In this document: positions 1-64,000 of the stretch, piece by piece | Numbering within the stretch: the first letter of the stretch is position 1 | How the letters are laid out: every line of letters begins with the position of its first letter | NCBI GenBank assembly: GCA_964427715.1 | Contig: CAYRUV010000002.1 | Span: forward strand, 85,663-149,662 | Length of the DNA: 64,000 nucleotides | Direction: 5' to 3' | Source: an uncultured archaeon | GTDB lineage: Archaea; Iainarchaeota; Iainarchaeia; Iainarchaeales; VGJJ01 | Position numbers and translations under genes: made by a program | Notes under the pieces: model-generated | Database searches by the model: none | What the model was told of the DNA's origin: nothing | What the model saw: the letters and a program-made list of their open reading frames with translations, nothing else

Positions 1-14
1 TAATAGAATGTGTT

Positions 15-743
15 TCATTTGTAGTCCTCCCGTGCTTTACCCCGTCCTTTATGGAGGGATTGCGAGCGTATGATTTGGCCGTCCTTGATGTGGATAATGC
101 GCTCTGCGCGCTCGGCCACGTATTTCTCGTGCGTCACCATTAAAATGGTCTTCCCGCGCTTCTGGTGTAATTCGTCGAGCATGTTGAGAATGGTCGAACC
201 GGACACCGAATCTAAATTACCCGTGGGCTCATCCGCCACAATCACGTCCGGATCCGCAGCCAACGCACGCGCAATGGCCACCCGCTGACGCTGTCCCCCG
301 GAGAGCTCATTGGGACGGTGATCCAAACGGTCCCCCAACCCCACATCTCGCAGAACCTTCGAAGCCTTTTCCTTCCGTTCCTCGGGCGAAACACCCTGAA
401 ACCACAAGGGAAGCATCACGTTCTCCAATGCAGTAAGGCGATTGATGAGATTGAAAGACTGAAAAACAAACCCAATCGTTTTTCCCCGCACTTGAGCGAG
501 CTCATCATCCTCCATCTTGGAGGCGGAAGAACCGTTGATGAGTATATCCCCTGACGTGGGACGCAACAAGCCGGAAAGAACATCCAATAGAGTAGTTTTA
601 CCCGAACCCGAGGGACCGGTAATCGAAACATACTCCCCGGGAAGGATTTGAACGTCGACTCCGCGCAACACGTGAACGGGAACATCCCCTAATTGGTACG
701 TCTTCGTCACATTCTTGGCTTCGATGATGGGCTTCGGAGACAT
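15..743 (-). CDS. ABC transporter ATP-binding protein (MacB/LolD/FtsE-like)
   Basis: 242-aa ORF with Walker A GPSGSGKTT, ABC signature LSGGQRQRVAIARAL, Walker B DVIVADEPTGNLD and H-loop MVTHE. Any partner permease would lie left of the window. Confidence 0.95.
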   Translation of the reverse strand: MSPKPIIEAKNVTKTYQLGDVPVHVLRGVDVQILPGEYVSITGPSGSGKTTLLDVLSGLLRPTSGDILINGSSASKMEDDELAQVRGKTIGFVFQSFNLINRLTALENVMLPLWFQGVSPEERKEKASKVLRDVGLGDRLDHRPNELSGGQRQRVAIARALAADPDVIVADEPTGNLDSVSGSTILNMLDELHQKRGKTILMVTHEKYVAERAERIIHIKDGQIIRSQSLHKGRGKAREDYK

Positions 744-804
744 ACGTAATCAATCCACTATCTATCGGGAGTCCGATATATTAAAAGGGTGCGTAAAAAC
801 GACC

Positions 805-1008
805 CTATTTCTTGACCGGCATGATGAGCCATGCAATGATGTACAGTAAAATTCCCACTCCCCAAATCAGAGAGAGAACAATCCAACCCAAACGAACGAG
901 CGTGGGATCCCACCCATAGTGTTCGGCGATACCCCCGCACACCCCGCCCAAAATCTTATCCTTCGTGGAACGCATCAAGCGCTTCGTTGTAGCCATAGAC
1001 GAAAACAA
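805..1008 (-). CDS. PspC-domain membrane protein
   Basis: 67-aa ORF with PspC-like core KDKILGGVCGGIAEHYGWDPTLVRLGWIV followed by one TM helix. The start could instead be ATG 996 (MATTK). Confidence 0.75.
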   Translation of the reverse strand: MFSSMATTKRLMRSTKDKILGGVCGGIAEHYGWDPTLVRLGWIVLSLIWGVGILLYIIAWLIMPVKK

Positions 1009-1065
1009 CGAGTAGAAGTATAAAAAAGAGAAGGGCGGAACACCGCCCCCACACTGATTTCGACG

Positions 1066-1629
1066 TCAATCGATACGAATACTCTTGGATGGAGGAGAGG
1101 ATTTGGAGGACTTGGGAATTCGCAACTTCAACACCCCATCCTTGAACGAAGCCGAAATCTTAGACGCGTCCACGTGCGAAGGCAACACGAATGAGCGGAA
1201 GAAACCCGAATATGAACGCTCCATGCGAAACGCCCCCTTCTTCTCTTCCTTTTTTTCGTGCTTCTTTTCCGCACGAATCTCAATCCGGTCGTTGGCCACG
1301 TTCAACGAGATATCCTTCTTCTCTATCCCCGGAAGGTCGACATCCGCACAGATGTGCGACTTCGTTTCGTAAAAATCCGACAACGGACGCACCCACGCGT
1401 CCTTCTCCACCAAATCACGCGTGGGGAGATTCAACGGCAACGAGAGACGCGCGCCCGTGATGGGATCCGTGGACCACACGGAATTGAACATCCGATCCAT
1501 GCGTTCCTGCATCCGACGCATATCATCAAACATCGAATCCATTCCCGCAGAGTCGGCCAAACGCTTTGGAGAAATAACCTCCGGATGCTTCACTAAAACT
1601 TTCTTCGACGACTTCTTTTTGGACACCAT
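1066..1629 (-). CDS. small heat-shock protein, Hsp20/alpha-crystallin family
   Basis: Alpha-crystallin domain (DISLNVANDRIEIRAEKK...FRSFVLPSHVDASKISASFKDGVLKLRIPK). I place the start at ATG 1629 (MVSKKK) rather than ORF-track 1704, whose extra 25 aa look non-coding. Confidence 0.85.
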   Translation of the reverse strand: MVSKKKSSKKVLVKHPEVISPKRLADSAGMDSMFDDMRRMQERMDRMFNSVWSTDPITGARLSLPLNLPTRDLVEKDAWVRPLSDFYETKSHICADVDLPGIEKKDISLNVANDRIEIRAEKKHEKKEEKKGAFRMERSYSGFFRSFVLPSHVDASKISASFKDGVLKLRIPKSSKSSPPSKSIRID

Positions 1630-1747
1630 GAGAAAACACCCTCCCAACACACCCAACAAACCATTGGAGAAGAAAAAGATTACGAGGCTAGTGGAGATGT
1701 GCACCGACCTTTTCTAAGAGAAAAAGCTCGACCAAAAGGGAAACGAA

Positions 1748-1821
1748 CGAGGCCGGTGGGATTTGAACCCACGGCACGCGGATTAAAAGTCCGCTGCTCT
1801 ACCAGGCTGAGCTACGGCCCC
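1748..1821 (-). tRNA. tRNA-Lys (anticodon UUU)
   Basis: 74-nt cloverleaf read by eye on the minus strand: acceptor GGGGCCG/CGGCCTC, D arm GCTC-AGCCTGGTA-GAGC, anticodon arm GCGGA-CTTTTAA-TCCGC, T arm GTGGG-TTCAAAT-CCCAC. No CCA is encoded. Confidence 0.9.
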
Positions 1822-1932
1822 GTACAAGAGGAAAAACCCCAAATAACCGTTATAAAACAACCTTTTTGACCCCACATCCAAAAGGCACCTTTTTAGGAAA
1901 ATAGGACGAAAACAAGCTAAGGAGTTGGGAAA

Positions 1933-2688
1933 ATGGCCGTATTCGAGACAATCGGAATAGTTGTGATAGTGGGAATCATCATTGCTTGGAGTTTGAGACT
2001 CATCCAACAGTACGAGACGGCCATCGTATTCCGACTCGGAAAAATGCACCGCACATTGGGACCGGGGCTCAATTTTATCGTCCCCATCATCGACCGCAGC
2101 GTAACGGTAGACATGCGCGTGTTGACGATTGACATCCCTCGACAGCAAGCCATTACGAAAGATAACGTACCGGTCTCCATCAACGGCGTCGTATATTTCA
2201 AAGTGAATGATGCCAGCAAAGCCATCATCAACGTCCAAGACTACGTGTACGCTGTCTCACAGTATGCCCAAACCGCCCTGCGCGACGTGGTGGGAGGAAT
2301 GACCCTCGACGAAGTATTGGCCGAACGACAAAAAATCGGCGAACAAATACTCGAAATTGTAGAAAAAGAAAGCACCCAGTGGGGACTCGACATTACGGCC
2401 ATCAAAATGCAAGACATTGAACTCCCAGAAGACATGAAGAAGATCATGGGACGACAAGCAACCGCCGAACGAGAAAAACGAGCCAACATCACCAAGAGTG
2501 AAGGAGACAAACTCGCCGCCAAGAACCTCGCCGACGCCGCCAAAATCATGGAAGCCACGAATGGAGCGATGCAACTCCGAACGTTGCAAACCATTGATGG
2601 ACTGGGACCCACCCCCTCCAACACAGTCATCTTGGTCCCCGTTGAGTTGTTCTCGGGAATCCAGCAATTCCTCAAAAAGAAGAAGTAA
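1933..2688 (+). CDS. SPFH/band-7 (stomatin/prohibitin-like) membrane protein
   Basis: 251-aa ORF with an N-terminal TM helix and a typical SPFH core (YETAIVFRLGKMHRTLGPGLNFIVPIIDR...TKDNVPVSINGVVYFKV...ALRDVVG). Confidence 0.9.
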   Translation: MAVFETIGIVVIVGIIIAWSLRLIQQYETAIVFRLGKMHRTLGPGLNFIVPIIDRSVTVDMRVLTIDIPRQQAITKDNVPVSINGVVYFKVNDASKAIINVQDYVYAVSQYAQTALRDVVGGMTLDEVLAERQKIGEQILEIVEKESTQWGLDITAIKMQDIELPEDMKKIMGRQATAEREKRANITKSEGDKLAAKNLADAAKIMEATNGAMQLRTLQTIDGLGPTPSNTVILVPVELFSGIQQFLKKKK

Positions 2689-2764
2689 ACCAGACTAGGA
2701 AAAATGGACACCACCCCTAAGTCGGGTGCTGATCGAACGAGGGGTGAAAACACCCCTCTAAAAG

Positions 2765-2838
2765 CGAGGCCAGTGGGATTTGAACCCACGGCACGCGGAT
2801 TAAGAGTCCGCTGCTCTACCAGGCTGAGCTATGGCCCC
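2765..2838 (-). tRNA. tRNA-Lys (anticodon CUU)
   Basis: 74-nt cloverleaf that differs from the 1748-1821 tRNA at only three positions: anticodon loop CTCTTAA and one compensated acceptor pair (GGGGCCA/TGGCCTC). Confidence 0.9.
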
Positions 2839-2951
2839 AAAAAGGGTATACTCGCTATACCAAGGAAATGCCCGAGAAAGCATTAAAAAAGACCTTCCTG
2901 AAGACCCACCGAACACGGCATCCGGAGCCATTAAACCCCCTAAAACAACCC

Positions 2952-3752
2952 TCAGGAAGGAACCACCGTCAACGTGTTGAGGGTCCGCGACCCCACGTAG
3001 GTAGTGGCATCGTAATAGAGACTGGTTCCAGTAGGAGTGTGAGACGTGAAAAAATCATCCGACACGGGAACCGTCTTCAGGTGGATTCGATACTCCGTAT
3101 AGGGCGCCTGCGCATCCATCCTCACCGTTAGCACCACCGGATGCACCCACTCGGAAGAAAAAAGAGGAAACGTCGGACCCAAAATGAAACCCGACGAGGA
3201 CTCAGGATCTAAGGACAACGAGACATACGGTGCATCCGAAGAATCCTCCAACACGGCCTCCAAACGCACCGCCTGCATGGAACGAACCCCATACCCGGAA
3301 TGAATGAAAAAACGAAACGACTTTTCGCCCCCCTTCAATACGCCCGAACGCGACTCAAAGGGATACAAGGAAACCCCCACCAACCCAAAGTGCGAAGCTA
3401 AAGGAGACGTCCACTGACGCAGACCCTCGGACTCAAAATTAGGATAAAACTCAGGCTGAAGAAAATACTCCGGAGTAAAAAAGAACGCATCCGAAAACTT
3501 CCCCGATTCAAACGCGGAGGAAATAGAAACCAAACACGCAGGGGGGGAAGGTAATTGGCCAAAAATGGACGAACTAACCCCATACGCCGAACGATTCACA
3601 TCCACACACCCGGAATAATCCCCCGGGGATAAAGGAGAAGAGAAAATCCCACCCAGAAGAACAACACCAACCACCCCCACCAGCACTAGACCCCCCACTA
3701 AAGGAACAACCCAGGAAGGAATGGAATGCGAACGAGAATGATGAAGACGCAT
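2952..3752 (-). CDS. B-family protein (membrane-anchored, QPEFYP / LGPTFP motifs), copy B1
   Basis: ATG 3752 (MRLHHSRS) lies 4 nt after the giant gene's TAG stop. It has an N-terminal TM helix (VVPLVGGLVLVGVVGVVLLGGI) and shares EYFLQPEFYPNF and ILGPTFPLFSSEW with 12883-13704 and 44644-45705. Confidence 0.7.
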   Translation of the reverse strand: MRLHHSRSHSIPSWVVPLVGGLVLVGVVGVVLLGGIFSSPLSPGDYSGCVDVNRSAYGVSSSIFGQLPSPPACLVSISSAFESGKFSDAFFFTPEYFLQPEFYPNFESEGLRQWTSPLASHFGLVGVSLYPFESRSGVLKGGEKSFRFFIHSGYGVRSMQAVRLEAVLEDSSDAPYVSLSLDPESSSGFILGPTFPLFSSEWVHPVVLTVRMDAQAPYTEYRIHLKTVPVSDDFFTSHTPTGTSLYYDATTYVGSRTLNTLTVVPS

Positions 3753-3756
3753 AACG

Positions 3757-6700
3757 CTAAGCCACCGTATTCGAATCCACATTCCGATCCTCGTTTCCTA
3801 CTGCTGCTGCGATGAAATCCGCCCAGAAGAAGATGTTCAAATCAAACGTTCCCGCAGTATAGGACGCACGACCCACACTCTGCGTGGAAGGCGCCGCCGG
3901 AATCGCCACACAACCTGACGCTGGATTGCCCCCGCAGCCCGCCTCATACCCGCCCACAATGTTACTCGCCTTCAACACTAAGGAAGAGGGAAGCGACTCA
4001 TTCAGGTCTAAAATAATATTGAAATCCGTCGCGGACGAAGACTGATTGTCATACACAAAGAACGGCTGCGAGGCAGACTGACCCTCCGGAGCAATCTGAT
4101 TGGAATCCGCCACCCCCGTGGTATCGGTCGCCTCAAAATAGGCCCGCTGGCAGGAAGTACCGCCAGTGAGATTTCCCTTATTTGATGTACAACCCGAAGA
4201 AGGCAGGAAAAGAACAAAGGAATAATCCAAGGACCCTGACGTCACCACGTCCGGAACATAATACACCGCCCCATTGTTCGTGCGGAAGAAGAAATTCACA
4301 TCCGCCGCGGAAGCCGTGATCAACAAATCATTCGCGTAGGAATCATTATCCGCATTGATGACCTGAACCCCTTCTCCGGAATAGAAGGAGGCCCCTAATT
4401 GATTCCCTGAACGACTCCCGCGCCAACGCTTGTCGTAATTGGAAGCATTGAGAAGATCCTTGAAACCCGAATCAAAATCAATATTCTTATCCAAGTAAAT
4501 CGACCCATTCTGCACCAAATAGGCCGTGTTCGCCGTGGTGGATGTAATCAACAAATCATTCGCATACGACTCATTATCTAGATTTTCGACCTGAACCCCC
4601 GAACCCGACGCACCGGACGCACCCAGGAAGCCTGAAGGCGTGTCGCCAACCCAACGCACATCAAACCGCGCCGGCGCATTCAAGTCGTATCGACCCCCAT
4701 TCGCATCTGAGGAAATATCCTTAATCAGATACACCGCCCCTGCGTCCGTACGACCATTCACATCCGCACGAACGGTAGATAATAACAAGTCGTTCGACCA
4801 GGCATTATTGTCGATATTCACCAACTGCACCCCAATACCCGAACGATTGGTGTCACCTAAATTATCCGTGGTCGCACCACCATTCACGGTGAAACTCACT
4901 GTATAGGGAACGGCAATGTTGTAGATCCCTGAATAGGTGTTCGCATCCTTAATTCCAAACACCGCCCCCACGTCCACCTTCCCATTGTAATCAAACCCGG
5001 ACGCCGTGATAAGCAGATCATTCGTCACGGAATTCCCATCCATATTCACCACTTGGACCCCACGACCCGTGTCTAAGACAAGGCCCGCTGTCCCCGTCAT
5101 CTCGAAGTCACCCAACTGATCATTGGCCGTCTGACCTCTCCACTGCGCATTCGCATTGGCGGCCACATTCAAGTCAAATCGACCAATCTTGCTCTGGACA
5201 TCTAGAATCATGTAGACCGAACCAATGTTCGTCTTCCCATTCGTATCTGCCAAGGGAACATTCAGAATAATATCATTCGCATTCGTATTCCCATCCAAAT
5301 TAACCACCTGCAACGCACGACCCGACTGACTCGTGTCCCCTAAGGAATCCGTGGTCGCCCCACCCTCCCAGTATGCCGTAAAACTCGCCGGCGCCGCGAT
5401 GTTAAGATCATATCGACCCGGCGCAATCGTGTTGATGTCCTTAATCAAATAAATAATTCCAGTATCGGCCTTATTCCCATCCGCCGCCGAACCCGTAATG
5501 AACAGGTCGTTCGACGTCCCGTTCCCATCTAGATTCACGATTTGCAGCCCGGGACCCGAACCATTGTTGAACCCCATTGTATCACTCGTACGGCCCCCAT
5601 TCCACTGCACCATTCCAGGAGCATTGAAAACCTGATTCAAATCAATCGAACCCGTCTTTCGATGCGCATCCTTAATCAAGGTGACAAGACCCACATTCAA
5701 CTTAGAATTTACATCTGCCATGGGAGCCATAATCAGCAAATCATTCGAATACCCATTCCCATCCACATCAATCACATACAACCCATCCTCCTGATGGCTC
5801 GAAGTGGTTGTGTTGCTAGAGCTCAGCTGATCATCATTCGTCGTCCCATTCCAGGCCGCATTATACCCCGTGGGGAGATTCATGTCCTTAATCCCTGACA
5901 ACTTGTCGATGTCTAGAATCATGTAAACACGACCCCCGTCCCTCTTGGAATTCGCATCCGCATAGGCGGCTGAGATTAACAAATCATTCGTGTAGCCATT
6001 CCCATCCATATCTACTAACTTGAGCGGATTATCCGTACGATTCGCATTTGCCAGCATCTCCCCTGCCGCCCCACCCGTGAAGCGCACCGAGGAACTCGCG
6101 ACAAAATTCAAATCAAAATTACCATCCCATCGATCGATATCCTTGATGAGATACACTGCCCCATTATTCACTTTCGCATTCGCATCTGCCATCGGCGCCA
6201 CGATAATCATGTCATTCGAATACGAATTCCCATCCACATTCACAATCTGAAACCCGCGACCATTGAAATTAGTGTCCCCAATAATGTCCCCCGCGACACC
6301 ACCCCACCAGCGCGCACTGTAACTATTGATGTGCTTGTTCAAATCAATATTACCCGAATTCATATCAAAATTCTTGAACAAATACACCGCCCCCGCATCC
6401 GCCTTCCCATTCACATCCGCACGAGGAGCCGAGAGGATGAGATCGTTGTTGTAGGACCCATTATCGATATTCACGAAATAAACCCCTGAATCATTCGACG
6501 CCGTCATCCCCAAAAAGTCATTCGATGAGGCTCCCTCGAAACGAATCTGGTAATTGTACCCTTGGAGCAAATCATACGAATTGTCCGGATCCACGTGGAA
6601 ATACCACTGCGGCTCCGGAGGAATACTTGGACCTGCCGAGGTACCCACCCCGTAGAAACGAAATGTGTAAGCGCGATTGGCATCATTCGACTTCAACGTC

Positions 6701-9700
6701 CAATTGGCATCAAAACCCGTATTCAAGAGAAGAACAGGAACCTCTTCCTCACTCTGAGACTCACTCACAATGTAGAGCGGCGAAGAAGTGTCTGTGTTTG
6801 CATCCACAAAGTTCGTACACCCCACCCCAATACAATATTGGAAGTTGACATCCACCCCTCCGCAGGAAGCAATCCTACACGTCACGCGCGTGGAAACATT
6901 GATGTTCATGGAAACTTGGTATGAATTCCCATCATACGCGGGATTGTCAATACGATACGTCAAAATCCCATTCGGCGTGGGATTCGAATTGATATCCTTG
7001 ATGAGGAACAACGCCCCATTATTCACGAACTTATTCATGTCCTTCTGAGACGAAAGAATCAGCAAATCGTTGGCCAACGCGTTCCCGTCCGTGTTGTACA
7101 CTCCGACTGTGAACCCGGAGCGATTGTTATCCCCCAGTGTGTCATTGTTATTATCGCCCTGCCACAAGTGAGTGTAGTTGGTATTCAAATCCAAATTACG
7201 ATTCCCATCCGTATTCACACCAACATTCCGAATGTAGTACACTCCACCCTGATTCGTCTTATTATTATCCAACCGAGGAACCACGATGAAGAAATCATCC
7301 ACATTGATATCCCCATCCATATTCGCCAAATAAACTCCCGGATCGGACCCATTTGCGTCCCCAATCATATCCCACGCATTCGCCCCGGACCAGCGAATAT
7401 TGTATGGACGATAAGCCGCCGCCGTCGAATTCAAATCAATCGCACCAGAAGTGGAATACCCCGCATCCCGAATTAAGTAAATCGCCCCATTATCCAGCTT
7501 CCCATTCACATCCGCATAGGGTGAAATGAAGAGCAAATCGTCACCCGCCGCATTACCGTCCACGTTCAACTGATAGAATGGAGGACCGGAAAAATTATTA
7601 TCCGACAAACGATCCCCCGCACCACCATTCAAACGGAAAGAAAAATTAGGGATTTGACCAAGATAGCGGCGAGCCGCCGACTGCCGGATGGTGGAAACGT
7701 CACGAATCACATACCAGACCCCAGGATCCGTCTTCCCATTCACATCCGCCACGCCCGAACCAATAATCACATCGTTCGGACCCGCGTTCCCATCCAGATT
7801 CAACACATCAAAACCCCACCCCTCACTTTGGGAACGAGTAATCTCCTCATTCGATGCAGAACCATACCACGAGACGTTAAATGAAGGAAATCCCTGATAC
7901 GGCGTCGTATTCAAATCGAAACGACCACTGCGAGTGTTTAGGTCAGTAATAAAGTACAACATTCCATTGTTCGAGAACAAATTAAAATCCGCTAAACTCG
8001 CCGCCACAAACAAATCATTAGCCGTCTTGTTCCCATCAGTATTGTACATACGAGCATAGGGCCGAACGAACTCATTTGAAAGAATGTACGGAGACGCGGT
8101 CCCGAGATTGTCGTTCGAACGACCCCCACTCCACATCGCCGTGAAATTATTAACCGTGGAATTCAAATCAATGGTCCCAGAACGCGTGTTGATATCCCCA
8201 ATGTAAAACACGGCCCCATTGTCCGTGAGATTATTGACATCAAACAGCGGAGCCGTGAGAATCAAATCATTCGTGAATCCATCCCCATTCAAATCGAACA
8301 ATTGAGTCCCCGAACCATACCCGCGCGTATTCCCCAATCCCGCTAAAGTAGCCCCACCCACCCACTGCACCGAATACAACGCCACATCCGACAACCCGCG
8401 AATCCCATTCGGAATGTTCACGACGTCCTTAATCACTGTCACCGCCCCACAATCCACACGCAGAGTGTTACAATCATACCCGGTGCTAGTAATCAACAAA
8501 TCATTCGCCTGCGCATTATTATCCAAATTCACTACCTGCGTACAATTCCCACTCCCCCCACACCCGCCCAACAAATTTGACGTGGCCAACCCATTCCCAT
8601 CAAAGCGAATATTGTATGACGTGGTGAGATTCAAATCCTTATATCCAACCATGGTATTGATGTCGCGAATGATGTAAATACTCCCCGAATCCGTACGATT
8701 GAAATCCGCCAACGTATTTGTGATAATCAAATCGTTCGCCGTGAGATTTCCATCCAAATTAACCACTTGAACACCCTGGCCCCCGAAGTTGGTATCCCCA
8801 ATAAACAAGGACGCCATTGAACCCCCCCACGCGACCGAATACCCTAACGGACTATTGAAATCATACAAACCCGACTTGGTATCAATATCCTTGATGAGAT
8901 AAACACCACCCGAATCCGTCTTGTTGTTCACATCCGCGTTCACGGCCGTCAAGAGCAAATCGTTCGTGTAGCCATTCCCATCCACATCCAGCAGCTGCAC
9001 CCCAATACCCGAACCCACCGCCAAACGACCCGTACGACCCAAAAAATCATTCGGACGACCCCCATTCCAACGCACCGAAAAATTGGCCGGATTTATCAGA
9101 CTGTACGCCCCACTATACGTGTTGATGTCCCGAACCAGATACACGGCCCCGGCATTCTGCTTCGCATTTGCATCCACTAATGGGGCCGTGAACAGCAAAT
9201 CATTCGCAAACGCCCCATCATCCACATTCACGACTTGAACACCCGTATTCGAATCGAAAGTACCCCCAACCGCCCCAAACATGTTCCCATCCCACACCGC
9301 CGAAAAATTAGGCGGAGAATTCAACTCGTACGTGGGATCAATAACCACCGAATCGCGCGCCGGAACATCCACCGAGATAATCGTGTCAATAATAGGAGCG
9401 TCCCCCCGCGAATGAACCAAACCTATTGGAGAAACCCCGCTCCGCCAATAATCCGACCAATCATACCGACCCACCGGAACATTCTCACGCGAACGAAATT
9501 CAACATACTCATTAATGAGCAATGGAACCGGCAACACCGGAGAATTTTCCACCGACAACGAAAAGGGATCCTCCCGCGTGTGAACCACCTGATACCGAGA
9601 AGACTCGGGAAGAAGACGCTCCTCCGTCAACACCGTAAACGGACGCGCCCACAAACGAATATTCACCAACCGACGCACCGGAACATCCGAGGAATTAGAG

Positions 9701-11604
9701 AGAACCAACGACTGCTTGACCTGCGGAAGGGAATCCCCCAAAATCGTCGTCTTAGGATCCGGAGAACGAGGATCAAACTCATTGAAGACATTCTGCAACG
9801 ACACCGAATCACACGAAAGGAAACCATCCCGCGACTCCCCTAATCCACGATTATCCAAAACAGACTCATCCAAGTCAACGATCCTCTCATCCGACGAAAC
9901 AACCCCAGCTTGAACGAGCGAAGGCGATTCATCCGAAAGAACGGAAACCACACCAGAAACGGCAGCAGTATTCGCCCCCGCGGGAAGTTGACCCCGATCA
10001 TCCACCCGACGCTGAGGACCACACTCCAATGAGATCTCCATCCGAGTGAACAACGAAGACAAAATCAACGAATCGCTCTCTGAAAAACGAGTCGTGGAAA
10101 ATGCGCGATTCTCAAACAATGACTTCAAATCCTTCAGCGCTTTAGCCAACGCCTCCGCATCCGAAAGGGGAAGATCATCCAACACCGACTCGGGAGAGGG
10201 AAGCAAATAGAAACGATACGCGGACGAAGAAGAAACGAGCCGAGTATCAGAACGAGGAGACCATTCCCCCAAACACGAGGACGAAGAAGCATCCCAGCGC
10301 GCACACACTTCCCCCTTCGACCCATCCACGGAGGGAGAAAGCGAATACGACCCACTCTCAAAAGGAACATTCGTCCGGATGAAAATGATCTGAGAACCAT
10401 CCTCCGAAGGAGGATAATTCGTGATCTCCGTCAGAATACCCTCTTTGGAAACCGAAACCCCACTCCAAATAACCCCCGCGAGAGGAGACGTCAACAAGGA
10501 AGAGACCAACGAATACGACCCTGGAAGAACCGGAACCGGATGCTCACCCCCCTCAATCCGAGAACCATCCGCCGAAATCAAAACGTGAGAACCAGGATGA
10601 TTCGAAAAAGTCACCGAAACAGGAACCCCCTCAAACGGACGATTGCGACCCAGGGGAACCACGCGAAACAAAGACCCCTCCGAATCCCGACCGATGAAAA
10701 AAGAATCATCCGACGAAAGAGAGATGCGAAGAGGAGACGGACACGACCCGGAAGTCGACGTGGAACCAGGACACCAGACCAACCCCTCCTTCTCCCCGAG
10801 AGGATACGACAACACCAATTTTTTACGCGGAGAATCCACCCCAAAAAACAAATGAACACCCACCGAAGGAGAAAACAACTCATCCCCGACACGAACAACA
10901 TCCGGAAGAACCGCTGAATCCAACAACACCCCCGTAGAATCCGACCGCAAATCAAACGAATCTAAGTCCACACGTGAAAAAGGCTGATCCCAAAACGTGA
11001 AACGAGCCGAGTACGAACCCGCAGGAACCCGCATGACCCCGCCGGATGAAACGGACATGACGTCGCCCGAACCATCCACTAATTCGAAAGCCCCCGAATG
11101 ATTCGAAGGAGTGAAAAGAACCGGCAGTGAAACAGAAGAACCACCAGAAGAATCAACCCCACCCGAAGACGAAGACGAATCATCCCCTCGATCCCCCCGA
11201 GAACCGGAAGGAGAAACGACTCCATCATCGGAAGAATTACGAACCTCCACACTCACTGATTTTTCCGAACACGCGAAACCCGAACACACCTCAATCACAA
11301 ACGAATGAGACCCATTCTCCACCGACGAAGAATCCCACTCCACCAACCACCCCTCACGAGCCGAAAAAGAAGACTCAAACGAAAACGAATCATCCGCGGA
11401 ACGAATCACCGCACGATCCACACGCGAAGGATCTGAAATGGAAAGCAAAAAACCCACCGGACCCGACACGACCTCACGATCCAGCGGAGAAACCACCCCA
11501 AAATCCGGAGCCCCCTCCCGCAACAACTCCTGCGCCGCGGTGAAGAATGGAAAAAGTACCAGCACAAGGACAAGGAGACACGACCCTACGAACATTGTAC
11601 GCAT
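3757..11604 (-). CDS. giant secreted surface protein (2,615 aa) with 20 FG-GAP/VCBS-like repeats
   Basis: Single open frame. I place the start at ATG 11604 (MRTMFVGSCLLVLVLVLFPFFTAAQ, a signal peptide), because the ORF-track extension to 11907 overlaps the divergent gene and promoter. It has a Ser/Gly-rich linker, 20 tandem 75-85-aa units (G.GVQVVNLDGN...NDLLITA..AD.NGK.D.GAVYLIKDI....G..DLN) and a C-terminal Cys-containing domain of about 160 aa. Confidence 0.9.
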   Translation of the reverse strand: MRTMFVGSCLLVLVLVLFPFFTAAQELLREGAPDFGVVSPLDREVVSGPVGFLLSISDPSRVDRAVIRSADDSFSFESSFSAREGWLVEWDSSSVENGSHSFVIEVCSGFACSEKSVSVEVRNSSDDGVVSPSGSRGDRGDDSSSSSGGVDSSGGSSVSLPVLFTPSNHSGAFELVDGSGDVMSVSSGGVMRVPAGSYSARFTFWDQPFSRVDLDSFDLRSDSTGVLLDSAVLPDVVRVGDELFSPSVGVHLFFGVDSPRKKLVLSYPLGEKEGLVWCPGSTSTSGSCPSPLRISLSSDDSFFIGRDSEGSLFRVVPLGRNRPFEGVPVSVTFSNHPGSHVLISADGSRIEGGEHPVPVLPGSYSLVSSLLTSPLAGVIWSGVSVSKEGILTEITNYPPSEDGSQIIFIRTNVPFESGSYSLSPSVDGSKGEVCARWDASSSSCLGEWSPRSDTRLVSSSSAYRFYLLPSPESVLDDLPLSDAEALAKALKDLKSLFENRAFSTTRFSESDSLILSSLFTRMEISLECGPQRRVDDRGQLPAGANTAAVSGVVSVLSDESPSLVQAGVVSSDERIVDLDESVLDNRGLGESRDGFLSCDSVSLQNVFNEFDPRSPDPKTTILGDSLPQVKQSLVLSNSSDVPVRRLVNIRLWARPFTVLTEERLLPESSRYQVVHTREDPFSLSVENSPVLPVPLLINEYVEFRSRENVPVGRYDWSDYWRSGVSPIGLVHSRGDAPIIDTIISVDVPARDSVVIDPTYELNSPPNFSAVWDGNMFGAVGGTFDSNTGVQVVNVDDGAFANDLLFTAPLVDANAKQNAGAVYLVRDINTYSGAYSLINPANFSVRWNGGRPNDFLGRTGRLAVGSGIGVQLLDVDGNGYTNDLLLTAVNADVNNKTDSGGVYLIKDIDTKSGLYDFNSPLGYSVAWGGSMASLFIGDTNFGGQGVQVVNLDGNLTANDLIITNTLADFNRTDSGSIYIIRDINTMVGYKDLNLTTSYNIRFDGNGLATSNLLGGCGGSGNCTQVVNLDNNAQANDLLITSTGYDCNTLRVDCGAVTVIKDVVNIPNGIRGLSDVALYSVQWVGGATLAGLGNTRGYGSGTQLFDLNGDGFTNDLILTAPLFDVNNLTDNGAVFYIGDINTRSGTIDLNSTVNNFTAMWSGGRSNDNLGTASPYILSNEFVRPYARMYNTDGNKTANDLFVAASLADFNLFSNNGMLYFITDLNTRSGRFDLNTTPYQGFPSFNVSWYGSASNEEITRSQSEGWGFDVLNLDGNAGPNDVIIGSGVADVNGKTDPGVWYVIRDVSTIRQSAARRYLGQIPNFSFRLNGGAGDRLSDNNFSGPPFYQLNVDGNAAGDDLLFISPYADVNGKLDNGAIYLIRDAGYSTSGAIDLNSTAAAYRPYNIRWSGANAWDMIGDANGSDPGVYLANMDGDINVDDFFIVVPRLDNNKTNQGGVYYIRNVGVNTDGNRNLDLNTNYTHLWQGDNNNDTLGDNNRSGFTVGVYNTDGNALANDLLILSSQKDMNKFVNNGALFLIKDINSNPTPNGILTYRIDNPAYDGNSYQVSMNINVSTRVTCRIASCGGVDVNFQYCIGVGCTNFVDANTDTSSPLYIVSESQSEEEVPVLLLNTGFDANWTLKSNDANRAYTFRFYGVGTSAGPSIPPEPQWYFHVDPDNSYDLLQGYNYQIRFEGASSNDFLGMTASNDSGVYFVNIDNGSYNNDLILSAPRADVNGKADAGAVYLFKNFDMNSGNIDLNKHINSYSARWWGGVAGDIIGDTNFNGRGFQIVNVDGNSYSNDMIIVAPMADANAKVNNGAVYLIKDIDRWDGNFDLNFVASSSVRFTGGAAGEMLANANRTDNPLKLVDMDGNGYTNDLLISAAYADANSKRDGGRVYMILDIDKLSGIKDMNLPTGYNAAWNGTTNDDQLSSSNTTTSSHQEDGLYVIDVDGNGYSNDLLIMAPMADVNSKLNVGLVTLIKDAHRKTGSIDLNQVFNAPGMVQWNGGRTSDTMGFNNGSGPGLQIVNLDGNGTSNDLFITGSAADGNKADTGIIYLIKDINTIAPGRYDLNIAAPASFTAYWEGGATTDSLGDTSQSGRALQVVNLDGNTNANDIILNVPLADTNGKTNIGSVYMILDVQSKIGRFDLNVAANANAQWRGQTANDQLGDFEMTGTAGLVLDTGRGVQVVNMDGNSVTNDLLITASGFDYNGKVDVGAVFGIKDANTYSGIYNIAVPYTVSFTVNGGATTDNLGDTNRSGIGVQLVNIDNNAWSNDLLLSTVRADVNGRTDAGAVYLIKDISSDANGGRYDLNAPARFDVRWVGDTPSGFLGASGASGSGVQVENLDNESYANDLLITSTTANTAYLVQNGSIYLDKNIDFDSGFKDLLNASNYDKRWRGSRSGNQLGASFYSGEGVQVINADNDSYANDLLITASAADVNFFFRTNNGAVYYVPDVVTSGSLDYSFVLFLPSSGCTSNKGNLTGGTSCQRAYFEATDTTGVADSNQIAPEGQSASQPFFVYDNQSSSATDFNIILDLNESLPSSLVLKASNIVGGYEAGCGGNPASGCVAIPAAPSTQSVGRASYTAGTFDLNIFFWADFIAAAVGNEDRNVDSNTVA
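4240..9312 (-). repeat. array of 20 protein-level FG-GAP-like repeat units, interrupted by a roughly 140-aa insert at about 6553-6975
   Basis: I counted the units by eye in the translation (ORF-track aa 866-2556). The nucleotide copies are diverged and no long identical DNA repeats were seen. Confidence 0.8.
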
Positions 11605-11665
11605 GCCGGGAAGAACTTGATTAGGATTATTAACCCTTATATTGGAAGCCACACTACCTCGCCCC
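11605..11665. promoter_or_regulatory. 61-bp divergent promoter region
   Basis: TTATATT at 11637-11643 is centred about 26 nt upstream of ATG 11666. TTAATAAT (minus-strand reading of 11623-11630) lies about 20-26 nt upstream of ATG 11604. Both genes would be leaderless or have very short leaders. Confidence 0.5.
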
Positions 11666-12886
11666 ATGACACACTCATGGGCGGGAATCGCCTTCCTGGC
11701 ACTCCTCCTCCTTGCACCGATTGCCCATGCCGCCAGCACGGCCACCACCCTCTTCACCTTCCGAGTACCCGCCACGAGAAGCCTATCCGTCGCGTATGGA
11801 GGATCCTGCTCAGCCAGCGCCTTCTTCTTCAATGAAATCGACGCCAACTTTGACCCCGACGTGGACGGAAACGCGGCCAAAGTCAAACCCTCTGCCGTGC
11901 GAAACACCGCCGCCTACACCACCACCGACTACAACTTTGTGGGAGTCATCGGCCCCAGCGATCGAAACCGAGCATACTTCGGCAACTTATTGGAAGAACC
12001 ATCCACATCTATCTCACAACCAGCAGGAGAAATTGATGACGTGAACTACCACCGCCTAACCGTCGAAGATTTTAATTATTACTTTGCAGGAAACACCACC
12101 ACCCGCTGGCCCAGCCTGAGACTCGCATTCAAAGCCAACCCCCATGAACTGACCATTCGCGACCTCAACCTCACCTATGTGGGAGCAGCCACGAGAGGAA
12201 CCGATTGCGCATTCGAAGGAGGATTCGTAAATGACTCGGACCTCAACGGATGGATATGGAACTTCCGAACGGGAGCATACGAACGGGTATTCACCCATGA
12301 CGGAGACAATGGATTGACCTCAGACAGCGTCCTAGCGCTCCGATACGACGCCTACATTGACTATAACATCACCGACTACGTCGACCACGACCAAAACATC
12401 GTATTCCTCATCCAAGGACAACGAAAAGCAGGAGGCGCCACGGAATGCCTCGTCACCGACTTCGCGGAACTCAAAATCACCCACTACCCCCTCCAAACCC
12501 AATACTGCCAGAGTGAGACGGTTGCCCCGTTTACAATAACCAACAATGGAAACGTCGACGTGAACGTGGACGGAAACTTCGCCAGCGCATTCGCCGGAAG
12601 CGACGTGAATGTGGTGTTGAAAGTCTGGATGGGCACTGGAACCGGATGCGGAAACACCGGATATGGAGGATGGGAGGACACGTGCAGCGTGACATCCACC
12701 ACCAGCCCCGTCACCCCGACGCAGTGCAAGAACTACAACGAACACAACGAGACTACTGCCTCCCGACTCGTCACCAAACTTCTCGTTGGAGACACCAACC
12801 AACTATGCTTCTCCGGAGACTTCAACGTATTCGTATCGGGCGGAGACCACAACCAAAACTTCCAAGCCGGAGCCCTGTACTCATGA
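11666..12886 (+). CDS. A-family secreted six-Cys protein, copy A2 (406 aa, with a roughly 200-aa insertion)
   Basis: Signal peptide MTHSWAGIAFLALLLLAPIAHA. It shares ordered motifs with 43919-44578 (SLSVAYGGSCSASAFFFNE; ITNNGNVDVNVDGNF; LKVWMGTGTGCG; DTNQLCFSGDFN; GDHNQNFQAGALYS). ORF-track start 11642 is a TTG inside the TATA box. Confidence 0.75.
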   Translation: MTHSWAGIAFLALLLLAPIAHAASTATTLFTFRVPATRSLSVAYGGSCSASAFFFNEIDANFDPDVDGNAAKVKPSAVRNTAAYTTTDYNFVGVIGPSDRNRAYFGNLLEEPSTSISQPAGEIDDVNYHRLTVEDFNYYFAGNTTTRWPSLRLAFKANPHELTIRDLNLTYVGAATRGTDCAFEGGFVNDSDLNGWIWNFRTGAYERVFTHDGDNGLTSDSVLALRYDAYIDYNITDYVDHDQNIVFLIQGQRKAGGATECLVTDFAELKITHYPLQTQYCQSETVAPFTITNNGNVDVNVDGNFASAFAGSDVNVVLKVWMGTGTGCGNTGYGGWEDTCSVTSTTSPVTPTQCKNYNEHNETTASRLVTKLLVGDTNQLCFSGDFNVFVSGGDHNQNFQAGALYS

Positions 12887-13704
12887 ATCGAATCACGTAT
12901 AGCCTCATCCTACTTCCCATCCTCCTACTCGCAGGATGCACCACCCCCCAAACCAACGAACCAACACCATTCACCCAGACCGCAGAAGATATCCACCACC
13001 ACGACCTATTTCTCCTCCACGCCCAAAAAAATAACCAGACCCTGGAAGAAACCCGTGCGTTCTTTCAACAAACGTATGAAATCCAAAACGAAAACACCAT
13101 TTTCCAAAACCTCCCCACCCCCCCAACCACATTCAATGAACACCTCCAAGTCTGGAAGGGAGGAGACACCAACGCCCTCCTTCAAGTACCCCCCGAAACC
13201 TACCTCCAACCTGAATTCTACCCCACATTCCAAGAAACGGGACTAAATGCATGGATAAACGCCCCCAACCCCCCGGCCGCCGCCATGGGAATCATGAGCA
13301 TCCCCGCGGAACAAGAAACAACGATCCCCCCTGAAGAGACCACCATCGAAGCCGCCCTATACATCGGAAGCGCGTGGGGAACTACCTACTACCAGGGAAT
13401 GGGACTCCGATACACCCTCGAACCCAAAACCCCCCACACCCTCACCATCACCCCCGCAAACATTCTCGTCGGACCCACATTCCCACTCTTTTCCAAAAAT
13501 TGGATGAAACGCATCCAAATCCAAGGAACCATCACCCCCACCCCCGGAGTAAAAACATACACCCTCCGCCTATTTCCCGCAACACCCACGGTTGACCTGG
13601 AAAACCAATGGGCCTACACGCAAACACCCTACGTGAGAGCCGACACCACCCTCATCAACCCGGAAGGATTGGCCACCCTCACGATCCACGTCCAAGAGGA
13701 ATAG
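12883..13704 (+). CDS. B-family protein, copy B2 (lipoprotein-like)
   Basis: ATG 12883 overlaps the A2 stop (ATGA). The N-terminus MNRITYSLILLPILLLAGC is lipobox-like. Motifs ETYLQPEFYPTF and LVGPTFPLFSKNW are present. The ORF-track extension to 12646 lies inside A2. Confidence 0.75.
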   Translation: MNRITYSLILLPILLLAGCTTPQTNEPTPFTQTAEDIHHHDLFLLHAQKNNQTLEETRAFFQQTYEIQNENTIFQNLPTPPTTFNEHLQVWKGGDTNALLQVPPETYLQPEFYPTFQETGLNAWINAPNPPAAAMGIMSIPAEQETTIPPEETTIEAALYIGSAWGTTYYQGMGLRYTLEPKTPHTLTITPANILVGPTFPLFSKNWMKRIQIQGTITPTPGVKTYTLRLFPATPTVDLENQWAYTQTPYVRADTTLINPEGLATLTIHVQEE

Positions 13705-13735
13705 CGATAAAAGGGAACCCAACCCCAAGTAGACC

Positions 13736-14269
13736 ATGAAAATAGACATCATCCGACTATCCGAACGAGGATACCGCGACCTGAGAATCACCACCCACTG
13801 CGCCCTGGTGGCACGCGCGTGGGGCGCTGAACGCATCATCCTCTCGGATGACACCGACCCCCAAATAGGAAAGAGCGTGGACGCGATATCCACCCAGTTT
13901 GGAGGAACATTCAAGGTCGAATATGAGAAAAAACTCCTCCACCGAATCAAAACCATGAAGAAAGAAGGGTATACGATTGTCCACCTCACCATGTACGGAG
14001 AAAAACCCGGAAAACAAATTCCCCTCATCCGAAAAAACAAGAAAATTGCCGTGGTCATTGGATCCGAAAAAGTGGAAGGAGACGTGTATCGACTCGCCGA
14101 CTATAACATCGGAATTACCCGACAACCCCACAGCGAAGTCGCCGCCCTAGCCGTGTTTCTACATTACTTGCAGGAAGGAAAAGAAGAAGAATTGATTTTC
14201 AAAAACGCCAAAAAAATTGTCGAACCCAACCCCCGAGGAAAAACCATCCGATCCACGCGCGACATTTAA
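13736..14269 (+). CDS. trm56: tRNA (cytidine56-2'-O)-methyltransferase aTrm56 (SPOUT)
   Basis: 177 aa. The N-terminus IIRLSERGYRDLRITTHCALVARAWGA matches my recollection of the aTrm56 RLGHR..RD.R.TTHV.L.ARA.GA pattern. Size and the C-terminal knot region (IGITRQPHSEVAALAVFL) fit. Confidence 0.75.
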   Translation: MKIDIIRLSERGYRDLRITTHCALVARAWGAERIILSDDTDPQIGKSVDAISTQFGGTFKVEYEKKLLHRIKTMKKEGYTIVHLTMYGEKPGKQIPLIRKNKKIAVVIGSEKVEGDVYRLADYNIGITRQPHSEVAALAVFLHYLQEGKEEELIFKNAKKIVEPNPRGKTIRSTRDI

Positions 14270-14278
14270 ACAGAATGG

Positions 14279-14833
14279 ATGAAGAAAGAATGTATGGCCA
14301 AAGAACCCGACATCCTCGCTTTCAAACTCACCCAAGAATTCCTCAAAAATGTTGGAGGAGACGAAGCCCCCCAAGTGGTTCGGATCTGCCTCGACAAAAA
14401 TGGAAAATGCCTAGACGAAGACATCGAAGTCAAGATGAAACACTTGAAAATTACTGAAATTCGCAGCATACTGAACCGCCTACACTATCGCGGAATTGCC
14501 TGCTATAACAAAACCAAAAATAAGAATTCGGGATGGTACACCTACACGTGGGAAATCAAACAACGACGCATCGTCGAATTGATTCTGGAACAACAATCTG
14601 AAATGCTCCAAAAACTGGAAACAAAAGCGCAGTTTGAAAGCAACCACGAACTATTTGTTTGCAAGAAAAACTGCGAAGAAACACCCTTTGAAATTGCCGC
14701 CCAATACGAATTCCGATGCCCGGAATGTGGCGACATGATGAATCCAGTGGATGGAAAAAAGAAACAAAAAGAAGTCAACCAGCAGATCGGATTGTTGAAA
14801 ACCGAACTGACGGAACTCCAAAAAATCATCTAA
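14279..14833 (+). CDS. tfe: transcription factor E (TFE-alpha, TFIIE-alpha homologue)
   Basis: N-terminal winged helix (ITEIRSILNRLHYRGIACYNKTKNKNSGWYTYTWEI) followed by a Cys4 ribbon (VCKKNC...FRCPECG). Confidence 0.8.
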   Translation: MKKECMAKEPDILAFKLTQEFLKNVGGDEAPQVVRICLDKNGKCLDEDIEVKMKHLKITEIRSILNRLHYRGIACYNKTKNKNSGWYTYTWEIKQRRIVELILEQQSEMLQKLETKAQFESNHELFVCKKNCEETPFEIAAQYEFRCPECGDMMNPVDGKKKQKEVNQQIGLLKTELTELQKII

Positions 14834-14948
14834 AAAACGCACAATCTTGGACAAGTGAGTATAATAAAAGGAGATGCCAATTAAAAGTCAAATAGCCTAG
14901 AAATAGTAAATACTACCCAAATAGACAGTCATTAATTAACGTGAAACT

Positions 14949-15023
14949 AGCGGGGCGGGGCAGTCTGGAGTGCCCGTCGGGCTCATAACCCGAAGATCGA
15001 AGGTTCAAATCCTTCCCCCGCTA
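14949..15023 (+). tRNA. initiator tRNA-Met (CAU)
   Basis: 75-nt cloverleaf: acceptor AGCGGGG/CCCCGCT (A1:U72), anticodon arm TCGGG-CTCATAA-CCCGA with three G:C pairs (an archaeal initiator hallmark), T arm GAAGG-TTCAAAT-CCTTC. Confidence 0.9.
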
Positions 15024-15303
15024 CTATTACTCTTTTTTTAGCGGAATTGGATACTTCTTCTAATTCCCTGTTTTTTGAACCCTCAAATCGTCCGAATTAT
15101 TGCTTTTTGTACTCAGGAACTGAAAAACAGTGTCTCAGTTCGTGATTTTTGACCCGAAAATCGTGAAAAATTAACAATTTCTAGTTTTCTTTGTCTTAGT
15201 TGCATTTTGTCTTTCAAACCAACCACCCTCATTTGTGTTTTTTCATCAATTTTGTTAACATTCTTCGTATTTACCAGATTTGTTTCGATTCTGAATTGAC
15301 TTT

Positions 15304-15367
15304 TGGTAATTACTAGTAATTACCATACAGTTTTTAAGTAATTACTATCATTACTATCATTACTATG
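15304..15367. promoter_or_regulatory. operator-like array: 22-bp perfect palindrome plus three tandem 9-mers overlapping a start codon
   Basis: TGGTAATTACTAGTAATTACCA (15304-15325) is a perfect palindrome. GTAATTAC occurs at 15306, 15316 and 15338. ATTACTATC, ATTACTATC and ATTACTATG run from 15341 to 15367, and the last contains ATG 15365. Confidence 0.6.
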
Positions 15368-15841
15368 ATCAAGATGATCCTTCGCCGAGTGTTTAGGGCC
15401 ATGAATAGCCTCCAGAAGTGGGTAGATGATGACCCTAGAAATGAGACAGTATTACAGAACATGCGAAATGGAACAGTATTAACGAGTGAGCACGTTAACA
15501 AAATCCCTTCCCAGAAGAGATACCAAATAGTGAATATGTGGGACCACCTATCCTTCAAGGAAGGAACCCAGGCCCACCACATCACCAAGGTGCTTGATTA
15601 TGAAGAGTGGATTAGCATGGAAGAGATATTACGTCGCGTGAATGAGTTATTTGGAATACTCTATCAGAATGAACGATCCCTTTACCCCTACCTCAAGACC
15701 CTGGTTGATTCAGGGCTGTTGGAAGCCAATATGGTGGGCGGCAAAATGAAGTGGAGAAAAAAGAACTTGATTATTACGGTCGGAGAGGAAGTAGAAAATG
15801 AAGAGGTTGTGAATAGACCGGTTTCACAACCCTTTAATTGA
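15365..15841 (+). CDS. hypothetical protein with C-terminal winged-helix-like region
   Basis: 158-aa ORF. A wHTH-like stretch (ISMEEILRRVNELFGILYQNERSLYPYLKTLVDSGLLEANMVGGKMKWRKK) is present. No family recognised. Confidence 0.5.
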   Translation: MIKMILRRVFRAMNSLQKWVDDDPRNETVLQNMRNGTVLTSEHVNKIPSQKRYQIVNMWDHLSFKEGTQAHHITKVLDYEEWISMEEILRRVNELFGILYQNERSLYPYLKTLVDSGLLEANMVGGKMKWRKKNLIITVGEEVENEEVVNRPVSQPFN

Positions 15842-16432
15842 TTTTATTCGTTCATTAAATTCAGTTAATTTGGGAGAATTGGAGTAGTGGGTGCGAAACC
15901 ATTCGTGAGAAAGGACGGATTGAGCCTCATTCAAAACGGCTTGCTTGTGGCTTTCCTCGACCTTTTCGGATAGTTTATGCTTGTCCAAGATTGTGCCCAA
16001 TTCGTCGTGGAGTTTCTGGGGAACCTTCTCATTGTGGGTGATATATGTTCGATCCAGAAGCTCTTCCAGGGCATTTACGACCTTTGAATCCTCGATTTCC
16101 TTCTCATCCATGTAATAGACGGCTTTCCAATCTCCTTTGGATCGCCAATTATGGGATGGGTTCTGGCCCGTGGCACAAAACTGTTTGAATTTGGCAAATG
16201 CCGCAGGGTGGATAATCACTGAATTCTTACCCGGGCGAATGTAAGGGGTATCGGAAAGGACTCCCTTTCGATGATAATGGTAGACTTTCCCGTTCGACTT
16301 GGTGACATTTTGCGTGTATCCGTAGATCGCTCGGAAGAGCTTCTGATACGTATACGTCGAATGTTTGATCGATTCAGGTAGAATGAATTTGTATTGGATG
16401 AAATAAGCTTTAACCATGACGACACCCCCCAT
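15824..16432 (-). CDS. hypothetical protein
   Basis: 202-aa ORF with coding-like composition. Its 3' end overlaps the previous gene convergently by 18 nt. No family recognised. Confidence 0.5.
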   Translation of the reverse strand: MGGVVMVKAYFIQYKFILPESIKHSTYTYQKLFRAIYGYTQNVTKSNGKVYHYHRKGVLSDTPYIRPGKNSVIIHPAAFAKFKQFCATGQNPSHNWRSKGDWKAVYYMDEKEIEDSKVVNALEELLDRTYITHNEKVPQKLHDELGTILDKHKLSEKVEESHKQAVLNEAQSVLSHEWFRTHYSNSPKLTEFNERIKSIKGL

Positions 16433-16543
16433 ACTTCCGGTAATATAGTATATATGAAAACTAAAATCGAGTTTATGTTGTCTTATGAAACATAAGAACT
16501 ATTTAAAGTTAGAGCTTGTCTGAAAAAAAATAATCAGACAAGT

Positions 16544-16864
16544 CTATCGGCGTCGAACGTACGGCGTGTAAGAAGGGCGTCGTGCAGCGGGTGCAGGGGC
16601 TTCTTCTTCCTCAACAGGTTGAGGTCGTGATCGCGTTCCAACCAACAAAATATCCTTGGCGGACAAAATGTTTTGGTACGGAATGCTTTTCTCGGCAATA
16701 ATCTTTCGAGCTTCAACTTTCGTTCGAACCTTCAAAGGCTCTGTGGTCATCGTTTCAATCTTACCTTTCTCAAGGTTAATGACTAAATCGAAGACTTTCC
16801 CCTTGTACTCTGCGTTATCTGTATAGATGTCCATTCCAAATAGCTTGGAGATGCGTACTGTCAT
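16544..16864 (-). CDS. PRC-barrel domain protein
   Basis: 106 aa with a PRC-barrel-like N-terminus (ISKLFGMDIYTDNAEYKGKVFDLVINLEKGKI) and a basic tail. Confidence 0.6.
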   Translation of the reverse strand: MTVRISKLFGMDIYTDNAEYKGKVFDLVINLEKGKIETMTTEPLKVRTKVEARKIIAEKSIPYQNILSAKDILLVGTRSRPQPVEEEEAPAPAARRPSYTPYVRRR

Positions 16865-17074
16865 AGATTTTTCCCCCTGATTTCATCCAAAATCAAGTAA
16901 GCAGTAGAACCCGAACATTGTATTTAAACTTTTGGACCAATTTCGCCGTAATTCCTTTTCACGCTTTGATTTCACAAAACTCCGTGAGTAGTGGAAGTGT
17001 GGGGGGTCGGCTTTCGTTCACATAACCCAAAAAGGAATTGATTGTTATGTATTTTTCTTATAGATAACTTTCAA

Positions 17075-18010
17075 TCATAATTTGTCCAACGGACTTTGAA
17101 CTTTCTTGATCTCTTCCTTGGAAACATGGGTGTAGATGGATGTAGTGGAGAGGTTGGCATGTCCTAGGAGGAGTTGGATCTTCCGAATGTTTTCCCCGCT
17201 ATCTAGCAGGTGAGTGGCGAATGAGTGTCTGAGCACGTGGGGGGTGACTCTCTTCATAATTTGTCCTTCTTTGGCTGCGTGACGGATGATTCGTTCCACG
17301 GTGTCGGTGGAAATAGGTTTTCCATTTTTTTTGGAAAACAAGTATTCGGATTTCACTTTTTTTCTATTCAAATATTTTTTGATTTCGCCCGACCATTTTT
17401 GTGAGAGCACTACCATACGATCTTTGTTTCCTTTTCCCCCTCTCACTTGGGCGGTGCCATTATCCCAATCAATGTCGACTAGTTTCATTTTCACGGCTTC
17501 ACTCACGCGTACGCCTGTGGAGTAGATGAATTGCAAGAGCAATCGATTTCTTCCATGTTTTGTATTCGTAAAAATGGTCTTGAGTTCGTTGAGTGTGAGT
17601 ACGCTAGGGAGTTTTTTCGCTTTCTTTGGAATTTTCACGTCTTCCACCACTCCTAATTTCAGGTGCTGCTCGAGGAAGAAGCGCAATGCTGAATGCATGA
17701 GTGAAAGGGTGGCATTGGACACATTTTGTTCGCGCGCCTGGGCGAGAAAAGAGATGACGTCTTGTTTGGTCATTGTTTCAGGTGTCTTGCGTGTGTGTTC
17801 CAAGAATTTTTGGGCGTAGATCAAATACATTTTGATTGTTTTGGGAGAGTATCCCGTGACTAACAATTCTTGTCGGAATGCGGTGAGTGTTTGTTGGGCC
17901 GCAGGGGAAAGGGGTTCCTTTCCATCGGTTTTTAGTTCGACCACCGAAAGAGTGGGGGTGATTTGGGTGTTGTCGTTTCCAGGTGAGAGGGGTTCCATTA
18001 CCCAGTACAC
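17075..18010 (-). CDS. tyrosine recombinase (XerA/XerC/D-like integrase)
   Basis: N-terminal SAM-like core-binding domain (GYSPKTIKMYLIYAQKFLEH). The catalytic region has R (STGVRVSE), HVLRHSFATHLL and LLGHANLSTTSIYTHV (catalytic Tyr). Confidence 0.9.
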   Translation of the reverse strand: MYWVMEPLSPGNDNTQITPTLSVVELKTDGKEPLSPAAQQTLTAFRQELLVTGYSPKTIKMYLIYAQKFLEHTRKTPETMTKQDVISFLAQAREQNVSNATLSLMHSALRFFLEQHLKLGVVEDVKIPKKAKKLPSVLTLNELKTIFTNTKHGRNRLLLQFIYSTGVRVSEAVKMKLVDIDWDNGTAQVRGGKGNKDRMVVLSQKWSGEIKKYLNRKKVKSEYLFSKKNGKPISTDTVERIIRHAAKEGQIMKRVTPHVLRHSFATHLLDSGENIRKIQLLLGHANLSTTSIYTHVSKEEIKKVQSPLDKL

Positions 18011-18034
18011 TGCTTTGCAGGATAAAATGCTGCC

Positions 18035-18304
18035 CTATTCTTCGTCGGAGTTGGTCTTTTTCTCGTCTTTGGGGGCGTCGGCGACTTCTTCTTCCCATTC
18101 TTGGAGGACTTTGCCCTTTTTGCCTTTCTTGACTTCTTCAAAGTCTTCAACGAGTTCTTCGGTTTCCTCATCGTCTAAGCCGAGCATATGGAGCTTTTCC
18201 TTATGATCATCCTTCGTGAGCTTGTCAAACTGCTCTTTCCAGATGCGGTCTTCCGGCTTGACGATTTTCCCTTCCGGGTGCTTTCGGTTCTTCAATGAAG
18301 GCAT
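18035..18304 (-). CDS. small acidic Lys/Glu-rich hypothetical protein
   Basis: 89-aa ORF located 24 nt upstream of the recombinase on the same strand. Confidence 0.45.
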   Translation of the reverse strand: MPSLKNRKHPEGKIVKPEDRIWKEQFDKLTKDDHKEKLHMLGLDDEETEELVEDFEEVKKGKKGKVLQEWEEEVADAPKDEKKTNSDEE

Positions 18305-18725
18305 ACTATTTTCTTCTTTCCACGGTCTTTATAAGCGCGCCATTCTTCTTTATGTGGAACGCTAACCCGTAATGTTTATATACAACGTAAGACCCATTCT
18401 CTATTCCCTAGCATTTTTCCAGCACCATCATTGAGCCGGTGGGGTTGGTTCAGTCATTAACACACCAAAGGAAGGGGTCCCAGATGAAAGTTGAAGTATC
18501 CGAGGAACTGCGCCTGAAACTGTTGGAAGAGGAGTTCAAACTCCGCTCTAAGCAGCCGACTGCGTGGACGAAGACGAAATTTCGCCCCTACGCGAATTTT
18601 CGCCGACCGAAGACTGAACAAGTGATGCAGTAAGCACACTGTTCTTTCTCATCTTTTTTTCTCTTTGTTTTTTCAGTTTCACTTCTTTCATCACCCTTAA
18701 ATAGCGGGTTTCCGTTTCCATTTGC

Positions 18726-19178
18726 ATGGACTTCAACACGCCCACTATTCTCATTGGAATTCTTCTCGTTGCAGGAATCGCAGCATTGTATCTTTTCGCG
18801 CCCGATTTTTCTCCTACTGCACTTGTAACCACGGCTATTCCTCCTTCCAACCCTTTTGTGGGTAAGGTCACGCACAATATTGATCAAATATTTCGCGACA
18901 GTCCGCAAGCGGTAATTGAGCAGGATGGTCGCACCGGATTATTGTTGCCGGGCGGGAATTCCGTTCAGTTTGCGAATGATCCATCCACGACTGACAAAGA
19001 TGTAGTATTCATTCTCAACGCGACGCATCATTCGATTGCACAGTTTCATTCGTATCCTGAATTTGTTTCGAATGAGTTTACCTATATTTCTCCCGAACAG
19101 CTCGCAGGGGAAAACCCCTACGTTCGAGCGCAATATCCGGACGGATTATATTTGATGCCTGTGGATATCGAAGGATAA
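18726..19178 (+). CDS. membrane-anchored hypothetical protein
   Basis: 150 aa with an N-terminal TM helix (ILIGILLVAGIAALYLF) and an extracytoplasmic remainder. Confidence 0.55.
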   Translation: MDFNTPTILIGILLVAGIAALYLFAPDFSPTALVTTAIPPSNPFVGKVTHNIDQIFRDSPQAVIEQDGRTGLLLPGGNSVQFANDPSTTDKDVVFILNATHHSIAQFHSYPEFVSNEFTYISPEQLAGENPYVRAQYPDGLYLMPVDIEG

Positions 19179-19181
19179 CGT

Positions 19182-19559
19182 ATGCGTTCAACGGACTGGC
19201 TCATCTCAGTCGGCTTCACCATTTTTGCTTATCTCTTCTTTGTCAATTTTGAATCGCTTCGTTTAGGTGGGTTGGTTGTATTTTCATTTTTGTTCGCATA
19301 CTACATTTCCACGGATGAATGGCGTTTAGGTCGGGCCGTGTTGCTTTCTATCCTTCCCATCTTGTTGTCGGTGGCATTGTTGTTCATCGCGCCCCTATTT
19401 TGGACAACGGTCATTGAACAATCCGCGCGCGGTCCGGCATTGACGGCGGCGGCGTATGGTTTTTTGGTGATGCTCGTCCTTTCCATTCTCATTGGAATTC
19501 CCCTCGCGTGCGCGGGAGCGATGATTCGTCATTATCGCGTGGTGCGCGTGGCGGATTAG
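19182..19559 (+). CDS. polytopic membrane protein (about 4 TM)
   Basis: 125 aa, starting 3 nt after the previous gene, with four hydrophobic segments. Confidence 0.55.
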   Translation: MRSTDWLISVGFTIFAYLFFVNFESLRLGGLVVFSFLFAYYISTDEWRLGRAVLLSILPILLSVALLFIAPLFWTTVIEQSARGPALTAAAYGFLVMLVLSILIGIPLACAGAMIRHYRVVRVAD

Positions 19560-22500
19560 TTTTTCTTTCGACTTCCGGTAATGGTTTCAGTTCAATTGGT
19601 TCGATTTTTTTCTTCTTCCATTCTTTCCGAATGAAGAATCCTCCCACAATCACAATTATTCCAATCAGCGGCCATCCAATGGGTGGAACAGATACGAGTC
19701 CGCTTAGTCGGTTTTCAGATGAATAATAATGATGGAGATTTTTTCCGACGAAAATAGCCTTTCCAAATTCCTCCTTTTGAATGGCTTGTTCTAATTTCTC
19801 CCACGCCTCTTTGACGTCCTCTCGACTGTCGTGTTGTGCACGGTCTCTCAGGCTCGTTTCAAGTCCGCGGGCGGTTTTTTCTACTTCCTCAATGGCATCA
19901 TTGGTGTTTTGGGCGCGCTGTTTCCACTTGTCTATGTTTTTTTCAGCCTCCTCCTCATCGAGAATTTTTTGTTCATTGGTGGTTTTTTCTGATCCATTTC
20001 TTTTTCTCATTTGTTCTTCTTTCTTGGTGTCGGCATCCCATTCTTTGTTCCACTCTTTCAGTGTTTTTTCATCAATGGGGCAATAGTATCCAACTTCGGA
20101 GAGTTTGGCACAGGTAATTCCCAGACTCTTCTGGTATTTTTCCATTTTTTCTTTGGCATTGGACATGCTTTCGTGCATTTCCTCTAGGTGTTTGCTGAAA
20201 CGTTCTTCCTGAATCGGTTTTTGTATACCTGTTTGAGTTGGTTGAGGAATTTCCTCTCCTTTCTCTCCTTTTTCCTTGAGTTGCATTACCTCCTGGGCTA
20301 GTGCCGGCCATTTTTCAGGATTGGTGTTTGAATGAATTTTGTTCCAAAGCTTCTGGGCCTCGGCGGAAATCAATGCGTTTTCGTTTTCCAACCATTGGTA
20401 AATTTCGTCTTCCAGTACTTCTTGAATGAATGGGGTTTCTTCGTTTTCTTTGGAAAGTAGAATTGATACTGTTCGATGGCCGCTTTGGGGGATGGCTACG
20501 TCTTGAAGGATGATGTCGCCGAGCACGCCGATGGAGTAGGGGATCGTGTGTCCGCTCTCATCTAGTGCCAGAATAGTAATCGTTCCCGAGAAAGGTGAGA
20601 TGATTCCCGTCTTGATGGATGTCGAGTAGGGGTGTTCGGTGGTGTTGGTAATAGTAACGTCATACCATTCATTCACACTCTCTTCATCTTTTTCCTGTTT
20701 TAGAAGGGTTGTTTTCACGGTCATGATTCCTTTCTGGACGAATTGGAGTGTAATTTCCTCGTCTGATTCATCGATTGAAATAATCCCTCCCAATTCGTTG
20801 CTGGACGGATCTACTTGAATTATTTTTCCATCCATTTTGCCTTGAATAGGGGGGATAATGTTTCCTCCTATAACTTTCCAATTCCACTGTGCGGAATCAC
20901 TGTTGGCCTTTGCGTGAATCGAGAGGGTGGTTTCTATTGTCGCTTCGTCTCCAATGATTTGTTTAACGTTTGTTAGTACTGTGAGGGCGTTCCATTCTCC
21001 TTTTCCTTTTCCGCTAATGGTTAGCCCTGTTTTTGGGAGGGAAATATTTTCGATTTCTATTTTTTTGTTCACACTGTTTGTCCATTCATCGTCGGGGAGG
21101 AAGTTTGATATTGGTTCCTGGATGTAAAGGGTTCCGTTTAACGTGATGCTCTGGCCAAACGGGTTGGGGATGTGTATTTCTGCTTCGGCTTCTACTTCTC
21201 CCAGTCCTATCGGCTGAGGTTTCATTACTTTCCACTTGCTTTCATTCACTTGAATTTGCAGTCCAGTCATCAATGTGTTTTCGACGGCGCTTACTATTTC
21301 CTCAAGTATTTCGGCATACTCTTCGGCTTCTTCGGGGAGTAAAATGGGTGGATCCTTTCCTATTTTTTCCAGTTCAATTTTCCATTTTTCTTCAAGTGTA
21401 TAGTATTTTGGGGCTGAATGGGTGGCGTGGTAAATCGTCTCTTTTAATATTTTGAGTTTTTCCCAATTTTCCATCCATGTTTGTGTGAGTGAGTCCTTCG
21501 CGTACTGGTTTTCAAGTGCCATTTTCATACTTTCACATCCCGGTAGTGCGGCTTCCACTCCGTATTCAGCGATAAACGGTTCCAATTCAATCGGGTTTCC
21601 TCCCAGCGCGGATTGGAGAAGATTCACTTTTTCCAAACATGCGGTCATTTGGATGGTCCAGTTTGGTTTTTCCCATTCAAACGTGCTTGTTTCGACTGTC
21701 CATTGAATGGTGTCGCAAGGGTCTTCGTTTTTGACCTTTCCCACTTCCATTTTTTCTTGAAGGGTCATGCACGCATTCTCGAGCGAGTTGTTAGTTTCTG
21801 TTTGTAGGGCAATGCGATTTTCCCAATCGTTCATCAATTTTTCTACTTTTCGTATTCGCTCTATGCGTTGGCCGAGGGGTTGATTTTTTTCAATGGCACT
21901 GTCTTTGGCTTTTTTCATTTCGGTGTCAATTATTTGATTGCTCATTCCCGTTTCTTCTTTCCATGTGGCTTGAACATGGTGGGCGTGGAAGAATGGTTGC
22001 AGTTCATTCCACTGGTTTTGTTTTTTCTCCGTTTCAATCTCCAATTGATTTTGTTTTTCTACTAATTCGTGGGCGCGCATTTCCAATTCGGCCACTTTCT
22101 CGCTTTCCATTTTTTCAAGAGTCTGCCATTCCTTTTCCATTCCTATGACGAGTGAAATCGCTTGAATGGCCAATCCATTGGTGGGGGCGGTGGTAATTTC
22201 GACGCTCTGGATCATCTCTTCGGCTTGGATGGATTGCATGAGCGTGATGGCGCTGTTTTTGGTTTTTCCTTTCGTTAAGGAGGATATTGCACTTTTCCAT
22301 ATCGTGGAGAACCAGATGATGGTCTTTTTCTTTTCCGGGTACGCAATTCCAACTCCTGTATCATACCATGAAAATGCGTCTTTCCAGTCGAATGAAGCAG
22401 ATGGTAAGGGTTGGTTGGAGAGCTTTTGGCCTATTTCCGAATAGTATTCTTGATTTTTTCCCCACTCTTTTCCCCATTCGTTGGTTTCATTTCCAGTGGC

Positions 22501-23010
22501 TACGTTGTGGAGAATTTCAAGGGCGCGGGCGTATTGGTCATACAGTTGGGTGTCCTTGATTCGTTCTAATTCCTCCTGAGCGGCTCTTTCCGTCGCGGCA
22601 TGCAGGGCGGTGAGTGCGGTCCAGTTTGATTTCTCCGCGGATTGGAGGGCGGTTTGGAGTGCCCCGGCTGCGGGCAGGCCATTCTGGATGACGTTTGTTA
22701 TGTTCCCTTTTTCACAGGCGGAATTGGCTTTCTCCAAGAGCGTTTGAGCATTGCGCAGGGCATTCCACGCTTGGATAATGTGGTGTTGGACTTCCACCAT
22801 TTCTTTTTTCACAGGAAGATGCTGGAATGGGGGGACTTCCATCATTTTTTTCCACTCGACGGAGCATTCTTCGTTCGTCTTGCAGTTAGGAACATCCACT
22901 ACTTGCGTCTGGGTGGTATGGATGCACGCGGCTATCTCGGCCGCATTCATGCTGGTATTGACACATCCACTCACGAAGACGATGAGAATAATTCCGAGCG
23001 CAATCTTCAT
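19489..23010 (-). CDS. large envelope protein (1,173 aa): lipobox-like N-terminus, helical and beta-rich ectodomain, C-terminal TM anchor
   Basis: MKIALGIILIVFVSGC at the N-terminus, and PLIGIIVIVGGFFIRKEWKKKK near the C-terminus. Long Glu/Lys/Trp-rich helical regions flank a beta-rich middle. No family recognised. Confidence 0.8.
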   Translation of the reverse strand: MKIALGIILIVFVSGCVNTSMNAAEIAACIHTTQTQVVDVPNCKTNEECSVEWKKMMEVPPFQHLPVKKEMVEVQHHIIQAWNALRNAQTLLEKANSACEKGNITNVIQNGLPAAGALQTALQSAEKSNWTALTALHAATERAAQEELERIKDTQLYDQYARALEILHNVATGNETNEWGKEWGKNQEYYSEIGQKLSNQPLPSASFDWKDAFSWYDTGVGIAYPEKKKTIIWFSTIWKSAISSLTKGKTKNSAITLMQSIQAEEMIQSVEITTAPTNGLAIQAISLVIGMEKEWQTLEKMESEKVAELEMRAHELVEKQNQLEIETEKKQNQWNELQPFFHAHHVQATWKEETGMSNQIIDTEMKKAKDSAIEKNQPLGQRIERIRKVEKLMNDWENRIALQTETNNSLENACMTLQEKMEVGKVKNEDPCDTIQWTVETSTFEWEKPNWTIQMTACLEKVNLLQSALGGNPIELEPFIAEYGVEAALPGCESMKMALENQYAKDSLTQTWMENWEKLKILKETIYHATHSAPKYYTLEEKWKIELEKIGKDPPILLPEEAEEYAEILEEIVSAVENTLMTGLQIQVNESKWKVMKPQPIGLGEVEAEAEIHIPNPFGQSITLNGTLYIQEPISNFLPDDEWTNSVNKKIEIENISLPKTGLTISGKGKGEWNALTVLTNVKQIIGDEATIETTLSIHAKANSDSAQWNWKVIGGNIIPPIQGKMDGKIIQVDPSSNELGGIISIDESDEEITLQFVQKGIMTVKTTLLKQEKDEESVNEWYDVTITNTTEHPYSTSIKTGIISPFSGTITILALDESGHTIPYSIGVLGDIILQDVAIPQSGHRTVSILLSKENEETPFIQEVLEDEIYQWLENENALISAEAQKLWNKIHSNTNPEKWPALAQEVMQLKEKGEKGEEIPQPTQTGIQKPIQEERFSKHLEEMHESMSNAKEKMEKYQKSLGITCAKLSEVGYYCPIDEKTLKEWNKEWDADTKKEEQMRKRNGSEKTTNEQKILDEEEAEKNIDKWKQRAQNTNDAIEEVEKTARGLETSLRDRAQHDSREDVKEAWEKLEQAIQKEEFGKAIFVGKNLHHYYSSENRLSGLVSVPPIGWPLIGIIVIVGGFFIRKEWKKKKIEPIELKPLPEVERKTNPPRAPRDNDESSLPRTRGEFQ

Positions 23011-23058
23011 GCGCTTTTTCTCGCCGCGTGCGAGTTAAAAGCCTAGGGGAAATTTTTC

Positions 23059-23316
23059 TCACGCGCACTCAGTAATAGTTGCCTTGCCGTGGTTGAGTTG
23101 GATTCCATTCACAAGGCAGTCGACTTGTTCTTTGAGGAGTGTATTTTGGGTGGTGAGGGCTTCTTGTTGATCAATCGAGGCAGCTCGGGCAGGGTTGGTG
23201 AAGGGTTCCACATACGTGGCGAGTGATACGCCGATTATGACTCCCACCAGTAGCAAAATAATTCCCATCCACGCAGTGGGGGATAATCCTTTGGGGTGAT
23301 GTCCTTTGTCGTCCAT
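23059..23316 (-). CDS. small single-TM protein
   Basis: 85 aa with TM helix WMGIILLLVGVIIGVSLATYV followed by a short coiled-coil-like tail. It lies directly upstream of the 1,173-aa gene on the same strand. Confidence 0.5.
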   Translation of the reverse strand: MDDKGHHPKGLSPTAWMGIILLLVGVIIGVSLATYVEPFTNPARAASIDQQEALTTQNTLLKEQVDCLVNGIQLNHGKATITECA

Positions 23317-23350
23317 GCATGCTATGCAGCCCGGTTTCGTTTTTTAACGT

Positions 23351-23761
23351 TTGGTTGGTTTCTTAGTGATGCGTGCCTCTTCTCGATGGTTTTCTCCCTT
23401 ACTTCAGCGTTCGATTGGGACGACCAATCTAGTGCAGGAGAAGTACCCGGGTTGTGTCTTCCGTCTCGATAAGAGGGAGATACAGAAAGGAAAGATGATT
23501 CGTCAGATACGTTTCGAGATTCAGGGAAAGCGTCTGGTTCAAGCCCGGGCGGAGGTGGACCTTGTTAATTCGTCTCCCGCGGTGGTCAAGCTGTTGAAAG
23601 AGACGAATACTCCGATTGGGGAGATTGTCCGAAACTACAAGGTGCGCCGGACTCGTTTGCGTTCTACCACCCGCACGAGGGAGTTTCATTTCATTGGGGA
23701 TTTGCGTGCGAAAGTCTGGGAGCGATTCTACGCGCCCAAATTGAAGGCCACCCTCGTCTGA
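23351..23761 (+). CDS. hypothetical protein, tandem paralogue 1 (possibly chorismate-lyase/UTRA-like fold)
   Basis: It shares GKMIR....(I/V).G......(R/A).E(V/I)DL..S.P..V..L......P(I/L)G..V.....RRTR.R.T.RTRE(F/Y)HFIGDL.AKVW(E/D)RF with 23799-24185. The fold assignment is a guess. Confidence 0.5.
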   Translation: MVGFLVMRASSRWFSPLLQRSIGTTNLVQEKYPGCVFRLDKREIQKGKMIRQIRFEIQGKRLVQARAEVDLVNSSPAVVKLLKETNTPIGEIVRNYKVRRTRLRSTTRTREFHFIGDLRAKVWERFYAPKLKATLV

Positions 23762-23798
23762 GCGGGCTCGTTTATTAAGTCCCCCGTCCGCATTTCGT

Positions 23799-24185
23799 AT
23801 GCGCAATACCAATCGCCGCTGGTTCACGGAATTGTTGAAGCATCCAGAGTCCACGGCTTTTTTTGCCCATTCCCTCTTTCCCGATGCTAAGCTGAAGCTG
23901 ACCAAAAAAGAGACTCCAAATGGAAAGATGATTCGCCACTTCGAGATGCGTGTGAAGGGGCAGCTCATTCTCAAGGGGAGGTCGGAAATCGACTTGTCGG
24001 CCTCTAATCCTAAACTCGTGGAACGATTACGTTCCACGGATCAACCCCTAGGGTTGTTAGTGAAGGATTTCAATGTTCGCCGGACGCGAGTGCGTGCAAC
24101 TTCGCGCACGCGTGAATACCACTTCATTGGGGACCTGCACGCGAAGGTGTGGGATCGTTTTTTCGTGCTGCGTGACAGTGAGTAA
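23799..24185 (+). CDS. hypothetical protein, tandem paralogue 2
   Basis: See 23351-23761. 128 aa. Confidence 0.5.
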   Translation: MRNTNRRWFTELLKHPESTAFFAHSLFPDAKLKLTKKETPNGKMIRHFEMRVKGQLILKGRSEIDLSASNPKLVERLRSTDQPLGLLVKDFNVRRTRVRATSRTREYHFIGDLHAKVWDRFFVLRDSE

Positions 24186-25388
24186 TTATTGAATGACGCC
24201 AAAATCATTGGGGCTTTCTTTGACTTCTTGGGTGGCAACAGAATATTCCATGGCGTCCAAATTGACTGGGGCATTTTCGACATTTATTTTTTCGAAGAAT
24301 TTATCGTAATCAATCCACGTTTTCTTGTGGTATTTTTTCTTGGCGAGAAGGATGACGTCGCTTGGGGCGTGTTCTCCGGCATATTCATAGTCGGTTGAGA
24401 GGTATTCGAGGACTTTCATTCCGAATGTTTTAACTTCCTCGAAGGTGGGCATCTTGTCTCGGGTGAGTCGCTTCTGACTCTCGCCCACGTGCATGTATCC
24501 TTTGATCTCTACAAAGTCGAAATCGCCCATTCGAAGTAGTTCGGCGTATTTTTCGGGCTGAACGTCATTGATTCCCTTTACTACTGTTAATCGTGCGGTG
24601 GTGCGGTATTTTTTCTTCGCCACTTCGCGAATGGATTGGATGTATCTCTCCCAAAAATCAGGGAAGAGGGGTTTGTCAAGTTCTTTCAACACGTCTTCAT
24701 TGGGGGCGTCCAGGCTCAAGTAGAGTTGGGTGATGGTGTTCAAGTTTTTGATGGCCTCGGGGTATTGGGCGTTGGTCACGAGGAATGTGGAGATTCTTTT
24801 AGCGTGGAACTTTTTGCAAAGTTCGTTGATTTTTGGATAGGCGATGGGTTCTCCCGTCAGGCTAAGCGCGACGTGTCCGACGAATTTGCTCTGATCGAAC
24901 GCCGCTTTGGATACTTTTTCGTTTCCTCCAAACCCATTCAACAGGGTCTTATGGGCTTGCAGGCTTTCTTCGATGATGAAGTCTGGATCATCCACTTCCC
25001 AGTTCCATTCCTTTGTTACCGGTGCTTTGGTTCCTCTCCAGCAGAATGTGCAGCGGTTGGCGCAGCTCAAGTTGACGGTCATCTGCATGCACTGATGTGA
25101 TCGGATTCCGTAGAATTTGAATTTGTAGCAGCCCCCTTCTCCGCGAAGCATGTTTTTGGTCCACCCGCAGACTTTGACGGCGGAATGGTTTCCCACAATT
25201 CGATATTGTTGTTTTTCGAGTTCGGTCCGGTAGGTGGGTGGAAACTGGTTTTTGGTTTCCGCGTTCAATGTGTCGGTGAGGGTTTCCTGACCCAATACGG
25301 GCAACATAACGAGTTTGGGTGGAAATACGGTTAAAAAATGGCCCTTTAAAAGGTCGAAAACCCCCATTACATGAATGGTCTCTCCCAA
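24186..25388 (-). CDS. taw1: tRNA 4-demethylwyosine synthase Taw1/TYW1 (radical SAM)
   Basis: Radical-SAM motif CANRCTFCWR, upstream KVCGWTK and FYGIRSHQCMQMT. The true start may be ATG 25304 (MLPVLGQ). Confidence 0.85.
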   Translation of the reverse strand: MGETIHVMGVFDLLKGHFLTVFPPKLVMLPVLGQETLTDTLNAETKNQFPPTYRTELEKQQYRIVGNHSAVKVCGWTKNMLRGEGGCYKFKFYGIRSHQCMQMTVNLSCANRCTFCWRGTKAPVTKEWNWEVDDPDFIIEESLQAHKTLLNGFGGNEKVSKAAFDQSKFVGHVALSLTGEPIAYPKINELCKKFHAKRISTFLVTNAQYPEAIKNLNTITQLYLSLDAPNEDVLKELDKPLFPDFWERYIQSIREVAKKKYRTTARLTVVKGINDVQPEKYAELLRMGDFDFVEIKGYMHVGESQKRLTRDKMPTFEEVKTFGMKVLEYLSTDYEYAGEHAPSDVILLAKKKYHKKTWIDYDKFFEKINVENAPVNLDAMEYSVATQEVKESPNDFGVIQ

Positions 25389-25602
25389 TCCACGAAAAAA
25401 GAAGCATCAGTCTCCTTCTGCGCTCCGTTCGCGTATTGAAAAGGATGCGCTGCGGGATATGTACCCTCCGCGCAAGAAAAAGTTCATTCGAGAGGGGTAA
25501 AGGGAAGGGTTCCCTCCCTCCTTGAGTCCTTTTGGCTGCCCTTTCGGAAAACGTTTTTATATCCCCTAATCGTTCATGCACCATTGAGGGGGAATGTAAA
25601 CC

Positions 25603-25872
25603 ATGTACAAATACGCAATTGCTCGCCAATTGGCGACGAAAAGAGTCATTACGAACAGGGGAGACGAGGTAGGTCGCTTATCCGACTTGCTCGTGGACGA
25701 GAACTCAGGGAACATTGAGGCTTTGATCGTGGAAGTCGATCCCGAATCCAAGGTCATCAAGCGAGTGAACCTGCAGGACCGAGTCATTCAGATTCCGTAT
25801 GCAGCTGTTACCGCCGTTTCGGATGTTTTTATCGTGGACGAACGAGAAATTCAGTCCATGGAAGAGAAGTAA
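25603..25872 (+). CDS. PRC-barrel domain protein
   Basis: 89 aa; VITNRGDEVGRLSDLLVDENSGNIEALIVEV...IQIPYAAVTAVSDVFIV is typical of a PRC barrel. Confidence 0.65.
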   Translation: MYKYAIARQLATKRVITNRGDEVGRLSDLLVDENSGNIEALIVEVDPESKVIKRVNLQDRVIQIPYAAVTAVSDVFIVDEREIQSMEEK

Positions 25873-25920
25873 GGGGAAATAATCCATTTCCCCCCTCATT
25901 TTCCATTTTCTTTGTTGATA

Positions 25921-26985
25921 CTACTCTACTTCTAGTTCTACTTGTCCTTTCTTCAGATCCACTTTTTTGACGTGTTTAATTTTGCTTTGGATTTTTTCAA
26001 GTGTTTCTTCGTCGCTCATTTTTTTCTTTCTCGCCTGGTTGGCGGCGTCTAGTAGTTTTTGGATCATTTCATAGTGTTCGTAAATCCATTCTCCGGCGCG
26101 CTGTTTCTGTTTGGCTTCCTCTTCCCATTCTTTTTTCTGTTTCTCTTGTCGGTCGCGGTTGATTTGCAGCGCGTTGCGTTCTTTGTCTTGCTTCTCGTCG
26201 GCTTCTTCATACACGATGGGTTCTTTCGTCAACATTTCTTCGAGTTGGTTCTGGATTTCGTTCATTTTTCCACTCACAACGAGGTTTTCGGCTTCTTTCG
26301 CGTGGGGGAGAATCCAATTTTTTCCTTTTGTGTCTATCCAGTCAAATGTGGTGGGGTTCTCGTTGTATTTTTTCTTGAGCGTCTCGCGGATTGTTTTCCA
26401 ATCATTTTCGGCGAGGGTTTCACTCCAGATGGCGGGAACGCCCACTTGTGTCACGAGCATTCCGGCGATGTTTTTTGATTTTCCAATGGCTGGTATTTCG
26501 GGTGAAAGGGCGTCCCACGAAGGGGGTCCAGGAGGAAACACGTAGGTTTCTCCCCTCTTGAGGGTGCGTGTTTTCCATTCCTTGGGGTTGAGTACGTCTA
26601 GGATTTTGTCTTCGACATCTACGATGACGAGGTTTCCTTCTCCAAATAGTTCGATGATGAGTCGGATGTCTTTGCATTTCATATCGACGATTCGGTCCAT
26701 TCCGTGTTGGGTAATCTTGACTATTTTTTGGTTGTCAAGGAGGTGTTTGGTTCGCTTCACGAATCCCGGTTGGTCTTCGAGCGTGTTCCATTTGTGTCCG
26801 CTTTCAATTAGTATGGATGGGAATTGGATCAACCATTCCATGGTTTGCGTGCGAGATTTCGTTTTAAGTACGAACTTTTCGTCTCCCACGCTTCGTAGGG
26901 ATTGGATGAATGCCCCCGTGGCGCGTTCGTTCCACTCACGTATGAAATAGTGGAGGGTAATGCCGGGGATTTCGACGGGTTTCAT
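25921..26985 (-). CDS. NFACT-N domain protein (Rqc2/FbpA-like, short form)
   Basis: N-terminal pattern ...FVKRTKHLLDNQKIVKITQHGMDRIVDMKCKDIRLIIELFGEGNLVIVD...RTLKRGETYVFPP matches the NFACT-N layout. The C-terminus is coiled-coil, and no DUF814-like end was seen. Confidence 0.6.
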   Translation of the reverse strand: MKPVEIPGITLHYFIREWNERATGAFIQSLRSVGDEKFVLKTKSRTQTMEWLIQFPSILIESGHKWNTLEDQPGFVKRTKHLLDNQKIVKITQHGMDRIVDMKCKDIRLIIELFGEGNLVIVDVEDKILDVLNPKEWKTRTLKRGETYVFPPGPPSWDALSPEIPAIGKSKNIAGMLVTQVGVPAIWSETLAENDWKTIRETLKKKYNENPTTFDWIDTKGKNWILPHAKEAENLVVSGKMNEIQNQLEEMLTKEPIVYEEADEKQDKERNALQINRDRQEKQKKEWEEEAKQKQRAGEWIYEHYEMIQKLLDAANQARKKKMSDEETLEKIQSKIKHVKKVDLKKGQVELEVE

Positions 26986-27001
26986 ACGTGTTCTTTCCTA
27001 C

Positions 27002-27583
27002 TCAGATGAACTGCTCATACGTCTCGGCATTAAAACGATAGAGGGCTCTCTTGAGTTTCTTTCCATCGAAGCGGTATTTCTTGAATACGCTGGATTTGTC
27101 TCCGTAATATTTGAAGAATCCATGTCCTACACTCGGGTCGAGCAAGAGTGTCTTCTCGTTGATTTCCGACATGACCACGGCGTGCGTGCGTAAATCTTCA
27201 AGCTCCATCACATAGACGGCTGCTTTCGCGTCTCCCAATGCACGCAAGGCGGTGCAGAGGAGTACGGCTAGGTCTTCGTCGTCGGATACTTTGTGGGTAA
27301 GGATGTCTTTGGGGGTGAGCCAGATGTTCATGCTCAAATCATTCGGGACATATTTGATTTCACGCGCAATGAATTCAAACACTTGCTGGGCGGCGAAGAG
27401 GTAGTCTCGTTCAAACGTGTAGGGTTCGGGCTTGTATTGAAGTAGTAATGTCTGTATGCTCAGGTCGTCCGGGTTGATGAGTCCCTTTATCTGCTCGATG
27501 CTCCGCTGTTCTTTCTCATTGATGAGCGGGGTGTACTTGTCGAGGATCATCTTGTAAAATGTTAATCGTGAATCCGAGACCAT
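27002..27583 (-). CDS. hypothetical protein (possible transglutaminase-like fold)
   Basis: 193-aa ORF. DDEDLAVLLCTALRALG...THAVVMSE...LLLDPS loosely resembles a Cys-His-Asp transglutaminase-like core. The function call is weak. Confidence 0.4.
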   Translation of the reverse strand: MVSDSRLTFYKMILDKYTPLINEKEQRSIEQIKGLINPDDLSIQTLLLQYKPEPYTFERDYLFAAQQVFEFIAREIKYVPNDLSMNIWLTPKDILTHKVSDDEDLAVLLCTALRALGDAKAAVYVMELEDLRTHAVVMSEINEKTLLLDPSVGHGFFKYYGDKSSVFKKYRFDGKKLKRALYRFNAETYEQFI

Positions 27584-27631
27584 GCATATACATAAGTCGT
27601 TTGGGTCTTTTAACGCTCTCCCTTGGGGGGG

Positions 27632-27640
27632 TTTTTATTT
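27632..27640 (+). promoter_or_regulatory. TATA-like box of the filament operon
   Basis: TTTTTATTT is centred 26 nt upstream of ATG 27662, consistent with a leaderless first gene. Confidence 0.45.
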
Positions 27641-27661
27641 GGGGTTTCGGTGTGTGGGGTC

Positions 27662-28066
27662 ATGAATGCCCGTGCACAGGTGGGGTTGGAATACCTCGTC
27701 TTCACTTCTTTCCTCTTGCTGGTCTCGGCAATCCTCTTCGGGTATTCATTTGTATCCTACTCCACCTCCGTGCAGACCATCCAGACGCAGAAGGCGGTGG
27801 ATGATGTGGCGGCGGCGGTGGATTTTGTGTATGCGAAGGGTCCTGGAAACACGGTCCTTTTGGACGTGCAATTGCCTTCCGGCCTTTCTGAGTTTAGGGT
27901 GGATCAGAATGTGGTCCGAGCTAATTTGGGGCAGGTGGGCGGGACCAGTACTTTTTTTGCATTCACGAAGGTGAAGATGGATCCAACCTATCTCTACTTC
28001 CAAGGGGGCATCTACACGCTGCGTGTGTCCATGGGGGATGTGAATGCGAGCGTGACCAACACATGA
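27662..28066 (+). CDS. pilin-like protein with class III (type IV prepilin-like) signal
   Basis: MNARAQVGLEYLVFTSFLLLVSAILFGY has the (K/R)(G/A)Q...EYL motif plus a hydrophobic helix. 134 aa. ORF-track start 27623 is a TTG. Confidence 0.7.
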   Translation: MNARAQVGLEYLVFTSFLLLVSAILFGYSFVSYSTSVQTIQTQKAVDDVAAAVDFVYAKGPGNTVLLDVQLPSGLSEFRVDQNVVRANLGQVGGTSTFFAFTKVKMDPTYLYFQGGIYTLRVSMGDVNASVTNT

Positions 28067-29667
28067 TTCAGGGTTCCCCCTCTTCGTCTCGGGGGCAGGT
28101 CTCGGCGGAGTATCTCACGGCGGCCATCATTGTACTTTCACTATTTCTGATCGTTTTTCTCTTCACGGAGCAAGTTCGTCTTCAATCATCCACGGCGCAG
28201 GATAATACGTTGGAGTTGGAGGTTTGTACAAAGGTCTCTTCGATCATCACGTACATGAGTTCAAATCCTCCCTATTCGGAGACGCAGTTTGAAGTATCGA
28301 AGGATTTGAATGTGGTGAATGGGAATATTTTTGTCGGGGATATTTTTTGTCCATTCTTGGGGTCGGCATCGAATACCGAGTTGTATGCGGGTATCATTCG
28401 TGCTTTTGATATCAATGGGACGGTCTTGTTCACGAATGATCTGAACTATTCTCCCTTCACTCCCACCGCAGGGGCGCCGGATGCGAATACGGATCAGTCC
28501 GAAGGGCTGATTCTCCTGCTGGATGATCAGGGGGACACGTGGTATTCGGAGGTGCTGGCGGATGATGTTTCGTATGCGGTGTCCACCGACAACTCGACGG
28601 TCGATCCGGACTGGGTGGAGTTCCGCTTCGCCAATGCAGGATTGACGAGCGCGAATCAGCCGACGAGCGTGGAGGTGTTAATCAAGCATTTTGAGTCCTA
28701 TCACGTGGGGTTGGGTGGAAGCAAGTCGATGGTGCAGTGCTACAATGGCGGGTCGTGGGTGGATATCAACGCCTACAGTCCGAGCTTCACGGAGGATTTT
28801 TACACGTCCCCCAATCTCGCGTGGTGCATTTCGGATTGGAATCTCGTGAATAATGCACGTGTTCGTATGACGTATGAGCCGACGGGGGCCAATCATACTA
28901 TTTCGATTGACTATGCGCGGTTAGACGTGGACTACACGCAGGATGGAATACTGCTCAATCTGTGGGATCATTCTCTGGATGTTCCACAGCCGGTGGATTT
29001 CTCAACGGATGTGAATAGTTCCGCCAACACGTTCGGGCCCGGTGCGGGGAATGATGGGTGGGACTGGAACAAGAATTCGTTTGGGGGAAGTCTTTCCTCA
29101 TCGGTTCAGTTCAATTCGGATCCCAATTACGATGGGAGTATTTTGGATAGCAATGTGGACGTGTCGAATCGTCTCGAGATTAAACTGGGGGGAAATATCG
29201 CCGGTTCTCCTTCCGACCCCGATGATAATTCTTCTGTAGGTCCGGTCGTGAGTGGGGCCTATGGTATTCAATTTGACGTGAATGCGGATGTGTACACCGC
29301 GCTCCAATCGCCGGGGGCGCAGCTCTTGTTGAGTTTTACCTATTACACGGACGCGGATGCGGCGTGGGGCAATGCATTGGATGCGGGGGAGGAGGCGTGG
29401 GTGAAGGCGCGCTTTGGGAATTCCTCCACGATGTCCTACTTAGGGAGTGCGCTCGATGCCAGTGACAACGATGGGGATTCCACGAATGAAATCTGGTGGA
29501 TGGATGAGCCTGCTGATGATGTCGAGTTTTTCTTGCAGGATGTGTCAGGGTACGTCACGGGCCCTGGCGCGTATTATTTGGAGATCGGGGTTGCTCTTTC
29601 TGATTGGGATGTGTCGACGGAGGGGTTCGGCATGTATTTAGATAACATCAACCTGGTGGTGGTCTGA
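28063..29667 (+). CDS. large pilin-like protein (534 aa) with class III signal
   Basis: SSRGQVSAEYLTAAIIVLSLFLIVFLF at the N-terminus, with an ATGA overlap onto the previous gene. The large beta-rich C-terminal region belongs to no family I recognise. Confidence 0.7.
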   Translation: MIQGSPSSSRGQVSAEYLTAAIIVLSLFLIVFLFTEQVRLQSSTAQDNTLELEVCTKVSSIITYMSSNPPYSETQFEVSKDLNVVNGNIFVGDIFCPFLGSASNTELYAGIIRAFDINGTVLFTNDLNYSPFTPTAGAPDANTDQSEGLILLLDDQGDTWYSEVLADDVSYAVSTDNSTVDPDWVEFRFANAGLTSANQPTSVEVLIKHFESYHVGLGGSKSMVQCYNGGSWVDINAYSPSFTEDFYTSPNLAWCISDWNLVNNARVRMTYEPTGANHTISIDYARLDVDYTQDGILLNLWDHSLDVPQPVDFSTDVNSSANTFGPGAGNDGWDWNKNSFGGSLSSSVQFNSDPNYDGSILDSNVDVSNRLEIKLGGNIAGSPSDPDDNSSVGPVVSGAYGIQFDVNADVYTALQSPGAQLLLSFTYYTDADAAWGNALDAGEEAWVKARFGNSSTMSYLGSALDASDNDGDSTNEIWWMDEPADDVEFFLQDVSGYVTGPGAYYLEIGVALSDWDVSTEGFGMYLDNINLVVV

Positions 29668-30824
29668 TGCCGGGCGACGAAAATACGCTTCCATTTCGTT
29701 TTGACTTGAAATGGCTCATCGGTCCGTTTGCGATTATTGGGGTGGCGGCGTTTCTGATTCTTTTTTTCCCTGTTCCTGAGATTACGTCTCCATCGGTGGT
29801 TGAAACGCCTCCTCAACCGATTCTTGTCACTCCTCTCGTGGATGTAGCGGCGGCCAAGGAGGCGGCGCTGCTGCAGTGTACGCATGAATATGTATGTTCT
29901 GCGTCGGATTGTCTCGAGAAAGTGTTGACGCATGTGGATTCGGCCTCGGTTCGCATCGATGCGGTGCTTCGTACGCCGGCGCCGAAGGAGTTTCGAGATC
30001 GCTTACGCATGGCGATTAAGCGCGGGGTGGTGGTCAATCTGGTGCTGGATTCGACGCTCAATCCTAAGTTTTTCTTGGAGGGGGCGAATATTCGCGTGAA
30101 GAAGATATCTCAGTTTGTGGCGACCAACTATTTGATTGTGGATCGTTCCGTGGTCGTGTATGGGAGCGATTCTAAAGTCTACGCGCAGCCTCCTGATGTG
30201 CTGCGGGTCGTGTGTGAGGAGCACGAGACGGAGCCCTACGTCTCATTGTTTGATCGCATCTGGGAAAAGGAATCGTCCTCTTTCACCTCCGAGACGGAGG
30301 AGGAAGAGGTTCTCGACGATAGTGAGCTCACGATTCCTTCGGAGGCATCTTCGTGTCAAGAAAGTGCATGCGGTCCGGACACATTTACGTGTGATGGTAC
30401 AACAAAGGTGTGGCAGGATTACCATTGCGATGGTTCCTGCGTCTACACGATTCTCCCTCTCTATTTCAGCCAGGAGTGTGGGTACACGAATCCGGGATTC
30501 GGTCCGGATGGGGAGCCGTTGATTGTTATTACGGAGACGGAGGTCGACGAGGGGCAGGTCGCGCAGGAGTTCATTGAGTTTACTTCCCTTCAATCGCTCG
30601 AGTTGTCGAATTTTACGTTGTTGAAGGACGGAGAATTGCTCATCACGTTTCCTTCTCCGTACATCCTGGACGGGTCTGCTAAGGTGTACACGGGTCCAGG
30701 CATCTCCACGACGAGTATCATTTACTTGAGTCAATCGGCCGCGTTGTGGAAAACGCCTGGCACCACTGCAACGTTGTTGAATCCCGATGGTGTGGTCGTG
30801 GTCACGCAGACGTTTGAGGGATGA
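29667..30824 (+). CDS. membrane-anchored protein with a degenerate PLD-like domain and a C-terminal lamin-tail-like domain (LTD)
   Basis: TM helix LIGPFAIIGVAAFLILFF. The PLD-like region (about 29889-30266: VRIDAVL...AIKRGVVVNLVLD...ATNYLIVDRSVVVYGSDS) lacks the H and K of HxK. A Cys-rich linker follows. The LTD-like end (about 30516-30821) reads EFIEFTSLQSLELSNFTLLKDGELLITFP...LWKTPGTTATLLNPDGVVV. Confidence 0.55.
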   Translation: MPGDENTLPFRFDLKWLIGPFAIIGVAAFLILFFPVPEITSPSVVETPPQPILVTPLVDVAAAKEAALLQCTHEYVCSASDCLEKVLTHVDSASVRIDAVLRTPAPKEFRDRLRMAIKRGVVVNLVLDSTLNPKFFLEGANIRVKKISQFVATNYLIVDRSVVVYGSDSKVYAQPPDVLRVVCEEHETEPYVSLFDRIWEKESSSFTSETEEEEVLDDSELTIPSEASSCQESACGPDTFTCDGTTKVWQDYHCDGSCVYTILPLYFSQECGYTNPGFGPDGEPLIVITETEVDEGQVAQEFIEFTSLQSLELSNFTLLKDGELLITFPSPYILDGSAKVYTGPGISTTSIIYLSQSAALWKTPGTTATLLNPDGVVVVTQTFEG

Positions 30825-30827
30825 ATC

Positions 30828-31316
30828 ATGCGCAATGCTCAGGCTAGTTTACCGGATCTCCTTTTCGCGACGTTCCTTTTCTTCATTCTTCTCGCGGGTC
30901 TGTATTACTACACGCAGTCTTTACAGTCCGAGGCGCAGGAGCGGTTGGATCGTCGCACGTTGGATGTCCTTTCTTCGAATCTTGCCGAGTTCATCATCAA
31001 GAACCCCGGGACGCCGGTCAATTGGCACGAATTGTCGGATCAGAATCAGATTGTGCAGATCGGTCTTGCGCAAAAGGATCGAGTGTTGAATCCTGAAAAG
31101 GTGGTGGCGCTCGTGAACATGGGAAATTTGGATTATGCGAACACGAAGACGAGGCTGCACCTGCCCTATTACGAGTTCTATATGACTTTTTCCGGGGGGG
31201 TTGACCTCGAGACGGGAATCGAACCCTCTGCCAATAAGAACGCGAGCGTGGTGCAACGATTGGTTACCATTGATGGGGTGGAAACGACCTTCACGCTGAC
31301 CCTGTATGAGCCCTAA
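30828..31316 (+). CDS. pilin-like protein (162 aa)
   Basis: MRNAQASLPDLLFATFLFFILLAGLYYY has a class-III-signal-like N-terminus. Confidence 0.6.
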   Translation: MRNAQASLPDLLFATFLFFILLAGLYYYTQSLQSEAQERLDRRTLDVLSSNLAEFIIKNPGTPVNWHELSDQNQIVQIGLAQKDRVLNPEKVVALVNMGNLDYANTKTRLHLPYYEFYMTFSGGVDLETGIEPSANKNASVVQRLVTIDGVETTFTLTLYEP

Positions 31317-34300
31317 TGTCTCTCCTCATTCCCGCCGCGGTTTCGCGTTCAGTGCGGATATCATCTTAGCCCTGGTTCTCGTGATTGGAATTCTCGTCTT
31401 CATTAGTGATTTCAATCCCCAATCGACGGATTTGGAGGAGCGTCGCATCACGGATCAGTATGTGGATGATTTGTTCGTTTCGCTGGACCACTCTGGGTAT
31501 GTGGCAAAGGAAATCGACACGAATGGGTTTTCGGGGGTGACGCTCCAGAATATTTACGGCAAGGCTCAATCCCTGCTGCCGGGTTCGTATGATTTTTACT
31601 TGCAAATGAAGAGTTATCCGGTGGATATCAATGCATGCCGCAATAGTGCGGATTTTGATTCGTGTTTTCCGGATGCGAATGTACAGTCTCTCTCACTTGG
31701 GACTCCTCTTCCGACGAATGCGCCTTTCATTCATGGGCGAAGGGTTTTTCTGAAGCAGCAGCCGGCGTCGCAGTGCACGGGTGCGTTGTCGGGTCCTTCG
31801 AATCCGAATCCATTTGATCTCTTTTCTAATTCCCCGTATGCCGCGTTGCAGTCGACGGATTTGAATATTCAGTTCGATGTAAACGTGTCTCCAGCCGGTC
31901 CATGGACGTGCGATCAGAACATCACGGTGTCGTTGTCCGTGGTGTCAAATACCGGGGCGAGGAAGGCCGTGGATATGGTTCTCGTTTTCGATCGTTCCGG
32001 TAGTATGAGCTATGATTACCTCCTCGACACGACGGATGCTCAGGCATTGGACTTGGATGGGAACAATGTCTTCGTGGCGGATGCCGGTTCGGGTTTGCGT
32101 GATATTAATGCGATTGATCCTGCTCTCACCACCTTGTTGGGAACGTACAACTCTCCCGGCACGGCTCGTGATGTGGATGTGGCGAGCGGGTATGCGTTTC
32201 TCGCAGATGGAACGTCCGGTTTGCGTGTCGTGAATGTAAACACCCCTGCGTCTCCCTCTTCCGTGGCTCAATTGCTCGTAGGGGGGGATGCCTATGGGGT
32301 GGCGTCCAATGGGAATGACACGTTTGTGGCCACGTATGGGACGGACACGAGCGATATTACTAACACGGGGACGGGAAACAACGAGCTGTATATCGGTCGG
32401 ACTGCCTCTCAATTGACGGGGGCTCAGTCCTTTCAGCCGACGGTGGCGATGATATCCGGGGTGGCGGTCACCGTGTTGAAGACGGGAAGTCCAAGCGGAA
32501 ATCTGACGGTGAGTATTCGCAGTTCCATCTCGGGGAGTGATCTTGCTTCGGCCACCATTGCATCCTCCAGTGTCACATCCTCTTATCAAACGCTCACGGC
32601 CACATTCACGAATGCATTGGGTGTGACGCCGGGTTCGACGTATTATATTGTTCTCTCCACCTCCGCGACGAGCAGTTCTAATTATTACGAATGGAGGGGG
32701 AGCAATAGCAGTTCGTATTCTGGGGGACAGGCCTACCAAAACACTACCAGTCAGAATTGGGATGCACGGTTCGAGACCTATCTCATTAATGGTCTGGTCA
32801 AGGTCAATACAACTACCAAATCCTCTCCCGTGGTGGTGGGGGCCTACGCGCTGTCGGATCCCTGGAGGATTCATCTCGTGGGAACTACTGCCTACGTGTC
32901 GGACGGTTCATCGGGGTTGAAAATATTTGATGTGAGTGGGAACACGCCTTCCTTGACGGGGACGTATAATACGTCCGGAAACGCCTATGATGCGGTGGTC
33001 TCGGGCTCGTATGCGTATGTGTCGGATGGTTCCGCGGGGTTGCGGGTGGTGAACATTTCCACTCCCTCGTCTCCCACGCTGAGTGCGACCTACAACACGC
33101 CAGGTACAGCGTACGCGACGCGACTGAATGGGGGTTATGCGTACGTGGCGGATGGGAGTTCGATACAGGTCATCAACATCTCAACTCCCACTTCTCCAGT
33201 GTTCGTTAAAAGCTACTCCACTCCTTGGAATTATCGCGACATGGAAGTTCGAGTTGTGGATGGGGTGACGTGGGGGTATTTGGCGATTGATAATTCTCTT
33301 GAAGGGTTGGCCACGGTGAATTTGGACACGGGGCCCAAAATCAATCAGGCACAGGTGGCGGCGACGTCATTTGTAGACTTCAATGGATGGGATTCGAATA
33401 ATGATCAGATGGGGTTTGTGAGTTATTCGAGCTCGGCGACCACGGACCAGCAGTTGACGAAGACGTATTCTCTTGTCAAGAGTGACATCAACGCCACCGT
33501 GGCCACGGGTGGAACGGCCACGGGTGATGGGATCAATGCGGCCTCGTCTGAATTGAATAGTGTTCGTCACAATCCGGCCGCGCTCAAGTTTCAAATTCTC
33601 ATGTCGGATGGTCTGACGAATGCCGGGGCCAATTCCTCGACGGCGGCCATCAACGCCGACAACAATGGGATTGTTATCTACACGATTGGGTTTGGTAAGG
33701 ATGCGGATGCCTCCGAGTTGTCGAACATCGCGACCATCACGGGGGGAAAATACTACCAGGCTAGTGATCAGGATGCGTTGATTGATGTCTACAGTCTGAT
33801 TGCCCAGGACATCCAGCTCATCGCGACGGATGCGAACATCGTAGCAGGGTTAGAGGATGGAATTACAATTGTGAGTGACGGAAACGGATTTCTCGTGGGG
33901 GGCGATATCCAGTTCGACATCAACACGCAAACGCCTCCTCCGTGGGTGGCGACGTACACGTTCAATATTCCGTGTACGGAAACGTTAGCCTGTTCCTCTA
34001 CTCTTCTTTCGGTGCCGAGTCCCGGGACGCATTTCGAATATGTGGATGTGAATGGGGTCACGCAGGAGCAGTCGTGGGACATCTTCTCGACGCAGTCATT
34101 CAATTATCGCGATCTCAACATCAGTATTCTATCTGGTGACTTAGTGGGTCCCTCGAACACGGACTTAACGGTTCTCGTGCAGAGTTTAGGGACGCTGGAC
34201 ACGAACTCCTCGTCGGTTTCGTTCTATCAAGGGGCGCCTCCCACGAATCTCCTCTCGACGGTGTCCATTCCCTCGTTGTGTGGTCAGTTGAATCCGGGGT

Positions 34301-34482
34301 GCGTGTCGTATTCGTACCAGTTCACGCAGAATGTGCAGGCGGAGGGGGAGTTGTATGCCGTGGTGAACCCGGATGGGGACATTCCTGAGTGTACGTACAA
34401 CGACCAGGATCTCATCTTTTGTTACTATACGCCCTCCACGCAGTTTTTCGCGTTGGAATACTGGGCGTGGCAGCGGGGGTGA
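31306..34482 (+). CDS. giant pilin-like adhesin (1,058 aa): prepilin-like N-terminus, VWA domain interrupted by an LVIVD-type beta-propeller
   Basis: HSRRGFAFSADIILALVLVIGILVFI at the N-terminus. MIDAS DRSGSMS is at 31990-32010. Seven LVIVD-like blades (for example GNAYDAVVSGSYAYVSDGSAGLRVVNISTPSSP) follow. The rest of the VWA lies at about 33340-33813 (MGFVSYSS...GGTATGDGI...ILMSDGLTN...IYTIGFG). Confidence 0.8.
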   Translation: MSPNVSPHSRRGFAFSADIILALVLVIGILVFISDFNPQSTDLEERRITDQYVDDLFVSLDHSGYVAKEIDTNGFSGVTLQNIYGKAQSLLPGSYDFYLQMKSYPVDINACRNSADFDSCFPDANVQSLSLGTPLPTNAPFIHGRRVFLKQQPASQCTGALSGPSNPNPFDLFSNSPYAALQSTDLNIQFDVNVSPAGPWTCDQNITVSLSVVSNTGARKAVDMVLVFDRSGSMSYDYLLDTTDAQALDLDGNNVFVADAGSGLRDINAIDPALTTLLGTYNSPGTARDVDVASGYAFLADGTSGLRVVNVNTPASPSSVAQLLVGGDAYGVASNGNDTFVATYGTDTSDITNTGTGNNELYIGRTASQLTGAQSFQPTVAMISGVAVTVLKTGSPSGNLTVSIRSSISGSDLASATIASSSVTSSYQTLTATFTNALGVTPGSTYYIVLSTSATSSSNYYEWRGSNSSSYSGGQAYQNTTSQNWDARFETYLINGLVKVNTTTKSSPVVVGAYALSDPWRIHLVGTTAYVSDGSSGLKIFDVSGNTPSLTGTYNTSGNAYDAVVSGSYAYVSDGSAGLRVVNISTPSSPTLSATYNTPGTAYATRLNGGYAYVADGSSIQVINISTPTSPVFVKSYSTPWNYRDMEVRVVDGVTWGYLAIDNSLEGLATVNLDTGPKINQAQVAATSFVDFNGWDSNNDQMGFVSYSSSATTDQQLTKTYSLVKSDINATVATGGTATGDGINAASSELNSVRHNPAALKFQILMSDGLTNAGANSSTAAINADNNGIVIYTIGFGKDADASELSNIATITGGKYYQASDQDALIDVYSLIAQDIQLIATDANIVAGLEDGITIVSDGNGFLVGGDIQFDINTQTPPPWVATYTFNIPCTETLACSSTLLSVPSPGTHFEYVDVNGVTQEQSWDIFSTQSFNYRDLNISILSGDLVGPSNTDLTVLVQSLGTLDTNSSSVSFYQGAPPTNLLSTVSIPSLCGQLNPGCVSYSYQFTQNVQAEGELYAVVNPDGDIPECTYNDQDLIFCYYTPSTQFFALEYWAWQRG

Positions 34483-35469
34483 ATGGGTATGAATTGTCGC
34501 GGGGTATTTTTCACGTTTCTCTCGTTCATTTTGATTGGGGTAATCCTCTCCCTCTTGTTGTTTTCCTCCTCGTCCAATCAGCGGTTTTCGGAGACCACCA
34601 TCGAGGTTTCGGTGTTGAATGCCATTAATGCAAAATACGACGATATCACGGACGACATCATCACGCTGGATCCCACCATCGGTCTTCCAGGGATTCAGCA
34701 GAGAATTCTCCCGTTCACGTATGAGGAGGATGGCAACACCCTTTCCATTTCCCAGACACTTCCCATTTCCAGTGGAAAATTAGCGTTGTATTTTGACCTA
34801 ATTAACGCGTATCGGGTGTTTGTGGAGGACCTGAACACCCAGCAGACTTTTGATGGGGTGACCGTGGACTTGAATGTGCCCACTCCTGCCTCCTGGGGTG
34901 GGACGTCTTCTTTGTCGGCGGGGTTCAATATTCTCCCGCAGTGTCTTCAGTATCGGATTGAGGACACGAACAACGTGTCGTTTTCTTCCGAATCATTCAT
35001 CGGCTGTGCGAATGACTTCTCGTTGTCTTCTATTCGGCGGATTGACATCAATGTTTCGCTTCCCACGGGGACGGATGACTACAACAGTGTCTCGTGTTCG
35101 TTCTCCGGGGGGTGTCCGCATCAGGATTACAATGCAGATTTAGGTCCCTATTTCACGTTGCGCTTCTTGGATTCGAACTGCACTTCTTGTGTGGTGTCGG
35201 CGTCGGATCAATTCATCTATGGTCACTTTGACTCGGATCCACAGACGATTGTGTTTGCGTGCACGGGCGGAAGTTGTGAGTCGTTGCCCATTACGCTTCT
35301 GTTTGGGAATGCTCTCCACGTCTCGCACGGGGGTTCTCCGGTGGTGATTGAGGCGGCGGTGACGTTCAATGAGGACATCTCCACATTCTACTATCAGGAT
35401 GCGAACTACACGGCGCGCAAGACGGGTTTCAACACGTATAAAAGCAATGTCGTGGTGTTTCCCACATGA
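34483..35469 (+). CDS. pilin-like protein (328 aa)
   Basis: MGMNCRGVFFTFLSFILIGVILSLLLF. The start abuts the previous stop (TGAATG). Confidence 0.6.
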   Translation: MGMNCRGVFFTFLSFILIGVILSLLLFSSSSNQRFSETTIEVSVLNAINAKYDDITDDIITLDPTIGLPGIQQRILPFTYEEDGNTLSISQTLPISSGKLALYFDLINAYRVFVEDLNTQQTFDGVTVDLNVPTPASWGGTSSLSAGFNILPQCLQYRIEDTNNVSFSSESFIGCANDFSLSSIRRIDINVSLPTGTDDYNSVSCSFSGGCPHQDYNADLGPYFTLRFLDSNCTSCVVSASDQFIYGHFDSDPQTIVFACTGGSCESLPITLLFGNALHVSHGGSPVVIEAAVTFNEDISTFYYQDANYTARKTGFNTYKSNVVVFPT

Positions 35470-36599
35470 GCGCCATGGATTGGGCAATGGGTCTATTTGC
35501 TCTGGTGGTGGGAGTGGGGGTTCTCTATTTCATCTTCACGCAGCCTCCCTCGGTGTCCACGGTCACGGGTCCTCCCACATTAACGATTCAAGGTCTTCCC
35601 ACCGCCTACGTGGGGGCGTCGCACACGGTCACGGTTCGGGTGACGGGGCACGGGAAGGAGGATATTCTTGTTCGGGGCGGGGGAGTTGAGCAGGTGCTTC
35701 CATGTTCCGAGTCCATTTGTTCGTATTCGCTGCCCTTCACGTTCACGGAGGAGGGTCCTCAGATTATTCACGCTGAATCGGGTTATTTGTCGGTGGATTG
35801 GAAATTGGATGTGAAGACGAAGACATCTATTTGTCTGGATGGCACCCCTGAGGGGGTGTGCAGTTCTCCTCCTCTGCGCTGCGTGAATCAATCATTGATT
35901 TCCGATTGTTCTTCCTGTGGGTGTCCGAGTGGTGAATCGTGTGTCGAGCATGCGTGCACGAAGGAACCTTTTTCATTCGCGCTCGATTTAGGGGTCCTGC
36001 CGACTCTCTACACCAGCGTCGCAGTTCCTATTCCTCTCGTCGTGACAAACACGTCGCCCGTGTCGGCGAGTGGATTATTTGTGGGTCGCGTGCAGTGGTA
36101 TGATTCCAGTTCCATCCTTTTAGGGGAGCAGTCGCTGCAGTTCCTGCTAGATGATTTTTCTTCTGGCGTGTCGGAAACATATTTCATTCCTGTCTTGCTG
36201 CCCAAGTCGGCGTCCTTTCTGAATGTCCAGTGGTTTCCTTCTGGGGGGGTGTATGATTCATCCACGCTCCTCGCCGCATTGTCTTCGTTCGAAAAAATCT
36301 CCGTGGTTGAGGACCAGAGTCCTCCTTCTCCTCCTGTGGGGTTGGATTATTCCATTGACGGATCCACGTTGATTCTCTCATGGAGCGCGAGCGTGTCGTC
36401 GGATGTGAAGGAGTACATTGTTCATCAGCAGAACGCGGCGACGGGAGGATTCACTACGTATTCGACGGTGGCCATCACACCGAACACTTCATACTCACTT
36501 ATCCTTCCGCCCGATGGAACTGCCTTCGTGTTGACGTCGCGGGATGAGGCAGGGAATGAAAGTGCTCCCACGTCGCCGATCGTCGTGAACGCCTCCTAA
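35466..36599 (+). CDS. membrane-anchored protein with Cys-rich segment and C-terminal fibronectin-III-like domain
   Basis: TM helix MGLFALVVGVGVLYFIF. A Cys cluster (CLDGTPEGVCSSPPLRCVNQSLISDCSSCGCPSGESCVEHAC) and an FN3-like end (PPSPPVGLDYSIDGSTLILSWSASVSSDVKEYIVHQQ) are present. ATGA overlap. Confidence 0.65.
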   Translation: MSAMDWAMGLFALVVGVGVLYFIFTQPPSVSTVTGPPTLTIQGLPTAYVGASHTVTVRVTGHGKEDILVRGGGVEQVLPCSESICSYSLPFTFTEEGPQIIHAESGYLSVDWKLDVKTKTSICLDGTPEGVCSSPPLRCVNQSLISDCSSCGCPSGESCVEHACTKEPFSFALDLGVLPTLYTSVAVPIPLVVTNTSPVSASGLFVGRVQWYDSSSILLGEQSLQFLLDDFSSGVSETYFIPVLLPKSASFLNVQWFPSGGVYDSSTLLAALSSFEKISVVEDQSPPSPPVGLDYSIDGSTLILSWSASVSSDVKEYIVHQQNAATGGFTTYSTVAITPNTSYSLILPPDGTAFVLTSRDEAGNESAPTSPIVVNAS

Positions 36600-36628
36600 C
36601 TTAAATAGTCGAACCCGGTGGGGGGTGC

Positions 36629-37129
36629 ATGGACTCCCGAAGCGATGCTCCCTCCCGGGGCTTTTGGAAAGGCTTGGCCCACATCCTCCATTTGCCTCCA
36701 GCCAAGGCGCCGTATTCCACGAAGGAAGTGGGGCCGGCGACCGGGTTTCGTCCCACTCCTGCGGCTCAATCACCTGTATCTTCTCCTCCGGTCGTGCGTG
36801 CGGCTCCCACTCCTGTTCCCATCTCAAAACCGGTGTCAGTTTCGAAGGCGCCGACAAAAGTAGCGTCTCCTCCCGCGACCATCTGGAAGGAGGAGCCGGC
36901 GACTCCCAACAGATTGGGTGAGGTGCCCATCATCACGGATTATGATCGCATTTTTGAATTGGTCAAGCGTCGACAGTCCATGAAATTGGATGAGATTGCG
37001 CGCGTGTTAGCCTTGAAAGAGGAGCAGGTCGCGCAGGAACTGCAGACGTTGGAAGACAATGGTCTGGTCGAGGTCAAGTATCCCGCGTTCGGGGAACCAC
37101 TAATCGTATACAAGAGGCCGGATGAGTGA
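36629..37129 (+). CDS. Pro-rich protein with C-terminal winged-helix domain
   Basis: 166 aa with a low-complexity Pro/Ala/Ser N-half and C-terminal YDRIFELVKRRQSMKLDEIARVLALKEEQVAQELQTLEDNGLVEVKY. It overlaps the ATPase gene by 8 nt. Confidence 0.6.
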   Translation: MDSRSDAPSRGFWKGLAHILHLPPAKAPYSTKEVGPATGFRPTPAAQSPVSSPPVVRAAPTPVPISKPVSVSKAPTKVASPPATIWKEEPATPNRLGEVPIITDYDRIFELVKRRQSMKLDEIARVLALKEEQVAQELQTLEDNGLVEVKYPAFGEPLIVYKRPDE

Positions 37130-38624
37130 TCGTATGGCGTTCAAGAAAGATGAATCGTATACCGTCCAATCGGACATTGCCGTAACCGTGGATATCGGGA
37201 AGGATGACGAGCAGTATGTCAAGCAGTACCTCCTGCATCTTCCCGAGTTCGGTCCGGGTACGCGAGCCATGTTGAATGATCTCAAGTCAAAGATCGTGAC
37301 GGAAGTGAACATTTCTTCCGAGAAGATGCTCGACACCAAGTTCGTGAATGATTTGAAACGAACATTTCGAGAGAAGGCGGATTCCCTCCTCACGCATTCG
37401 CTTCCTACTCTCACGAAGGAAAATCGGGACAAGCTAGTCACGGTCATGCTGAATGAGATGGCGGGACTTGGACCAATCGAATTCCTGTTGTCGGATGGAA
37501 ACCTGGAAGAAATTGTGGTGAATTCGGCCCAGGAACCCGTGTGGGTGTATCACAAGAAGCACGGGTGGTTGAAGTCCAATATTTTCATTTCACCGGAAGC
37601 CGATATTCAAAACTACGCAAGTATTATCGCGCGACGTGTGGGAAAGCAAGTCACCGTGTTGAATCCATTATTGGATGCGCACTTGGTGACGGGGGATCGT
37701 GCGAATGCCTCTTTATTTCCGATTTCATCTCGAGGAAACACCATCACTATTCGTCGTTTCCGCCGCGATCCATGGACCGTTACGGATTTCATCAACGCGG
37801 GAACATCCTCGGCTCCCCTGAGTGCGATGCTCTGGCTGGCGATGGAGTACGAATTGAACATCATGGTGTCGGGTGGAACCGGATCAGGAAAGACGACCTT
37901 GTTGAATGTCATGCTGCCCTTCATCCAGCCCAACCAGCGTGTGTTGACCATTGAAGACACGCGCGAATTGACGCTGCCGGACTTCCTGCACTGGGTCCCC
38001 ATGACGACGCGTGAACCTAACGCAGAAGGAAAGGGTGCAGTAGGGATGCTCGATTTGTTGGTGAACGCGCTCCGAATGCGACCAGACCGAATCATTGTGG
38101 GGGAAGTTCGTCGGCAGAAGGAAGCCGAAGTGATGTTTGAAGCGATGCACACGGGACATAGTGTGTATGCTACCGTGCACGCCAACACGGCCGAAGAAAC
38201 CATTCAGCGTTTGACGAGTCCGCCGATTGAAATCGCTCCTTCTTTGCTTGAAGCGGTGCACTTGAATGTGGTGATGTTTCGTAACCGTCGTTTAGGTGTG
38301 CGTCGTATTCTCCAGTTGGCCGAGTTCGTTCCTCAGAAGGCGGGGAATGAAGGAAAGATTCAGTTGAAGGCGAATATTCTTTTCCGCTGGAGGGCCCAGA
38401 CGGATTCCATCGAGAAGTACTCGGAATCCATTCGCTTGTTCGATGAGTTGGCCTTGCATACAGGATATACGGCTGGGGAATTGACGCAGAACTTATCCGA
38501 AAAAGAAAAGGTGCTCAATTGGATGGTCAAGGAGAAGCTCCGGGACATCAATCAGGTGGGGGCGGTCATGGCTGCCTACTATTCGGAGCCCGAATCCATC
38601 CTCAAGCGGGCTGGGGTCCGCTGA
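37122..38624 (+). CDS. type II/IV secretion-family ATPase (FlaI/ArlI / TadA/CpaF-like)
   Basis: Walker A SGGTGSGKTT, Asp box LTIEDTREL, Walker B PDRIIVGEVR, His box MHTGHSVYATVHA. Confidence 0.92.
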   Translation: MSDRMAFKKDESYTVQSDIAVTVDIGKDDEQYVKQYLLHLPEFGPGTRAMLNDLKSKIVTEVNISSEKMLDTKFVNDLKRTFREKADSLLTHSLPTLTKENRDKLVTVMLNEMAGLGPIEFLLSDGNLEEIVVNSAQEPVWVYHKKHGWLKSNIFISPEADIQNYASIIARRVGKQVTVLNPLLDAHLVTGDRANASLFPISSRGNTITIRRFRRDPWTVTDFINAGTSSAPLSAMLWLAMEYELNIMVSGGTGSGKTTLLNVMLPFIQPNQRVLTIEDTRELTLPDFLHWVPMTTREPNAEGKGAVGMLDLLVNALRMRPDRIIVGEVRRQKEAEVMFEAMHTGHSVYATVHANTAEETIQRLTSPPIEIAPSLLEAVHLNVVMFRNRRLGVRRILQLAEFVPQKAGNEGKIQLKANILFRWRAQTDSIEKYSESIRLFDELALHTGYTAGELTQNLSEKEKVLNWMVKEKLRDINQVGAVMAAYYSEPESILKRAGVR

Positions 38625-38639
38625 CGTGAGGCGCTCTCC

Positions 38640-39530
38640 ATGATTGCACGATTCAGCATGCCCTTGAACGTGCTGCCCATGCCGTTGCTGCGCTGGGCCA
38701 GCAAGCATTTGTTGGGATACGGGACGCAATTTGGAAAATTCATGCCACTCAAGGACATTGACATGAAGCGCGCCGAGTTGCCCGTGACGGTCAAAGAGTA
38801 TGCGACGATGAGTCTTGTTATTGTTCTCTTCTATTTTCTCTTCTTTTCACTAATTTTCTTCGTGATGGCGTTCCGTTTATTCAACCAGCTTAGTATTTTC
38901 CCCCTCGTCTTGAGTGGGATATTTTCTATTCTTGTTTTCGTGCAGCTCATCGCTTTCCCGATTATTCGTGTCAAGAAGAAGGTCCGCGAGTTGGATCGGA
39001 ATCTCGTATTCGCGCTGCGTACCATTCTGGTGCAGCTCCGCTCGGGTGTGAGTTTGTTCGAATCCATGAAGGTGGTGGCGGAAGGGAACTATGGGGCGGT
39101 GTCGCGGGAGTTCAAGAAAGCCGTGGATCAGATTTCCACGGGGACTATTCAAGAGGATGCTCTTGAACGAATCGCGGAGTACAATCCTAGCATTTATTTC
39201 CGTCGCGCATTGTGGCAAATTGTGAATGGTATGCGCGCCGGGGCGGATATTTCATTGGTGTTATCGGAGAGTGTGGACACGCTCACGGAGGCGCAATCTA
39301 TACAGATTCGAAACTATGAATCACAGATGAAAATCCTCTCACTGGTGTACATGATGTTGGGTGTAATCGTTCCGGCGTTAGGCATTACATTCCTGATTGT
39401 TTTGTCGTCGTTTCCGCAGATTAAAATCACCGACATGTACTTCTGGGTCTTGTTGGCGTTCTGTGGAGTCGCACAGTTCATGTACATGGGAATCATCAAG
39501 AGCAAGCGTCCGTCGCTGCTGGGGGATTAA
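38640..39530 (+). CDS. filament platform protein, single T2SSF domain (TadB-like half)
   Basis: Polytopic, with T2SSF-like cytoplasmic domain LRTILVQLRSGVSLFESMKVVAEGNYGAVSREFKKAVDQISTGTIQEDAL. Confidence 0.8.
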   Translation: MIARFSMPLNVLPMPLLRWASKHLLGYGTQFGKFMPLKDIDMKRAELPVTVKEYATMSLVIVLFYFLFFSLIFFVMAFRLFNQLSIFPLVLSGIFSILVFVQLIAFPIIRVKKKVRELDRNLVFALRTILVQLRSGVSLFESMKVVAEGNYGAVSREFKKAVDQISTGTIQEDALERIAEYNPSIYFRRALWQIVNGMRAGADISLVLSESVDTLTEAQSIQIRNYESQMKILSLVYMMLGVIVPALGITFLIVLSSFPQIKITDMYFWVLLAFCGVAQFMYMGIIKSKRPSLLGD

Positions 39531-39533
39531 ATT

Positions 39534-40547
39534 ATGCCCGCCCGCTCGTCTCTCCGCGCCTTGCAGGGGATTATGGATGCCTTCGAACAGCAGTTCGCCT
39601 ACCTAGGTATACGTGTGGCGTCGCGGAAGTTTTTCATCAACATGCTGATGTTCGCCCTGGTCGTGGGGGTCGTGTCCACGGTCTTCACCAGTGTAGTGCT
39701 GGGGTGGCCGTATTTTTTGGTGATGTTTGGTTTCGTGTTTGCCTTTGTGGGGACTATTGCTGGGGTGTATCTCTTTCTCGATCTGCAAGCGGAAGGGAGG
39801 GGAAAGCAGGTGGAGCGCGTGTTGCCCGATGCCTTACAATTGATTGCCAGCAACATCAAAGCCGGCCTCACCACGGAGCGTGCCATGTTGGTGAGCGCGC
39901 GTCCCGAATTTGGTCCGTTGGAAGTGGAGATGAAGCGGGTCTCGACGCGCATTCTGGCAGGTGTTCCCGTGGAGAAGGCCATCATGGAGATTCCCAAGCA
40001 CATCAAATCCACTCTTGTTGAACGGACCACATGGTTGTTGGCGCGCGGAATAAGTTCGGGCGGAGAGATTGCGGACTTGCTGATGCAATTGTCTCGAAAC
40101 CTGCGTACGCAGATTGCCTTGCAGAGCGAAGCGCACGCGTCGATTTCCATTTACGTGATTTTGATTTTCTTCTCGGCGGCGTTTGGGGGTCCGGCGCTCT
40201 ATGCGGTGTCGAGTTTCATTGTCGCCGTGATGTCGGCGCAAACGGCAGCGCAGCCTCACGTGGATTCCGCTGCTCTCGCGGGGGCGGGTTCTCGTTTTGG
40301 GGGTTTGGGTTCGTTCATCGGGGGAGAAAGTTCAATCATTTCGCCTGACTTCGTGGTGTTCTTCGCGCAGATCATGTTATTCGTAGGAGGAGTATTCGCC
40401 TCACTCATCTTAGGGGCGATTTCCACCGGAAAGGAGAAGGATGGGGTAAAGTACATCCCCGTCGTGATGCTCTGTTCGTTCGGATTATTCTATTTGATTC
40501 GTTTCGTTCTCGTCACGGCATTCGGTCCGTTGCTATTAGGGAAGTAG
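39534..40547 (+). CDS. filament platform protein, single T2SSF domain (TadC-like half)
   Basis: LPDALQLIASNIKAGLTTERAMLVSARPEFGPLEVEMKRVSTRILAGVPVEKAI plus TM segments, starting 3 nt after the previous gene. Confidence 0.8.
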   Translation: MPARSSLRALQGIMDAFEQQFAYLGIRVASRKFFINMLMFALVVGVVSTVFTSVVLGWPYFLVMFGFVFAFVGTIAGVYLFLDLQAEGRGKQVERVLPDALQLIASNIKAGLTTERAMLVSARPEFGPLEVEMKRVSTRILAGVPVEKAIMEIPKHIKSTLVERTTWLLARGISSGGEIADLLMQLSRNLRTQIALQSEAHASISIYVILIFFSAAFGGPALYAVSSFIVAVMSAQTAAQPHVDSAALAGAGSRFGGLGSFIGGESSIISPDFVVFFAQIMLFVGGVFASLILGAISTGKEKDGVKYIPVVMLCSFGLFYLIRFVLVTAFGPLLLGK

Positions 40548-40553
40548 CTCGAC

Positions 40554-40573
40554 TTTTTTTTTTAGAAAAAAAA
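40554..40573. terminator. bidirectional oligo-T terminator between convergent genes
   Basis: T10 (40554-40563), AG, then A8 (40566-73). This gives an oligo-T tract on each strand right after both convergent stops, the archaeal oligo-T termination signal. Confidence 0.6.
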
Positions 40574-40600
40574 GTTCGATCAAAAAGATTTTGTGGGTGG

Positions 40601-41323
40601 TTATACTTCAGAAAATAGTTCTTCTTTCGGCAGTACTTCCACACCTTGTGGAGTGATGCGTACGGGCCGGAGCTTGTCGCTTATTTTCGTGTCGCGCATC
40701 TTCAGTATTCCAATGGATCGGACGAATCGATTTTCGACGCGGGTGTGATAGAGTAGTACCACTCCATCTGCCACGTATTCTTCCAGCCCGTACAGTCCTT
40801 CGTGTTGTCCAGTCGAGGACTCATTGGTGATGACGGTGGTCACGTTGAGTTTTTTGAGCATCTTCCCCAAACTCAATATTCGTTTACGCGCATCGAGTTC
40901 GCGTTCAAAGTACAGGTGAAAGATAACGCCTGGGTCGATGACGAGTCTCGTGGCTTTGTTTTTGGTGACGAGATCTTCAATGCTGTCTCGGAGTTTGTCG
41001 AAATCATAGAGCTCAACGGTTTGGATAATGACTTTCCCCTTCCTCACGAGGGGTTCCAAGTCCCATCCAAAAATAGCGGCGGTTTCCATGAGCTCTTCGG
41101 GTTTTTCTTCGAGTGAGATGAAGACGCCTGTTTCATTGTGTTTCACGGCGCCGTGATAAAGGTATTGGAGGCAGAAGATGGTTTTTCCGCTTCCCGGATC
41201 GCCAGTCAGTACGACCAGGTTTCCTTTGGGGATTCCTCCCTCGATGAGTTCGTCTAGTCCAGTAATTTCCGTGGGGGTGCGTTCCACAATGGCTTGTGGG
41301 GGGAGTGGCATGATGTTCCTCAT
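40601..41323 (-). CDS. KaiC/RecA-like ATPase (ArlH/FlaH-like)
   Basis: 240 aa with GLDELIEGGIPKGNLVVLTGDPGSGKTIFCLQ (Walker A) and RLVIDPGV (Walker B-like). The start is at ATG 41323 or 41311. The ORF-track extension to 41923 overlaps the pilin gene. Confidence 0.85.
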   Translation of the reverse strand: MRNIMPLPPQAIVERTPTEITGLDELIEGGIPKGNLVVLTGDPGSGKTIFCLQYLYHGAVKHNETGVFISLEEKPEELMETAAIFGWDLEPLVRKGKVIIQTVELYDFDKLRDSIEDLVTKNKATRLVIDPGVIFHLYFERELDARKRILSLGKMLKKLNVTTVITNESSTGQHEGLYGLEEYVADGVVLLYHTRVENRFVRSIGILKMRDTKISDKLRPVRITPQGVEVLPKEELFSEV

Positions 41324-41452
41324 GCGATGCCGGGATTTATATGTGCGTATTGGGGGTGTGTCAATTGCGGATTCAAGAGGCACGTTTATATATGAAGCCA
41401 CCATTTCTGGGAAAGCCAATTGCCTTTCTTTGCAAAGGAGGAGAGCATACAT
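41324..41452. promoter_or_regulatory. divergent promoter region (KaiC-like gene / major pilin gene)
   Basis: ATTTATAT at 41335-41342 and TTTATATA at 41385-41392. An SD-like AGGAGG at 41436-41441 lies 11 nt before ATG 41453. Confidence 0.5.
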
Positions 41453-41917
41453 ATGAATTACGGAAAACGAGGACAATCGGCACTGGAATACTTGATGACT
41501 TACGGCTGGGCCTTGGTCGTTATTGTGATTGCGGTTGCTGCATTGGTTGTATTGATTAATCCGTCCACGATCCAAGGGGATCAGTGCGATGCTAAGTTCG
41601 GACCGTTCACGGTCAGTCAAAGCGATGTTAACGCGAGCGCCACTACGCTTGTGTTGGTGAATCAGACGGGACAAGCTGTCAACTTCACGTCGGCTTCGGT
41701 CGCTGGAACTACTGGTGGTAACACCACATTCGTTCCTGGCGCCACCACGGCGGGCGGTACGGGTTCGTCCATGATCGCCAACGAAACGGACAGTTTGATT
41801 GTCGACTGGGCCAACGATTTGAACTCGGGAGCCTACAGCTTGACGTACACGTTGGTGTACACGGCTGGACAGTTGTCCGGAGTCACCGCTACAGGAAGCT
41901 GCCGCGGAACGATCTAA
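41453..41917 (+). CDS. candidate major pilin with class III signal peptide
   Basis: MNYGKRGQSALEYLMTYGWALVVIVIAVAALVVL has the canonical archaeal prepilin motif KRG/QSALEYL. It is 154 aa and monocistronic, with its own TATA, SD and terminator. Confidence 0.85.
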   Translation: MNYGKRGQSALEYLMTYGWALVVIVIAVAALVVLINPSTIQGDQCDAKFGPFTVSQSDVNASATTLVLVNQTGQAVNFTSASVAGTTGGNTTFVPGATTAGGTGSSMIANETDSLIVDWANDLNSGAYSLTYTLVYTAGQLSGVTATGSCRGTI

Positions 41918-41935
41918 ATACAATAATCACGTCTG

Positions 41936-41973
41936 GGGATGCGGCGAGAGCCGCCCCCATACGCTCTTTTTTT
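41936..41973 (+). terminator. hairpin plus T7 terminator after the pilin gene
   Basis: GCGGC-GAGA-GCCGC stem-loop (41941-41954), flanked by GGGG and CCCC, then a TTTTTTT run at 41967-41973. Confidence 0.55.
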
Positions 41974-42007
41974 AACGCGAACAATCTTTCTCCACGTGGA
42001 CATTCGC

Positions 42008-42637
42008 ATGGCGGACATGAATATCGCAAAGGGCCCAGGATCCATGCTCTCGGACGAGCAGCTCCAGGAACTCCTGCGTCCGGGTAAAGAGTTTGAGGGC
42101 AAGCTTCAGGGATACCTCTCCACGTTTTCTCCCGGTACCTCCAATCTCATCATTGTGCGGGTGGGGGACTACAACGCGGCGTCTCGCGCGATTCTGAATT
42201 ATTTTCAGCGGGTCAAAACCCCCGGGGTGTATGTGACCATCAACAAGCCCTATTCGGATCTCATCAAGGGACTTTCCATTGTGCCTGAGAACGTGTGGTA
42301 TGTGGACAGCATCACTGCGCTGACTGGAAGGGGGACGCCAGACTTGCCTCGCGTGACGTATCTCGATTCTCCCCTCGCGCTAGTGGAGATGAATCTGGCC
42401 ATCGCGGATGAGTTGAAGAAGGTAGTGAGCAATGTAAAGTTTCTCGTGGTGGATTCCATCTCCACGCTGCTCGTGTATAATTCTTCTCAGTCCGTGGAAA
42501 AGTTCTGTCACACTGTTATTTCGAAGAATCGCAGCGACAGTGTGGTGGGGGTGTTTCTCATGATTGAGTCCGAGGAACATCGGGCGGTGGTGGACACGCT
42601 GGCGCAGTTCGTCGATAATGTCGTGTTCATCCGCTAA
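42008..42637 (+). CDS. degenerate KaiC/RecA-like protein lacking a P-loop
   Basis: RecA-like strand order (NLIIVRVGDYNAASRAIL...GVYVTINKPYSDL...FLVVDSISTLL...VGVFLMIESEEH...DNVVFI), but with no GxxGxGK(S/T). The start is uncertain (42008 or 42017; ORF track gives 41939). Confidence 0.5.
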   Translation: MADMNIAKGPGSMLSDEQLQELLRPGKEFEGKLQGYLSTFSPGTSNLIIVRVGDYNAASRAILNYFQRVKTPGVYVTINKPYSDLIKGLSIVPENVWYVDSITALTGRGTPDLPRVTYLDSPLALVEMNLAIADELKKVVSNVKFLVVDSISTLLVYNSSQSVEKFCHTVISKNRSDSVVGVFLMIESEEHRAVVDTLAQFVDNVVFIR

Positions 42638-42649
42638 CGTCAAATCATT

Positions 42650-43792
42650 TCATTCAGGCCGTCGGATTCGGATGCCTAAGTTGTTCTGGCATACCTCGTC
42701 GGTTTCTTTGGCCAGCCGTTCAACGAGGCGGCGTTTCTCTTCATATTGTTGATCCACCGTTTCGCCGAGCGTTTGCACTTCATTCATTTTGCGCTGAACG
42801 ACCCGTTCTTCGGTTTCAATTTGGGTGAGCAGATGGTGGAGGGGGTGGGCGTAGTATTCTCGCAGGTTGGCTTCGATGGCCTGGTCCAATTCGAATGTGC
42901 GTTCGAAGAATGCGGAGAAGGATGGATTTTGGATGGTTTCCAAGAGTTGTTCGCGGGCCATTTCTCGCTCTTCTTCGTGGAAGACTTTTTTCTCTTCAAT
43001 GGCATCCACGGAAAGGCGGAGGAGCATGAGGAATCCCGCTCCCCTCGGGTCTTTCATTCGCGCGGACACTGGATTCGCGAGGTACAATTGGAGCATGCGC
43101 AGCTGGGCGTTCTCTAATCGTTCGAATGTTTTGGATTTTTCCAACAGGCGATTGAAGATGGGTTCGACTTTCTGCCAGTTTGCTGTCCACTGCTCCAATA
43201 TCGCGCGCTTCTCGGCCATGAGTTCTTCTCTCGACTCTTCCAGTCGCGTCAGGGTCGCGAATCCTGGTTGCGATTGAGCATCGGCTTTCTCCAGGTGGAT
43301 GCGCTGGAGGTCGTGCTGGAGTCGCGTGTACTCTTTCACGCACTCCTCCCGTTCGTGCTGGACCGCGCGCACATTCGCATACTCTTCGATGAGCAGTCCG
43401 AGTGCTCGATATGGTTTCATCGCGGGGTGCTTCGAGAGATTTTGCACCACGATGCGTCTCACATCGGCGAGGGTGTCTTCAAGTTCGGCCATCCACTGCA
43501 TCACCGCGGGGTCGCGTGCACGCGGGGTGAATGGGGCGAGGTGTTGGGTAAAATACTCATGGGTGTTGAGGGCATATTCCAGAATCATCTCGTCCGACAT
43601 GGGTGGGGTCATTTGTTTCAGGTGGGCCATCCACTCGGGGGTGCGATGGATGGTGTCTTCTTTTTGGAGCTGATTCAGGACGTGGCGCACTTGGGAGAGG
43701 CGCATGCCCACAATCTTGATGACGCGTTCGCGGTCCTTGTCTAGTTTTTGTTCGGCGAGTGCGCGCGCCTCTGAAATATCAAGTGATTCCAT
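42650..43792 (-). CDS. helical/coiled-coil hypothetical protein (380 aa)
   Basis: Long ORF with Glu/Arg/Leu-rich heptad-like composition and no TM segment or recognisable motif. Confidence 0.6.
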   Translation of the reverse strand: MESLDISEARALAEQKLDKDRERVIKIVGMRLSQVRHVLNQLQKEDTIHRTPEWMAHLKQMTPPMSDEMILEYALNTHEYFTQHLAPFTPRARDPAVMQWMAELEDTLADVRRIVVQNLSKHPAMKPYRALGLLIEEYANVRAVQHEREECVKEYTRLQHDLQRIHLEKADAQSQPGFATLTRLEESREELMAEKRAILEQWTANWQKVEPIFNRLLEKSKTFERLENAQLRMLQLYLANPVSARMKDPRGAGFLMLLRLSVDAIEEKKVFHEEEREMAREQLLETIQNPSFSAFFERTFELDQAIEANLREYYAHPLHHLLTQIETEERVVQRKMNEVQTLGETVDQQYEEKRRLVERLAKETDEVCQNNLGIRIRRPE

Positions 43793-43882
43793 GGTCCAAA
43801 CCCGCTTGATTCTACTAATTCGGTCTTCTTAAATCAGACAAATATTCGTTTCCAGGTTGTAGGCGGGTCAAAAACCGTTTCA

Positions 43883-43890
43883 TTTATATA
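43883..43890 (+). promoter_or_regulatory. TATA box of module copy 3
   Basis: TTTATATA ends about 29 nt upstream of ATG 43919. Confidence 0.45.
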
Positions 43891-43918
43891 GGACGAATTG
43901 TTCCCAAAGTTGGTTGGT

Positions 43919-44578
43919 ATGAAAACACAAAACATTCTCTCGATTCTCGTATTAGGATTCCTTATTTTTGGCACGCTCGCGAGCGCGGCCGATCTATCCA
44001 CGACCACGATGACGTGGTTCGTGCCCACGATTAAGAGTTTTACCGTCTCATACGGTTCCCCTTGCTCTTCCACGGCCTTCTTCTTCGTGGAATCGAATGC
44101 GCAATACGACAATGATACAGATGCCAACTGGGCACGTGCCGTTCCTCAGTCCACGCGAACAGGGGCCGGGGACACCAACTGTCAAACCAGCTCACAAGCG
44201 GCGATTACTCTCACAAATAACGGAAACACCACGATTAACATCGATGGAAACTTCACTTCCGGACTTACGGGGTCGGATATCAACCTCGAATTGAAGGTCT
44301 GGATGGGCACCGGTTCCGGATGCGGAACGAATGGAATGGGCGGATGGCAGGAACCTTGCAGCGTAACAAATACCACCTCGGCTCCCACCTCTACTACCTG
44401 TAAGGAGTTTAGTAGCGGCACTGGCATCGACACGGAAGGAACGCGACTTGTAACGAGTTTGCCGGCTCTCGACACGAACCAATTGTGCTTCTCTGGAGAT
44501 TTGAACGGAATGTCCGGATACGGAGCCACTTCCGGGGATCACAATAAGACATTCCAGATTGGCGCTCTCTTCAGCTAG
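43919..44578 (+). CDS. A-family secreted six-Cys protein, copy A3 (minimal, 219 aa)
   Basis: Signal peptide MKTQNILSILVLGFLIFGTLASA. Motifs SFTVSYGSPCSSTAFFFVE, LTNNGNTTINIDGNF, LKVWMGTGSGCG, DTNQLCFSGDLN and GDHNKTFQIGALFS are shared with A2. Confidence 0.75.
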   Translation: MKTQNILSILVLGFLIFGTLASAADLSTTTMTWFVPTIKSFTVSYGSPCSSTAFFFVESNAQYDNDTDANWARAVPQSTRTGAGDTNCQTSSQAAITLTNNGNTTINIDGNFTSGLTGSDINLELKVWMGTGSGCGTNGMGGWQEPCSVTNTTSAPTSTTCKEFSSGTGIDTEGTRLVTSLPALDTNQLCFSGDLNGMSGYGATSGDHNKTFQIGALFS

Positions 44579-44643
44579 CGCCTTTTTGGAAGGTTTATTA
44601 ACGGCGGGGCCGTCTACTAGTGCCAATTAGGGGGCGCATTTCA

Positions 44644-45705
44644 ATGACCGAACACCATACTTCCACGCAAGAAAATCACGCTGGGGCTCACCATGCGGTA
44701 GGGTCCAAAGGAAAAGGGATTCCCACCTGGGCTCTTTTGGTTGGAGTGGTTCTCCTCATTGGGGGAGTATATTTGTTTGTTTTTTCTCCCGCTACGACGC
44801 TTTCTCCCACTGTTCCTTCATCCTCGGACGGGACTGAGGATTCGGTCATCGGATTTACGGGCGAGCCTTCTGTTGCGCCCATTGCGTCTAACGGTGCTCC
44901 GGACAGTACGGTTCTCTCCAAGGCTAAGTATCTGAAGGAACTGTACACGGTGGATCGGGATTCCTATCAACTTTTTGAAAAGGCCGCCGCCTATCGGGGA
45001 GAAACACTCGATGAGACGAAGAAGTTCTTCCTGAATTGCTGCGATTTGGGAAGTCAAGAGGAAATATTCGCTGAGCTTCCTCTCATCCCTTCTGATTTCT
45101 CAACGGTTGCATTCAATTTTGCAACGGGTCAGCTTTATCAGTTAGGTTCCATGTCGGAATCGTACTACAAGCAGCCTGAACTTTATTTCCACACCGATCA
45201 AACCGCGCTGGCGAATCGAAAGCTCGCCTTCTCGGCATGGTCGCAACCTCAGCTCAACTATTGGGGCGATTACGGTGCGAGTTCTACCCCGGCTGATCAA
45301 TATGGGGTGGTGAGCAAGAAGAATAACAAGACCTTCAAGGCCGCCGTCTTCGTGACGAATGGGTGGAATATCCAAAATTGGGTGGGTATGCACATGGTGA
45401 CCAACTTGAGTGCTTCTCAATTCTTTGATGTGAAGATTTCTGAAGAGAAGACCGGGCAACCTTACTTCTTGCTAGGTCCTACTTTTCCCACCTTCAGTAG
45501 AGATTGGGCGACCAAACTCACGATTGAGGGAACAGTGAAAGACTCTACTCCTCCTGGCGTCTATCAGGTGCGCGTGAATCCCATTCAGCCTCCTAAGGAA
45601 TTGAGTCAAAAATGGTCGGATGATCACTTGGGGATTTATGTTCCCTATGGCGGATTGGTCCCCGATACCGGGTTCATCACGCTGAATATCACCGTGACTG
45701 AATAG
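44644..45705 (+). CDS. B-family protein, copy B3 (TM-anchored)
   Basis: ATG 44644 is preceded by AGGGGG. It has TM helix WALLVGVVLLIGGVYLFVF and motifs SYYKQPELYF and LLGPTFPTFSRDW. ORF-track start 44620 is a GTG. Confidence 0.75.
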   Translation: MTEHHTSTQENHAGAHHAVGSKGKGIPTWALLVGVVLLIGGVYLFVFSPATTLSPTVPSSSDGTEDSVIGFTGEPSVAPIASNGAPDSTVLSKAKYLKELYTVDRDSYQLFEKAAAYRGETLDETKKFFLNCCDLGSQEEIFAELPLIPSDFSTVAFNFATGQLYQLGSMSESYYKQPELYFHTDQTALANRKLAFSAWSQPQLNYWGDYGASSTPADQYGVVSKKNNKTFKAAVFVTNGWNIQNWVGMHMVTNLSASQFFDVKISEEKTGQPYFLLGPTFPTFSRDWATKLTIEGTVKDSTPPGVYQVRVNPIQPPKELSQKWSDDHLGIYVPYGGLVPDTGFITLNITVTE

Positions 45706-45760
45706 GGTTAGGTGGGGTTCAAACCCCATCTAAAATAAACCCCAACTCCTCGTTCCATGC

Positions 45761-47743
45761 ATGATTTGCTCGCGCGGAGGGATTCTTCTCGCTCTGTCCT
45801 TCCTTTTCCTATTTTCCCTCGCCGCGCACGCCGATCCGACTCCCCTAGTGGGTAGCAATCCTACCTGGATAACTGGATTGGGCGGCACCTATTCGCTTGG
45901 TCTGTCGTATTCGCTCTGCCCCTCGACGACGGGCAATACCACGTTGCATGCGAACGTAGCCACTGTCCCACTCGGGGTCTCAACGGTGGATGCGAATGTT
46001 TTTGCAACTATTCGGAAGCCAGATTTATCCACCACGGATGTGAATTTCACGAATAACCTGAGTGGGGATTACACCTACACTTATAATTTTGATCAGAATG
46101 GGACCTACTTCATTCAAGCCCATGTGTATCACCCTGTCACACTAGGGGTTGGAGATGCGAATGGCTATGTGTATTTGGGCGATTTAAACTGGACTGTGGC
46201 GTTTCTCAACAATGATTTCGAGATTGAGATTGGTGAAACAGGGACAATTCGAAATACGGTGACGAATTCAGATGGGAATCTGGTTTATGACATCAATGCA
46301 AATACTACCCTCTATTATCCTAGTGGGAGCGTCGCGGATGCAAATGCAATAATGACTCAGACTTCCGATGGCGAATTCATCAAAGCTTTCTTCGGCCCGT
46401 CTCCTGCGGGAGACTACACGGTGTCTTCCATCTTCAAATGTGGGGGCAAGTATGTCGCGAATGGTTCCGGAGCATTCACGGTAACTGCTCCCGACACGAA
46501 TGGGGGAACCAGTAGCGGGGGCAGCAGCAGTGGTGGTGGCGGCGGTGGTGGTGGTGGCGGTGGCGGTGGTGGTGGATCCAAAACGGCTCAAATAATTGGA
46601 TTCGATTTCGATCCGGCTCTATCAAAGAACGCCTCTTCAGTCTTCAGTGTGACCGTCCAGAATCTCACGGGCACTGTCAAGGACTATCTGCTAGAGTACG
46701 CCATCACTCATCCATCGGGAGAATTGACGACGGGTGAAAAATTAATTCTGGCTGTGGCACCCTATCAACCCACCTCAGTGGTTTTGAATTCCGGGTTCAC
46801 TCCCCAGTATACGGGAACGTATACCTTCACTGGGTATCTGCGCACGCCCAACAAAATTGGATTATATGACATGAAGACCACCGTTTTGGATGTTCAGGGA
46901 GAACACCTCCTGAACGTCACATTAGACACGCCCTCCCCCAAGACCGCATCAGGCCTCACATTCCCATTCACGCTCGTCCTTCATAATGCAGGGGATTTTC
47001 CCGAGGAGAACGTCTTGATTCAGTGGTCGCTCACGGATGCAGAGGGAGACGAATACTTCAATTCTTCTTTCACCGCCATTCTTCCAGTGGCCGGGATTCA
47101 ATCATTTGCCCTTTCGCCGTTTATTCCAATCGATGTCGCTTTGGGGTCGCACACCCTTCTGGTGAAGGTCACTTCATCCGGCATCATGCAGGAAAAATCA
47201 CTCATGTTCGATGTCGCATCGCCGAACGACTATTATGCACAGTTCATCTCTGATCTTGAAGTGCGCATCGACCAATTGGAAGACAAGATTGACGAGCTTC
47301 AATCAAAAGGATTTGATGTGGACGCGGAATCACTGATCTTATTGGATCTCAAACAAGAGTTAGGGGACTCAAAAGGAATGTTGTTGTCCGGAAACTTCGC
47401 GCAACTCAATACTCAACTGTTAGAATTGTCGGAAAAAGTGACAAAACTGGCCGCCATTCTCGACAACATTGAGCAACAGGCACCTTTACTCTCCCGAGAG
47501 GGATTGACCATTATCCTCTACGTGGGGGTTGGCCTCATGCTTGCCACATTCCTATGGTTCCTCTTCGCACGTCGACGGAAGAAAGAAGAGGGCCCTAAAT
47601 CTCCGCCCGTGCGTCCCCTAGCGCCCAAACACATGGATAAGATGCTCGGAATTGATGTGACTTACTATCCCTCTCTCAAGCGCGAGGGCCTCAAACATAA
47701 GCCTTTAATATCCGACCTTCTTGGGTTGAAGGAGAGGAAATGA
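45761..47743 (+). CDS. surface protein (660 aa): signal peptide, beta-rich domains, Gly15 linker, coiled coil, C-terminal TM anchor
   Basis: ILLALSFLFLFSLAAHA signal, Gly/Ser tract, coiled-coil region (LEVRIDQLEDKIDELQSKG...), and TM plus basic stop-transfer LTIILYVGVGLMLATFLWFLFARRRKKEE. Confidence 0.8.
   Translation: MICSRGGILLALSFLFLFSLAAHADPTPLVGSNPTWITGLGGTYSLGLSYSLCPSTTGNTTLHANVATVPLGVSTVDANVFATIRKPDLSTTDVNFTNNLSGDYTYTYNFDQNGTYFIQAHVYHPVTLGVGDANGYVYLGDLNWTVAFLNNDFEIEIGETGTIRNTVTNSDGNLVYDINANTTLYYPSGSVADANAIMTQTSDGEFIKAFFGPSPAGDYTVSSIFKCGGKYVANGSGAFTVTAPDTNGGTSSGGSSSGGGGGGGGGGGGGGGSKTAQIIGFDFDPALSKNASSVFSVTVQNLTGTVKDYLLEYAITHPSGELTTGEKLILAVAPYQPTSVVLNSGFTPQYTGTYTFTGYLRTPNKIGLYDMKTTVLDVQGEHLLNVTLDTPSPKTASGLTFPFTLVLHNAGDFPEENVLIQWSLTDAEGDEYFNSSFTAILPVAGIQSFALSPFIPIDVALGSHTLLVKVTSSGIMQEKSLMFDVASPNDYYAQFISDLEVRIDQLEDKIDELQSKGFDVDAESLILLDLKQELGDSKGMLLSGNFAQLNTQLLELSEKVTKLAAILDNIEQQAPLLSREGLTIILYVGVGLMLATFLWFLFARRRKKEEGPKSPPVRPLAPKHMDKMLGIDVTYYPSLKREGLKHKPLISDLLGLKERK
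46532..46576 (+). repeat. 15 consecutive Gly codons (GGT/GGC/GGA simple-sequence tract)
   Basis: ggt ggt ggc ggc ggt ggt ggt ggt ggc ggt ggc ggt ggt ggt gga, read in frame and preceded by Ser/Gly codons. Confidence 0.95.
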
Positions 47744-48018
47744 CTATGCTGACCACCGAACTCATCGTATCATTGGGACTATTTGTCGTACAAATGGTGA
47801 TTGCCGTGTACTTGATTCGCTACTCCAATCAGCAGCTCATGAAGAGCATCTCAGGGTTGCGAGACAAGAACCTTGAGCTCATGAAACTCAACGCACGCTT
47901 AACTAAAACAGTTATCATGAATGAGGAAAATTTCAAGAAAGAAATTGAAGGATTTAAAGTCGGCAAGCACAAGGCCGAGCGCGAGGAAGTGCAGGTCGCT
48001 TCCTCTCGATCCAAGTAA
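47740..48018 (+). CDS. small TM plus coiled-coil protein, tandem paralogue 1
   Basis: 92 aa; ELIVSLGLFVVQMVIAVYLIRYSNQQL is shared with the next gene. ATGA overlap with the 660-aa gene, and a GGAGAGG SD. Confidence 0.6.
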   Translation: MTMLTTELIVSLGLFVVQMVIAVYLIRYSNQQLMKSISGLRDKNLELMKLNARLTKTVIMNEENFKKEIEGFKVGKHKAEREEVQVASSRSK

Positions 48019-48039
48019 TCGTTCAAGGGAGGAAACACC

Positions 48040-48285
48040 ATGGCATTCTCTGAAATCATCGTGTCGGTCGGATTATTTGTCATTTCGATGATGGTCGCTC
48101 TCTACTTGATTCGTTATTCCAACCAACAGCTCACGAAGTGTGTCACTGCATTGGAAGAGAAGCACAATGAACTCGTTGATTTGAACGGGAAACTCGCCAA
48201 GCAAATCCTCCAATCGGACAAGGAACTCCGTGCTCACTTTCACGCTGTTAAATCCCAGCACGCTAAAAAAGGCTCTGCACAGTAA
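48040..48285 (+). CDS. small TM plus coiled-coil protein, tandem paralogue 2
   Basis: 81 aa; EIIVSVGLFVISMMVALYLIRYSNQQL, with an AAGGGAGG SD upstream. Confidence 0.6.
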   Translation: MAFSEIIVSVGLFVISMMVALYLIRYSNQQLTKCVTALEEKHNELVDLNGKLAKQILQSDKELRAHFHAVKSQHAKKGSAQ

Positions 48286-48292
48286 ATAGTGC

Positions 48293-48766
48293 ATGGGCCA
48301 CGCCGAGCGAGATCGAATACTTTCTTTGTTGAAAGAGCAGAATATCCCCTTTCATCATTTCATCCACGAACCTGTTTTTACCTCCGAGCAGGCTGCGGCG
48401 GCGCGGCAGGGCGAACTCCACAATGGGGTGAAGGCGATGGTCTGCGAGACGGAGCGAGGGATTATTCTTGCTTTGCTTGCGGCGGACCGGAAATTAGACT
48501 TAGAGAAGCTCGCGGAGCTGATCAAGTTCAAGAAAATCAAGCTCGCGTCCAAAGAGAAAGTATTGGCGAACACGGGATGTGAAGTGGGGAGTGTTCCGCC
48601 CTTTGGTTTTCCTCACCCTTTGCCCACCTACATCGATGAGACGGTTTTCGACCACGAGAACGCGGAGTTTAACATCGGGCTGCTCACGGAGAGCGTGCGA
48701 TTGAAGACGTCTGACTTGCGTAAAATCCTCCCGCAGAAGCTGCTGAGTTTTGCGCAAACTAATTAA
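48293..48766 (+). CDS. YbaK/ProX-type aminoacyl-tRNA editing (deacylase) domain protein
   Basis: 157 aa; FTSEQAA...VKAMVCE...ILALLAADRKLDLEKLAELI...GCEVGSVPPFG is typical of the YbaK/ProRS-associated domain. Confidence 0.7.
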   Translation: MGHAERDRILSLLKEQNIPFHHFIHEPVFTSEQAAAARQGELHNGVKAMVCETERGIILALLAADRKLDLEKLAELIKFKKIKLASKEKVLANTGCEVGSVPPFGFPHPLPTYIDETVFDHENAEFNIGLLTESVRLKTSDLRKILPQKLLSFAQTN

Positions 48767-48788
48767 ACGTGAATACGCGTCATCAATC

Positions 48789-49661
48789 ATGCGTCGTACT
48801 CGTATAGGGATTCCTGCACTAGTTCGTAGCGCAAGGGTTTATCTCTCTACTCCCCGTGCTGCGAAAAAATTGCCACCGCGTCTTTCTGGGAAAAAGAGGA
48901 AACCATTCCAATTCGTTACTGCCATGAATCAGGTGCGCGAATACTGGACAAAAAGTCGATCGGACGCCAAATCATTACTCGCAACAGAAGCATTCGGCGA
49001 GTACGTTAGCCGCGTTGATGATCTGTTTGATCAACTAAACAGCCCGCCCGCCGAAAATCGCCTATTCTATAAATCCGATCCCGAGGCAAGAAAACATATT
49101 ACCCATTTTGTTAAGGCTGTGAAAGGAGCTCCATTGACGACCGAACAGCGGAGAGAGATATTCAAAATTGCCGGTAATTTCCGTCGCTACTCATTTATGA
49201 AAATGGGGGAATATCAAAAGAAACCTCCCACACTTGAAAATGTCATCCAAGAAAAGGAAGATACGACGGGAGCATACGCGCGAATGGTTGTGGCCGTACT
49301 CAATGTTGCCTCCCGCGTCCCCAAAGCTGAACGCGAAAAGGTGGAGAAGGCATTCTTTGATGCGGGTATGGCTATCCAGGTTTCGGACGATTTGTTAGAC
49401 ATGCATGCCGATCGCCGAGCAGGGGTGAACAATGTTGTTTTTTCAGTCCTCAAAGAGCAACCCATTGAACTTGCTCGTGCCATGCGGCAAAAGCGACTCA
49501 CTCCCCTTTGGTTGCGGATACACTGTCCTCGGACCTACTCCCAAATTCAGTCTATTATGAACACCTATTTGGACCGTCTTCCCAAAGGGACAGCTTCTGA
49601 TAGGGTATTTCGGGCTTTTCCCAAAATAATTTGGTATGTTTCTCAGTTTAACCGATCCTAG
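48789..49661 (+). CDS. divergent isoprenoid-synthase-fold protein (polyprenyl synthase-like)
   Basis: Two Asp-rich motifs: VSRVDDLFDQL and GMAIQVSDDLLDMHAD (resembling FQ..DD..D). Start taken at ATG 48789. The function call is tentative. Confidence 0.4.
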   Translation: MRRTRIGIPALVRSARVYLSTPRAAKKLPPRLSGKKRKPFQFVTAMNQVREYWTKSRSDAKSLLATEAFGEYVSRVDDLFDQLNSPPAENRLFYKSDPEARKHITHFVKAVKGAPLTTEQRREIFKIAGNFRRYSFMKMGEYQKKPPTLENVIQEKEDTTGAYARMVVAVLNVASRVPKAEREKVEKAFFDAGMAIQVSDDLLDMHADRRAGVNNVVFSVLKEQPIELARAMRQKRLTPLWLRIHCPRTYSQIQSIMNTYLDRLPKGTASDRVFRAFPKIIWYVSQFNRS

Positions 49662-49777
49662 GTTTCCACACTCCATTTATAAGCCTTTTACCGGGCTTTA
49701 CGAGTATGGAGCCCCCCAAAGAGGGGGCAACCCATGATAACCCGCCCCCAAAGGGTGGTTTTGAGGTGAAAAAACAC

Positions 49778-50140
49778 ATGTCTACCACATTCAACGTCCC
49801 TGCCGAGCTCAAGGAGAAGCAGAACGAATTCTTGTCGGAATTGGGCAAGAAGAAAGGAAAGGCCCGCATTGGGGTCAACGAGGTCACGAAGGCCATCGAG
49901 CGAGATCAAGCCAAATTGGTCATCATCGCGAAGGATGTCTCTCCGCCTGAATTGACGATGCACATTCCCTTGCTCTGCAAAGAGAAGAAGGTCCCCTACT
50001 CGTTCTCGGACACCAAGAAAGAATTGGGTGAGAAGATTGGTATCGCCGTGGGAACCGCTGCGATTGCCATTGTGGAAGCCGGAGACGGCGCCGCGCAGTT
50101 GGAATCGATCGTGAAGACGGTTCAGGGACTCTCGAAGTAG
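49778..50140 (+). CDS. rpl7ae: ribosomal protein L7Ae
   Basis: KARIGVNEVTKAIERDQAKLVIIAKDVSPPELTMHIPLLCKEKKVPY. Start ATG 49778 (MSTTFNVPAEL) aligns with the usual L7Ae N-terminus and is preceded by a GAGGTGA SD. The ORF track extends to 49706. Confidence 0.9.
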   Translation: MSTTFNVPAELKEKQNEFLSELGKKKGKARIGVNEVTKAIERDQAKLVIIAKDVSPPELTMHIPLLCKEKKVPYSFSDTKKELGEKIGIAVGTAAIAIVEAGDGAAQLESIVKTVQGLSK

Positions 50141-50150
50141 GTGACTGAAC

Positions 50151-50360
50151 ATGGCTGAACTCGGTACCCCTGCAGAAGTGGTCGAAGTCGTGAAGCGAAC
50201 CGGAGTGCACGGAGAAATCTCCCAAGTGCTCTGCCGCATTCTCGACGGACCCGAAAAAGGACGCGTCAAGCGACGCAACGTCAAAGGCTTGTTGAGAGCC
50301 GGAGACAAATTGATTTTGTTGAACACGGAGCGCGAAGCCAAAGAAATTCGCGCCCACTAA
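50151..50360 (+). CDS. rps28e: ribosomal protein S28e
   Basis: 69 aa; [40 protein letters not shown]. Confidence 0.9.
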
Positions 50361-50369
50361 TGGATGTGA

Positions 50370-50633
50370 ATGGCTATGGATTGTTCATTTTGCGGAAAAA
50401 ACATCCCCAAGGGGACTGGTTTCTTGTTCGCCAAGAAAACCGGACAGGTGTATTCATTCTGCTCTCGCAAATGCGAGCACAACATGCTGCACTTAGGACG
50501 ACAGTCGCGCGACACGCGATGGACGAAGGATTTCGCTAAGACGAAGGCGAGTAACTTGGCCATCCGCGCCCACGAGCAGTCGAAGAAAACTCCTGGAAAG
50601 GAAGAGACCAAGACGAAGGTCAAGGCCGAATAA
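50370..50633 (+). CDS. rpl24e: ribosomal protein L24e
   Basis: CSFCGKNIPKGTGFLFAKKTGQVYSFCSRKC zinc-ribbon N-terminus. Confidence 0.9.
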   Translation: MAMDCSFCGKNIPKGTGFLFAKKTGQVYSFCSRKCEHNMLHLGRQSRDTRWTKDFAKTKASNLAIRAHEQSKKTPGKEETKTKVKAE

Positions 50634-50635
50634 GG

Positions 50636-51142
50636 ATGGATGTCCCGATGATGGAACGAACCCTCGTTTTGATCAAGCCGGATGGAGTCCAACGACAACT
50701 CGTTGGGCGAATCCTCCAGCGATTTGAGGATGTGGGGTTGAAGATCGTCGGGATGAAACTCATCCAGCCGACTAAGGAACACTCCGCGACTCACTACGCC
50801 GATGTCGGCGTGCGACGCGGACAGAAAGTGTTGGATCAGAACGTGAACTTCCTCGCGGAAGGGCCCGTTATCGCGATGGTGCTGGAAGGAATTCAGTCCA
50901 TTGAATTGGTTCGGAAGATGGTGGGTTCCACCGAGCCCAAAGCATCTCCTCCTGGAACGATTCGAGGGGATTTTTCTCACCAATCGTACGCCTGGGCGGA
51001 CGCCAAGAACCAAGTGGTTCGAAACTTGATTCACGCTTCTTCTTCCAAGGAAGACGCGGAGAAGGAAATTGCCTTGTGGTTCAAGAAAGACGAATTGTAC
51101 AACTACAAGACGATGCACGAACCTCATACGTTTGGTCAGTAA
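50636..51142 (+). CDS. ndk: nucleoside diphosphate kinase
   Basis: ERTLVLIKPDGVQRQLVGRILQRFE...GPVIAMVLEG...GTIRGDF...NLIHAS (active-site His). Confidence 0.92.
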   Translation: MDVPMMERTLVLIKPDGVQRQLVGRILQRFEDVGLKIVGMKLIQPTKEHSATHYADVGVRRGQKVLDQNVNFLAEGPVIAMVLEGIQSIELVRKMVGSTEPKASPPGTIRGDFSHQSYAWADAKNQVVRNLIHASSSKEDAEKEIALWFKKDELYNYKTMHEPHTFGQ

Positions 51143-51189
51143 TTTCTATTTTTTCAATCGGCAGTATTTTATCTCTCTAATTCGTAAGA

Positions 51190-51621
51190 GTGCTCATGCA
51201 CCTGCTCATCAAGAAACTCCACCCAGACGCCATTATTCCCAAGTATGCCCTTCCCGGGGATGCGGGGATGGATTTGTATGCAGTTGAGACGGTTGTTCTC
51301 GCGCCCAACCAGAAAACCATCATCCCCACCGGCATCGCAATGGCGATTCCAAAGGGCCACGTGGGGTTAGTATGGGATAAATCCGGGATTGCGAGTAAAC
51401 ACCATTTACACACGCTCGCCGGGGTCATTGATGAGAATTATCGCGGGGAAATACGCGTTGTCATTGGTAATTTTGGAGATCAACCGTACACAATTGAGAA
51501 GGGTAAGAAGTTTGCCCAATTGTTGATTCAGCCGGTTGTTCAACCCGAAATGAGAGAAGTGGATTCGTTAGACGAAACCAATCGCGGGGCTGGCGGATTT
51601 GGCAGCACGGGTTTGAACTAA
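51190..51621 (+). CDS. dut: dUTP diphosphatase (trimeric dUTPase)
   Basis: Motifs GDAGMDLYA, GLVWDKSG, GVIDENYRGEI and RGAGGFGSTG. Confidence 0.92.
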   Translation: MLMHLLIKKLHPDAIIPKYALPGDAGMDLYAVETVVLAPNQKTIIPTGIAMAIPKGHVGLVWDKSGIASKHHLHTLAGVIDENYRGEIRVVIGNFGDQPYTIEKGKKFAQLLIQPVVQPEMREVDSLDETNRGAGGFGSTGLN

Positions 51622-51622
51622 T

Positions 51623-53047
51623 TCAAATCAGCGGCTTGTCTTGCTTGTATTCTTTATTATTTTTCATCGCTTCAAATGCTTTCTGAAGTTCGGCTCCCAA
51701 ATAGAATGCGTGATCGGGGCGTGATACCAGGTTGGAGTGAACGAGTTTGGTGAATAATTCCTCCAATGCGCGCTTCTCGTCTTTTTCCACGTTCTCCACC
51801 GTGAATTGGGTCTTTTCTCCAATGGGGGTGAAGTGTTGAAGGGTGATTTTTCGTGAAGGGTGATCTAACAGGATCACGAAGTTTCCTCGCGGGTCCACAT
51901 CAAAGCGATAGTCTGAGGAAGTGTAATGGTCGGTGAGAATTTTCGTCGCCTCCTTCCATTTCCCTTCATAGATATGGGCGCTGGTAGAGAGCACCATGAG
52001 GGAACCAATCGGAATACCCACTTCGCGTGCGACCTTCTGCTGAAGCTCTCTCCATGAAAAGAGGTTGAGGGGCCACCCCTCAAACATATCATGCGAGCGC
52101 ACATAGCAGGTTTGTTCGAGTTTTCCATGAGAAACGGACCACACCACGGAAACCAGGCACGGGGGATTTTTGTCGCGCATGTCTTTTTCCACATGCCACG
52201 TCAATCCAATAGCACGGCGCGTGTAGGGGGTTTTTTTCAGGTGCTCAATGGCATTCTCTACCTGGTTGAACTCCGTGCTTCCCGGCCATGCATGGAGGCG
52301 CGAACCATAGGTGTAAACCACTCCTTCCGTTTTCTTTCCCGTGAGGGTTTTGTCTCTATAATTATCCACGTCCTTTTGAGTAAATGGAAGAAATTCATGA
52401 ACTCCGGAGTCGTCTCCTTCAATGATGCAAAAAAGGTTGAGTAATTCTTTTTGCTTTGCACCATATTCCGTGGGTTTCTCTTCTCCAAATTTCATGATTA
52501 AGTCCAATACCTTCAGCCAACCCTGGGATATGGTGGGTGCGCGGATGAGGAATCCTTGTTTTTCTGAAGGGAATGTTTGGAACGCAGGGGGTTTGGGTTC
52601 GGGGAATGATTGAGGGGGTGCAAATGGGGGAAGAATTTCAAGTGAATCGATTTTGGCCGCTATCTCCTCGAGGGGCTTTCCTCTAAAATCGTGTACGGTC
52701 ACATTTTCGCGTATTTTTTGGAGTGCGTCGCGGGGAATTTCAGATTGGAAGGTGAAATTGGTTCCTTTGACTTTCCCATTCTCTTCGATTCCCTCCTTGA
52801 AGAAGGCGGTCCAGATATCCCCTGCATGGGTGAGATCGGCGCCCATGAGAATGAGGTGCCTCCAATGGGGGTTGGTCCAAATAGCTCTCACAATCGTGTT
52901 GAGGGCATCGTAGGAGTACTGGTTGGCACAAATGGCAAATTTTTGGGAATTAAGCCTTTGAGCGACGGGCTGGGCGAGGGTCCAAAAGGTACAGATGACT
53001 GTTGAGGACCCGCTCAGGTTCCCCTCCACAAAGTGCTCGTTTCCCAT
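51623..53047 (-). CDS. thyA: thymidylate synthase (archaeal ThyA type) with a roughly 190-aa N-terminal extra domain
   Basis: C-terminal region YTRRAIGLTWH...NPPCLVSVVW...YVRSHDMFEGWPLNLFSW...LSTSAHIYE contains the ThyA catalytic Cys and RS.D motifs. The N-terminal 190 aa (NPHWRHLILMGADLTHAGD...) is not part of classical ThyA. Confidence 0.8.
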   Translation of the reverse strand: MGNEHFVEGNLSGSSTVICTFWTLAQPVAQRLNSQKFAICANQYSYDALNTIVRAIWTNPHWRHLILMGADLTHAGDIWTAFFKEGIEENGKVKGTNFTFQSEIPRDALQKIRENVTVHDFRGKPLEEIAAKIDSLEILPPFAPPQSFPEPKPPAFQTFPSEKQGFLIRAPTISQGWLKVLDLIMKFGEEKPTEYGAKQKELLNLFCIIEGDDSGVHEFLPFTQKDVDNYRDKTLTGKKTEGVVYTYGSRLHAWPGSTEFNQVENAIEHLKKTPYTRRAIGLTWHVEKDMRDKNPPCLVSVVWSVSHGKLEQTCYVRSHDMFEGWPLNLFSWRELQQKVAREVGIPIGSLMVLSTSAHIYEGKWKEATKILTDHYTSSDYRFDVDPRGNFVILLDHPSRKITLQHFTPIGEKTQFTVENVEKDEKRALEELFTKLVHSNLVSRPDHAFYLGAELQKAFEAMKNNKEYKQDKPLI

Positions 53048-53155
53048 TCATTTCTCAGTACGGACCCGGACCCATAAAAGGATTGCTCGTTTTTTCCTGG
53101 AAATAAAAAGGGTCGCGTGAGCGGGTTATATTCTCTACGGCCATTCTCTATTCCT

Positions 53156-53761
53156 ATGATTTTGAGTGATGGGGAAATCAAGGAGTTGCTGGAGCAGGGG
53201 AACGTATACGTCCCCACGGACAACAATCCCATCGACCTCGCCCTACAATTGGGCCCCTCTTCCCTGGACTTGCGTTTGGGTCCTGAGATTCTATTGTTTG
53301 ACAATCATGCCATGCGCCTGATTGACTTGAGTGAAAAACAGCCTCCTCGCATGAGAAGGGTGCAGATGGATGAGAAGGAAGGATTTGTTTTACACCCCGG
53401 GGAGTTTGTTTTAGGCACCACCATTGAGGCCGTGAAGATTCCAGACGATTTAGTCGGGCGACTGGAGGGGCGAAGCTCCTTGGGACGATTAGGGCTGGTT
53501 ATTCACGCCACGGCCGGGTTCATCGACCCCGGTTTTGAGGGACAAATCACCCTCGAAATGCAGAATATAGGGAATCAACCCCTATTATTGAGGCCCAACC
53601 AGCGGATTTGCCAGCTGTGCTTCATGCGCATGTCTAAACCCGCTGAGACCCCTTACCACAAGAAGCAGGATTCCAAATACCATGGGCAGTTTGGTCCGGT
53701 GGCCTCTCGTATATCCAAGGAACAGCGCAAATCGCCCCCTTCGAACGAAAGCGAATTATAA
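53156..53761 (+). CDS. dcd: dCTP deaminase
   Basis: MILSDGEIKELL start, then LEGRSSLGRLGLVIHATAGFIDPGFEGQITLEMQN. Confidence 0.9.
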   Translation: MILSDGEIKELLEQGNVYVPTDNNPIDLALQLGPSSLDLRLGPEILLFDNHAMRLIDLSEKQPPRMRRVQMDEKEGFVLHPGEFVLGTTIEAVKIPDDLVGRLEGRSSLGRLGLVIHATAGFIDPGFEGQITLEMQNIGNQPLLLRPNQRICQLCFMRMSKPAETPYHKKQDSKYHGQFGPVASRISKEQRKSPPSNESEL

Positions 53762-53856
53762 ACCCTTCCGAGGCACCTTTCCTTATTGTGCCGCCGGGCC
53801 CATGTCAGGAATAGACCCCTGATTCTGGCTGCATGCTGTATTCCGGGAGATAAACC

Positions 53857-55635
53857 ATGTCCGAAAACTCGTCTACGAAGCTGCGTACGCCCATCATTGC
53901 AGTCCTCGGACACGTGGACGCGGGGAAGACGTCTTTTCTCGATAAGATTCGCTCGACTAATTTGGCGGCCAAAGAACCTGGACTCATTACTCAACACATC
54001 GGGGCCACCGAAATTCCCCTCCCTCTCGTGGAGCAGATTGCTGGGAACCTGGTTCAAAAATTTGGATTCAAACTTTCCATTCCTGGGTTGCTTTTCATCG
54101 ACACGCCCGGACACGAAGCGTTCACCAACTTACGCGAGCGCGGGTCGAGCATTGCCGATCTAGCCGTGTTGATTATCGACATCAACAAGGGATTGCAGCC
54201 TCAAACAAAAGAAGCCATAACCATTTTGCGCAACTACAAGGTTCCCTTCGTCGTGTGCCTGACAAAAATTGACATGGTAGAGGGATACGAATCCGCTCCG
54301 GGGAGTTTCTTGGCCAATCAAACTAACCAAGATGCGGCAACACTCAAACGAATGGATGAGAAGCTCTACACGATCGTGGGGCACTTGTTCGAGCACGGAT
54401 TCAACGCCGAACGATTCGATCGCGTGCGCGACACGACGAAAGAATTGGCGATGATTCCGGTTTCTTCCATCACCGGAGAAGGATTGCCCGAAACATTAGT
54501 GTTTCTCGCCGGACTCGCGCAGCGATTCTTGGAGTCCAACCTCAAGATGCAGGAAAACTCCCCTGGAAAAGGAACATTGTTGGAGGTTCGCGAGGAGAAA
54601 GGCCTCGGAACAACCATCGATGTCATTCTGTATGAGGGAGTTTTGCGCGTCGGGGATTCATTTGTTATTGCGGGAAAGAATGGGGTCATCTCCACAAAGG
54701 TTCGCGCATTGTTACGACCCAACACGATTACCGACATCCGCATGAATGACAAGTGGGTGCAAGTGAAGGAGATTCACGCCGCGGCCGGAATCAAAGTCTC
54801 GGCTCCCAATTTGGAGCAAGCACTCGCCGGAAGCCCTTTCCTGGTCGCCAAGACCGGATTAGAAGCCGCCACGATTGAGAAAGAAGTGAATCAGCTGAAG
54901 ATCGATTCTCAACAAATTGGAATCATCCTCAAGACGGACACCTTAGGCAGTCTCGAAGCCTTAGTGAAGCTCTTCCACTCGCACAATATCCCCATCAAGT
55001 CCGCGAATGTGGGAGAAATCACCAAACGAGATATTATGGAAGCCGCCGCCGTGAAGGGAAAGGATCCTTACTTGGGTGTGTTGTTTGCATTCTCAACTCA
55101 TTTCCCGGATGCCTTGCGCAAGGACGCAGAAATTTCGGGTGTGAAGGTGTTTGAGAGCAACATTGTTTACTCGCTCACCGAAGATTATGCTAAGTGGGTC
55201 GAATCCGAAAAGGCGCAGCGCCAGAAGGAATTCTTGGAGAAGGCCATCCTTCCGTGCGAGTTCAAAGTTCTCCCTGGATTCGTTTTTCGCAACTCTAAGC
55301 CTGCCGTCGTGGGCGTGCGAATCATAGAAGGTCGCTTGAAGACGAACGCGGAAGTGATGAATGACAAGGGAGAAATCATCGGTCGCGTGCTCAACATCCA
55401 AGAGGATAAAGAAACGGTCACGGAAGTGAAGCGCGACCAAGAAGTCGCCGTGTCTATTTCCGAAGCCGTGATTGGCCGAAGCCTCTTTGAGGGGGACACG
55501 CTTTACACCAAAATCACTCCAGGGATGCAAGCCCTGTTGAAGAAAGTGAATCTCAGCGAGGAGGAGCAATCACTGCTCGAAAAGATCCTCGCCTTACAGT
55601 CTACACCAGACACTCAATCCAATGAGGAGGAATGA
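53857..55635 (+). CDS. infB: translation initiation factor aIF5B (IF-2 family GTPase)
   Basis: G1 GHVDAGKT, G3 DTPGHEAF, G4 LTKID. 592 aa with the typical four-domain length. Confidence 0.95.
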   Translation: MSENSSTKLRTPIIAVLGHVDAGKTSFLDKIRSTNLAAKEPGLITQHIGATEIPLPLVEQIAGNLVQKFGFKLSIPGLLFIDTPGHEAFTNLRERGSSIADLAVLIIDINKGLQPQTKEAITILRNYKVPFVVCLTKIDMVEGYESAPGSFLANQTNQDAATLKRMDEKLYTIVGHLFEHGFNAERFDRVRDTTKELAMIPVSSITGEGLPETLVFLAGLAQRFLESNLKMQENSPGKGTLLEVREEKGLGTTIDVILYEGVLRVGDSFVIAGKNGVISTKVRALLRPNTITDIRMNDKWVQVKEIHAAAGIKVSAPNLEQALAGSPFLVAKTGLEAATIEKEVNQLKIDSQQIGIILKTDTLGSLEALVKLFHSHNIPIKSANVGEITKRDIMEAAAVKGKDPYLGVLFAFSTHFPDALRKDAEISGVKVFESNIVYSLTEDYAKWVESEKAQRQKEFLEKAILPCEFKVLPGFVFRNSKPAVVGVRIIEGRLKTNAEVMNDKGEIIGRVLNIQEDKETVTEVKRDQEVAVSISEAVIGRSLFEGDTLYTKITPGMQALLKKVNLSEEEQSLLEKILALQSTPDTQSNEEE

Positions 55636-56036
55636 ACAACATGAACATCGTGGTCTCAGACCCCAAAACACGTAAGGCGTACACCAAGAAATTGGAAGCC
55701 ACTCCTTTCGTGGGAAAGAAAATAGGACAAGAAGTCGACCTGGCCGACATCGGCTTGGCCGGATACAAGGGAATCATCACGGGAGGATCCGACAAGACGG
55801 GAACACCCATGAGAAGTAACTTCCCTGGAACCGGACGCAAGAAGCTGCTCATCTACCCGGGTGTGGGATTCCGCACGGGAGAGAAAGGAGAGCGACGTAA
55901 ACGCCCTTTGCGAGGCAACACGATCGCGCAGGATATTCACCAGGTGAATATCAAGCTGACGCATCACGGAACCACGCCCGTCGAAGAGACCTGGCCTCAG
56001 GTCAAGAAGGAGAAGAAGGCGGCCGACAAGAAGTAA
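55632..56036 (+). CDS. rps6e: ribosomal protein S6e
   Basis: NIVVSDPKTRKAYTKKLE...GYKGIITGGSDKTGTPMR. ATGA overlap with infB. Confidence 0.9.
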   Translation: MNNMNIVVSDPKTRKAYTKKLEATPFVGKKIGQEVDLADIGLAGYKGIITGGSDKTGTPMRSNFPGTGRKKLLIYPGVGFRTGEKGERRKRPLRGNTIAQDIHQVNIKLTHHGTTPVEETWPQVKKEKKAADKK

Positions 56037-56067
56037 GCCGCAGGTCTTCGGGTTGAGAATGGTGGAC

Positions 56068-56104
56068 GGAGGGGTGGATTACCACTCCTCCCTTTCCCTT
56101 TTCC
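56068..56104 (+). terminator. 10-bp hairpin plus pyrimidine/T-rich tail after rps6e
   Basis: GGAGGGGTGG-ATTA-CCACTCCTCC (one G-U pair) followed by CTTTCCCTTTTCC. Confidence 0.45.
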
Positions 56105-56166
56105 ACATCCATTTTGGAGTCGATCCGAAGGTTGGTTTAAAGAGGCTTCCCGCTACACCCCCTAGT

Positions 56167-57546
56167 ATGCCCCGTGCCAAAAAGACTGTTGAAACACCCG
56201 TGGAAGGCGAAGGAACAGTGGCACCTGTCAAGAAAGAGACGAAAACACGGGCAAAGAAGAGCATGCTCTCCGCGGCGGGAGAAGCACTCGCGGCCTCCCA
56301 TGAGGAAAAGAAAGCGCCTGTTCACATGGAAAAACACGCTCCTGCGCACGCAGCGCACGGTCACGTGCTCCAAGCCGAAGTCAACATCGGAACCGCGGGT
56401 CACGTGGATCACGGCAAGACATCACTGACGAAAGCCTTGAGTGGGAAGTGGACCGACACTCATTCGGAGGAACTCAAGCGAGGAATTTCCATCCGATTAG
56501 GGTATGCGGATGCGACGTTTTACGAATACGCCGGAAAAGATGGAGCCGAGAAGTTTGGCGCCACTCCTGAGAAGGATGGAGTAAAAGGAAAACTCTTGCG
56601 AAAAGTTTCATTCATCGACGCCCCCGGACACGAGACACTCATGACAACGATGTTGTCGGGTGCCACGTTGTTGAACGGTGCCTTGTTAGTCATCGCGGCG
56701 AATGAGCCTTGTCCTCAGCCGCGCACGGCGGAACACTTAATGGCGTTGCAGATCGCCGGGATTCAGAATTTGATTGTGGTGCAGAACAAAGTAGATTTGG
56801 TTGACAAGAAGCGCGCCATGGAATCCCACGCGGAGATTGTAAAATTCTTGAAGGATTACGGGTACGAAAAGTCTCCCGTCGTTCCGGTATCGGCGAACTT
56901 CAATGCCAACACGGATTTGTTGATTCAGTTAATTGAGGAAATCATTCCCACGCCCAAGCACGACTTGACGAAGCCCTTGAAGATGTACATCTCTCGCTCA
57001 TTTGATGTGAATAAGCCGGGAACGCCCATTGAGCAGTTGAAGGGTGGCGTGTTGGGCGGAAGTATCATTCAAGGATCTCTTTCTCCCGGACAAAAAGTCG
57101 AAGTCACTCCTGGTTTTGATGGGAAACCCTTCGTGATTGAAGTTCAAAATCTCAACATCTCGGAAGGAAACCTCACGAAAGCGCATCCGGGTGGATTGAT
57201 TGCGGTGGGAACGAAGATGGATCCCGGAATTACATCGATGGATAAGTTCAAGGGGCAGATTTTGTGCGAGCCTTCTTCCTTGCCCAAGCCCACGGATCGC
57301 TTCTTCATGGAGTGGCACGAGCTTCCTCGCCTGCTGGATGGACGATTGCCCGCTCCCCACTTGAGGGAATTAATGGTCTTGACGCTGGGAACCAATACCT
57401 TGGTTGGAGAGGTCATGTCCATCAAGAAGAACACGCTGGATATCTTGCTGAAAGGAAAGATGACCATCGAAAAAGGACAGAAGGTCGCCATTTCTCGTCG
57501 CGATAAAGCGGCGTGGCGACTCTCTGGGTATGGCGTTATTCACTAA
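56167..57546 (+). CDS. eif2g: translation initiation factor aIF2 gamma subunit
   Basis: GHVDHGKTS, DAPGHE, QNKVD, then domains II and III. Start taken at ATG 56167 (MPRAKK), which has TTTAAAG about 28 nt upstream. This leaves a Lys-rich N-terminal extension of about 60 aa. Confidence 0.9.
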   Translation: MPRAKKTVETPVEGEGTVAPVKKETKTRAKKSMLSAAGEALAASHEEKKAPVHMEKHAPAHAAHGHVLQAEVNIGTAGHVDHGKTSLTKALSGKWTDTHSEELKRGISIRLGYADATFYEYAGKDGAEKFGATPEKDGVKGKLLRKVSFIDAPGHETLMTTMLSGATLLNGALLVIAANEPCPQPRTAEHLMALQIAGIQNLIVVQNKVDLVDKKRAMESHAEIVKFLKDYGYEKSPVVPVSANFNANTDLLIQLIEEIIPTPKHDLTKPLKMYISRSFDVNKPGTPIEQLKGGVLGGSIIQGSLSPGQKVEVTPGFDGKPFVIEVQNLNISEGNLTKAHPGGLIAVGTKMDPGITSMDKFKGQILCEPSSLPKPTDRFFMEWHELPRLLDGRLPAPHLRELMVLTLGTNTLVGEVMSIKKNTLDILLKGKMTIEKGQKVAISRRDKAAWRLSGYGVIH

Positions 57547-58160
57547 TTAGCCATTAGTGCTCCCGCACCTACTAATCCTGCAATCATCGAGGCCGCGAAA
57601 ATCATGGCAAGGATGAATACGAGGATGAGGGGGACGAGCATGATGACTAATCCTTTCATCTTACTCACCTTGTGCACGACCGAAATCAGCACGACTTGAA
57701 GGTAGAGCGAATAAAGGTTCCACACGAAGCTAATCATAACTCCAACGAATGGAATGAGGGTCAAGAAAAATATCCCAATCGTGGCGAAGAACGCCGGCCA
57801 AACAAGTCGGGAGGATACATAGAATTGTTGATCAAACGTCCCGGTGCCTCCTAATGCTTTGGCGATGAGATACATGATTCCCGTGCCAATCAGACTTCCA
57901 ATCACGGTCAAAATAGCCAGTAGAATGGGGAAAACAATAATCGCAAGGACTCCGAGGCCGGCAAATAATGCTCCCGCACTCCCGCCGAGCGTACTCAATA
58001 ATCCTCCTAACGTAGCAAAGCCCAATCCCAGGATGAGTCCGAACACGGCACCGACTAGGGCGTATGATTTCATGGCCTCTCTTCGGTCCACCAATTTCAG
58101 GTCTCCCTGCATGGTGGGTTCCGGTTTGATGATGATATTGAAGTACTCCACAACCGACAT
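57543..58160 (-). CDS. polytopic membrane protein (Yip1-like, 5 TM)
   Basis: 205 aa with five hydrophobic segments after a short soluble N-terminus. The family call is tentative. Its stop codon overlaps the eif2g stop. Confidence 0.5.
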   Translation of the reverse strand: MSVVEYFNIIIKPEPTMQGDLKLVDRREAMKSYALVGAVFGLILGLGFATLGGLLSTLGGSAGALFAGLGVLAIIVFPILLAILTVIGSLIGTGIMYLIAKALGGTGTFDQQFYVSSRLVWPAFFATIGIFFLTLIPFVGVMISFVWNLYSLYLQVVLISVVHKVSKMKGLVIMLVPLILVFILAMIFAASMIAGLVGAGALMAN

Positions 58161-58244
58161 ACACGTAGTCTCCTCCGAAAATCATTCGGCTCCTCTCGAG
58201 AAGGGAAAGTCCCCTATTCTATATAAACAACAGGGACTCATTCC

Positions 58245-58652
58245 ATGCGAGGCGATGCCATTAGTCCCAAAACCACTCTCGTGAAGGTTGCGCTAGACAC
58301 GAATATTTTGCTGGATATGACCCGGCTGAAAATCGATGTGTTTGACCAACTCCACGGATTAGTGGGAGGAGCCCTTCTAGTGGTTCCCATTCAAGTGAAG
58401 CAGGAACTCCAAACCCTGTCTGTTGAGCGGGGGAAAGACGGGATGGCCGCGCGGTTTGCGTTGGAATCCCTCCCTAAACATGGGGTGAAGGTTGTTCCCG
58501 CCACCGGGGAGCGGGGGGATGATGCGTTGGTCGATTTGGCCCAGAAAGGCTATATAATAGCCACAAACGACAAGGCCCTCAGACAAAGCCTTAAAAACAA
58601 TCCCCAGCGGGCTATTGTGGTACGCCAATCCAAATATTTGGCTTGGAACTAG
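58245..58652 (+). CDS. PIN-domain protein (Fcf1/Utp24-like)
   Basis: VALDTNILLDM...LVVPIQVKQEL...IIATNDKALRQ. It sits in the conserved position upstream of rpo7. Confidence 0.75.
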   Translation: MRGDAISPKTTLVKVALDTNILLDMTRLKIDVFDQLHGLVGGALLVVPIQVKQELQTLSVERGKDGMAARFALESLPKHGVKVVPATGERGDDALVDLAQKGYIIATNDKALRQSLKNNPQRAIVVRQSKYLAWN

Positions 58653-58687
58653 ACATTTTTCATACGCCCCCACAGGAGACTCACCGC

Positions 58688-59281
58688 ATGTATTCGCTGG
58701 CTAAAATCCGAGACACTATCCGTGTGCCTCCCGCTAAATTCTCAAGCGACTTGAACCAATCTATTTTGGGCATTGTGCGCGGGGACATGGAAGGACTTGT
58801 GGATTCCGAATTGGGTGTTATCATCGCCGTCATGGAAGCCAAGAAGAAAGCTGAAGGAAAAATTGTTCCTGGAGATCCTTCTGCGTATTTCGATTCCGAA
58901 CTTACTCTTTTAGTCTACAAGCCTCAGGTCAACGAAGTCGTTGAGGGTGTTGTGTCCGAAGCCACCGAATTCGGTGCCTTCGTGAAGACCGGACCCATTG
59001 AAGGACTTGTTCACGTTTCCCAGATTGCGGATGACTTCATCACGTATGATGCGAATGTCCCCGGATTCACCGGACGAGATAGTAAGCGCACGCTCAAGAT
59101 TGGAGATTTGATCACCGCGAAGGTTGTGTCCGTTTCCATGAAGGGAACGATTCCCGATTCTAAGATTGGACTTACCATGCGACAGCCCGGACTCGGAAAG
59201 AAAGAGTGGGCGAAGATCAAGAAACAAGTCCGCGTGGAAAAGAAAGGAAAAGCACCCCCTAAGGGAGGTGACACGGAATGA
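58688..59281 (+). CDS. rpo7: RNA polymerase subunit Rpo7 (E')
   Basis: MYSLAKIRDTIRVPP start and S1 domain GVVSEATEFGAFVKTGPIEGLVHVSQI. Confidence 0.9.
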   Translation: MYSLAKIRDTIRVPPAKFSSDLNQSILGIVRGDMEGLVDSELGVIIAVMEAKKKAEGKIVPGDPSAYFDSELTLLVYKPQVNEVVEGVVSEATEFGAFVKTGPIEGLVHVSQIADDFITYDANVPGFTGRDSKRTLKIGDLITAKVVSVSMKGTIPDSKIGLTMRQPGLGKKEWAKIKKQVRVEKKGKAPPKGGDTE

Positions 59282-59472
59282 GCAAAGAAAAAGCCTGCCG
59301 ATCGTGCCACAAGCTCTCCGAGGACATGAAAGAGTGTCCCGTCTGCAAGGGAACCGACCTGACCACGTTCTGGTCGGGATTTGTTGAGATCGTGAACACT
59401 GAAAAGAGTGAGATCGCCAAGAAGATGGGCGCCACGACCGTTGGAAAATACGCTTTGCGGTTGAGCCGGTAA
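59278..59472 (+). CDS. spt4: transcription elongation factor Spt4 (RpoE'')
   Basis: 64 aa with zinc ribbon CRSC...CPVC, then WSGFVEIVN. ATGA overlap with rpo7. Confidence 0.85.
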   Translation: MSKEKACRSCHKLSEDMKECPVCKGTDLTTFWSGFVEIVNTEKSEIAKKMGATTVGKYALRLSR

Positions 59473-59480
59473 AGGGGGAA

Positions 59481-59801
59481 ATGGATATGCAAATTGAAAT
59501 CGAAGGACGACACAAGAACACTTTCTTCCATCGCGAAGAAGTCAATTTTGAGCTGTTGAACATCAAGAAAACTCCCTCCCGCGAGGAAGTCCGAAAGGCC
59601 TTAGCGGCCCAATTGGGGGCCAATGAGGAATTGGTCGTCATTGATGAGATTGACCACGAGTTCGGAAGCACCCGCGTGTATGGTTTCGCTAAGAAATACG
59701 ACACGGTTGAGGACATGAAGAAGACCGAACCCAAGTTCATGCGCAAGCGCCACGGCGAAAAAGACGAGCCGAAGGTCGCCGCAACCCCTAAGGAGGCATA
59801 A
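59481..59801 (+). CDS. rps24e: ribosomal protein S24e
   Basis: NTFFHREEVNFELLNIKKTPSREEVRKALAAQLG...VYGFAKKY. Confidence 0.9.
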   Translation: MDMQIEIEGRHKNTFFHREEVNFELLNIKKTPSREEVRKALAAQLGANEELVVIDEIDHEFGSTRVYGFAKKYDTVEDMKKTEPKFMRKRHGEKDEPKVAATPKEA

Positions 59802-59804
59802 AGT

Positions 59805-60008
59805 ATGGCAGCCGCACCCGCCCAGAAACAGAAAGGAAGCAATCCCAAGAAGACGAGCAAGTCATCCTTGTACGCCATTTCAGGGAATGACATTAAACGA
59901 AGCAAGAAAGCCTGCCCCAAGTGCGGACCCGGAGTATTCTTGGCCCAGCACGACAACCGCGAATCCTGCGGAAACTGCGGCTTTTTAGAGTGGAAGAAGA
60001 AAGCATAG
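59805..60008 (+). CDS. rps27ae: ribosomal protein S27ae
   Basis: 67 aa with zinc ribbon CPKCGPGVFLAQHDNRESCGNCG. Confidence 0.88.
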   Translation: MAAAPAQKQKGSNPKKTSKSSLYAISGNDIKRSKKACPKCGPGVFLAQHDNRESCGNCGFLEWKKKA

Positions 60009-60014
60009 TAGCGT

Positions 60015-60533
60015 ATGATCGCCTACTCCGCGCTCACCTTTCCACTGGCATTCATCCTCTTCTCCCTTGGAGTCATCATTCTCTCCAAGAAGAAACCCTC
60101 GGAGTGGTTAGGGAAACTTCCTTCATCTTTTCCACTCATTCCCATTCTCGCGATTTTCATTCAACTCCTACTCATCGGAGTGGGGATCGATTTTGTTTCT
60201 TCGTGGCTTAACGTCAACGACACGCAGAACGTAGGAATTGCTATTGAGGGGCTGAATCAAAATCCGGTGATGGGGGTAGCCTCTCTTTCATTGGGTGCGA
60301 TTGGAGAGGAATTGTTTTTTCGCGGAATCCTTCAGACAATCATTGGTCCATTCATCAGCTCATTTATTTTTGGATTATTTCACGCCGGGTATGATTCGAT
60401 TATTCAAATCCTCGGGTCATTTCTTGCCGGATTAGTATTGGCGCGCGCACGCGGAGTGAATGGGAGTGTGTATCCTGGGATTGGCGGGCACTTGCTCTAT
60501 AATCTCGTGATTGTTTTTGTGTGGGGAATCTAA
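60015..60533 (+). CDS. CPBP-family intramembrane glutamic endopeptidase (CAAX protease-like)
   Basis: Motifs EELFFRG, FGLFHAGY and HLLYNL in a polytopic protein. Confidence 0.8.
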   Translation: MIAYSALTFPLAFILFSLGVIILSKKKPSEWLGKLPSSFPLIPILAIFIQLLLIGVGIDFVSSWLNVNDTQNVGIAIEGLNQNPVMGVASLSLGAIGEELFFRGILQTIIGPFISSFIFGLFHAGYDSIIQILGSFLAGLVLARARGVNGSVYPGIGGHLLYNLVIVFVWGI

Positions 60534-60534
60534 G

Positions 60535-61515
60535 ATGTACGCACTCGGAATCGAATCCACCGCTCATACATTCGGAATAGGAATCGTGGATGAGAAATGC
60601 AACGTCCTCGCCAACGAGAAGGCCGCGTATACAAATCCGGATGCGGGAATTCACCCCCGTTTAGCCGCGGATTATCACCTCTCGAATGGGGGTCGTATTC
60701 TCAAGCAAGCATTAGAGAAAGCCAACCTGAAAATGTCGGATATGGATGTAATCTCCTTTGCTCAAGGGCCTGGATTGGGTCCCTGTTTGCGAGTGGGGGC
60801 GATTACCGCGCGCTACCTTTCGTCCAAATACAAGAAACCCCTGTTAGGGGTCAATCACTGCGTGGCGCACGTGGAAATAGGGAAAGTGAAGACGCACGCG
60901 AAGGATCCTGTGGTCGTGTACACGTCTGGGGCTAACACGCAAATCATCGCGTATGAGAATGGAAAGTACCGTGTGATGGGGGAAACGCTTGACATGGGGG
61001 TTGGAAATGTATTGGATCAGTTTGGTCGCGACATGGGATTGGGTTTTCCCGCTGGTCCGGTGATTGATCAGAAATACTTCAAGGGGAAAAAGCTCATTCC
61101 TCTTCCGTATTCCGTGAAGGGAATGGACTTAGTGTTCGCCGGACTGCTTACTGCAGCCACGCAGAAGATTGGAAAGGAAGACGAGGATGATTTGTGCTAC
61201 TCTCTCATGCACACGGCCTTCTCCATGGTCTCCGAAGTGGCCGAGCGCGCATTGGCGCACACGGAGAAGGATGAACTATTAGTCACGGGCGGAGTCGCGG
61301 CCTCGAAGGCATTATCGGAGATGCTCCACAAGCTCTGTGCGGATCGTGGAGCCAAATTACACGTGGTTCCTATTCCCTATGCCATGGACAATGGAGCCAT
61401 GATCGCGTGGCAGGGATTAATCGAGCATCGCGCGGGGAGAAAGCAGGTCTTGTCGGATACCCGGGTGAATCAGCGTTTCCGTACTGATCACGTGGATGTT
61501 TTCTGGAAGACCTGA
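60535..61515 (+). CDS. kae1: tRNA N6-adenosine threonylcarbamoyltransferase Kae1
   Basis: MYALGIESTAHTFGIGIV, metal-binding NHCVAHVE, and GGVAASKAL. 326 aa, with no fused Bud32 kinase. Confidence 0.92.
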   Translation: MYALGIESTAHTFGIGIVDEKCNVLANEKAAYTNPDAGIHPRLAADYHLSNGGRILKQALEKANLKMSDMDVISFAQGPGLGPCLRVGAITARYLSSKYKKPLLGVNHCVAHVEIGKVKTHAKDPVVVYTSGANTQIIAYENGKYRVMGETLDMGVGNVLDQFGRDMGLGFPAGPVIDQKYFKGKKLIPLPYSVKGMDLVFAGLLTAATQKIGKEDEDDLCYSLMHTAFSMVSEVAERALAHTEKDELLVTGGVAASKALSEMLHKLCADRGAKLHVVPIPYAMDNGAMIAWQGLIEHRAGRKQVLSDTRVNQRFRTDHVDVFWKT

Positions 61516-62000
61516 ACGATTTTCCTCTTGATGAGGGAGGATTTGTACGTCTTGGACTTGTAGGCTGGGGCCCGCATAATCTTGCACGTGAGACCGCGCG
61601 TCTTAAGCTTAGTTTCAATGCTTTTAGCATCGGCGGGCTGATCGTATCCGAGTACAATCACATCCGGTTTCAATTCCACCACTTTATCGAGGATGTTTCC
61701 TTTTCCACCAATCACCGCGCGATCCACTCCTTTCAATGCGCTTACCATTTGTACGCGCGTGCGTTCATCACATACGGGGTGTTTTCCCTTGAATCGCTTC
61801 ACGTTCTCATCGCGCGCCACGATCACCGTCAAGTGGGTTCCTTGTTTCTTGGCGTACGTGAGATAGTGTACGTGTCCGGGATGTAACACGTCAAATGTTC
61901 CTTGCGCAAGCACGCGGATGATTTTTTTATTCGTTGCGCGTATTTTTTTCGTTGATGCATGTATATTTTTCTGTGTTGCGTGCACTTTTCGTGTTTTCAT
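61488..62000 (-). CDS. ribL: FAD synthetase RibL (cytidylyltransferase-family FMN adenylyltransferase)
   Basis: VLAQGTFDVLHPGHVHYL (HxGH), ARDENV, and GYDQ. A Lys-rich N-terminal tail is present. It overlaps kae1 convergently by 28 nt. Confidence 0.8.
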   Translation of the reverse strand: MKTRKVHATQKNIHASTKKIRATNKKIIRVLAQGTFDVLHPGHVHYLTYAKKQGTHLTVIVARDENVKRFKGKHPVCDERTRVQMVSALKGVDRAVIGGKGNILDKVVELKPDVIVLGYDQPADAKSIETKLKTRGLTCKIMRAPAYKSKTYKSSLIKRKIVQVFQKTST

Positions 62001-62081
62001 TGCGAAAGATGATGTAGCAAACCTTTATATAGCACGGTTCATTCCTCCGACATAATAACTCCAACTGGAGGAACGATACAC

Positions 62082-62255
62082 ATGGCAGCTAAACGAAGAA
62101 CGGCCCGCCGATCCGCGCGAAAGACCGCCCGACGCACCACGCGACGAGCATCCACCGCACGACGAACGACCCGCCGCACCACTCGCGCCCGCCGAACGAC
62201 TCGATCTACCCGATCGACCGCCCGACGAAGCCGAGCACGACGATCCAGTCGATAA
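62082..62255 (+). CDS. 57-aa Arg/Thr-rich, protamine-like small basic protein (absent from the ORF track because it is under 60 aa)
   Basis: My translation is MAAKRRTARRSARKTARRTTRRASTARRTTRRTTRARRTTRSTRSTARRSRARRSSR. GGAGG at 62067-62071 lies 10 nt upstream, TTTATATA at about 62024-62031, and a T7 run at 62266-62272 after the stop. Confidence 0.55.
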   Translation: MAAKRRTARRSARKTARRTTRRASTARRTTRRTTRARRTTRSTRSTARRSRARRSSR

Positions 62256-62334
62256 AAAAACCCAATTTTTTTCAGCGACGGCCACTCAAAATGGCCGGTC
62301 TGCTGAGGGGATGAAAAAATACTCTTTTTTTGAA

Positions 62335-62598
62335 CTATTTTCTCTTCTTTAGCTTTTGCGCTATGCGGAAGGGGCGGGTTCTCCGGTGGATAAGAATGGC
62401 CACTCCCAAAAGGACGAGGAATGAAATCACGTTGTAGGGGAAAGGAACCACATTCCAGTCAGGGTCCAAATACAATGCAATGGCCAGTGCGATGCAGACG
62501 GCCAGCATCATTTCTCCGACGAATAACACGATGATCCGCGGGTCGTTTTTCATCTGGGTCCACTTGTATCCGAGGATTTCTCGCACGGAGACATCCAT
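62335..62598 (-). CDS. small two-TM membrane protein
   Basis: 87 aa from ATG 62598 (MDVSVREIL), with two hydrophobic helices and a basic tail. It lies 25 nt downstream of the Cys-repeat gene. Confidence 0.5.
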   Translation of the reverse strand: MDVSVREILGYKWTQMKNDPRIIVLFVGEMMLAVCIALAIALYLDPDWNVVPFPYNVISFLVLLGVAILIHRRTRPFRIAQKLKKRK

Positions 62599-62623
62599 CC
62601 ACGCATCCAGGGACTCCTTTTGC

Positions 62624-64000
62624 TTACGTGGCACTGAGACAATCCTCCATGGTGTTCTCATCAACAATGTTGTCGCACAAATCCTCGCTCTTGGCATCCA
62701 CGGCGATGGTGATCCAGCATGTGTCGCGGGCCAAGTAGGCTTGATAATCTTCCTTGACGGGCTTCAATGGTACATTTGAACAGGCAAGGAACTCGGAGAG
62801 CTTGACTCCTACTTTCGCGTAGCAGGTTCCCTTCATGATTTGATCTGCAATGTAGGTGCAGGGCGCATACGTGGCCACTTCCGGAGCTACTTCAAGGAGG
62901 CACTCGTATTGTTTCAGGGGATTTGTGGAGGAGATCTTGAGGCAATACATCCAGTCGTTCAATGCCATGGCTATGTCGGACACGCAGAGGTTCTTATCGG
63001 TCTTGTTTACTACCTTGTCGCACGAGGCTTTGTCGTCTAGGTCCATGGAAATAGTGGAGTAGCACGCATCCTTGGTGGAGACTCCTTGAATCTGCTCGCA
63101 CCACTCCGGGTGCTTGCTTGATTTGGCCGCAGCGTAGATACACTGGTCTTTTTCCGCAGGAACTGTGATGTTTTCGCATGGCGTCAAGTCCTTCGTGACG
63201 GCCGAGACGGCGGACAAACAACTATTGACTACATTTCCGTCTGCAATCAGCATACAGGGATCCGGGGATGGAATCTTCAGGGCGACCGACTTCAAGCAAT
63301 CATTCAATTCCGACTCCGTCGAGATGGGCTGGCACAGGGAGGAGTTGAGCTTGGTCACGGCCAACTCTCCATAACAGGCATCCCGATAGTTCTTCTCATC
63401 GGTGGCAACCACCAGCTGGGCACAGATGGTAGGATCCTTATTCTTGAGGGCGACTCCGAGGAGACATTCGTCTTTGGGCAATCCCTCCAGGATGCTGCAC
63501 GAATTCACGAGCCCTGTTCCCGCGACGAGCGAGAGGCAATTGGCCTTGGTGAGGGGCGTCACGATGCTGTCGCAGATGGCCGTGTCTCCCGTTGCTTGGG
63601 CGATGTCCGAGTAGCAGTCCTCGCGCGTTTCTTTTCCAATAATCTTGCCGCAGATTCCAGGTTGGCTGTTAGTGACGGCGTTCTGATGATAACACGTGTC
63701 CAATGATTCTACGGTGGAGGAACCCGTACACACGCTTGCCGTGGCGGCGGCCGTCTGCACTTGGCTCAAGCAGGAGGCCTTGAGGGCCGGAGTCTCGATT
63801 CCCCCACACGCGGGCTCACTGATTTGCGCCACGGCCACTTTCAATAGGCAGCTTTCGCGGGTGAATTGGTCGGTGATTTTGTTACAAGCCGAACTATCAT
63901 TCGCGAGGGGCGCCACGAGTGCGTAGCAGGATTGTCGTGCATCACTAGAGTCAATCATGTCACACGTCCCTGCTTTCTTGGTGGCCTCGGCCACGTCGGT
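62624..64000 (-). CDS. Cys-repeat protein, 17 tandem units of about 26 aa (C-x11-C-x13); the 5' end may lie beyond the window
   Basis: The open frame runs to the window edge. The two-Cys period is regular (for example CDMIDSSDARQSCYALVAPLANDSSA / CNKITDQFTRESCLLKVAVAQISEPA ...), giving 34 Cys in 456 aa. Confidence 0.75.
   Translation of the reverse strand, partial: TDVAEATKKAGTCDMIDSSDARQSCYALVAPLANDSSACNKITDQFTRESCLLKVAVAQISEPACGGIETPALKASCLSQVQTAAATASVCTGSSTVESLDTCYHQNAVTNSQPGICGKIIGKETREDCYSDIAQATGDTAICDSIVTPLTKANCLSLVAGTGLVNSCSILEGLPKDECLLGVALKNKDPTICAQLVVATDEKNYRDACYGELAVTKLNSSLCQPISTESELNDCLKSVALKIPSPDPCMLIADGNVVNSCLSAVSAVTKDLTPCENITVPAEKDQCIYAAAKSSKHPEWCEQIQGVSTKDACYSTISMDLDDKASCDKVVNKTDKNLCVSDIAMALNDWMYCLKISSTNPLKQYECLLEVAPEVATYAPCTYIADQIMKGTCYAKVGVKLSEFLACSNVPLKPVKEDYQAYLARDTCWITIAVDAKSEDLCDNIVDENTMEDCLSAT

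Follow-up and report, generated by a model that had tools for sequence, protein, structure and literature searches.

The window analysed here, a stretch of 64,000 nucleotides of archaeal DNA, contains three pairs of genes in which a secreted protein bearing a domain that we call A is followed by a second protein, B. On the minus strand, the gene for a giant secreted protein of 2,615 aa (3757..11604) ends 4 nt ahead of the ATG of B1 (2952..3752; 266 aa), its membrane-tethered partner. On the plus strand, A2 (11666..12886; 406 aa) has a Sec signal peptide and carries a 195-aa domain within a loop (11921..12505); its stop codon and the start codon of its partner B2 (12883..13704; 273 aa) overlap as ATGA. 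A third pair is found further along the plus strand: A3 (43919..44578; 219 aa), the minimal stand-alone A, whose Sec signal peptide terminates at an A-x-A site, and its partner B3. The B3 reading frame opens at a GTG and spans 44620-45705, but the starts of its orthologues indicate that the true start is probably the ATG at 44644 (44644..45705; 353 aa). Downstream of B3 is p660 (45761..47743, plus strand), the third conserved member of a trio made up of a single A, B and p660. A tblastn search of the window returned exactly two A, three B and one giant C-terminal domain. The initial annotation had described giant-B1 and A2-B2 as two divergent gene pairs, and this layout was confirmed with its coordinates. 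The ATGA overlap and the 4-nt spacer argue for coupling of A and B.

The 61-bp gap between the giant and A2 (11605..11665) holds two TATA-like boxes back to back: CTTATATT at 11636-11643 on the plus strand, about 25 nt 5' of the A2 ATG, and TTAATAAT at about 11633-11626 on the minus strand, some 20-28 nt 5' of the giant ATG. By direct reading of the sequence, this gap is a putative divergent promoter region, and the spacing between boxes and ATG codons suggests leaderless or near-leaderless mRNAs for both genes. A3 is preceded by a consensus TATA box, TTTATATA (43884-43891).

A2 and A3 are homologous (BLASTP E 2e-46 over the C-terminal half, with 55 % identity, and 1e-16 over the N-terminal part), and each element of the ordered motif series initially listed for them was found. 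A2 reads as A3 with a 195-aa insert that splits A into N- and C-terminal parts; its orthologues measure 405-418 aa, and representatives of about 400-417 aa match A in two stretches. No relative of the insert was detected in the window, in local Pfam or among PDB sequences. The six Cys shared by A2 and A3 are invariant in an alignment of 42 family members; two Cys pairs are conserved throughout A and the third in this clade, while the broad family conserves essentially just Cys, Gly, Gln and Asn. A3, with 50 close homologues, is the best conserved member. A is modular, as had been proposed: it occurs in a stand-alone form (about 180-230 aa), in a form enlarged to about 400-1,050 aa by domain insertions at two loop sites, and as the C-terminal domain of bigger secreted proteins (590-2,700 aa). 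With so few conserved residues and whole-domain inserts at two loops, A reads as a scaffold or docking base for variable cargo. Its export signal is of Sec type, and a polar strand comes after the A-x-A site; we therefore rejected A as a pilin, with a class III signal peptide and a retained hydrophobic N-terminal helix. A has no profile similarity to the pilin-like protein of an adjoining cluster either.

The giant comprises a Sec signal peptide (its sole transmembrane segment by hydropathy), an N-terminal region of about 800 aa, some 17-20 FG-GAP-like repeats of about 78 aa each, in two blocks, and a C-terminal A-like domain. It passes the Pfam FG-GAP model (PF01839; 26.9 bits for a cut-off of 22.1) and has 17 strict matches to the Ca-binding-type motif D/N-x-D/N-G-D/N, spaced by about 76-85 aa. 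Repeats and motif are reminiscent of integrin-like FG-GAP adhesins; however, the giant is archaeal, differs in its repeat period and ends in an A domain instead of a transmembrane helix.

That the giant ends in an A-like domain (3760..4227, minus strand; DYSFVLFLPSSGC...NVDSN) was the weakest of the initial claims, and only a broad profile upholds it. BLASTP against A2 and A3 gave no match, nor did the narrow 42-sequence A profile, whereas a broad A profile, built from 44 stand-alone members, aligned by hhalign with the C-termini of four giants over 151 columns, that is, the whole domain (97.4 %, E 9.8e-12), and with the C-terminus of the window's giant alone (94.4 %, E 8.8e-8). Controls (one reversed and 20 column-shuffled) gave at most 0.6 %, and plain hmmsearch yields matches between A and the giant C-terminal domain in both directions. 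At the level of profile comparison, the last ~156 aa of the giant are confirmed as a diverged A domain. Giant orthologues in three other loci (L003, L004 and L007) are 1,525-1,757 aa long. The last ~220 aa of the four aligned giants are 51-57 % identical, with invariant columns clustering from DYSFVL onward, and the repeat stretch upstream diverges in L003; the C-terminal domain is the best conserved part of the giant.

The three B proteins are also related to one another (BLASTP E 2e-18 for B1-B2, 3e-23 for B2-B3 and 2e-15 for B1-B3), and 64 B proteins show little or no variation in the motifs first noticed in the three, QPE.Y and GPTFP.F..W. Conserved positions in these 64 sequences are P78, Q109, P110, F203 and W207, together with near-invariant L, E, F, Y, G and Q; they include no Cys, His, Ser, Asp or Lys and form no redox motif. 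B had been described as extracytoplasmic and membrane-tethered, which agrees with the anchor signals we found. These are an N-terminal signal-anchor helix in the B1 and B3 types and a lipobox-like L-x-x-G-C in 13 of the 14 B2 types. In B1 the helix (residues ~10-42 by hydropathy) leads to the B core, in B3 a long Ser/Thr/Pro linker separates the two, and in B2 a lipobox-like LLLAGC and a Pro/Thr linker precede a helical domain (~34-125), after which comes an Ig-like sandwich (~137-270). The AF2 model of B2 (pLDDT 92.3, pTM 0.83) contains one sandwich and the helical domain. Foldseek relates the Ig-like domain to MSP/PapD-like domains, cohesins and Calx-beta (E 7e-5 to 2e-3); the matches are generic and also include Caf1M, FaeE and one SbsC domain. 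Based on its anchor signals, low-complexity linker and non-catalytic conserved residues, B reads as a binder rather than an enzyme.

Is B dedicated to A, as the initial annotation supposed? We examined 58 related loci, picked by A only (narrow A alignment); almost all carry the label Iainarchaeota (DPANN), a small group of tiny archaea, or unclassified archaeon. Adjacency holds in these related genomes: for 66 of the 72 A-bearing genes, a B gene begins at most 600 bp downstream on the same strand. Moreover, A and B subfamilies match one-to-one, the giant C-terminal domain being paired with a B1-type protein (17/17), split A with B2-type (10/10) and single A with B3-type (29/31), which argues for specific, co-diversified partners. 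Across genomes, each of the three pairs is represented by orthologues that share synteny with housekeeping genes. In 10 loci, the giant, B, A, B and p660 form a cluster on one strand, which we count in favour of a single surface system.

The CdiA-CT/CdiI and Rhs loci have a similar layout: a giant repeat protein ends in a distinct C-terminal domain, a small cognate gene follows at once, and there are additional stand-alone pairs. By analogy, the giant would deliver A as a C-terminal toxin, B would be a surface-exposed immunity protein, and A2-B2 and A3-B3 would be orphan modules. We consider this highly improbable and reject it on two grounds: far from being its most variable region, the C-terminal domain is where the giant is best conserved, and the pairs are syntenic orthologues. 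Besides, A keeps no catalytic-type residues, and we found no match in the PDB or in local Pfam toxin families.

A and B were thought to fall outside any named family, and our searches concur. Against local Pfam and NCBIfam, A, B and the giant C-terminal domain gave sub-threshold noise only; a member-by-member Pfam scan of 44 A and 64 B proteins produced single chance-level matches, including Fimbrial at E 0.0075; and PDB sequence searches with the A and B profiles, the A2 insert and the giant gave no match, the best score (E 0.71) going to an archaeal type IV pilin. A viral origin was rejected, as IMG/VR contigs contained no relatives of A or B. Literature searches found nothing relevant on surface proteins and adhesins of Iainarchaeota or Diapherotrites. 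A and B are an undescribed pair of gene families, absent from local Pfam, NCBIfam, PDB sequences and the searched literature. One family newer than the Pfam copy we searched, PF27237 (AF_1625_C), has precomputed matches on A2-type orthologues only; the literature held nothing on AF_1625.

From the homologies, gene order, coupling, topology signals, predicted folds and subfamily pairing, we infer that A and B bind each other physically and that B, for which the roles of anchor, chaperone and receptor can all be envisaged, serves as an anchor. The reading that we prefer, tentatively and at somewhat less than even confidence, is that of a lineage-specific two-component system for surface display, in which B docks A-domain proteins. 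A and B would be made from one transcript, often with translational coupling; the A-domain protein would be exported through Sec and fold extracellularly, A forming a disulfide-rich beta-sandwich of about 180 aa. B would be fixed in the membrane by its signal-anchor helix or a lipid-modified Cys, and its head, comprising the helical and Ig-like domains, would sit on a flexible Pro/Ser/Thr tether and bind the A domain encoded by its own upstream gene, thereby keeping the A protein on the cell. The giant adhesin would dock onto B1 through its C-terminal A domain, and A2 would display its loop-inserted domain while held on B2. The giant and other large A proteins would need an anchor, since A lies at their extreme C-terminus and they have no transmembrane segment beyond the signal peptide. 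The resemblance of B's Ig-like fold to protein-binding sandwiches also counts for docking.

The cohesin-dockerin system, like other modular non-covalent surface anchors, offers a parallel: a small conserved terminal domain is recognised, type-specifically, by a cognate Ig-like or sandwich partner bound to the membrane or wall, as we suppose for A and B, and cohesins are among the fold matches of B. The differences are that there is no homology, that A is a 180-aa disulfide-bonded sandwich whereas dockerin is small, Ca-binding and helical, and that the A and B genes are adjacent.

The life of DPANN archaea is believed to rely on contact with other cells or surfaces, and the A/B pair is a conserved and testable candidate for the means by which their huge surface proteins stay on the cell. 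A portable A domain, the three co-diversified versions of B and a conserved stalk protein provide two new families to name, a recognition rule for Iainarchaeota surface proteins (an A domain, then a B gene) and concrete subjects for structure prediction and binding assays.

Several observations count against docking. Two loci (L049 and L056) contain tandem arrays of 2-3 A genes with one common B, an arrangement that a shared chaperone explains no less readily than a 1:1 anchor does. The stand-alone A3, for all its conservation, has no obvious cargo, and we found no A-B fusion (Rosetta-stone evidence) among 181 proteins. B could instead act just transiently, outside the cytoplasm, by assisting the folding of the disulfide-rich A, whose 4-6 conserved Cys require oxidative folding outside the cell, the A proteins being then released or held otherwise. 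Strict pairing and coupling of the genes would suit this role, as would a single B serving multiple tandem A genes. Yet conserved Cys and other redox motifs are absent from B, three co-diversified B paralogues exceed what a general folding factor needs, and the anchor-less giant is left unexplained; we regard this role as quite improbable.

The predicted structure of A brings us to the main rival of docking. The AF2 model of A3 is a beta-sandwich (pLDDT 86.7, pTM 0.77) for which Foldseek finds no match reaching E 1e-3 in the PDB or BFVD. Its top PDB matches are weak (TM-score at most 0.37) and all are donor-strand fibre subunits: TLP-1a/b, Csu, SafA, FimA and cannula CanA, the last at E 0.3-2. 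These weak neighbours, and the generic nature of B's Ig-like matches, also count against docking. A could then be a subunit of a donor-strand-exchange fibre, its conserved N-terminal strand completing the sandwich of the next A. The giant, an adhesin region ending in a pilin-like A domain, would be the tip adhesin, and B would be a PapD-like chaperone and base anchor, tethered to the membrane and capping A until polymerisation. The mature N-terminus of A (TTTMTWFVP) is among its best conserved segments, and the first 18 residues of mature A3 have no regular secondary structure in the monomer model, though their pLDDT is ~77-80. This resembles TLP-1, whose N-terminus is disordered in AF2 and becomes the donor strand (PMC11494351). 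The PapD-like, MSP, Caf1M and FaeE folds among B's matches, the sharing of one B by tandem A genes and the tip-adhesin-like architecture of the giant point the same way. Nevertheless, A has no sequence link to TasA or fimbrial families, its fold matches fall short of significance, and at such pLDDT the N-terminal segment may just pack on its own domain. In chaperone-usher tip adhesins, the C-terminal subunit domain is devoid of the N-terminal strand region, which the C-terminal A domains of large proteins retain. We consider it unlikely that A is such a subunit, and slightly less likely still that the whole forms a new DPANN fibre with A subunits, B as membrane-tethered chaperone or anchor and the giant FG-GAP adhesin at the tip.

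The likeness to chaperone-usher systems (Caf1/Caf1M, Fim, Csu, Saf) extends to genetic organization: a secreted beta-sandwich subunit is encoded beside an Ig-like partner, an adhesin bears a subunit-type domain at its C-terminus, and there may be several subunit genes per partner. Proteins of Caf1M, Csu, Saf and Fim type are among the weak Foldseek neighbours of A and B. However, B is membrane-tethered and has one Ig-like plus a helical domain, sequence similarity is absent, and the structural likeness of A is not significant. PapD-type chaperones have two Ig domains (PF00345 and PF02753), and B was rejected as one of them: none of the 64 B proteins has a Pfam match and the model shows one sandwich. 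Gene tables covering the modules and the regions beside them list no usher gene, and a Pfam scan of the window neighbours revealed none; archaea have no outer membrane.

The best, albeit weak, fold matches of A are in the TasA superfamily (TasA, AbpA, the Sulfolobus 0406 thread, CanA/CanX) and TLP-1 fibrils. TasA-type and TLP-1 subunits are Sec-exported beta-sandwich or jelly-roll proteins of about 150-230 aa with a conserved N-terminal strand, and occur in archaea (PMC12518558, PMC9245690, PMC11494351). A is likewise Sec-exported, with a predicted beta-sandwich and a conserved N-terminal segment. TasA-type filaments are chaperone-free, neither they nor TLP-1 fibrils have a B-like partner, and the A/B gene tables examined list no signal peptidase I gene. 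We rejected A as a TasA/Peptidase_M73 protein (PF12389, the TasA model; PMC12518558), with no Pfam match in 44 A members and no PDB sequence match. Should A polymerise, it would represent a new class of archaeal fibre. If, in addition, B were its membrane-tethered chaperone or anchor and the giant its tip, the assembly would have an origin independent of bacterial chaperone-usher pili. It would then be, to our knowledge, the first known case of chaperone-assisted, usher-less donor-strand assembly in a single-membrane cell.

The p660 gene and the same-strand cluster to which it belongs were missed by the earlier reader. Single-A and B are invariably followed by p660, a synteny present in more than 30 loci. 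An alignment of 26 orthologues delineates a signal peptide, Ig-like domains, a Gly/Ser linker, two more beta-rich domains and a coiled coil, and hydropathy places a transmembrane helix at 580-603, followed by a short cytoplasmic tail. The two beta-rich domains look CARDB-like by our own reading, family searches giving no match for them; Pfam matches of p660 are weak (YtkA and Filamin). This resembles the layout of SlaB, with signal peptide, beta-sandwich domains, coiled coil and C-terminal transmembrane helix. If B docks A-domain proteins, A3-B3 and p660, a C-terminally anchored stalk, would form the conserved core of one surface apparatus, a link that we infer.

Could the trio build an S-layer-like envelope instead? 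p660 would be its SlaB-like stalk, the giant and A2 would be inserted via A, and the B proteins would connect lattice and membrane. As with SlaA/SlaB of Sulfolobales, in which a membrane-anchored stalk protein holds a secreted outer protein encoded with it, p660 repeats the SlaB domain order, and the recurrence of the trio and the high conservation of A3, with its consensus TATA box, fit such a role. However, B lacks a coiled coil and is anchored N-terminally, SlaA is ten times the size of A, and homology was not detected. A 20-kDa lattice protein would be atypical, sequence and fold searches match no S-layer family save the one SbsC domain, and we identified no large SlaA-like lattice protein to go with p660, nor any sequence match. 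Comparison of A with p660 revealed no homology, so that a relationship between the two was rejected. We judge an S-layer improbable. In one clade, the trio adjoins a type IV pilus cluster, which would also suit an envelope role.

The A-B pairs of the window combine an A domain, cysteine-rich and predicted to be secreted, with a B protein predicted to be extracytoplasmic and membrane-tethered. When all parts were searched against the window by tblastn, A was found exactly twice, B three times and the giant C-terminal domain once. Gene models reproduce the layout given in the initial annotation around a 61-bp intergenic gap (11605-11665). On the minus strand, the gene for the giant, a 2,615-aa protein (3757-11604), is followed after 4 nt by B1 (2952-3752); on the plus strand, divergent from the giant, A2 (11666-12886) shares an ATGA overlap with B2 (12883-13704). 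TATA-like boxes stand back to back in the gap, each about 20-30 nt from the ATG of its gene, giant or A2. The third pair, also on the plus strand, consists of A3 (43919-44578) and B3, whose ORF opens at 44620 and for which orthologues suggest a start at the ATG at 44644. GC skew is strongly negative and AT skew positive across the giant and A2/B2 region (1-14000), and G+C falls to 0.41-0.46 across 14-22 kb (14001-22000).

A2 and A3, whose kinship had been claimed from shared motifs, are indeed homologous: BLASTP aligns two stretches (2e-46 and 1e-16) on either side of a 195-aa insert in A2 (11921-12505, plus strand). The three B proteins likewise form one family, as had been proposed, with mutual E-values of 2e-15 to 3e-23. 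In A3 numbering, C49, C88, C147 and C161 are kept in the broad A family, and the C135/C190 pair is limited to the close A clade.

Does the giant also end in an A domain? Of the initial annotation's claims, none was weaker. BLASTP found no match between the giant C-terminus and A2 or A3, and a profile of 42 close A3 relatives gave none either, reaching only 0.3 % and 2.5 %. Searched exhaustively with a profile, 1.84 billion representative proteins yielded only 67 clusters of the A family, among them divergent stand-alone members of about 190 aa, and a broader profile was built from 44 stand-alone members. Against the alignment of giant C-termini this profile scores 97.4 % probability (E 9.8e-12) over 151 columns, covering both domains end to end, and against the window giant sequence alone 94.4 % (E 8.8e-8); the reversed and 20 column-shuffled giant alignments used as controls do not exceed 0.6 %. 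Plain hmmsearch connects the two domains in either direction: with the giant-domain model it detects six divergent stand-alone A proteins at E-values of 1e-7 to 1e-11, with the A model a giant C-terminus in locus L031 (1e-8). The motifs listed initially are those aligned between A and the giant domain, which retains equivalents of C49, C147 and C161, a cysteine pattern that fits A; the claim holds. In four orthologous giants, invariant columns, including four cysteines, cluster in the last 156 aa or so, marking a distinct unit, and the repeat stretch upstream of it diverges in L003. The giant as a whole carries 17 strict FG-GAP-like Ca-loop motifs at a spacing of about 78 aa and passes the Pfam FG-GAP cut-off; its only hydrophobic segment is the signal peptide. 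Two neighbouring proteins compared with A, a pilin-like protein and p660, a protein of about 660 aa, both score below 1 %, and p660 has no homology to A.

For comparison with the window we took 58 loci, 48 from an A-family scan (one genome per species) and ten from other sources, and ran HMMs of A, B and the giant domain on every ORF. The 48 loci are nearly all labelled Iainarchaeota or unclassified archaeon, and include a complete 1.05-Mb genome. A B domain starts at most 600 bp downstream on the same strand in 66 of the 72 A-bearing ORFs with enough downstream sequence, so that the expected A-B adjacency holds in related genomes. The exceptions are tandem arrays in which two or three A genes precede one B (L049, L056), two cases in which B lies immediately upstream instead (L003, L023), and a single locus lacking B (L032). 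In L049 (4744-9442), three tandem split-A paralogues, A2-type genes interrupted by an insert (ORFs of 418-440 aa), precede a single B2-type gene, a ratio other than 1:1. Pairing extends to subfamilies: the giant domain goes with B1-type in 17/17 cases, split A with B2-type in 10/10 and single, stand-alone A with B3-type in 29/31. Gene order and sequence indicate that A and B share a transcript, in many cases with translational coupling, and that they diversified together into cognate pairs. No A-B fusion proteins were found, nor any A or B relatives on viral contigs.

The related loci also bear out the proposal that A is a modular domain, stand-alone, insert-bearing or at the end of a giant: it is C-terminal in proteins of 590-1,050 aa as well, and inserts occur in its loops at two positions. 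The order in a distant AT-rich lineage is giant (2,758 aa), 670-aa protein ending in A, stand-alone A, B. In this variant (L056, 1-10022) the giant is a DUF2341/Big_13 protein, A has 183 aa and B 284 aa (WIQPEF, LGPMYP); the locus further encodes a 155-aa protein, which has both a signal peptide and a C-terminal transmembrane helix. Some genes are broken: an A2-type gene into ORFs of 276 and 144 aa (L006/L040, 2380-3628), and B3-type genes into two ORFs in two MAGs (L014, 2128-3090; L016, 6847-7826), one of them the complete genome CP064981.1. Such frameshifts reflect either errors of assembly or pseudogenes.

From all these searches, A and B appear as two uncharacterised, phylum-restricted families, small among billions of sequences (67 clusters for A, about 65 B proteins). 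Every named homologue is annotated as hypothetical, and all come from "Candidatus Diapherotrites", "Iainarchaeum" or unclassified archaeon MAGs, with one exception labelled Thaumarchaeota. Neither family has a match in the Pfam copy used (which lacks PF27237), NCBIfam or PDB sequences, so that within these collections the initial annotation's inability to assign them to a named family is borne out, with the caveat of a precomputed PF27237 (AF_1625_C) match on A2-type orthologues (L003, L004, L005, L007, L058), seen on no stand-alone A. The searchable literature yielded no mention of AF_1625.

The B2 AlphaFold2 model (pLDDT 92.3, pTM 0.83) comprises a helical domain (about 34-125), with no Foldseek match, and a seven-to-eight-stranded sandwich (137-270) resembling many Ig-like domains (Foldseek E 7e-5 to 2e-3), including cucumisin Fn3-like, VAP MSP, HYDIN and CEP192 PapD-like, Calx-beta, Caf1M, FaeE and cohesins. 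The N-terminus is a signal-anchor helix in B1 and B3 types, and 13 of 14 B2 types carry a lipobox-like L-x-x-G-C. An alignment of 64 B proteins conserves Pro, aromatic residues, Gln, Glu and Gly, and no residues of catalytic type. In the most economical reading, which we favour tentatively, the B head would bind the A domain and thereby keep A-bearing proteins on the cell. This would explain why large secreted proteins lacking an anchor of their own end in A, why what B conserves is a surface rich in Pro and aromatic residues and not a catalytic set, and why B has a flexible tether; A would be a docking base presenting cargo, hence its tolerance of whole-domain insertions. A purely transient folding role for B seems improbable.

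The AlphaFold2 model of A3, a confident one (pLDDT 86.7, pTM 0.77), is a beta-sandwich behind a signal-peptide helix, with no Foldseek neighbour at E <=1e-3 in PDB or BFVD. Donor-strand fibre subunits make up all of its best, though weak, matches (E 0.08-0.3, TM <=0.37): TLP-1a/b, Csu, SafA, FimA and cannulae. They speak for the main rival to docking, in which A would be a donor-strand-exchange fibre subunit, B its tethered chaperone-like partner and the giant a tip adhesin. Further points in its favour are that the mature N-terminus of A is very conserved, that its first 18 residues in A3 show no regular secondary structure in the model (compare TLP-1, PMC11494351), that tandem A arrays share one B, and that B has PapD-like matches. 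Each of these points is sub-significant or generic, and we consider a fibre rather unlikely.

The A-B system would resemble two-component surface attachment or assembly, as in the subunit-chaperone pairs of chaperone-usher systems, SlaA/SlaB or cohesin-dockerin. Unlike in chaperone-usher pili, a PapD-type two-domain chaperone is absent and no usher gene lies near the A-B modules; A matches no TasA or fimbrial profile and lacks a class III signal peptide. Polymorphic toxin systems have a variable toxin domain, which is absent here. A toxin-immunity system is hardly credible, since no part of the giant is better conserved than its C-terminal domain and the A-B pairs are syntenic orthologues. Of the memberships in known systems for which the comparison gave a clear outcome, only the FG-GAP assignment of the giant is upheld. 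The A-then-B genetic rule is unusually strict, and the role of the pair is plausibly surface docking, of relevance to DPANN cell-surface biology and archaeal appendages, the more so if the fibre model is true.

The initial annotation had the pairs right and missed a further component. Wherever single A and B occur, in more than 30 loci, the p660 gene (45761-47743, plus strand, 660 aa) comes next. Behind a signal peptide, its product comprises Ig-like domains, a Gly/Ser linker and more beta-rich domains; a coiled coil and a C-terminal transmembrane helix come next, ahead of a short cytoplasmic tail with a conserved LGL motif. This domain order is that of a SlaB-type stalk, and A3, B3 and p660 might build an S-layer-like envelope, which we regard as less likely than a fibre.

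Directly upstream of A3 lies a type IV pilus- or archaellum-like cluster (37122-43792) with a T2SSE ATPase, two T2SSF, a KaiC-like ATPase (minus strand), a pilin-like gene (156 aa, class III-type N-terminus; 41447-41917), DUF7504 and a 380-aa protein (minus strand), coiled-coil as judged from sequence. About 10 loci besides L001 and L002 keep its order. In the window's clade the single-A/B/p660 trio directly follows this cluster, and the giant/B1 and A2/B2 units precede Trm56 and TFE. Another clade groups the genes on a single strand, as a cluster of giant, B, A, B and p660 (10 loci); neither arrangement was noted in the initial annotation. On this synteny, the three A-B pairs and p660 probably belong to one functional neighbourhood, for which the pilus-gene link is not obligatory.

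Elsewhere in the window, there is a same-strand block mostly without family assignment (28063-36599). One of its products, 1,058 aa long, combines LVIVD repeats with VWA (31306-34482); another, of 385 aa, weakly matches a TrmB regulator and a lamin tail. A 1,173-aa protein without Pfam match (19489-23010, minus strand) recurs in L003, L006 and L058, in conserved synteny on the downstream side of the A2/B2-Trm56-TFE block. L058 also carries a 723-aa Xer-like integrase with intein and LAGLIDADG domains (6486-8657, minus strand); at its place the window has a 311-aa ORF (17075-18010, minus strand), which by its length would be intein-free.

Follow-up and report, generated by a model that had tools for sequence, protein, structure and literature searches.

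Experimental mapping has placed the oriC of Pyrococcus abyssi where the amino/keto disparity curve peaks (PMC4164010). It shares with the locus described here a sharp extremum of amino/keto and GC disparity of the same sign, AT-rich intergenic DNA and inverted boxes that combine a GGAA core with a G-string. However, P. abyssi oriC abuts orc1/cdc6 and contains several canonical ORB and mini-ORB repeats, whereas our locus has two weaker boxes, with a gene between them, and no initiator gene within about -25 to +49 kb. In a member of the Diapherotrites, Candidatus Forterrea, the origin was likewise predicted from a cumulative skew of bacterial type (PMC5905446). Candidatus Forterrea belongs to the same phylum-level group as the lineage studied here, and both possess very large surface-protein genes. 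Its origin is located next to cdc6 and its skew is genome-wide and two-armed, whereas at our locus there is no cdc6 and one arm of the skew fades. In strongly skewed small genomes such as that of Borrelia burgdorferi, the strand dictates codon third positions, with skews of about 0.3-0.6, as at our locus. Those genomes are bacterial, however, and their skew covers whole replichores.

Two further systems are relevant. Sulfolobus oriC3/WhiP, with other origins unlinked to orc1, provides a precedent for an origin away from orc1/cdc6 and beside a small winged-helix gene (PMC4164010, PMC12141716). WhiP is a Cdt1-like initiator, whereas the winged-helix gene at our locus is PadR/RosR-like and the boxes next to it resemble operators. 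Bacterial and archaeal Xer/dif terminus loci, in turn, have in common with our locus an adjacent XerA, a unique, conserved palindrome of 11-6-11 geometry and a skew inversion (PMC2958812), but their inversion is of the terminus type. Here, the sign is that of an origin and the palindrome is one unit of a promoter array.

A strand-specific switch in composition

The window, by which we mean the whole 64-kb stretch of DNA analysed here, shows an abrupt change of strand composition. Measured in 2-kb windows, GC skew ranges from -0.1 to -0.28 on the left and from +0.03 to +0.17 from ~16 kb onwards, and AT skew passes from values of +0.1 to +0.44 on the left to values of -0.07 to -0.38 from ~16 kb. 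The window-wide minimum of the cumulative keto skew (G+T-A-C) falls at position 15,024, in keeping with the extremum that the preliminary description had anticipated, and the cumulative GC skew reaches its minimum at 15,386. With all sites, a single change point fits best at 14,947 (support 14,919-15,034); at four-fold degenerate sites the best break is found at 15,703. The extremum has the sign of an origin, leading from amino-rich to keto-rich and from C-rich to G-rich DNA.

At synonymous sites we used keto4, i.e. (G+T-A-C)/n over four-fold degenerate codon sites oriented to the + strand. Pooled keto4 changes from -0.53 on the left (n = 2367) to +0.36 on the right plateau at 17-36.6 kb (n = 2795; z = 35.7), and both GC4 and AT4 change sign across the switch. 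In the left compositional domain (1-14,833), synonymous sites on the + strand are rich in A and C for genes of either orientation, just as had been described before, with keto4 values of -0.54 for genes on the + strand and -0.51 for genes on the - strand. In the right proximal domain (17,075-36,600) they are rich in G and T, with values of +0.33 and +0.40, respectively. The polarity switch is real, sharp and specific to the DNA strand rather than to the gene strand.

The earlier claim that the + strand right of the switch is G/T-rich for genes on both strands holds for 17-36.6 kb. A weaker-skew domain follows at 36,601-43,766 (keto4 at 36.6-45.7 kb, +0.15 for + genes and +0.32 for - genes), and a break at 43,766 leads into a neutral zone of zero net strand asymmetry (43,767-60,762; keto4 -0.01), to which the claim does not extend. 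In the final 3 kb of the window keto4 is back at +0.25. Similarly, the paralogues proposed as an internal control, A2 (11,642-12,886) and A3 (43,898-44,578), are 54% identical, but their skew is not opposite: A3 lies in the neutral zone and, with a keto4 of -0.14, is merely skewed less than A2.

The flip had been placed within the 530 bp from 14,834 to 15,364. The all-site skew minimum does fall there, but the change is not a point, as the genes at 15.3-16.9 kb are neutral (keto4 +0.07 ± 0.07). The gene that begins at 15,365, previously counted among the G/T-rich ones, is still slightly C/A-rich (keto4 -0.23).

Conservation of gene order and switch in relatives

The gene order Trm56-TFE-tRNA-regulator-202-aa protein-PRC-XerA-...-Taw1-NFACT is shared by all seven assemblies and can be followed down to 50% XerA identity, and six assemblies other than ours, obtained from different samples, carry both this order and the flip. 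Gene order and flip position are the same in L082, L083, L085, L086 and L093. The last of these is the complete, closed genome CP064981.1 of 1.05 Mb, in which the switch lies at ~165 kb and xerA on the side of the higher coordinates; a literature search for CP064981 found nothing. In four relatives, the keto minimum is located at tRNA-iMet or within ~45 nt of it. The flanks available from L089 and L090 agree with the flip. In L001 (50% XerA identity) the gene order is kept and there is no clear flip, and in L085 the GC component on the left has the opposite sign. The left domain extends at least 10 kb past the window start in relatives, and the junction at 43.8 kb is spanned in relatives as well. 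Together, the relatives' loci and the window cover about -25 to +49 kb around the switch.

These comparisons bear on whether the switch might be an artefact, either a chimeric joint, which the preliminary description had considered, or a side effect of how the genes are oriented and which codons they use. One Logan assembly indeed has breaks within two genes, the PadR-like one and the giant one. Against this, the junction is spanned in the same gene order by the six other assemblies, including the closed 1.05-Mb genome, and the four-fold skew is equal for + and - genes on each side. We regard the artefact as already refuted and give it practically no weight. Because the six assemblies share order and flip, the switch can be due neither to a chimera nor to a recent inversion or an integrated element. 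The relic of an inversion was rejected as well: the same values return in lineages in which, to judge from the divergence of their proteins, synonymous sites are saturated, and the DNA to the right of the supposed inverted block is neutral and not left-like.

Judging from protein identities of 50-80% among the relatives, synonymous sites should be saturated, so that the asymmetry would have to be maintained at the locus in each lineage. The switch would then reflect a long-standing local mutational asymmetry and not history or misassembly.

Conserved DNA and genes at the switch

The gene for the initiator tRNA-Met(CAT) (14,949-15,024, + strand) has the all-site minimum of the cumulative keto skew at its 3' end. 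Its earlier identification was borne out by the A1:U72 pair and three G:C pairs beside the anticodon loop as read from the sequence, features that mark archaeal initiator tRNAs. Upstream, directly after the TFE-alpha stop codon, lies the conserved non-coding motif GCACAATCTTGGACAAG (14,839-14,855, + strand); the TFE protein of the window has no exact match on record. It forms the left arm of a perfect 17-bp inverted repeat with its partner at 15,980-15,996, and L082, L083, L085, L086 and L093 all have the core CACAWWYTWGGACA as an inverted pair.

Downstream of the tRNA gene follows an AT-rich spacer (15,025-15,364; 30.6% GC), the sole low-GC intergenic region of more than 300 bp. It is mostly poorly conserved and, in a five-genome alignment, diverged except for a block at its 3' end. 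The hairpin GAACTGA...TCAGTTC that had been pointed out in the spacer is present (15,113-15,145), but its palindrome is not kept in relatives. The only strongly conserved DNA of the 530-bp interval is an array of the palindrome GTAATTAC (15,266-15,364). Three copies (15,306-15,313, 15,316-15,323 and 15,338-15,345) are accompanied by a degenerate copy near 15,268 and by CATTAC half-sites; these three are also the only copies in 64 kb, where 0.3 would be expected. The array lies on both sides of a TATA-like TTTTTAAG (15,331-15,338) and abuts the ATG at 15,365. The block is invariant in relatives and recognisable at 50% XerA identity. The array probably serves the adjacent regulator gene as promoter and operator.

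This gene (15,365-15,841, + strand) encodes a PadR/RosR-type winged-helix regulator of 158 aa. Pfam PadR was detected in 7/7 orthologues (best E = 2e-4), and the protein shows a weak profile match to haloarchaeal RosR wHTH structures. A reading of the protein as a WhiP/Cdt1- or Rep-like initiator was considered and is unsupported, its similarity being to PadR/RosR-type proteins only. The next gene (15,824-16,432, - strand) codes for a highly conserved protein of 202 aa with 71-99% identity among close relatives in the alignment; its true start is probably the ATG at 16,417. Profile searches of Pfam, NCBIfam and PDB gave no match for this protein, and its single-sequence AlphaFold model was unusable (pLDDT 40). 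It is followed by the gene for a PRC-barrel protein (16,544-16,864, - strand; Pfam PRC, E = 2e-6) and by xerA (17,075-18,010, - strand), which encodes the archaeal chromosome-dimer resolvase. The latter was identified as an NCBIfam recomb_XerA_Arch equivalog (259 bits vs. a cut-off of 220) and has thousands of DPANN orthologues. The earlier label 'integrase' is hence replaced by chromosomal XerA.

A tRNA gene beside a region of lower GC content (0.41-0.45 at 14-22 kb), with a tyrosine recombinase 2 kb away, could also mark the edge of a mobile element that integrated at the tRNA gene, the recombinase acting as its integrase. Yet no second copy of the tRNA 3' end was found within 3 mismatches in 64 kb, and the recombinase is a XerA equivalog. 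Moreover, the gene order is invariant across the seven assemblies without variable presence, the region contains housekeeping genes, and the flanks are skewed oppositely instead of one side being merely different. The mobile element is thereby effectively refuted, and what probability it retains is very small.

XerA also matters for a second reading, in which the switch would be a replication terminus and dimer-resolution site, with XerA acting on a dif-like palindrome in the spacer and an A/C-rich leading strand. The resolvase, a true XerA equivalog, is encoded 2 kb away, and no initiator gene was found nearby. The invariant TTTTGGTAATT-ACTAGT-AATTACCATAC has dif geometry, with 11-bp arms that are complementary at 9/11 positions and a 6-bp spacer, and is both unique and intergenic; the palindrome GGTAATTACTAGTAATTACC would be the putative XerA site. 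In bacteria and in M. stadtmanae dif lies at the skew inversion, and in Sulfolobales near xerA (PMC2958812). However, the palindrome is one unit in a phased series of 4-6 boxes around a TATA box directly upstream of the PadR-type gene, which is the architecture of an operator, and it is little like the dif of P. abyssi, ATTGGATATAATCGGCCTTATATCTAAA. Furthermore, at a terminus the cumulative GC or keto skew should peak. Our locus shows a minimum of both, the sign known from the mapped P. abyssi oriC. We also know of no fork trap in archaea that would make a terminus so sharp. On balance, a terminus at this position appears improbable to us.

To the right of the array, exactly two ORB-like boxes occur in 64 kb, in inverted orientation. 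Box L, TTACCGGAAGTATGGGGGG (16,425-16,443, - strand), scores 34.4 bits and the non-coding box R, GTAGTGGAAGTGTGGGGGG (16,988-17,006, + strand), 31.4 bits with a position weight matrix built from relatives only; the next background match reaches 12.7 bits. The pair is conserved in all close relatives (L081-L086 and L093). Both boxes carry the GGAA-N5-GGGG spacing and the G-string of the pan-archaeal ORB consensus, but match it at only 12-13/20 positions (60-65%), without the TCCA half. Box R is the sole match in 64 kb to a pattern derived from the published ORB consensus and the most conserved block of the PRC-xerA spacer. Box L could instead be a 5'UTR or ribosome-binding signal of the 202-aa gene, as it lies 6-25 nt upstream of that gene's start. 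A search with the canonical 20-nt ORB consensus, allowing up to 3 mismatches, gave no match, and TCCANNNGAAA was not enriched, with no occurrence near the switch. The preliminary description had suggested the spacer as the place to look for ORB repeats; ORB-like boxes do exist, but at 16.4-17.0 kb and outside the spacer.

The boxes are ~545 bp apart and enclose the PRC-barrel gene. In Sulfolobus, ORB3-DUE-ORB2 span ~130 bp (PMC12141716). An inverton between the two boxes, next to the tyrosine recombinase, was considered as another reading of the pair, but at the level of assemblies the PRC-barrel segment has the same orientation wherever the gene was called (L081, L082, L084, L085, L086, L093 and the window).

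Directly beside box L lies the least stable 100 bp of the window (16,444-16,543; 26% GC), a candidate unwinding element with a nearest-neighbour dG of -110 kcal/mol against a window mean of -141.7 (s.d. 6.8). Among all 100-bp windows of the 64 kb, the four with the lowest stability in silico start at 16,441, 15,268, 14,850 and 17,016. The boxes and the least stable DNA (16.4-17.0 kb) are located 1.1-1.7 kb right of the 530-bp interval, and the all-site minimum (15,024) and the four-fold break (15,703) fall 0.7-1.4 kb left of the boxes.

Interpretation as a probable chromosomal origin

We interpret the switch, with some reserve, as the probable non-canonical chromosomal oriC of an Iainarchaeota (DPANN) archaeon, comprising an origin zone at roughly 14.9-17.1 kb. 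Forks would depart from this zone in both directions, and the lagging-strand template on each side, i.e. the - strand on the left and the + strand on the right, would stay single-stranded for longer. It would thereby gain C->T (and A->G) changes and become G/T-rich. The two inverted ORB-like boxes around the PRC-barrel gene may represent Orc1/Cdc6 binding sites.

The origin had already been suggested in the preliminary description. The switch, its sign and its conservation agree with that suggestion; the missing initiator and the right arm, whose skew dies away after 20-30 kb, do not. The low duplex stability, the conserved box pair and the persistence of the left skew also speak for an origin, whereas the weak match and wide spacing of the boxes, their distance from the skew minimum and the four-fold break, the lack of a clear flip in L001 and the opposite GC sign in L085 speak against it. 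As had been stated, the window contains no orc1/cdc6 according to Pfam or NCBIfam. Pfam likewise detected no whiP, primase or MCM gene in the window, and precomputed Pfam annotation revealed none of these four in the relatives' loci, which with the window span about -25 to +49 kb. The fading of the right skew is not predicted by a simple bidirectional model with a single origin.

This one-sidedness might point to an origin with non-canonical dynamics, with either another origin or a zone of fork fusion within a few tens of kb on the right side, or strongly asymmetric replication in which the leftward fork would copy most of the ~1-Mb circle. In either variant, only ~20-30 kb on the right would be reliably copied rightwards. 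The left skew of -0.4 to -0.6 holds for at least 25 kb from the switch, and in four genomes the right skew is about zero by 37-44 kb; in the window the latter declines from +0.36 over ~+0.2 to ~0. The regions matching the neutral zone in L087, L088 and L094, where gene order is conserved, are ~0 or slightly negative, and given the protein divergence these skew values should be equilibrium values and not relics. On the other hand, the sequence examined reaches only to +49 kb, and the value of +0.25 in the last 3 kb is not predicted by a simple sawtooth. The neutral zone is also partly explained by translational codon selection in highly expressed genes, as S6e, S28e and L7Ae within it are C/A-biased on the + strand. 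We consider such dynamics rather unlikely.

A more specific version of the origin reading is likewise held only tentatively and with low confidence. It posits a chromosomal origin without a linked initiator gene, embedded in a conserved 'cell-cycle' cluster of initiator tRNA, TFE, PadR-type regulator, conserved 202-aa protein, PRC-barrel protein and XerA, with markedly asymmetric replication. The forks of a second nearby origin might meet the rightward fork within ~30-45 kb; alternatively, the leftward fork might copy nearly the whole 1-Mb circle. If true, such a geometry would be undescribed for archaea with such small genomes.

To our knowledge, no DPANN origin has been mapped experimentally, and the position of orc1/cdc6 is usually taken to be the origin in this group; in one recent study, for instance, 208 complete genomes were rotated to this gene. 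If the switch is an origin, rotating to orc1/cdc6 can put this lineage's origin in the wrong place, and growth-rate estimates from read depth should use the point described here. A concrete box pair would also be available for initiator-binding assays. That the skew decays on one side only hints at unusual fork dynamics, and a four-fold skew of |0.5| would mean that replication-linked mutational asymmetry in some archaea equals that of the most skewed bacteria.

Strand asymmetry and its gene setting

Left of the switch, sliding windows give a GC skew near -0.2 and an AT skew near +0.3; both signs reverse from ~16 kb. Cumulative keto skew over the window reaches its minimum at position 15,024; as a change point, 14,947 fits best (support 14,919-15,034). 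To separate DNA-strand from gene-strand effects, we considered four-fold degenerate third positions only, oriented to the + strand (keto4, (G+T-A-C)/n). Left of 14.9 kb, keto4 is -0.54 in plus-strand and -0.51 in minus-strand genes, while at 17-36.6 kb it is +0.33 and +0.40, respectively (z = 35.7, left versus right). The GC and AT components each reverse across the switch, and intergenic DNA shows the same trend. Thus, gene orientation and codon usage do not account for the flip; the preliminary description had likewise found the bias on both gene strands. The switch is real but is not confined to 14834-15364, as was first proposed: the stretch at 15.3-16.9 kb is neutral (+0.07 ± 0.07), so that the flip is spread over ~2 kb. 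The plus-strand PadR-type regulator gene (15365-15841), described as G/T-rich, is not.

From left to right, the region encodes a giant surface protein (3757-11907, minus strand), the A2/B2 paralogue pair, Trm56, TFE-alpha (14279-14833), tRNA-Met(CAT) (14949-15024), a 340-bp AT-rich spacer, the PadR-type regulator, a conserved 202-aa protein (minus strand), a PRC-barrel protein (16544-16864, minus strand) and XerA (17075-18010, minus strand), with Taw1, NFACT and a type-IV-pilus-like operon further right. The recombinase matches the NCBIfam XerA equivalog (259 bits, cut-off 220) and has thousands of orthologues annotated 'Candidatus Diapherotrites/Iainarchaeum'. These matches identify the window as part of an Iainarchaeota (DPANN) chromosome.

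Within 20 kb of the switch are three genes for very large predicted surface proteins of 2716, 1173 and 1058 aa (3757-11907 and 19489-23010, minus strand; 31306-34482, plus strand), with FG-GAP, LVIVD and VWA repeats. The giant one measures 1525 to >2600 aa among relatives, and its gene is absent in CP064981.1. On either side of the XerA neighbourhood lies a small PRC-barrel gene, at 16544-16864 and at ~25.4-25.9 kb. The second (89 aa in relatives; L081 2124-2393) probably occupies an unannotated 532-bp gap at 25389-25920. PRC-barrel proteins are linked to archaeal cell division, and this neighbourhood may represent a cell-cycle gene cluster. The T2SSE pilus ATPase of the JAZDJQ01 relative (L088 1-2800) carries an intein with a LAGLIDADG endonuclease, which the window copy (37122-38624) lacks.

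Conservation of the switch in related archaea

The homologous locus was recovered from six other assemblies with identical gene order: L082 (93.6-kb JGI contig, XerA identity 93%), L083 and L084 (80%), L085 (212-kb contig, 74%), L086, L088 and L090 (all NCBI contig JAZDJQ010000001.1, 78%), L093 (closed genome CP064981.1, 1,048,949 bp), and L081, L087 and L089 (Logan sample SRR15669521, 95-96%). The cumulative keto minimum falls at the tRNA-Met gene or at most ~45 nt away in L082, L083, L085 and L086, and L093 flips gene by gene across the same spacer. Moreover, the AT component at four-fold sites reverses in every relative examined, whatever the gene strand. Protein identity between relatives and window is only 50-80%, from which we infer that synonymous sites are saturated; if so, the asymmetry can persist at exactly this place only because each lineage maintains it there. 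The chimeric joint raised earlier as a possible cause and a recent inversion are both ruled out by the same flip in six assemblies at this inferred saturation. An integrated element is likewise ruled out: no att repeat was found in the window, the recombinase is XerA, and the block is always present with housekeeping genes. Mobile-element and artefact readings are thus essentially excluded.

Left of the switch, L085 has a four-fold GC skew of +0.18 to +0.36, negative in all other genomes, yet keeps the common sign of AT skew; the two components are therefore not rigidly coupled in the clade. The more distant Iainarchaeum locus L001 (50% XerA identity) shares the order Trm56-TFE-tRNA-iMet-regulator-...-XerA and carries operator-like boxes and one ORB-like box, but no clear skew flip was seen in it, and the gene cluster therefore predates the strong skew. 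The SRR15669521 assembly (L081 end, L089 start) has one break inside the PadR-like gene, at the equivalent of window ~15.46 kb, and another inside the giant gene, leaving the switch-bearing piece as a separate contig, which may reflect strain variation or a coverage change near the switch.

A palindrome array and two ORB-like boxes

The spacer after tRNA-Met is the only long AT-rich intergenic region of the window (30.6% GC). Across five genomes, only one block of it is invariant, an array of GTAATTAC palindromes at the 3' end; the rest has diverged. The three perfect copies in the array are the only ones in 64 kb (0.3 expected), and CP064981.1 has five. Around a TATA-like TTTTTAAG, the boxes keep a phasing of ~11 and ~22 bp, and the array runs into the start codon of the gene that follows, which encodes a PadR/RosR-type winged-helix protein; the layout is recognisable even in the relative with 50% XerA identity. 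The economical reading of this arrangement is a putative promoter and autoregulatory operator of that gene. The central 28 bp, TTTTGGTAATT-ACTAGT-AATTACCATAC, share the 11-6-11 geometry of dif, the Xer recombination site, and might as a minor alternative represent one.

A perfect 17-bp inverted repeat, GCACAATCTTGGACAAG (14839-14855 and 15980-15996), has tRNA-iMet, the spacer and the PadR-like gene between its arms. Its left arm is non-coding and conserved alone down to L001, and its right arm is coding, within the 202-aa gene (motif GTILDK). The inverted pair is found in five relatives, with an arm-to-arm identity of 11-14/14.

The suggested search of the spacer for origin recognition boxes (ORBs), the binding sites of Orc1/Cdc6, was negative: neither there nor elsewhere in the window does a site match the consensus with ≤3 mismatches. 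Two inverted ORB-like boxes lie further right, beyond the interval first proposed, TTACCGGAAGTATGGGGGG (16425-16443, minus strand) and GTAGTGGAAGTGTGGGGGG (16988-17006, plus strand), with the PRC-barrel gene between them. They match the consensus at only 12-13/20 positions, and share the GGAA core, 5-nt spacing and G-string of the pan-archaeal ORB, TCCA[CG]T[TG]GAAA[TC][GA]AAGGGGT. The pattern ASTKGAA-N5-GGGG, taken from the published consensus, has a single match in 64 kb, the right box. A weight matrix trained on relatives only scores the boxes at 34.4 and 31.4 bits, and the next best site at 12.7. All close relatives keep both, in a spacer that has diverged around them. The window's least stable 100 bp (16441-16540) abut the left box, and the four least stable windows all lie between 14.85 and 17.1 kb. 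The boxes are ~545 bp apart, compared with ~130 bp in the ORB3-DUE-ORB2 arrangement of Sulfolobus. The left box could be an expression signal of the 202-aa gene, whose probable true start lies immediately downstream of it. Being inverted and next to a tyrosine recombinase, the boxes might also form an inverton; however, the PRC segment has the same orientation in every assembly with the PRC gene called. On this evidence, we regard the pair as a real element and its boxes as candidate ORBs.

The 15-mer GGAAGTGTGGGGGGT at the core of the ORB-like box recurs in L086 as a third perfect copy, at 5290 (reverse-complement coordinates), with a chance expectation that we estimate at ~4e-5. It lies inside a 717-aa DUF3604 gene inserted between Trm56 and the B gene and found only in that genome.

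Fork direction and the origin reading

The keto-rich strand is the plus strand right of the switch and the minus strand left of it. Under the standard model, C turns to T in the lagging-strand template because that strand stays single-stranded longer; replication forks would therefore diverge here, leaving the switch in both directions. A terminus would show the opposite sign, which contradicts a terminus/dif reading of the switch and makes it unlikely. Archaea follow this convention: the experimentally mapped oriC of P. abyssi, where the amino-minus-keto disparity curve peaks, has the same skew sign as the switch (PMC4164010), and a Diapherotrites genome with bacterial-type skew is on record (PMC5905446).

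Left-hand skew stays between -0.2 and -0.6 over at least 25 kb. The right side, read to +49 kb, is G/T-rich as described up to ~43.77 kb, but not beyond a second break there: keto4 is +0.36 to 36.6 kb, ~+0.2 to 43.8 kb, -0.01 to 60.8 kb and +0.25 in the last 3 kb. Syntenic equivalents of the right region give ~+0.05 (L087), ~-0.13 (L088) and -0.08/+0.04 (L094). The A3 paralogue, used earlier as a right-hand control, does lie right of the switch, but at 43.9-44.6 kb within this neutral zone. Highly expressed genes (S6e, S28e, L7Ae) are under selection for C-ending codons, which accounts for part of the neutrality, but not for that of ordinary genes such as the one for a 660-aa protein. With the saturation inferred above, neutrality suggests that forks have no net directional bias here, and hence that a fork-fusion zone or a second origin may lie nearby or that replication may be strongly asymmetric.

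The neutral zone (43767-60762) comprises 17 kb, keeps gene order and orientation in relatives (L087, L088, L094), and starts exactly at the A3/B3 pair (43898-45705); skew returns at 60.8-64 kb. In L087 (13065-14502) and L094 (13263-14670), a ribosomal cluster, L7Ae-S28e-L24e-NDK, follows the tRNA-editing domain gene. It is absent from the 64-kb window, where three genes annotated without function take its place (48750-51127), and L088 has a transposase and a methylase at this spot, which looks like a local rearrangement hot spot.

Taken together, a chromosomal origin zone at ~14.9-17.1 kb is the best-supported explanation and, in our judgement, a fairly probable one. A genuinely unusual replication geometry within this origin reading seems rather doubtful. 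In line with the reported absence of orc1/cdc6, the window contains no orc1/cdc6, whiP, MCM or primase gene, and three relatives have none in the 10 kb to the left of it. The proposed candidate origin thus stands in its switch and origin-type sign, but departs from a textbook origin in its lack of a linked initiator gene and its short-ranged right-hand skew. The switch would be a skew-predicted archaeal origin, a class already known; what sets it apart is the strength of the skew, an origin reading with no initiator gene linked to it, and a decay of the skew on one side only.

Follow-up and report, generated by a model that had tools for sequence, protein, structure and literature searches.

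A DPANN-conserved archaeal locus predicted to encode a non-archaellum type IV pilus

The locus described here, part of a 64-kb stretch of archaeal DNA analysed as a whole (64,000 nucleotides; hereafter the window), combines genes for giant pilin-like proteins, an assembly platform divided over two genes and two KaiC-like proteins, raising the question of what kind of filament it encodes. The first-pass annotation, made from the sequence alone, had recognised an archaeal type IV filament locus, but described it as an atypical mix of archaeal, archaellum-like and bacterial Tad-like traits that fits no known system cleanly. Our results bear out the former assignment, with the specification that the filament is not an archaellum, and show that its list of parts, core domains and N-termini was essentially correct. 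The alleged atypicality, by contrast, does not withstand comparison with related loci and the literature.

Gene content and organisation

The eleven open reading frames between positions 27662 and 40547 lie tightly packed on the plus strand, at all of the coordinates reported previously, and the same genes were called independently on a Logan contig of identical sequence (Table 1). The junctions noted earlier are likewise present, with ATGA at 28063 and 35466, TGATG at 29667 and TGAATG at 34483. Further overlaps comprise 11 nt at 31306 and 8 nt at 37122, where the stop of g8 runs into the start of the ATPase gene g9, and the other gaps inside the block measure 3-29 nt. Downstream follow a gene for KaiC, one for a pilin that stands alone, and one for a KaiC-like protein lacking the P-loop. 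Homologue counts refer to three sets: 48 loci for which upstream sequence extends over 8 kb or more, 41 whose downstream sequence reaches 9.5 kb or more, and 57 informative for the platform genes.

Table 1. Features of the pilus locus (positions in the window; a slash marks the predicted prepilin cleavage site).
Feature	Position	Strand	Description
g0	27002..27583	-	transglutaminase-like (CEP76-peptidase-like/DUF553), 193 aa, divergent from operon
g1	27662..28066	+	putative minor pilin, 134 aa, class III signal RA/QVGLEYL (+1 Gln, +5 Glu)
g2	28063..29667	+	pilin-like, 534 aa, RG/QVSAEYL, large C-terminal region of unknown fold
g3	29667..30824	+	385 aa, N-terminally anchored; weak TrmB C-terminal-like and lamin-tail-like regions, Cys-rich linker
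g4	30828..31316	+	minor pilin-like, 162 aa, RNA/QASLPDLL; family motif [KR]GQ...D
g5	31306..34482	+	modular pilin-like putative adhesin, 1,058 aa, class III-type N-terminus RG/FAFSADI
g6	34483..35469	+	minor pilin-like, 328 aa, RG/VFFTF; family motif [KR]G[VI][LF]F[TS]
g7	35466..36599	+	377 aa, membrane-anchored, predicted Ig-like/FN3-like ectodomains
g8	36629..37129	+	cytoplasmic, Pro-rich, 166 aa, C-terminal winged-helix module ending ...YPxxGxP
g9	37122..38624	+	assembly ATPase (T2SSE/VirB11 superfamily), 500 aa
g10	38640..39530	+	platform, N-terminal-half type, one T2SSF domain, 296 aa
g11	39534..40547	+	platform, C-terminal-half type, one T2SSF domain, 337 aa
g12	40601..41311	-	single-domain KaiC-like ATPase, intact Walker A GDPGSGKT, convergent with operon
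TATA box TTTATATA	41385..41392	+	canonical archaeal, ~60 nt upstream of g13
g13	41453..41917	+	candidate major pilin, 154 aa, KRG/QSALEYLMTYGWAL, monocistronic
Likely terminator	41936..41974	+	G+C-rich hairpin and T7 run, 3' of g13, read from sequence
g14	42008..42637	+	P-loop-less KaiC/RecA-like (DUF7504), 209 aa
g15	42650..43792	-	380 aa, charged, helical look by composition; locus membership uncertain

Upstream of the block, g0 matches CEPT76_peptidase (E = 3e-6) as well as DUF553 and Transglut_core in Pfam and has a homologue in 18 of the 48 loci, mostly upstream and on the opposite strand. Transglutaminase-family peptidases have been tied to clade 1 and some euryarchaeal type IV pilus loci (Makarova 2016, PMC4858521), and g0 is probably an accessory of the pilus locus. 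At the other end, g15 gave no match in a Pfam search, and its homologues occur in only 6 of the 41 loci; coiled-coil proteins have been reported from other DPANN pilus loci (PMC11291902).

The product of g3 had been labelled PLD-like/LTD and placed downstream of the pilins. However, g3 is the third gene of the block, its best Pfam matches stay below threshold (Regulator_TrmB, 20.9 bits, cut-off 22.2, E = 2e-4; LTD, 19.2 bits, cut-off 34.3, E = 2e-3), an HxK motif is absent on reading the sequence by eye, and a PDB search returned no match. Present in only 7 of the 48 loci, it is a lineage-specific accessory. For g7, which starts with a hydrophobic helix and has a homologue in 16/48 loci, the proposed FN3 fold lacks a Pfam or PDB match in this copy, but among the scanned accessory-family members, one matches fn3 and two match PKD, and these three are presumed to be its homologues. 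The description of g8 as a Pro-rich winged-helix protein coupled to the ATPase is supported by the overlap of the two genes and by the recurrence of the winged helix in the family, although the matches of this copy (HTH_20, HVO_A0114, TrmB) remain sub-threshold; ArsR/Lrs14-type matches are also obtained. Members of the g8 family range from 87 to 1,010 aa, with transmembrane segments in only two of them, and the conserved C-terminal module is encoded directly upstream of the ATPase gene in 38 of the 48 loci.

Pilin-like proteins, motor and KaiC-like pair

The five prepilin-like N-termini quoted previously are all found in the translations. A FlaFind-style rule ([KR][GA][ALIFQMVED][ILMVTAS] plus a hydrophobic stretch) is passed by g1, g2, g5 and g13, with only four more matches in the rest of the window, two of them in polytopic membrane proteins. 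The strict rule rejects g4 (RNAQAS) and g6 (CRGVFF), yet at the same position homologues from other loci have [KR]GQ... and [KR]G[VI][LF]F..., respectively, so that both are class-III-type at the family level. The N-termini therefore hold up in a prepilin predictor, those of g4 and g6 at the family level only, and all six families keep the [KR][GA] site and the hydrophobic stretch across dozens of loci. No member reaches the threshold of the Pfam model Class_IIIsignal, with g1 homologues scoring 16-21 bits (cut-off 23.7) and none of the 47 g13 homologues matching at all. Moreover, g1, g2 and g13 share a Gln at +1 and a Glu at +5, a mark of EppA-processed Methanococcus pilins that is missing in Sulfolobus and Haloferax pilins (PMC3875500).

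The smaller pilin-like proteins are widespread, with the g1 family motif [KR][GA]Qxx[LV]EYL in 31 of the 48 informative loci, conserved g4 N-termini in 33 and a g6 homologue in 30; a Pfam search with g6 came up empty. Homologues of g2, whose sequence has no match in Pfam, NCBIfam or the PDB, occur in 13/48 loci; the long form is restricted to close relatives, and those from more distant loci are short (~120 aa). DUF7287 matches g4 weakly (E = 0.15) and 6 of 82 mixed accessory-family members (best E = 7e-6; families not told apart), but none of four g4 homologues rescanned one by one.

The largest protein, g5, is modular and has a homologue in 34 of the 48 loci. Its N-terminus is followed by an alpha/beta N-domain, a VWA domain split by a propeller and two C-terminal beta-sandwich regions. 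Pfam confirms both domains proposed earlier, VWA (E = 7e-19; residues 678-828, profile positions 16-171) and LVIVD (E = 4e-26). The VWA domain is interrupted after its DxSxS motif (residues 229-233) by ~430 aa of beta-propeller/LVIVD repeats, and no variation is seen among 33 homologues at the MIDAS residues D229, S231, S233, T737 and D768. Consistent with this arrangement, the AF2 model (pLDDT 85) is all-beta at 238-672 and alpha/beta at 678-840, with a VWA protein and WD40/DDB1 propellers as best Foldseek matches.

The stand-alone gene g13, correctly recognised as a canonical pilin gene (KRGQSALEYL), has its own TATA box and likely terminator as well as a Shine-Dalgarno-like GGAGGAG ~10 nt before its ATG. 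The pattern TTTAWATA has only seven matches in the window and none within 27662-40547. Residues Q8 to V25 are almost invariant among 47 homologues, and a homologue is present in 33 of the 41 loci. In the AF2 model (pLDDT 79), a helix (residues 7-35) precedes a beta-sandwich, and the top two Foldseek matches, albeit weak, are the archaeal type IV pilins 8fk7 (E = 2.5e-3) and 8q30 (E = 3.8e-3).

The motor parts were also identified correctly. The FlaI/TadA-type ATPase g9 contains a T2SSE domain (Pfam, E = 5e-40) and is 51-84% identical to proteins from at least 80 DPANN genome loci. Its closest solved relative is AfGspE, a clade 2 ATPase (221 bits over residues 96-494), followed by FlaI (184) and CpaF (181). 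Each of the two platform genes encodes a single T2SSF domain (g10, E = 1e-15; g11, E = 1e-12), with g10 aligning to residues 41-234 of the 484-residue UpsF and g11 to UpsF 271-423 and ArlJ 273-462. The two proteins are paralogous (24% identity, E = 7e-10).

The convergent gene g12 is confirmed as KaiC-like (Pfam KaiC, E = 3e-61), with a homologue in 31/41 loci; it scores 148 bits against KaiC_arch_3 (cut-off 249). Its P-loop-less counterpart g14, for which 42008 is a likelier start than 41939, matches DUF7504 (E = 3e-9) and has GDYNAASR in place of the Walker A motif of g12, although a pairwise alignment of the two proteins is not significant. Homologues of g14 also match the KaiC model, and in 23 of 25 loci with both genes the distance to the KaiC gene is at most 1.5 kb.

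As noted before, the window contains no A24 prepilin peptidase gene. Similarly, a motif-plus-transmembrane screen with eight spot Pfam checks recovered no recognisable A24 peptidase within 10 kb in any of 84 related loci.

Recurrence in DPANN archaea and alternative readings

The same layout is found in loci of Iainarchaeota and of Woese-, Aenigmat-, Micr-, Parv-, Alti- and Nanoarchaeia. In 56 of the 57 informative loci, the ATPase gene precedes a pair of platform genes with one T2SSF domain each, while the pilin-like families, the winged-helix gene abutting the ATPase gene, the stand-alone pilin and the KaiC/DUF7504 pair recur in about half to three quarters. Because this architecture recurs across DPANN phyla, it represents their usual design rather than a one-off mixture.

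The first-pass annotation had taken a single two-domain platform gene as the archaeal norm, a split platform as a bacterial Tad trait and a KaiC-like partner as an archaellum trait. However, a platform encoded by two single-T2SSF genes is what defines the archaeal Epd-like systems, from whose platform genes bacterial TadB/TadC are inferred to derive (Denise 2019, PMC6668835). The same split has been found in numerous euryarchaeal loci of 'clade 2' (Makarova 2016, PMC4858521) as well as in 'System 1' and 4A loci of DPANN archaea (bioRxiv 10.64898/2026.04.22.720090). KaiC/FlaH-like ATPases adjoin clade 2, 4B and Epd systems, not archaella alone (PMC4858521, PMC6668835). In addition, TadB and TadC have been reported from pilus islands of DPANN archaea (PMC6393860), and Tad-like clusters that contain two kaiC genes but lack a prepilin peptidase have been described from this group (PMC9563170). 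The split platform, the KaiC-like partners and the giant pilin-like proteins are a normal, already reported DPANN design.

In our view, the locus encodes a complete, DPANN-conserved archaeal type IV pilus other than an archaellum, predicted from its genes and most likely adhesive towards surfaces or a host cell (probability about 0.78). It appears improbable that it instead represents a new class of filament, outside every described group, in which archaellum, bacterial Tad and archaeal pilus traits are merged. Such a class would accommodate the failure of g9 to reach any curated equivalog cut-off (ArlI; TadA-type, 207 bits against 373; BasE, 142 against 1000), the lack of Pfam families for most accessory proteins, the length of the 154-aa candidate major pilin, the combination of a clade 2-like ATPase with an Epd-type pilin signature, and the different placement of split-platform DPANN loci in two published classifications. 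However, any uncharacterised subfamily is expected to miss NCBIfam equivalog cut-offs, each of the 'foreign' traits has a documented precedent among archaeal pili, TadA/B/C clusters with two kaiC genes and no peptidase have already been published from DPANN genomes (PMC9563170), and the layout is the usual one in at least 80 DPANN loci. Even less can be said for reading the locus as an archaellum, or as a rotary motility organelle derived from one, in which g12 would serve as ArlH; we consider this highly implausible: ArlI is indeed the best NCBIfam model for g9 (E = 6e-83), many of its homologues are labelled 'FlaI' by JGI and a KaiC-like gene adjoins, but the ArlI score falls far short of its cut-off (279 bits against 550), as does that of g12 for ArlH (44 against 215), g12 being far nearer to KaiC models. 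Moreover, AfGspE outscores FlaI as a match to g9 and shares its C-terminal domain, and archaellin, ArlF/G, ArlC/D/E and ArlX domains were not found in the locus.

A role in the uptake of DNA or nutrients, with the large pilins as capture devices of a competence-like pilus in a DPANN cell unable to make nucleotides, is also unlikely. DNA import and nutrient transfer via pili have been hypothesised for DPANN archaea (PMC9563170), and the strong conservation of the locus in reduced genomes and the weak lamin-tail-like region of g3 would fit this idea. Nevertheless, ComEC, ComEA, DprA-like genes and nuclease domains were not found in the window, g3 lacks a catalytic HxK motif and is limited to close relatives, and a VWA domain with an intact MIDAS next to a beta-propeller is a protein-adhesion architecture. 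The locus also has a single ATPase and no dedicated retraction ATPase, although retraction may still be possible with one, because CpaF is described as bifunctional (PMC11300603).

Candidate mechanism and comparison with known systems

For the adhesive pilus that we favour, processing of the pilins is assumed, given the absence of a peptidase from the window and from related loci: a class III signal peptidase encoded elsewhere would cut the six pilin-like proteins after [KR][GA]. The ATPase g9, presumably a hexamer, may dock on a heterodimeric platform of g10 and g11, the respective counterparts of the N-terminal and the C-terminal half of a two-domain PilC/ArlJ-type protein, and move the pilins from the membrane into the growing filament. 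Its major subunit would be g13, expressed from its own promoter and terminator, whereas g1, g4, g6 and the large modular pilins g2 and g5 could form a priming or tip complex that exposes g5 as an adhesin through its beta-propeller and its VWA domain with the MIDAS. In addition, g3 and g7 may act as membrane-anchored accessories and g8 as a dedicated regulator or cytoplasmic adaptor of the ATPase, while g12 and its degenerate partner g14 might modulate the motor or its expression.

The tip location of g5 and the adhesion target of the pilus are argued by analogy; in Streptococcus sanguinis, modular pilins with a VWA domain have been proven to act as tip adhesins (PMC8179133). Among archaeal systems, the ATPase is most similar to that of clade 2, whereas the +1 Gln/+5 Glu pilin signature suggests Epd-type systems, although g13 is long compared with the short Epd and Flp pilins. 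The archaellum, by contrast, has a single two-domain platform gene, arlJ, in place of the two genes found here.

Host and organization of the locus

The locus is best explained as an adhesive type IV pilus of a kind conserved across DPANN archaea. The first-pass annotation had read it as an atypical hybrid of archaellum, Tad and archaeal pilus traits; its description of the locus and its parts was confirmed with minor corrections only, and its interpretation is not supported, since the premises are contradicted by published surveys and by DPANN-wide recurrence. Given that the window encodes archaeal markers (aTrm56, TFIIE-alpha, a wyosine radical-SAM enzyme, aIF2-gamma, aIF5B and Kae1) and that the product of the ATPase gene g9 is 79-84% identical to MAG proteins of Candidatus Iainarchaeum (Diapherotrites), the host is a DPANN archaeon.

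Eleven forward-strand ORFs, g1-g11, are tightly packed (see the table). The gene junctions first read by eye of the sequence proved exact, two further genes start in overlaps, and the other gaps measure 3-29 nt; an independent gene call on a Logan contig of identical sequence returned the same genes. Because the host is archaeal, promoters were sought by an archaeal TATA-box pattern instead of a sigma-70 promoter/terminator scanner. The canonical box TTTAWATA occurs seven times in the whole window and not once inside the block, a pattern that would be compatible with, and weak evidence for, a single operon. No paralogues were found elsewhere in the window. Divergent from the block lies g0, encoding a transglutaminase-like protein; a link of transglutaminase-family peptidases with clade 1 and with some of the euryarchaeal pilus loci had been noted before (Makarova 2016, PMC4858521).

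Away from the locus, a tRNA-Met gene is followed by a low-GC stretch that contains a tyrosine recombinase gene and is probably an integrated mobile element. Two giant ORFs likely encode surface proteins, and neither has a class III-type N-terminus.

Features of the pilus locus and of the surrounding window, with family motifs and recurrence in informative related loci
Feature	Coordinates (strand)	Description	N-terminal family motif	Informative loci
Hsp20 gene	1066-1704			
Two tRNA-Lys genes	1747-2838 (-)	UUU and CUU anticodons; about 1 kb apart, flanking small ORFs		
Giant ORF	3757-11907 (-)	2,716 aa; single FG-GAP match		
tRNA-Met gene	14954-15024			
tRNA-Met and low-GC stretch	14954-22000	GC 0.41-0.46, about 0.50-0.53 elsewhere		
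Tyrosine recombinase gene	17075-18010 (-)	inside low-GC stretch		
Giant ORF	19489-23010 (-)	1,173 aa; no Pfam match		
g0		transglutaminase-like protein		18/48 (upstream)
g1-g11	27662-40547 (+)	packed block		
ATGA junctions	28063; 35466			
TGATG junction	29667			
TGAATG junction	34483			
Overlaps	31306; 37122	11 nt; 8 nt		
g1		pilin-like	[KR][GA]Qxx[LV]EYL	31/48
g4		pilin-like	[KR]GQ...D	33/48
g5	31306-34482	pilin-like; LVIVD repeats and VWA domain (Pfam)	[KR]GF[AV]F[ST]xD	34/48
g6		pilin-like	[KR]G[VI][LF]F[TS]	30/48
g8		cytoplasmic, Pro-rich; C-terminal winged-helix module		38/48
g9	37122-38624	T2SSE-family ATPase; PF00437 E = 4.9e-40, 138 bits (cut-off 24.9)		
g10 and g11		one T2SSF domain each; PF00482 58 and 48 bits (cut-off 25.2)		56/57 (both)
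g12	40601-41311 (-)	single-domain KaiC-like ATPase; Walker A intact; E = 3e-61		31/41
Spacer g12/g13	41312-41452	141 nt		
g13 TATA box	41385-41392			
g13		candidate major pilin, 154 aa	[KR]GQ[SA]ALEYLMTYGWAL	33/41
g14	42008 (likelier than 41939)-42637	DUF7504 protein		22/41
g15	42650-43792 (-)	380 aa; charged-residue-rich		

Pilin-like proteins and the giant pilin g5

A FlaFind-style N-terminal rule, applied across the 64-kb window, accepts the pilin-like proteins g1, g2, g5 and g13 and yields only four further matches; g4 and g6, also proposed to have prepilin-like N-termini, fail the strict rule. Among homologues from 84 related loci, every pilin-like family keeps a basic residue followed by Gly/Ala and a hydrophobic stretch. 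Gln at +1 and Glu at +5, present in g1, g2 and g13, are the mark of EppA-processed Methanococcus pilins, and pilins of Sulfolobus and Haloferax are without them (PMC3875500). The Pfam Class_IIIsignal model (PF04021) matches none of 47 g13 homologues at E <= 1, and its scores stay under the cut-off of 23.7, at 11-21 bits overall and 16-21 bits for the g1 homologues. Scanned homologues of the pilin families gave weak matches to haloarchaeal DUF7287/7288/7289, and PDB sequence searches with g2, g3, g7 and g13 returned nothing useful.

The separately encoded g13 shows major-pilin features and is a candidate major pilin. Its gene has its own TATA box, a GGAGGAG just 5' of the ATG and a hairpin with a T7 run 3' of the stop codon, and residues 8-25 are nearly invariant among the 47 homologues. 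In the AlphaFold model (pLDDT 79), a 29-residue N-terminal helix precedes a beta-sandwich; among PDB folds, it comes closest to two archaeal type IV pili, those of Pyrobaculum (8fk7) and Sulfolobus (Aap, 8q30), at weak E-values of 2.5e-3 and 3.8e-3, respectively. The spacer between this gene and the divergent KaiC gene contains a near-palindromic element, TTTATATA/TATATAAA, which could act as a bidirectional TATA box.

The largest pilin-like protein, g5, appears to contain a VWA domain that is interrupted just past its metal-binding motif by about 430 residues holding an LVIVD beta-propeller. This reading follows from several observations: the VWA match begins at residue 678, which corresponds to profile position 16; the first strand absent from that match, together with the DxSxS motif, is found at residues 222-233; the MIDAS residues D229, S231, S233, T737 and D768 are invariant among 33 homologues; in the AlphaFold model (pLDDT 85), residues 238-672 are all-beta and residues 678-840 alpha/beta; and Foldseek returns a VWA protein first and WD40/DDB1-type propellers next. 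Two beta-sandwich regions follow on the C-terminal side. Such a domain-in-domain architecture is unusual for a pilin-like protein. In Streptococcus sanguinis, modular pilins with a VWA domain are known to serve as tip adhesins (PMC8179133).

The membrane-anchored accessory proteins g3 and g7 are less clear-cut than first described. For g3, labelled PLD-like/LTD, there are only sub-threshold TrmB-C-terminal-like and LTD matches, so that the PLD-like label is weak; a PLD nuclease was rejected, since what Pfam matches is the C-terminal domain of TrmB, which is non-catalytic, and the sequence shows no HxK motif. This protein is confined to close relatives. The FN3 assignment of g7 finds no support in this copy, but presumed relatives match fn3 and PKD. 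Directly after the locus, g15 encodes a protein that looks helical, has no Pfam family and is kept in close relatives only; coiled-coil proteins are reported from other DPANN pilus loci (PMC11291902).

A screen for A24 prepilin peptidases, based on a GxGDxK-type motif and the counting of transmembrane segments, covered the window and the 84 related loci. In agreement with the first-pass annotation, none is present in the 64-kb window, and there is no credible candidate within 10 kb in the 84 related loci; nor was a 9-TM EppA peptidase found at the locus or in the window. The candidates with several transmembrane segments proved to be Yip1, PMT_2, UbiA, VIT1 or DsbD proteins. DPANN clusters "with two copies of kaiC but lacking prepilin peptidase" have already been published (PMC9563170), and at least one A24 peptidase is found in most archaeal genomes with such an ATPase (Makarova 2016, PMC4858521), so that an unlinked peptidase gene is not unusual.

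Motor, platform and KaiC-like genes across DPANN archaea

Among three PDB references compared by sequence score only, the ATPase g9 scores highest with AfGspE (221 bits), followed by FlaI (184) and CpaF (181), and its AfGspE alignment spans residues 96-494, including the C-terminal domain. PilB3_C reaches 16.7 bits on g9, against a cut-off of 27, and is a precomputed match on several g9 homologues. Some DPANN pilus ATPases of about 670-680 aa (P0005, P0012, P0016 and P0100) contain an intein (PF14890). [quoted passage not shown]

Immediately 5' of the ATPase gene, the g8 family, which varies from 87 to 1,010 aa and is otherwise very variable, retains a constant C-terminal module ending in YPxxGxP; here, the g8 gene (36629-37129) overlaps the ATPase gene. 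The winged helix previously assigned to this protein falls below threshold in this copy, but matches to TrmB, HVO_A0114 and HTH_24 recur in homologues. The module could serve the motor as an adaptor instead of acting in transcription. At the P-loop position, the DUF7504 protein g14 carries GDYNAASR in place of GDPGSGKT. Its similarity to the KaiC-like ATPase g12 is not significant by BLASTP, and the relationship between the two is based on the DUF7504 Pfam match and on KaiC Pfam matches in homologues.

A scan of one genome per species identified 319 g9 relatives. The best 80 of these are almost all from DPANN archaea, at 51-84% identity, and include Iainarchaeota, Woese-, Aenigmat-, Micr-, Parv-, Alti- and Nanoarchaeia. 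The recurrence of the individual genes was counted by tblastn of the window proteins against related loci, with the informative loci as denominator. The KaiC and DUF7504 genes lie at most 1.5 kb apart in 23 of the 25 loci holding both, and gene calls on two distant contigs give an identical gene order. Together, the recurrence counts, the KaiC/DUF7504 pairing and the shared gene order indicate that the layout is a standard DPANN design.

Loci with a DPANN-type ATPase and a split platform, at 55-62% identity, also occur in bins labelled Falkowbacteria, Chloroflexota, Thaumarchaeota or Methanosarcinales (L034, L052, L053, L062, L067 and L082); these are most likely mis-binned DPANN contigs. Just 3' of the platform genes, some related loci encode PMT_2-family glycosyltransferases with 9 TM segments (L023:13488-14999 and L053:9478-11016), possibly pilin glycosylation enzymes.

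Interpretation and relationship to known filament systems

The hybrid interpretation took a split platform to be a bacterial Tad trait and a KaiC-like partner to be restricted to archaella, and neither premise holds. Epd-like archaeal pili also have two one-domain platform genes; Epd-like and Tad platforms were both split by fission, and a FlaH-like secondary ATPase is found in both (Denise 2019, PMC6668835). [quoted passage not shown] Two-platform-gene DPANN loci fall into 'System 1' and some 4A in a 2026 survey (bioRxiv 10.64898/2026.04.22.720090), and pilus loci are conserved across DPANN archaea (Hamm et al. 2024, PMC11291902). The locus opens no new machine class. A more far-reaching reading, in which a DPANN-wide machine contains parts so far undescribed as such, appears unlikely when all of its elements are taken jointly. 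It holds that the minor pilins may form a constant set of four or five families with the split-VWA/propeller pilin as its centrepiece; that g5 may be the adhesin by which these putative symbionts recognize their host at the filament tip, and could be an archaeal counterpart, or even ancestor, of the Tad VWA pseudopilin TadG; that the winged-helix module, always fused to the 5' side of the ATPase gene, may represent a new cytoplasmic motor adaptor; that the KaiC and pseudo-KaiC (DUF7504) pair may form a heteromeric ArlH-like switch; and that the system may be intermediate between clade 2 and Epd/Tad machines. Such an intermediate status, if true, would explain why a clade-2-like ATPase occurs together with pilin signals of the Epd-like type and a split platform.

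If the locus, as is probable, encodes a conserved adhesive pilus, its value is practical, since it provides a clean, fully parsed example of a machinery common to most DPANN archaea. Its pilin families, most of which are currently annotated as 'hypothetical', can now be defined by their N-terminal motifs, and g5 is nominated as a candidate adhesin, by which members of a group with little-understood host interactions may attach to surfaces or to other cells. Among the details, those to retain are the pilin-family motifs, the split VWA/propeller pilin, the ATPase-coupled winged-helix module and the KaiC/DUF7504 pair.

With the archaellum, the locus shares homologous ATPase and platform superfamilies and a KaiC-fold partner. 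However, the ArlI model NF058587 scores 279 bits on g9, against a cut-off of 550, and the ArlH model NF052589 scores 44 bits on g12, against a cut-off of 215 (KaiC models: 148-172 bits). ArlJ is a single two-domain gene, whereas the platform here is split; the ArlJ cut-off is not reached either. No Pfam or NCBIfam matches to archaellins, ArlF/G, ArlC/D/E, ArlX or stator/switch proteins were found at the locus. Given the sub-cut-off ArlI and ArlH scores and the lack of archaellins, the locus is not an archaellum.

The likeness to bacterial Tad/Flp (type IVc) systems lies in a TadA-like ATPase, with 181 bits to CpaF, followed by two one-domain platform genes, and in several pseudopilins, one of them VWA-bearing (TadG-like). 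The platform halves are encoded here in the order N-terminal, then C-terminal; TadC corresponds to the N-terminal and TadB to the C-terminal half (Denise 2019). In contrast to Tad, the host is archaeal, and the window proteins include no secretin (RcpA/CpaC), TadZ/CpaE (MinD-type) ATPase, TadD or Flp-motif pilin; moreover, g5 has no detectable sequence homology to the TadE/TadG N-terminal families. Streptococcus sanguinis PilB, composed of a pilin module and a vWA domain, resembles g5 in its class III N-terminus, grafted VWA and complete MIDAS, but g5 is much larger and archaeal, its VWA is propeller-interrupted and followed by extra beta-sandwich domains, and no sequence homology to bacterial pilin modules was detected.

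Within the archaeal pili, the pilin signature, split platform, transglutaminase link and many minor pilins would point to an Epd-like system. Like Methanococcus maripaludis Epd and System 1, the locus has two contiguous platform genes with one T2SSF domain each, numerous minor pilins beside large class III proteins that resemble adhesins, and the +1 Gln/+5 Glu motif in some of its pilin-like proteins. A transglutaminase-family protein is linked to it, the secondary ATPase is FlaH/KaiC-like, and the multi-gene operon is of comparable size. Unlike Epd, it has no linked EppA gene, and no DUF2341 adhesins of the clade 1 type were found. The 154-aa candidate major pilin with its predicted beta-sandwich also speaks against a strict Epd assignment, as it is unlike the short Epd and Flp pilins; the Epd major pilin measures about 62 aa in mature form (criterion about 60-75 aa) and has no globular domain. 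Clade 1 ATPases belong to the CpaF family (arCOG01819), whereas AfGspE is a clade 2 member (arCOG01817; Makarova 2016, PMC4858521), and the higher score of g9 with AfGspE than with FlaI and CpaF would point to clade 2. That clade (AfGspE AF0659, PDB 2OAP; Haloferax PilB3/PilC3 and PilB4) comprises the closest solved ATPase, which aligns with g9 nearly end to end, C-terminal domain included, alongside a weak PilB3_C match; nanoarchaeal ATPases belong to this clade, its loci often carry a pair of tadC-like genes, and KaiC ATPases are associated with it. Further likenesses are a major pilin encoded away from the ATPase operon and the weak DUF7287/7288/7289 matches, clade 2 being marked by the minor pilin arCOG02911 and a PilA-family major pilin. 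On the other side, Haloferax pilins lack the +5 Glu, System 2 of the 2026 survey has a single platform gene, and the FleN/MinD of clade 2 was not identified here.

The closest counterparts by description are the published DPANN 'Tad-like' clusters from Nanohaloarchaeota, Undinarchaeota, Woese-, Pace-, Nano- and Aenigmarchaeota (PMC9563170; PMC11291902; PMC6393860, Fig. 2A; bioRxiv 10.64898/2026.04.22.720090), phyla in which g9 homologues are 51-57% identical. They share a VirB11/CpaF-type ATPase gene followed by two TadB/TadC-like platform genes, two kaiC-like genes, no linked prepilin peptidase and many unannotated signal-peptide proteins. Unlike these clusters, the present locus is from an Iainarchaeota (Diapherotrites)-like source, a lineage to which those papers give no particular attention. 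Whereas the pilins were left mostly unannotated in these reports, five or six pilin families are defined here, among them the VWA/propeller pilin, along with the winged-helix gene abutting the ATPase gene.
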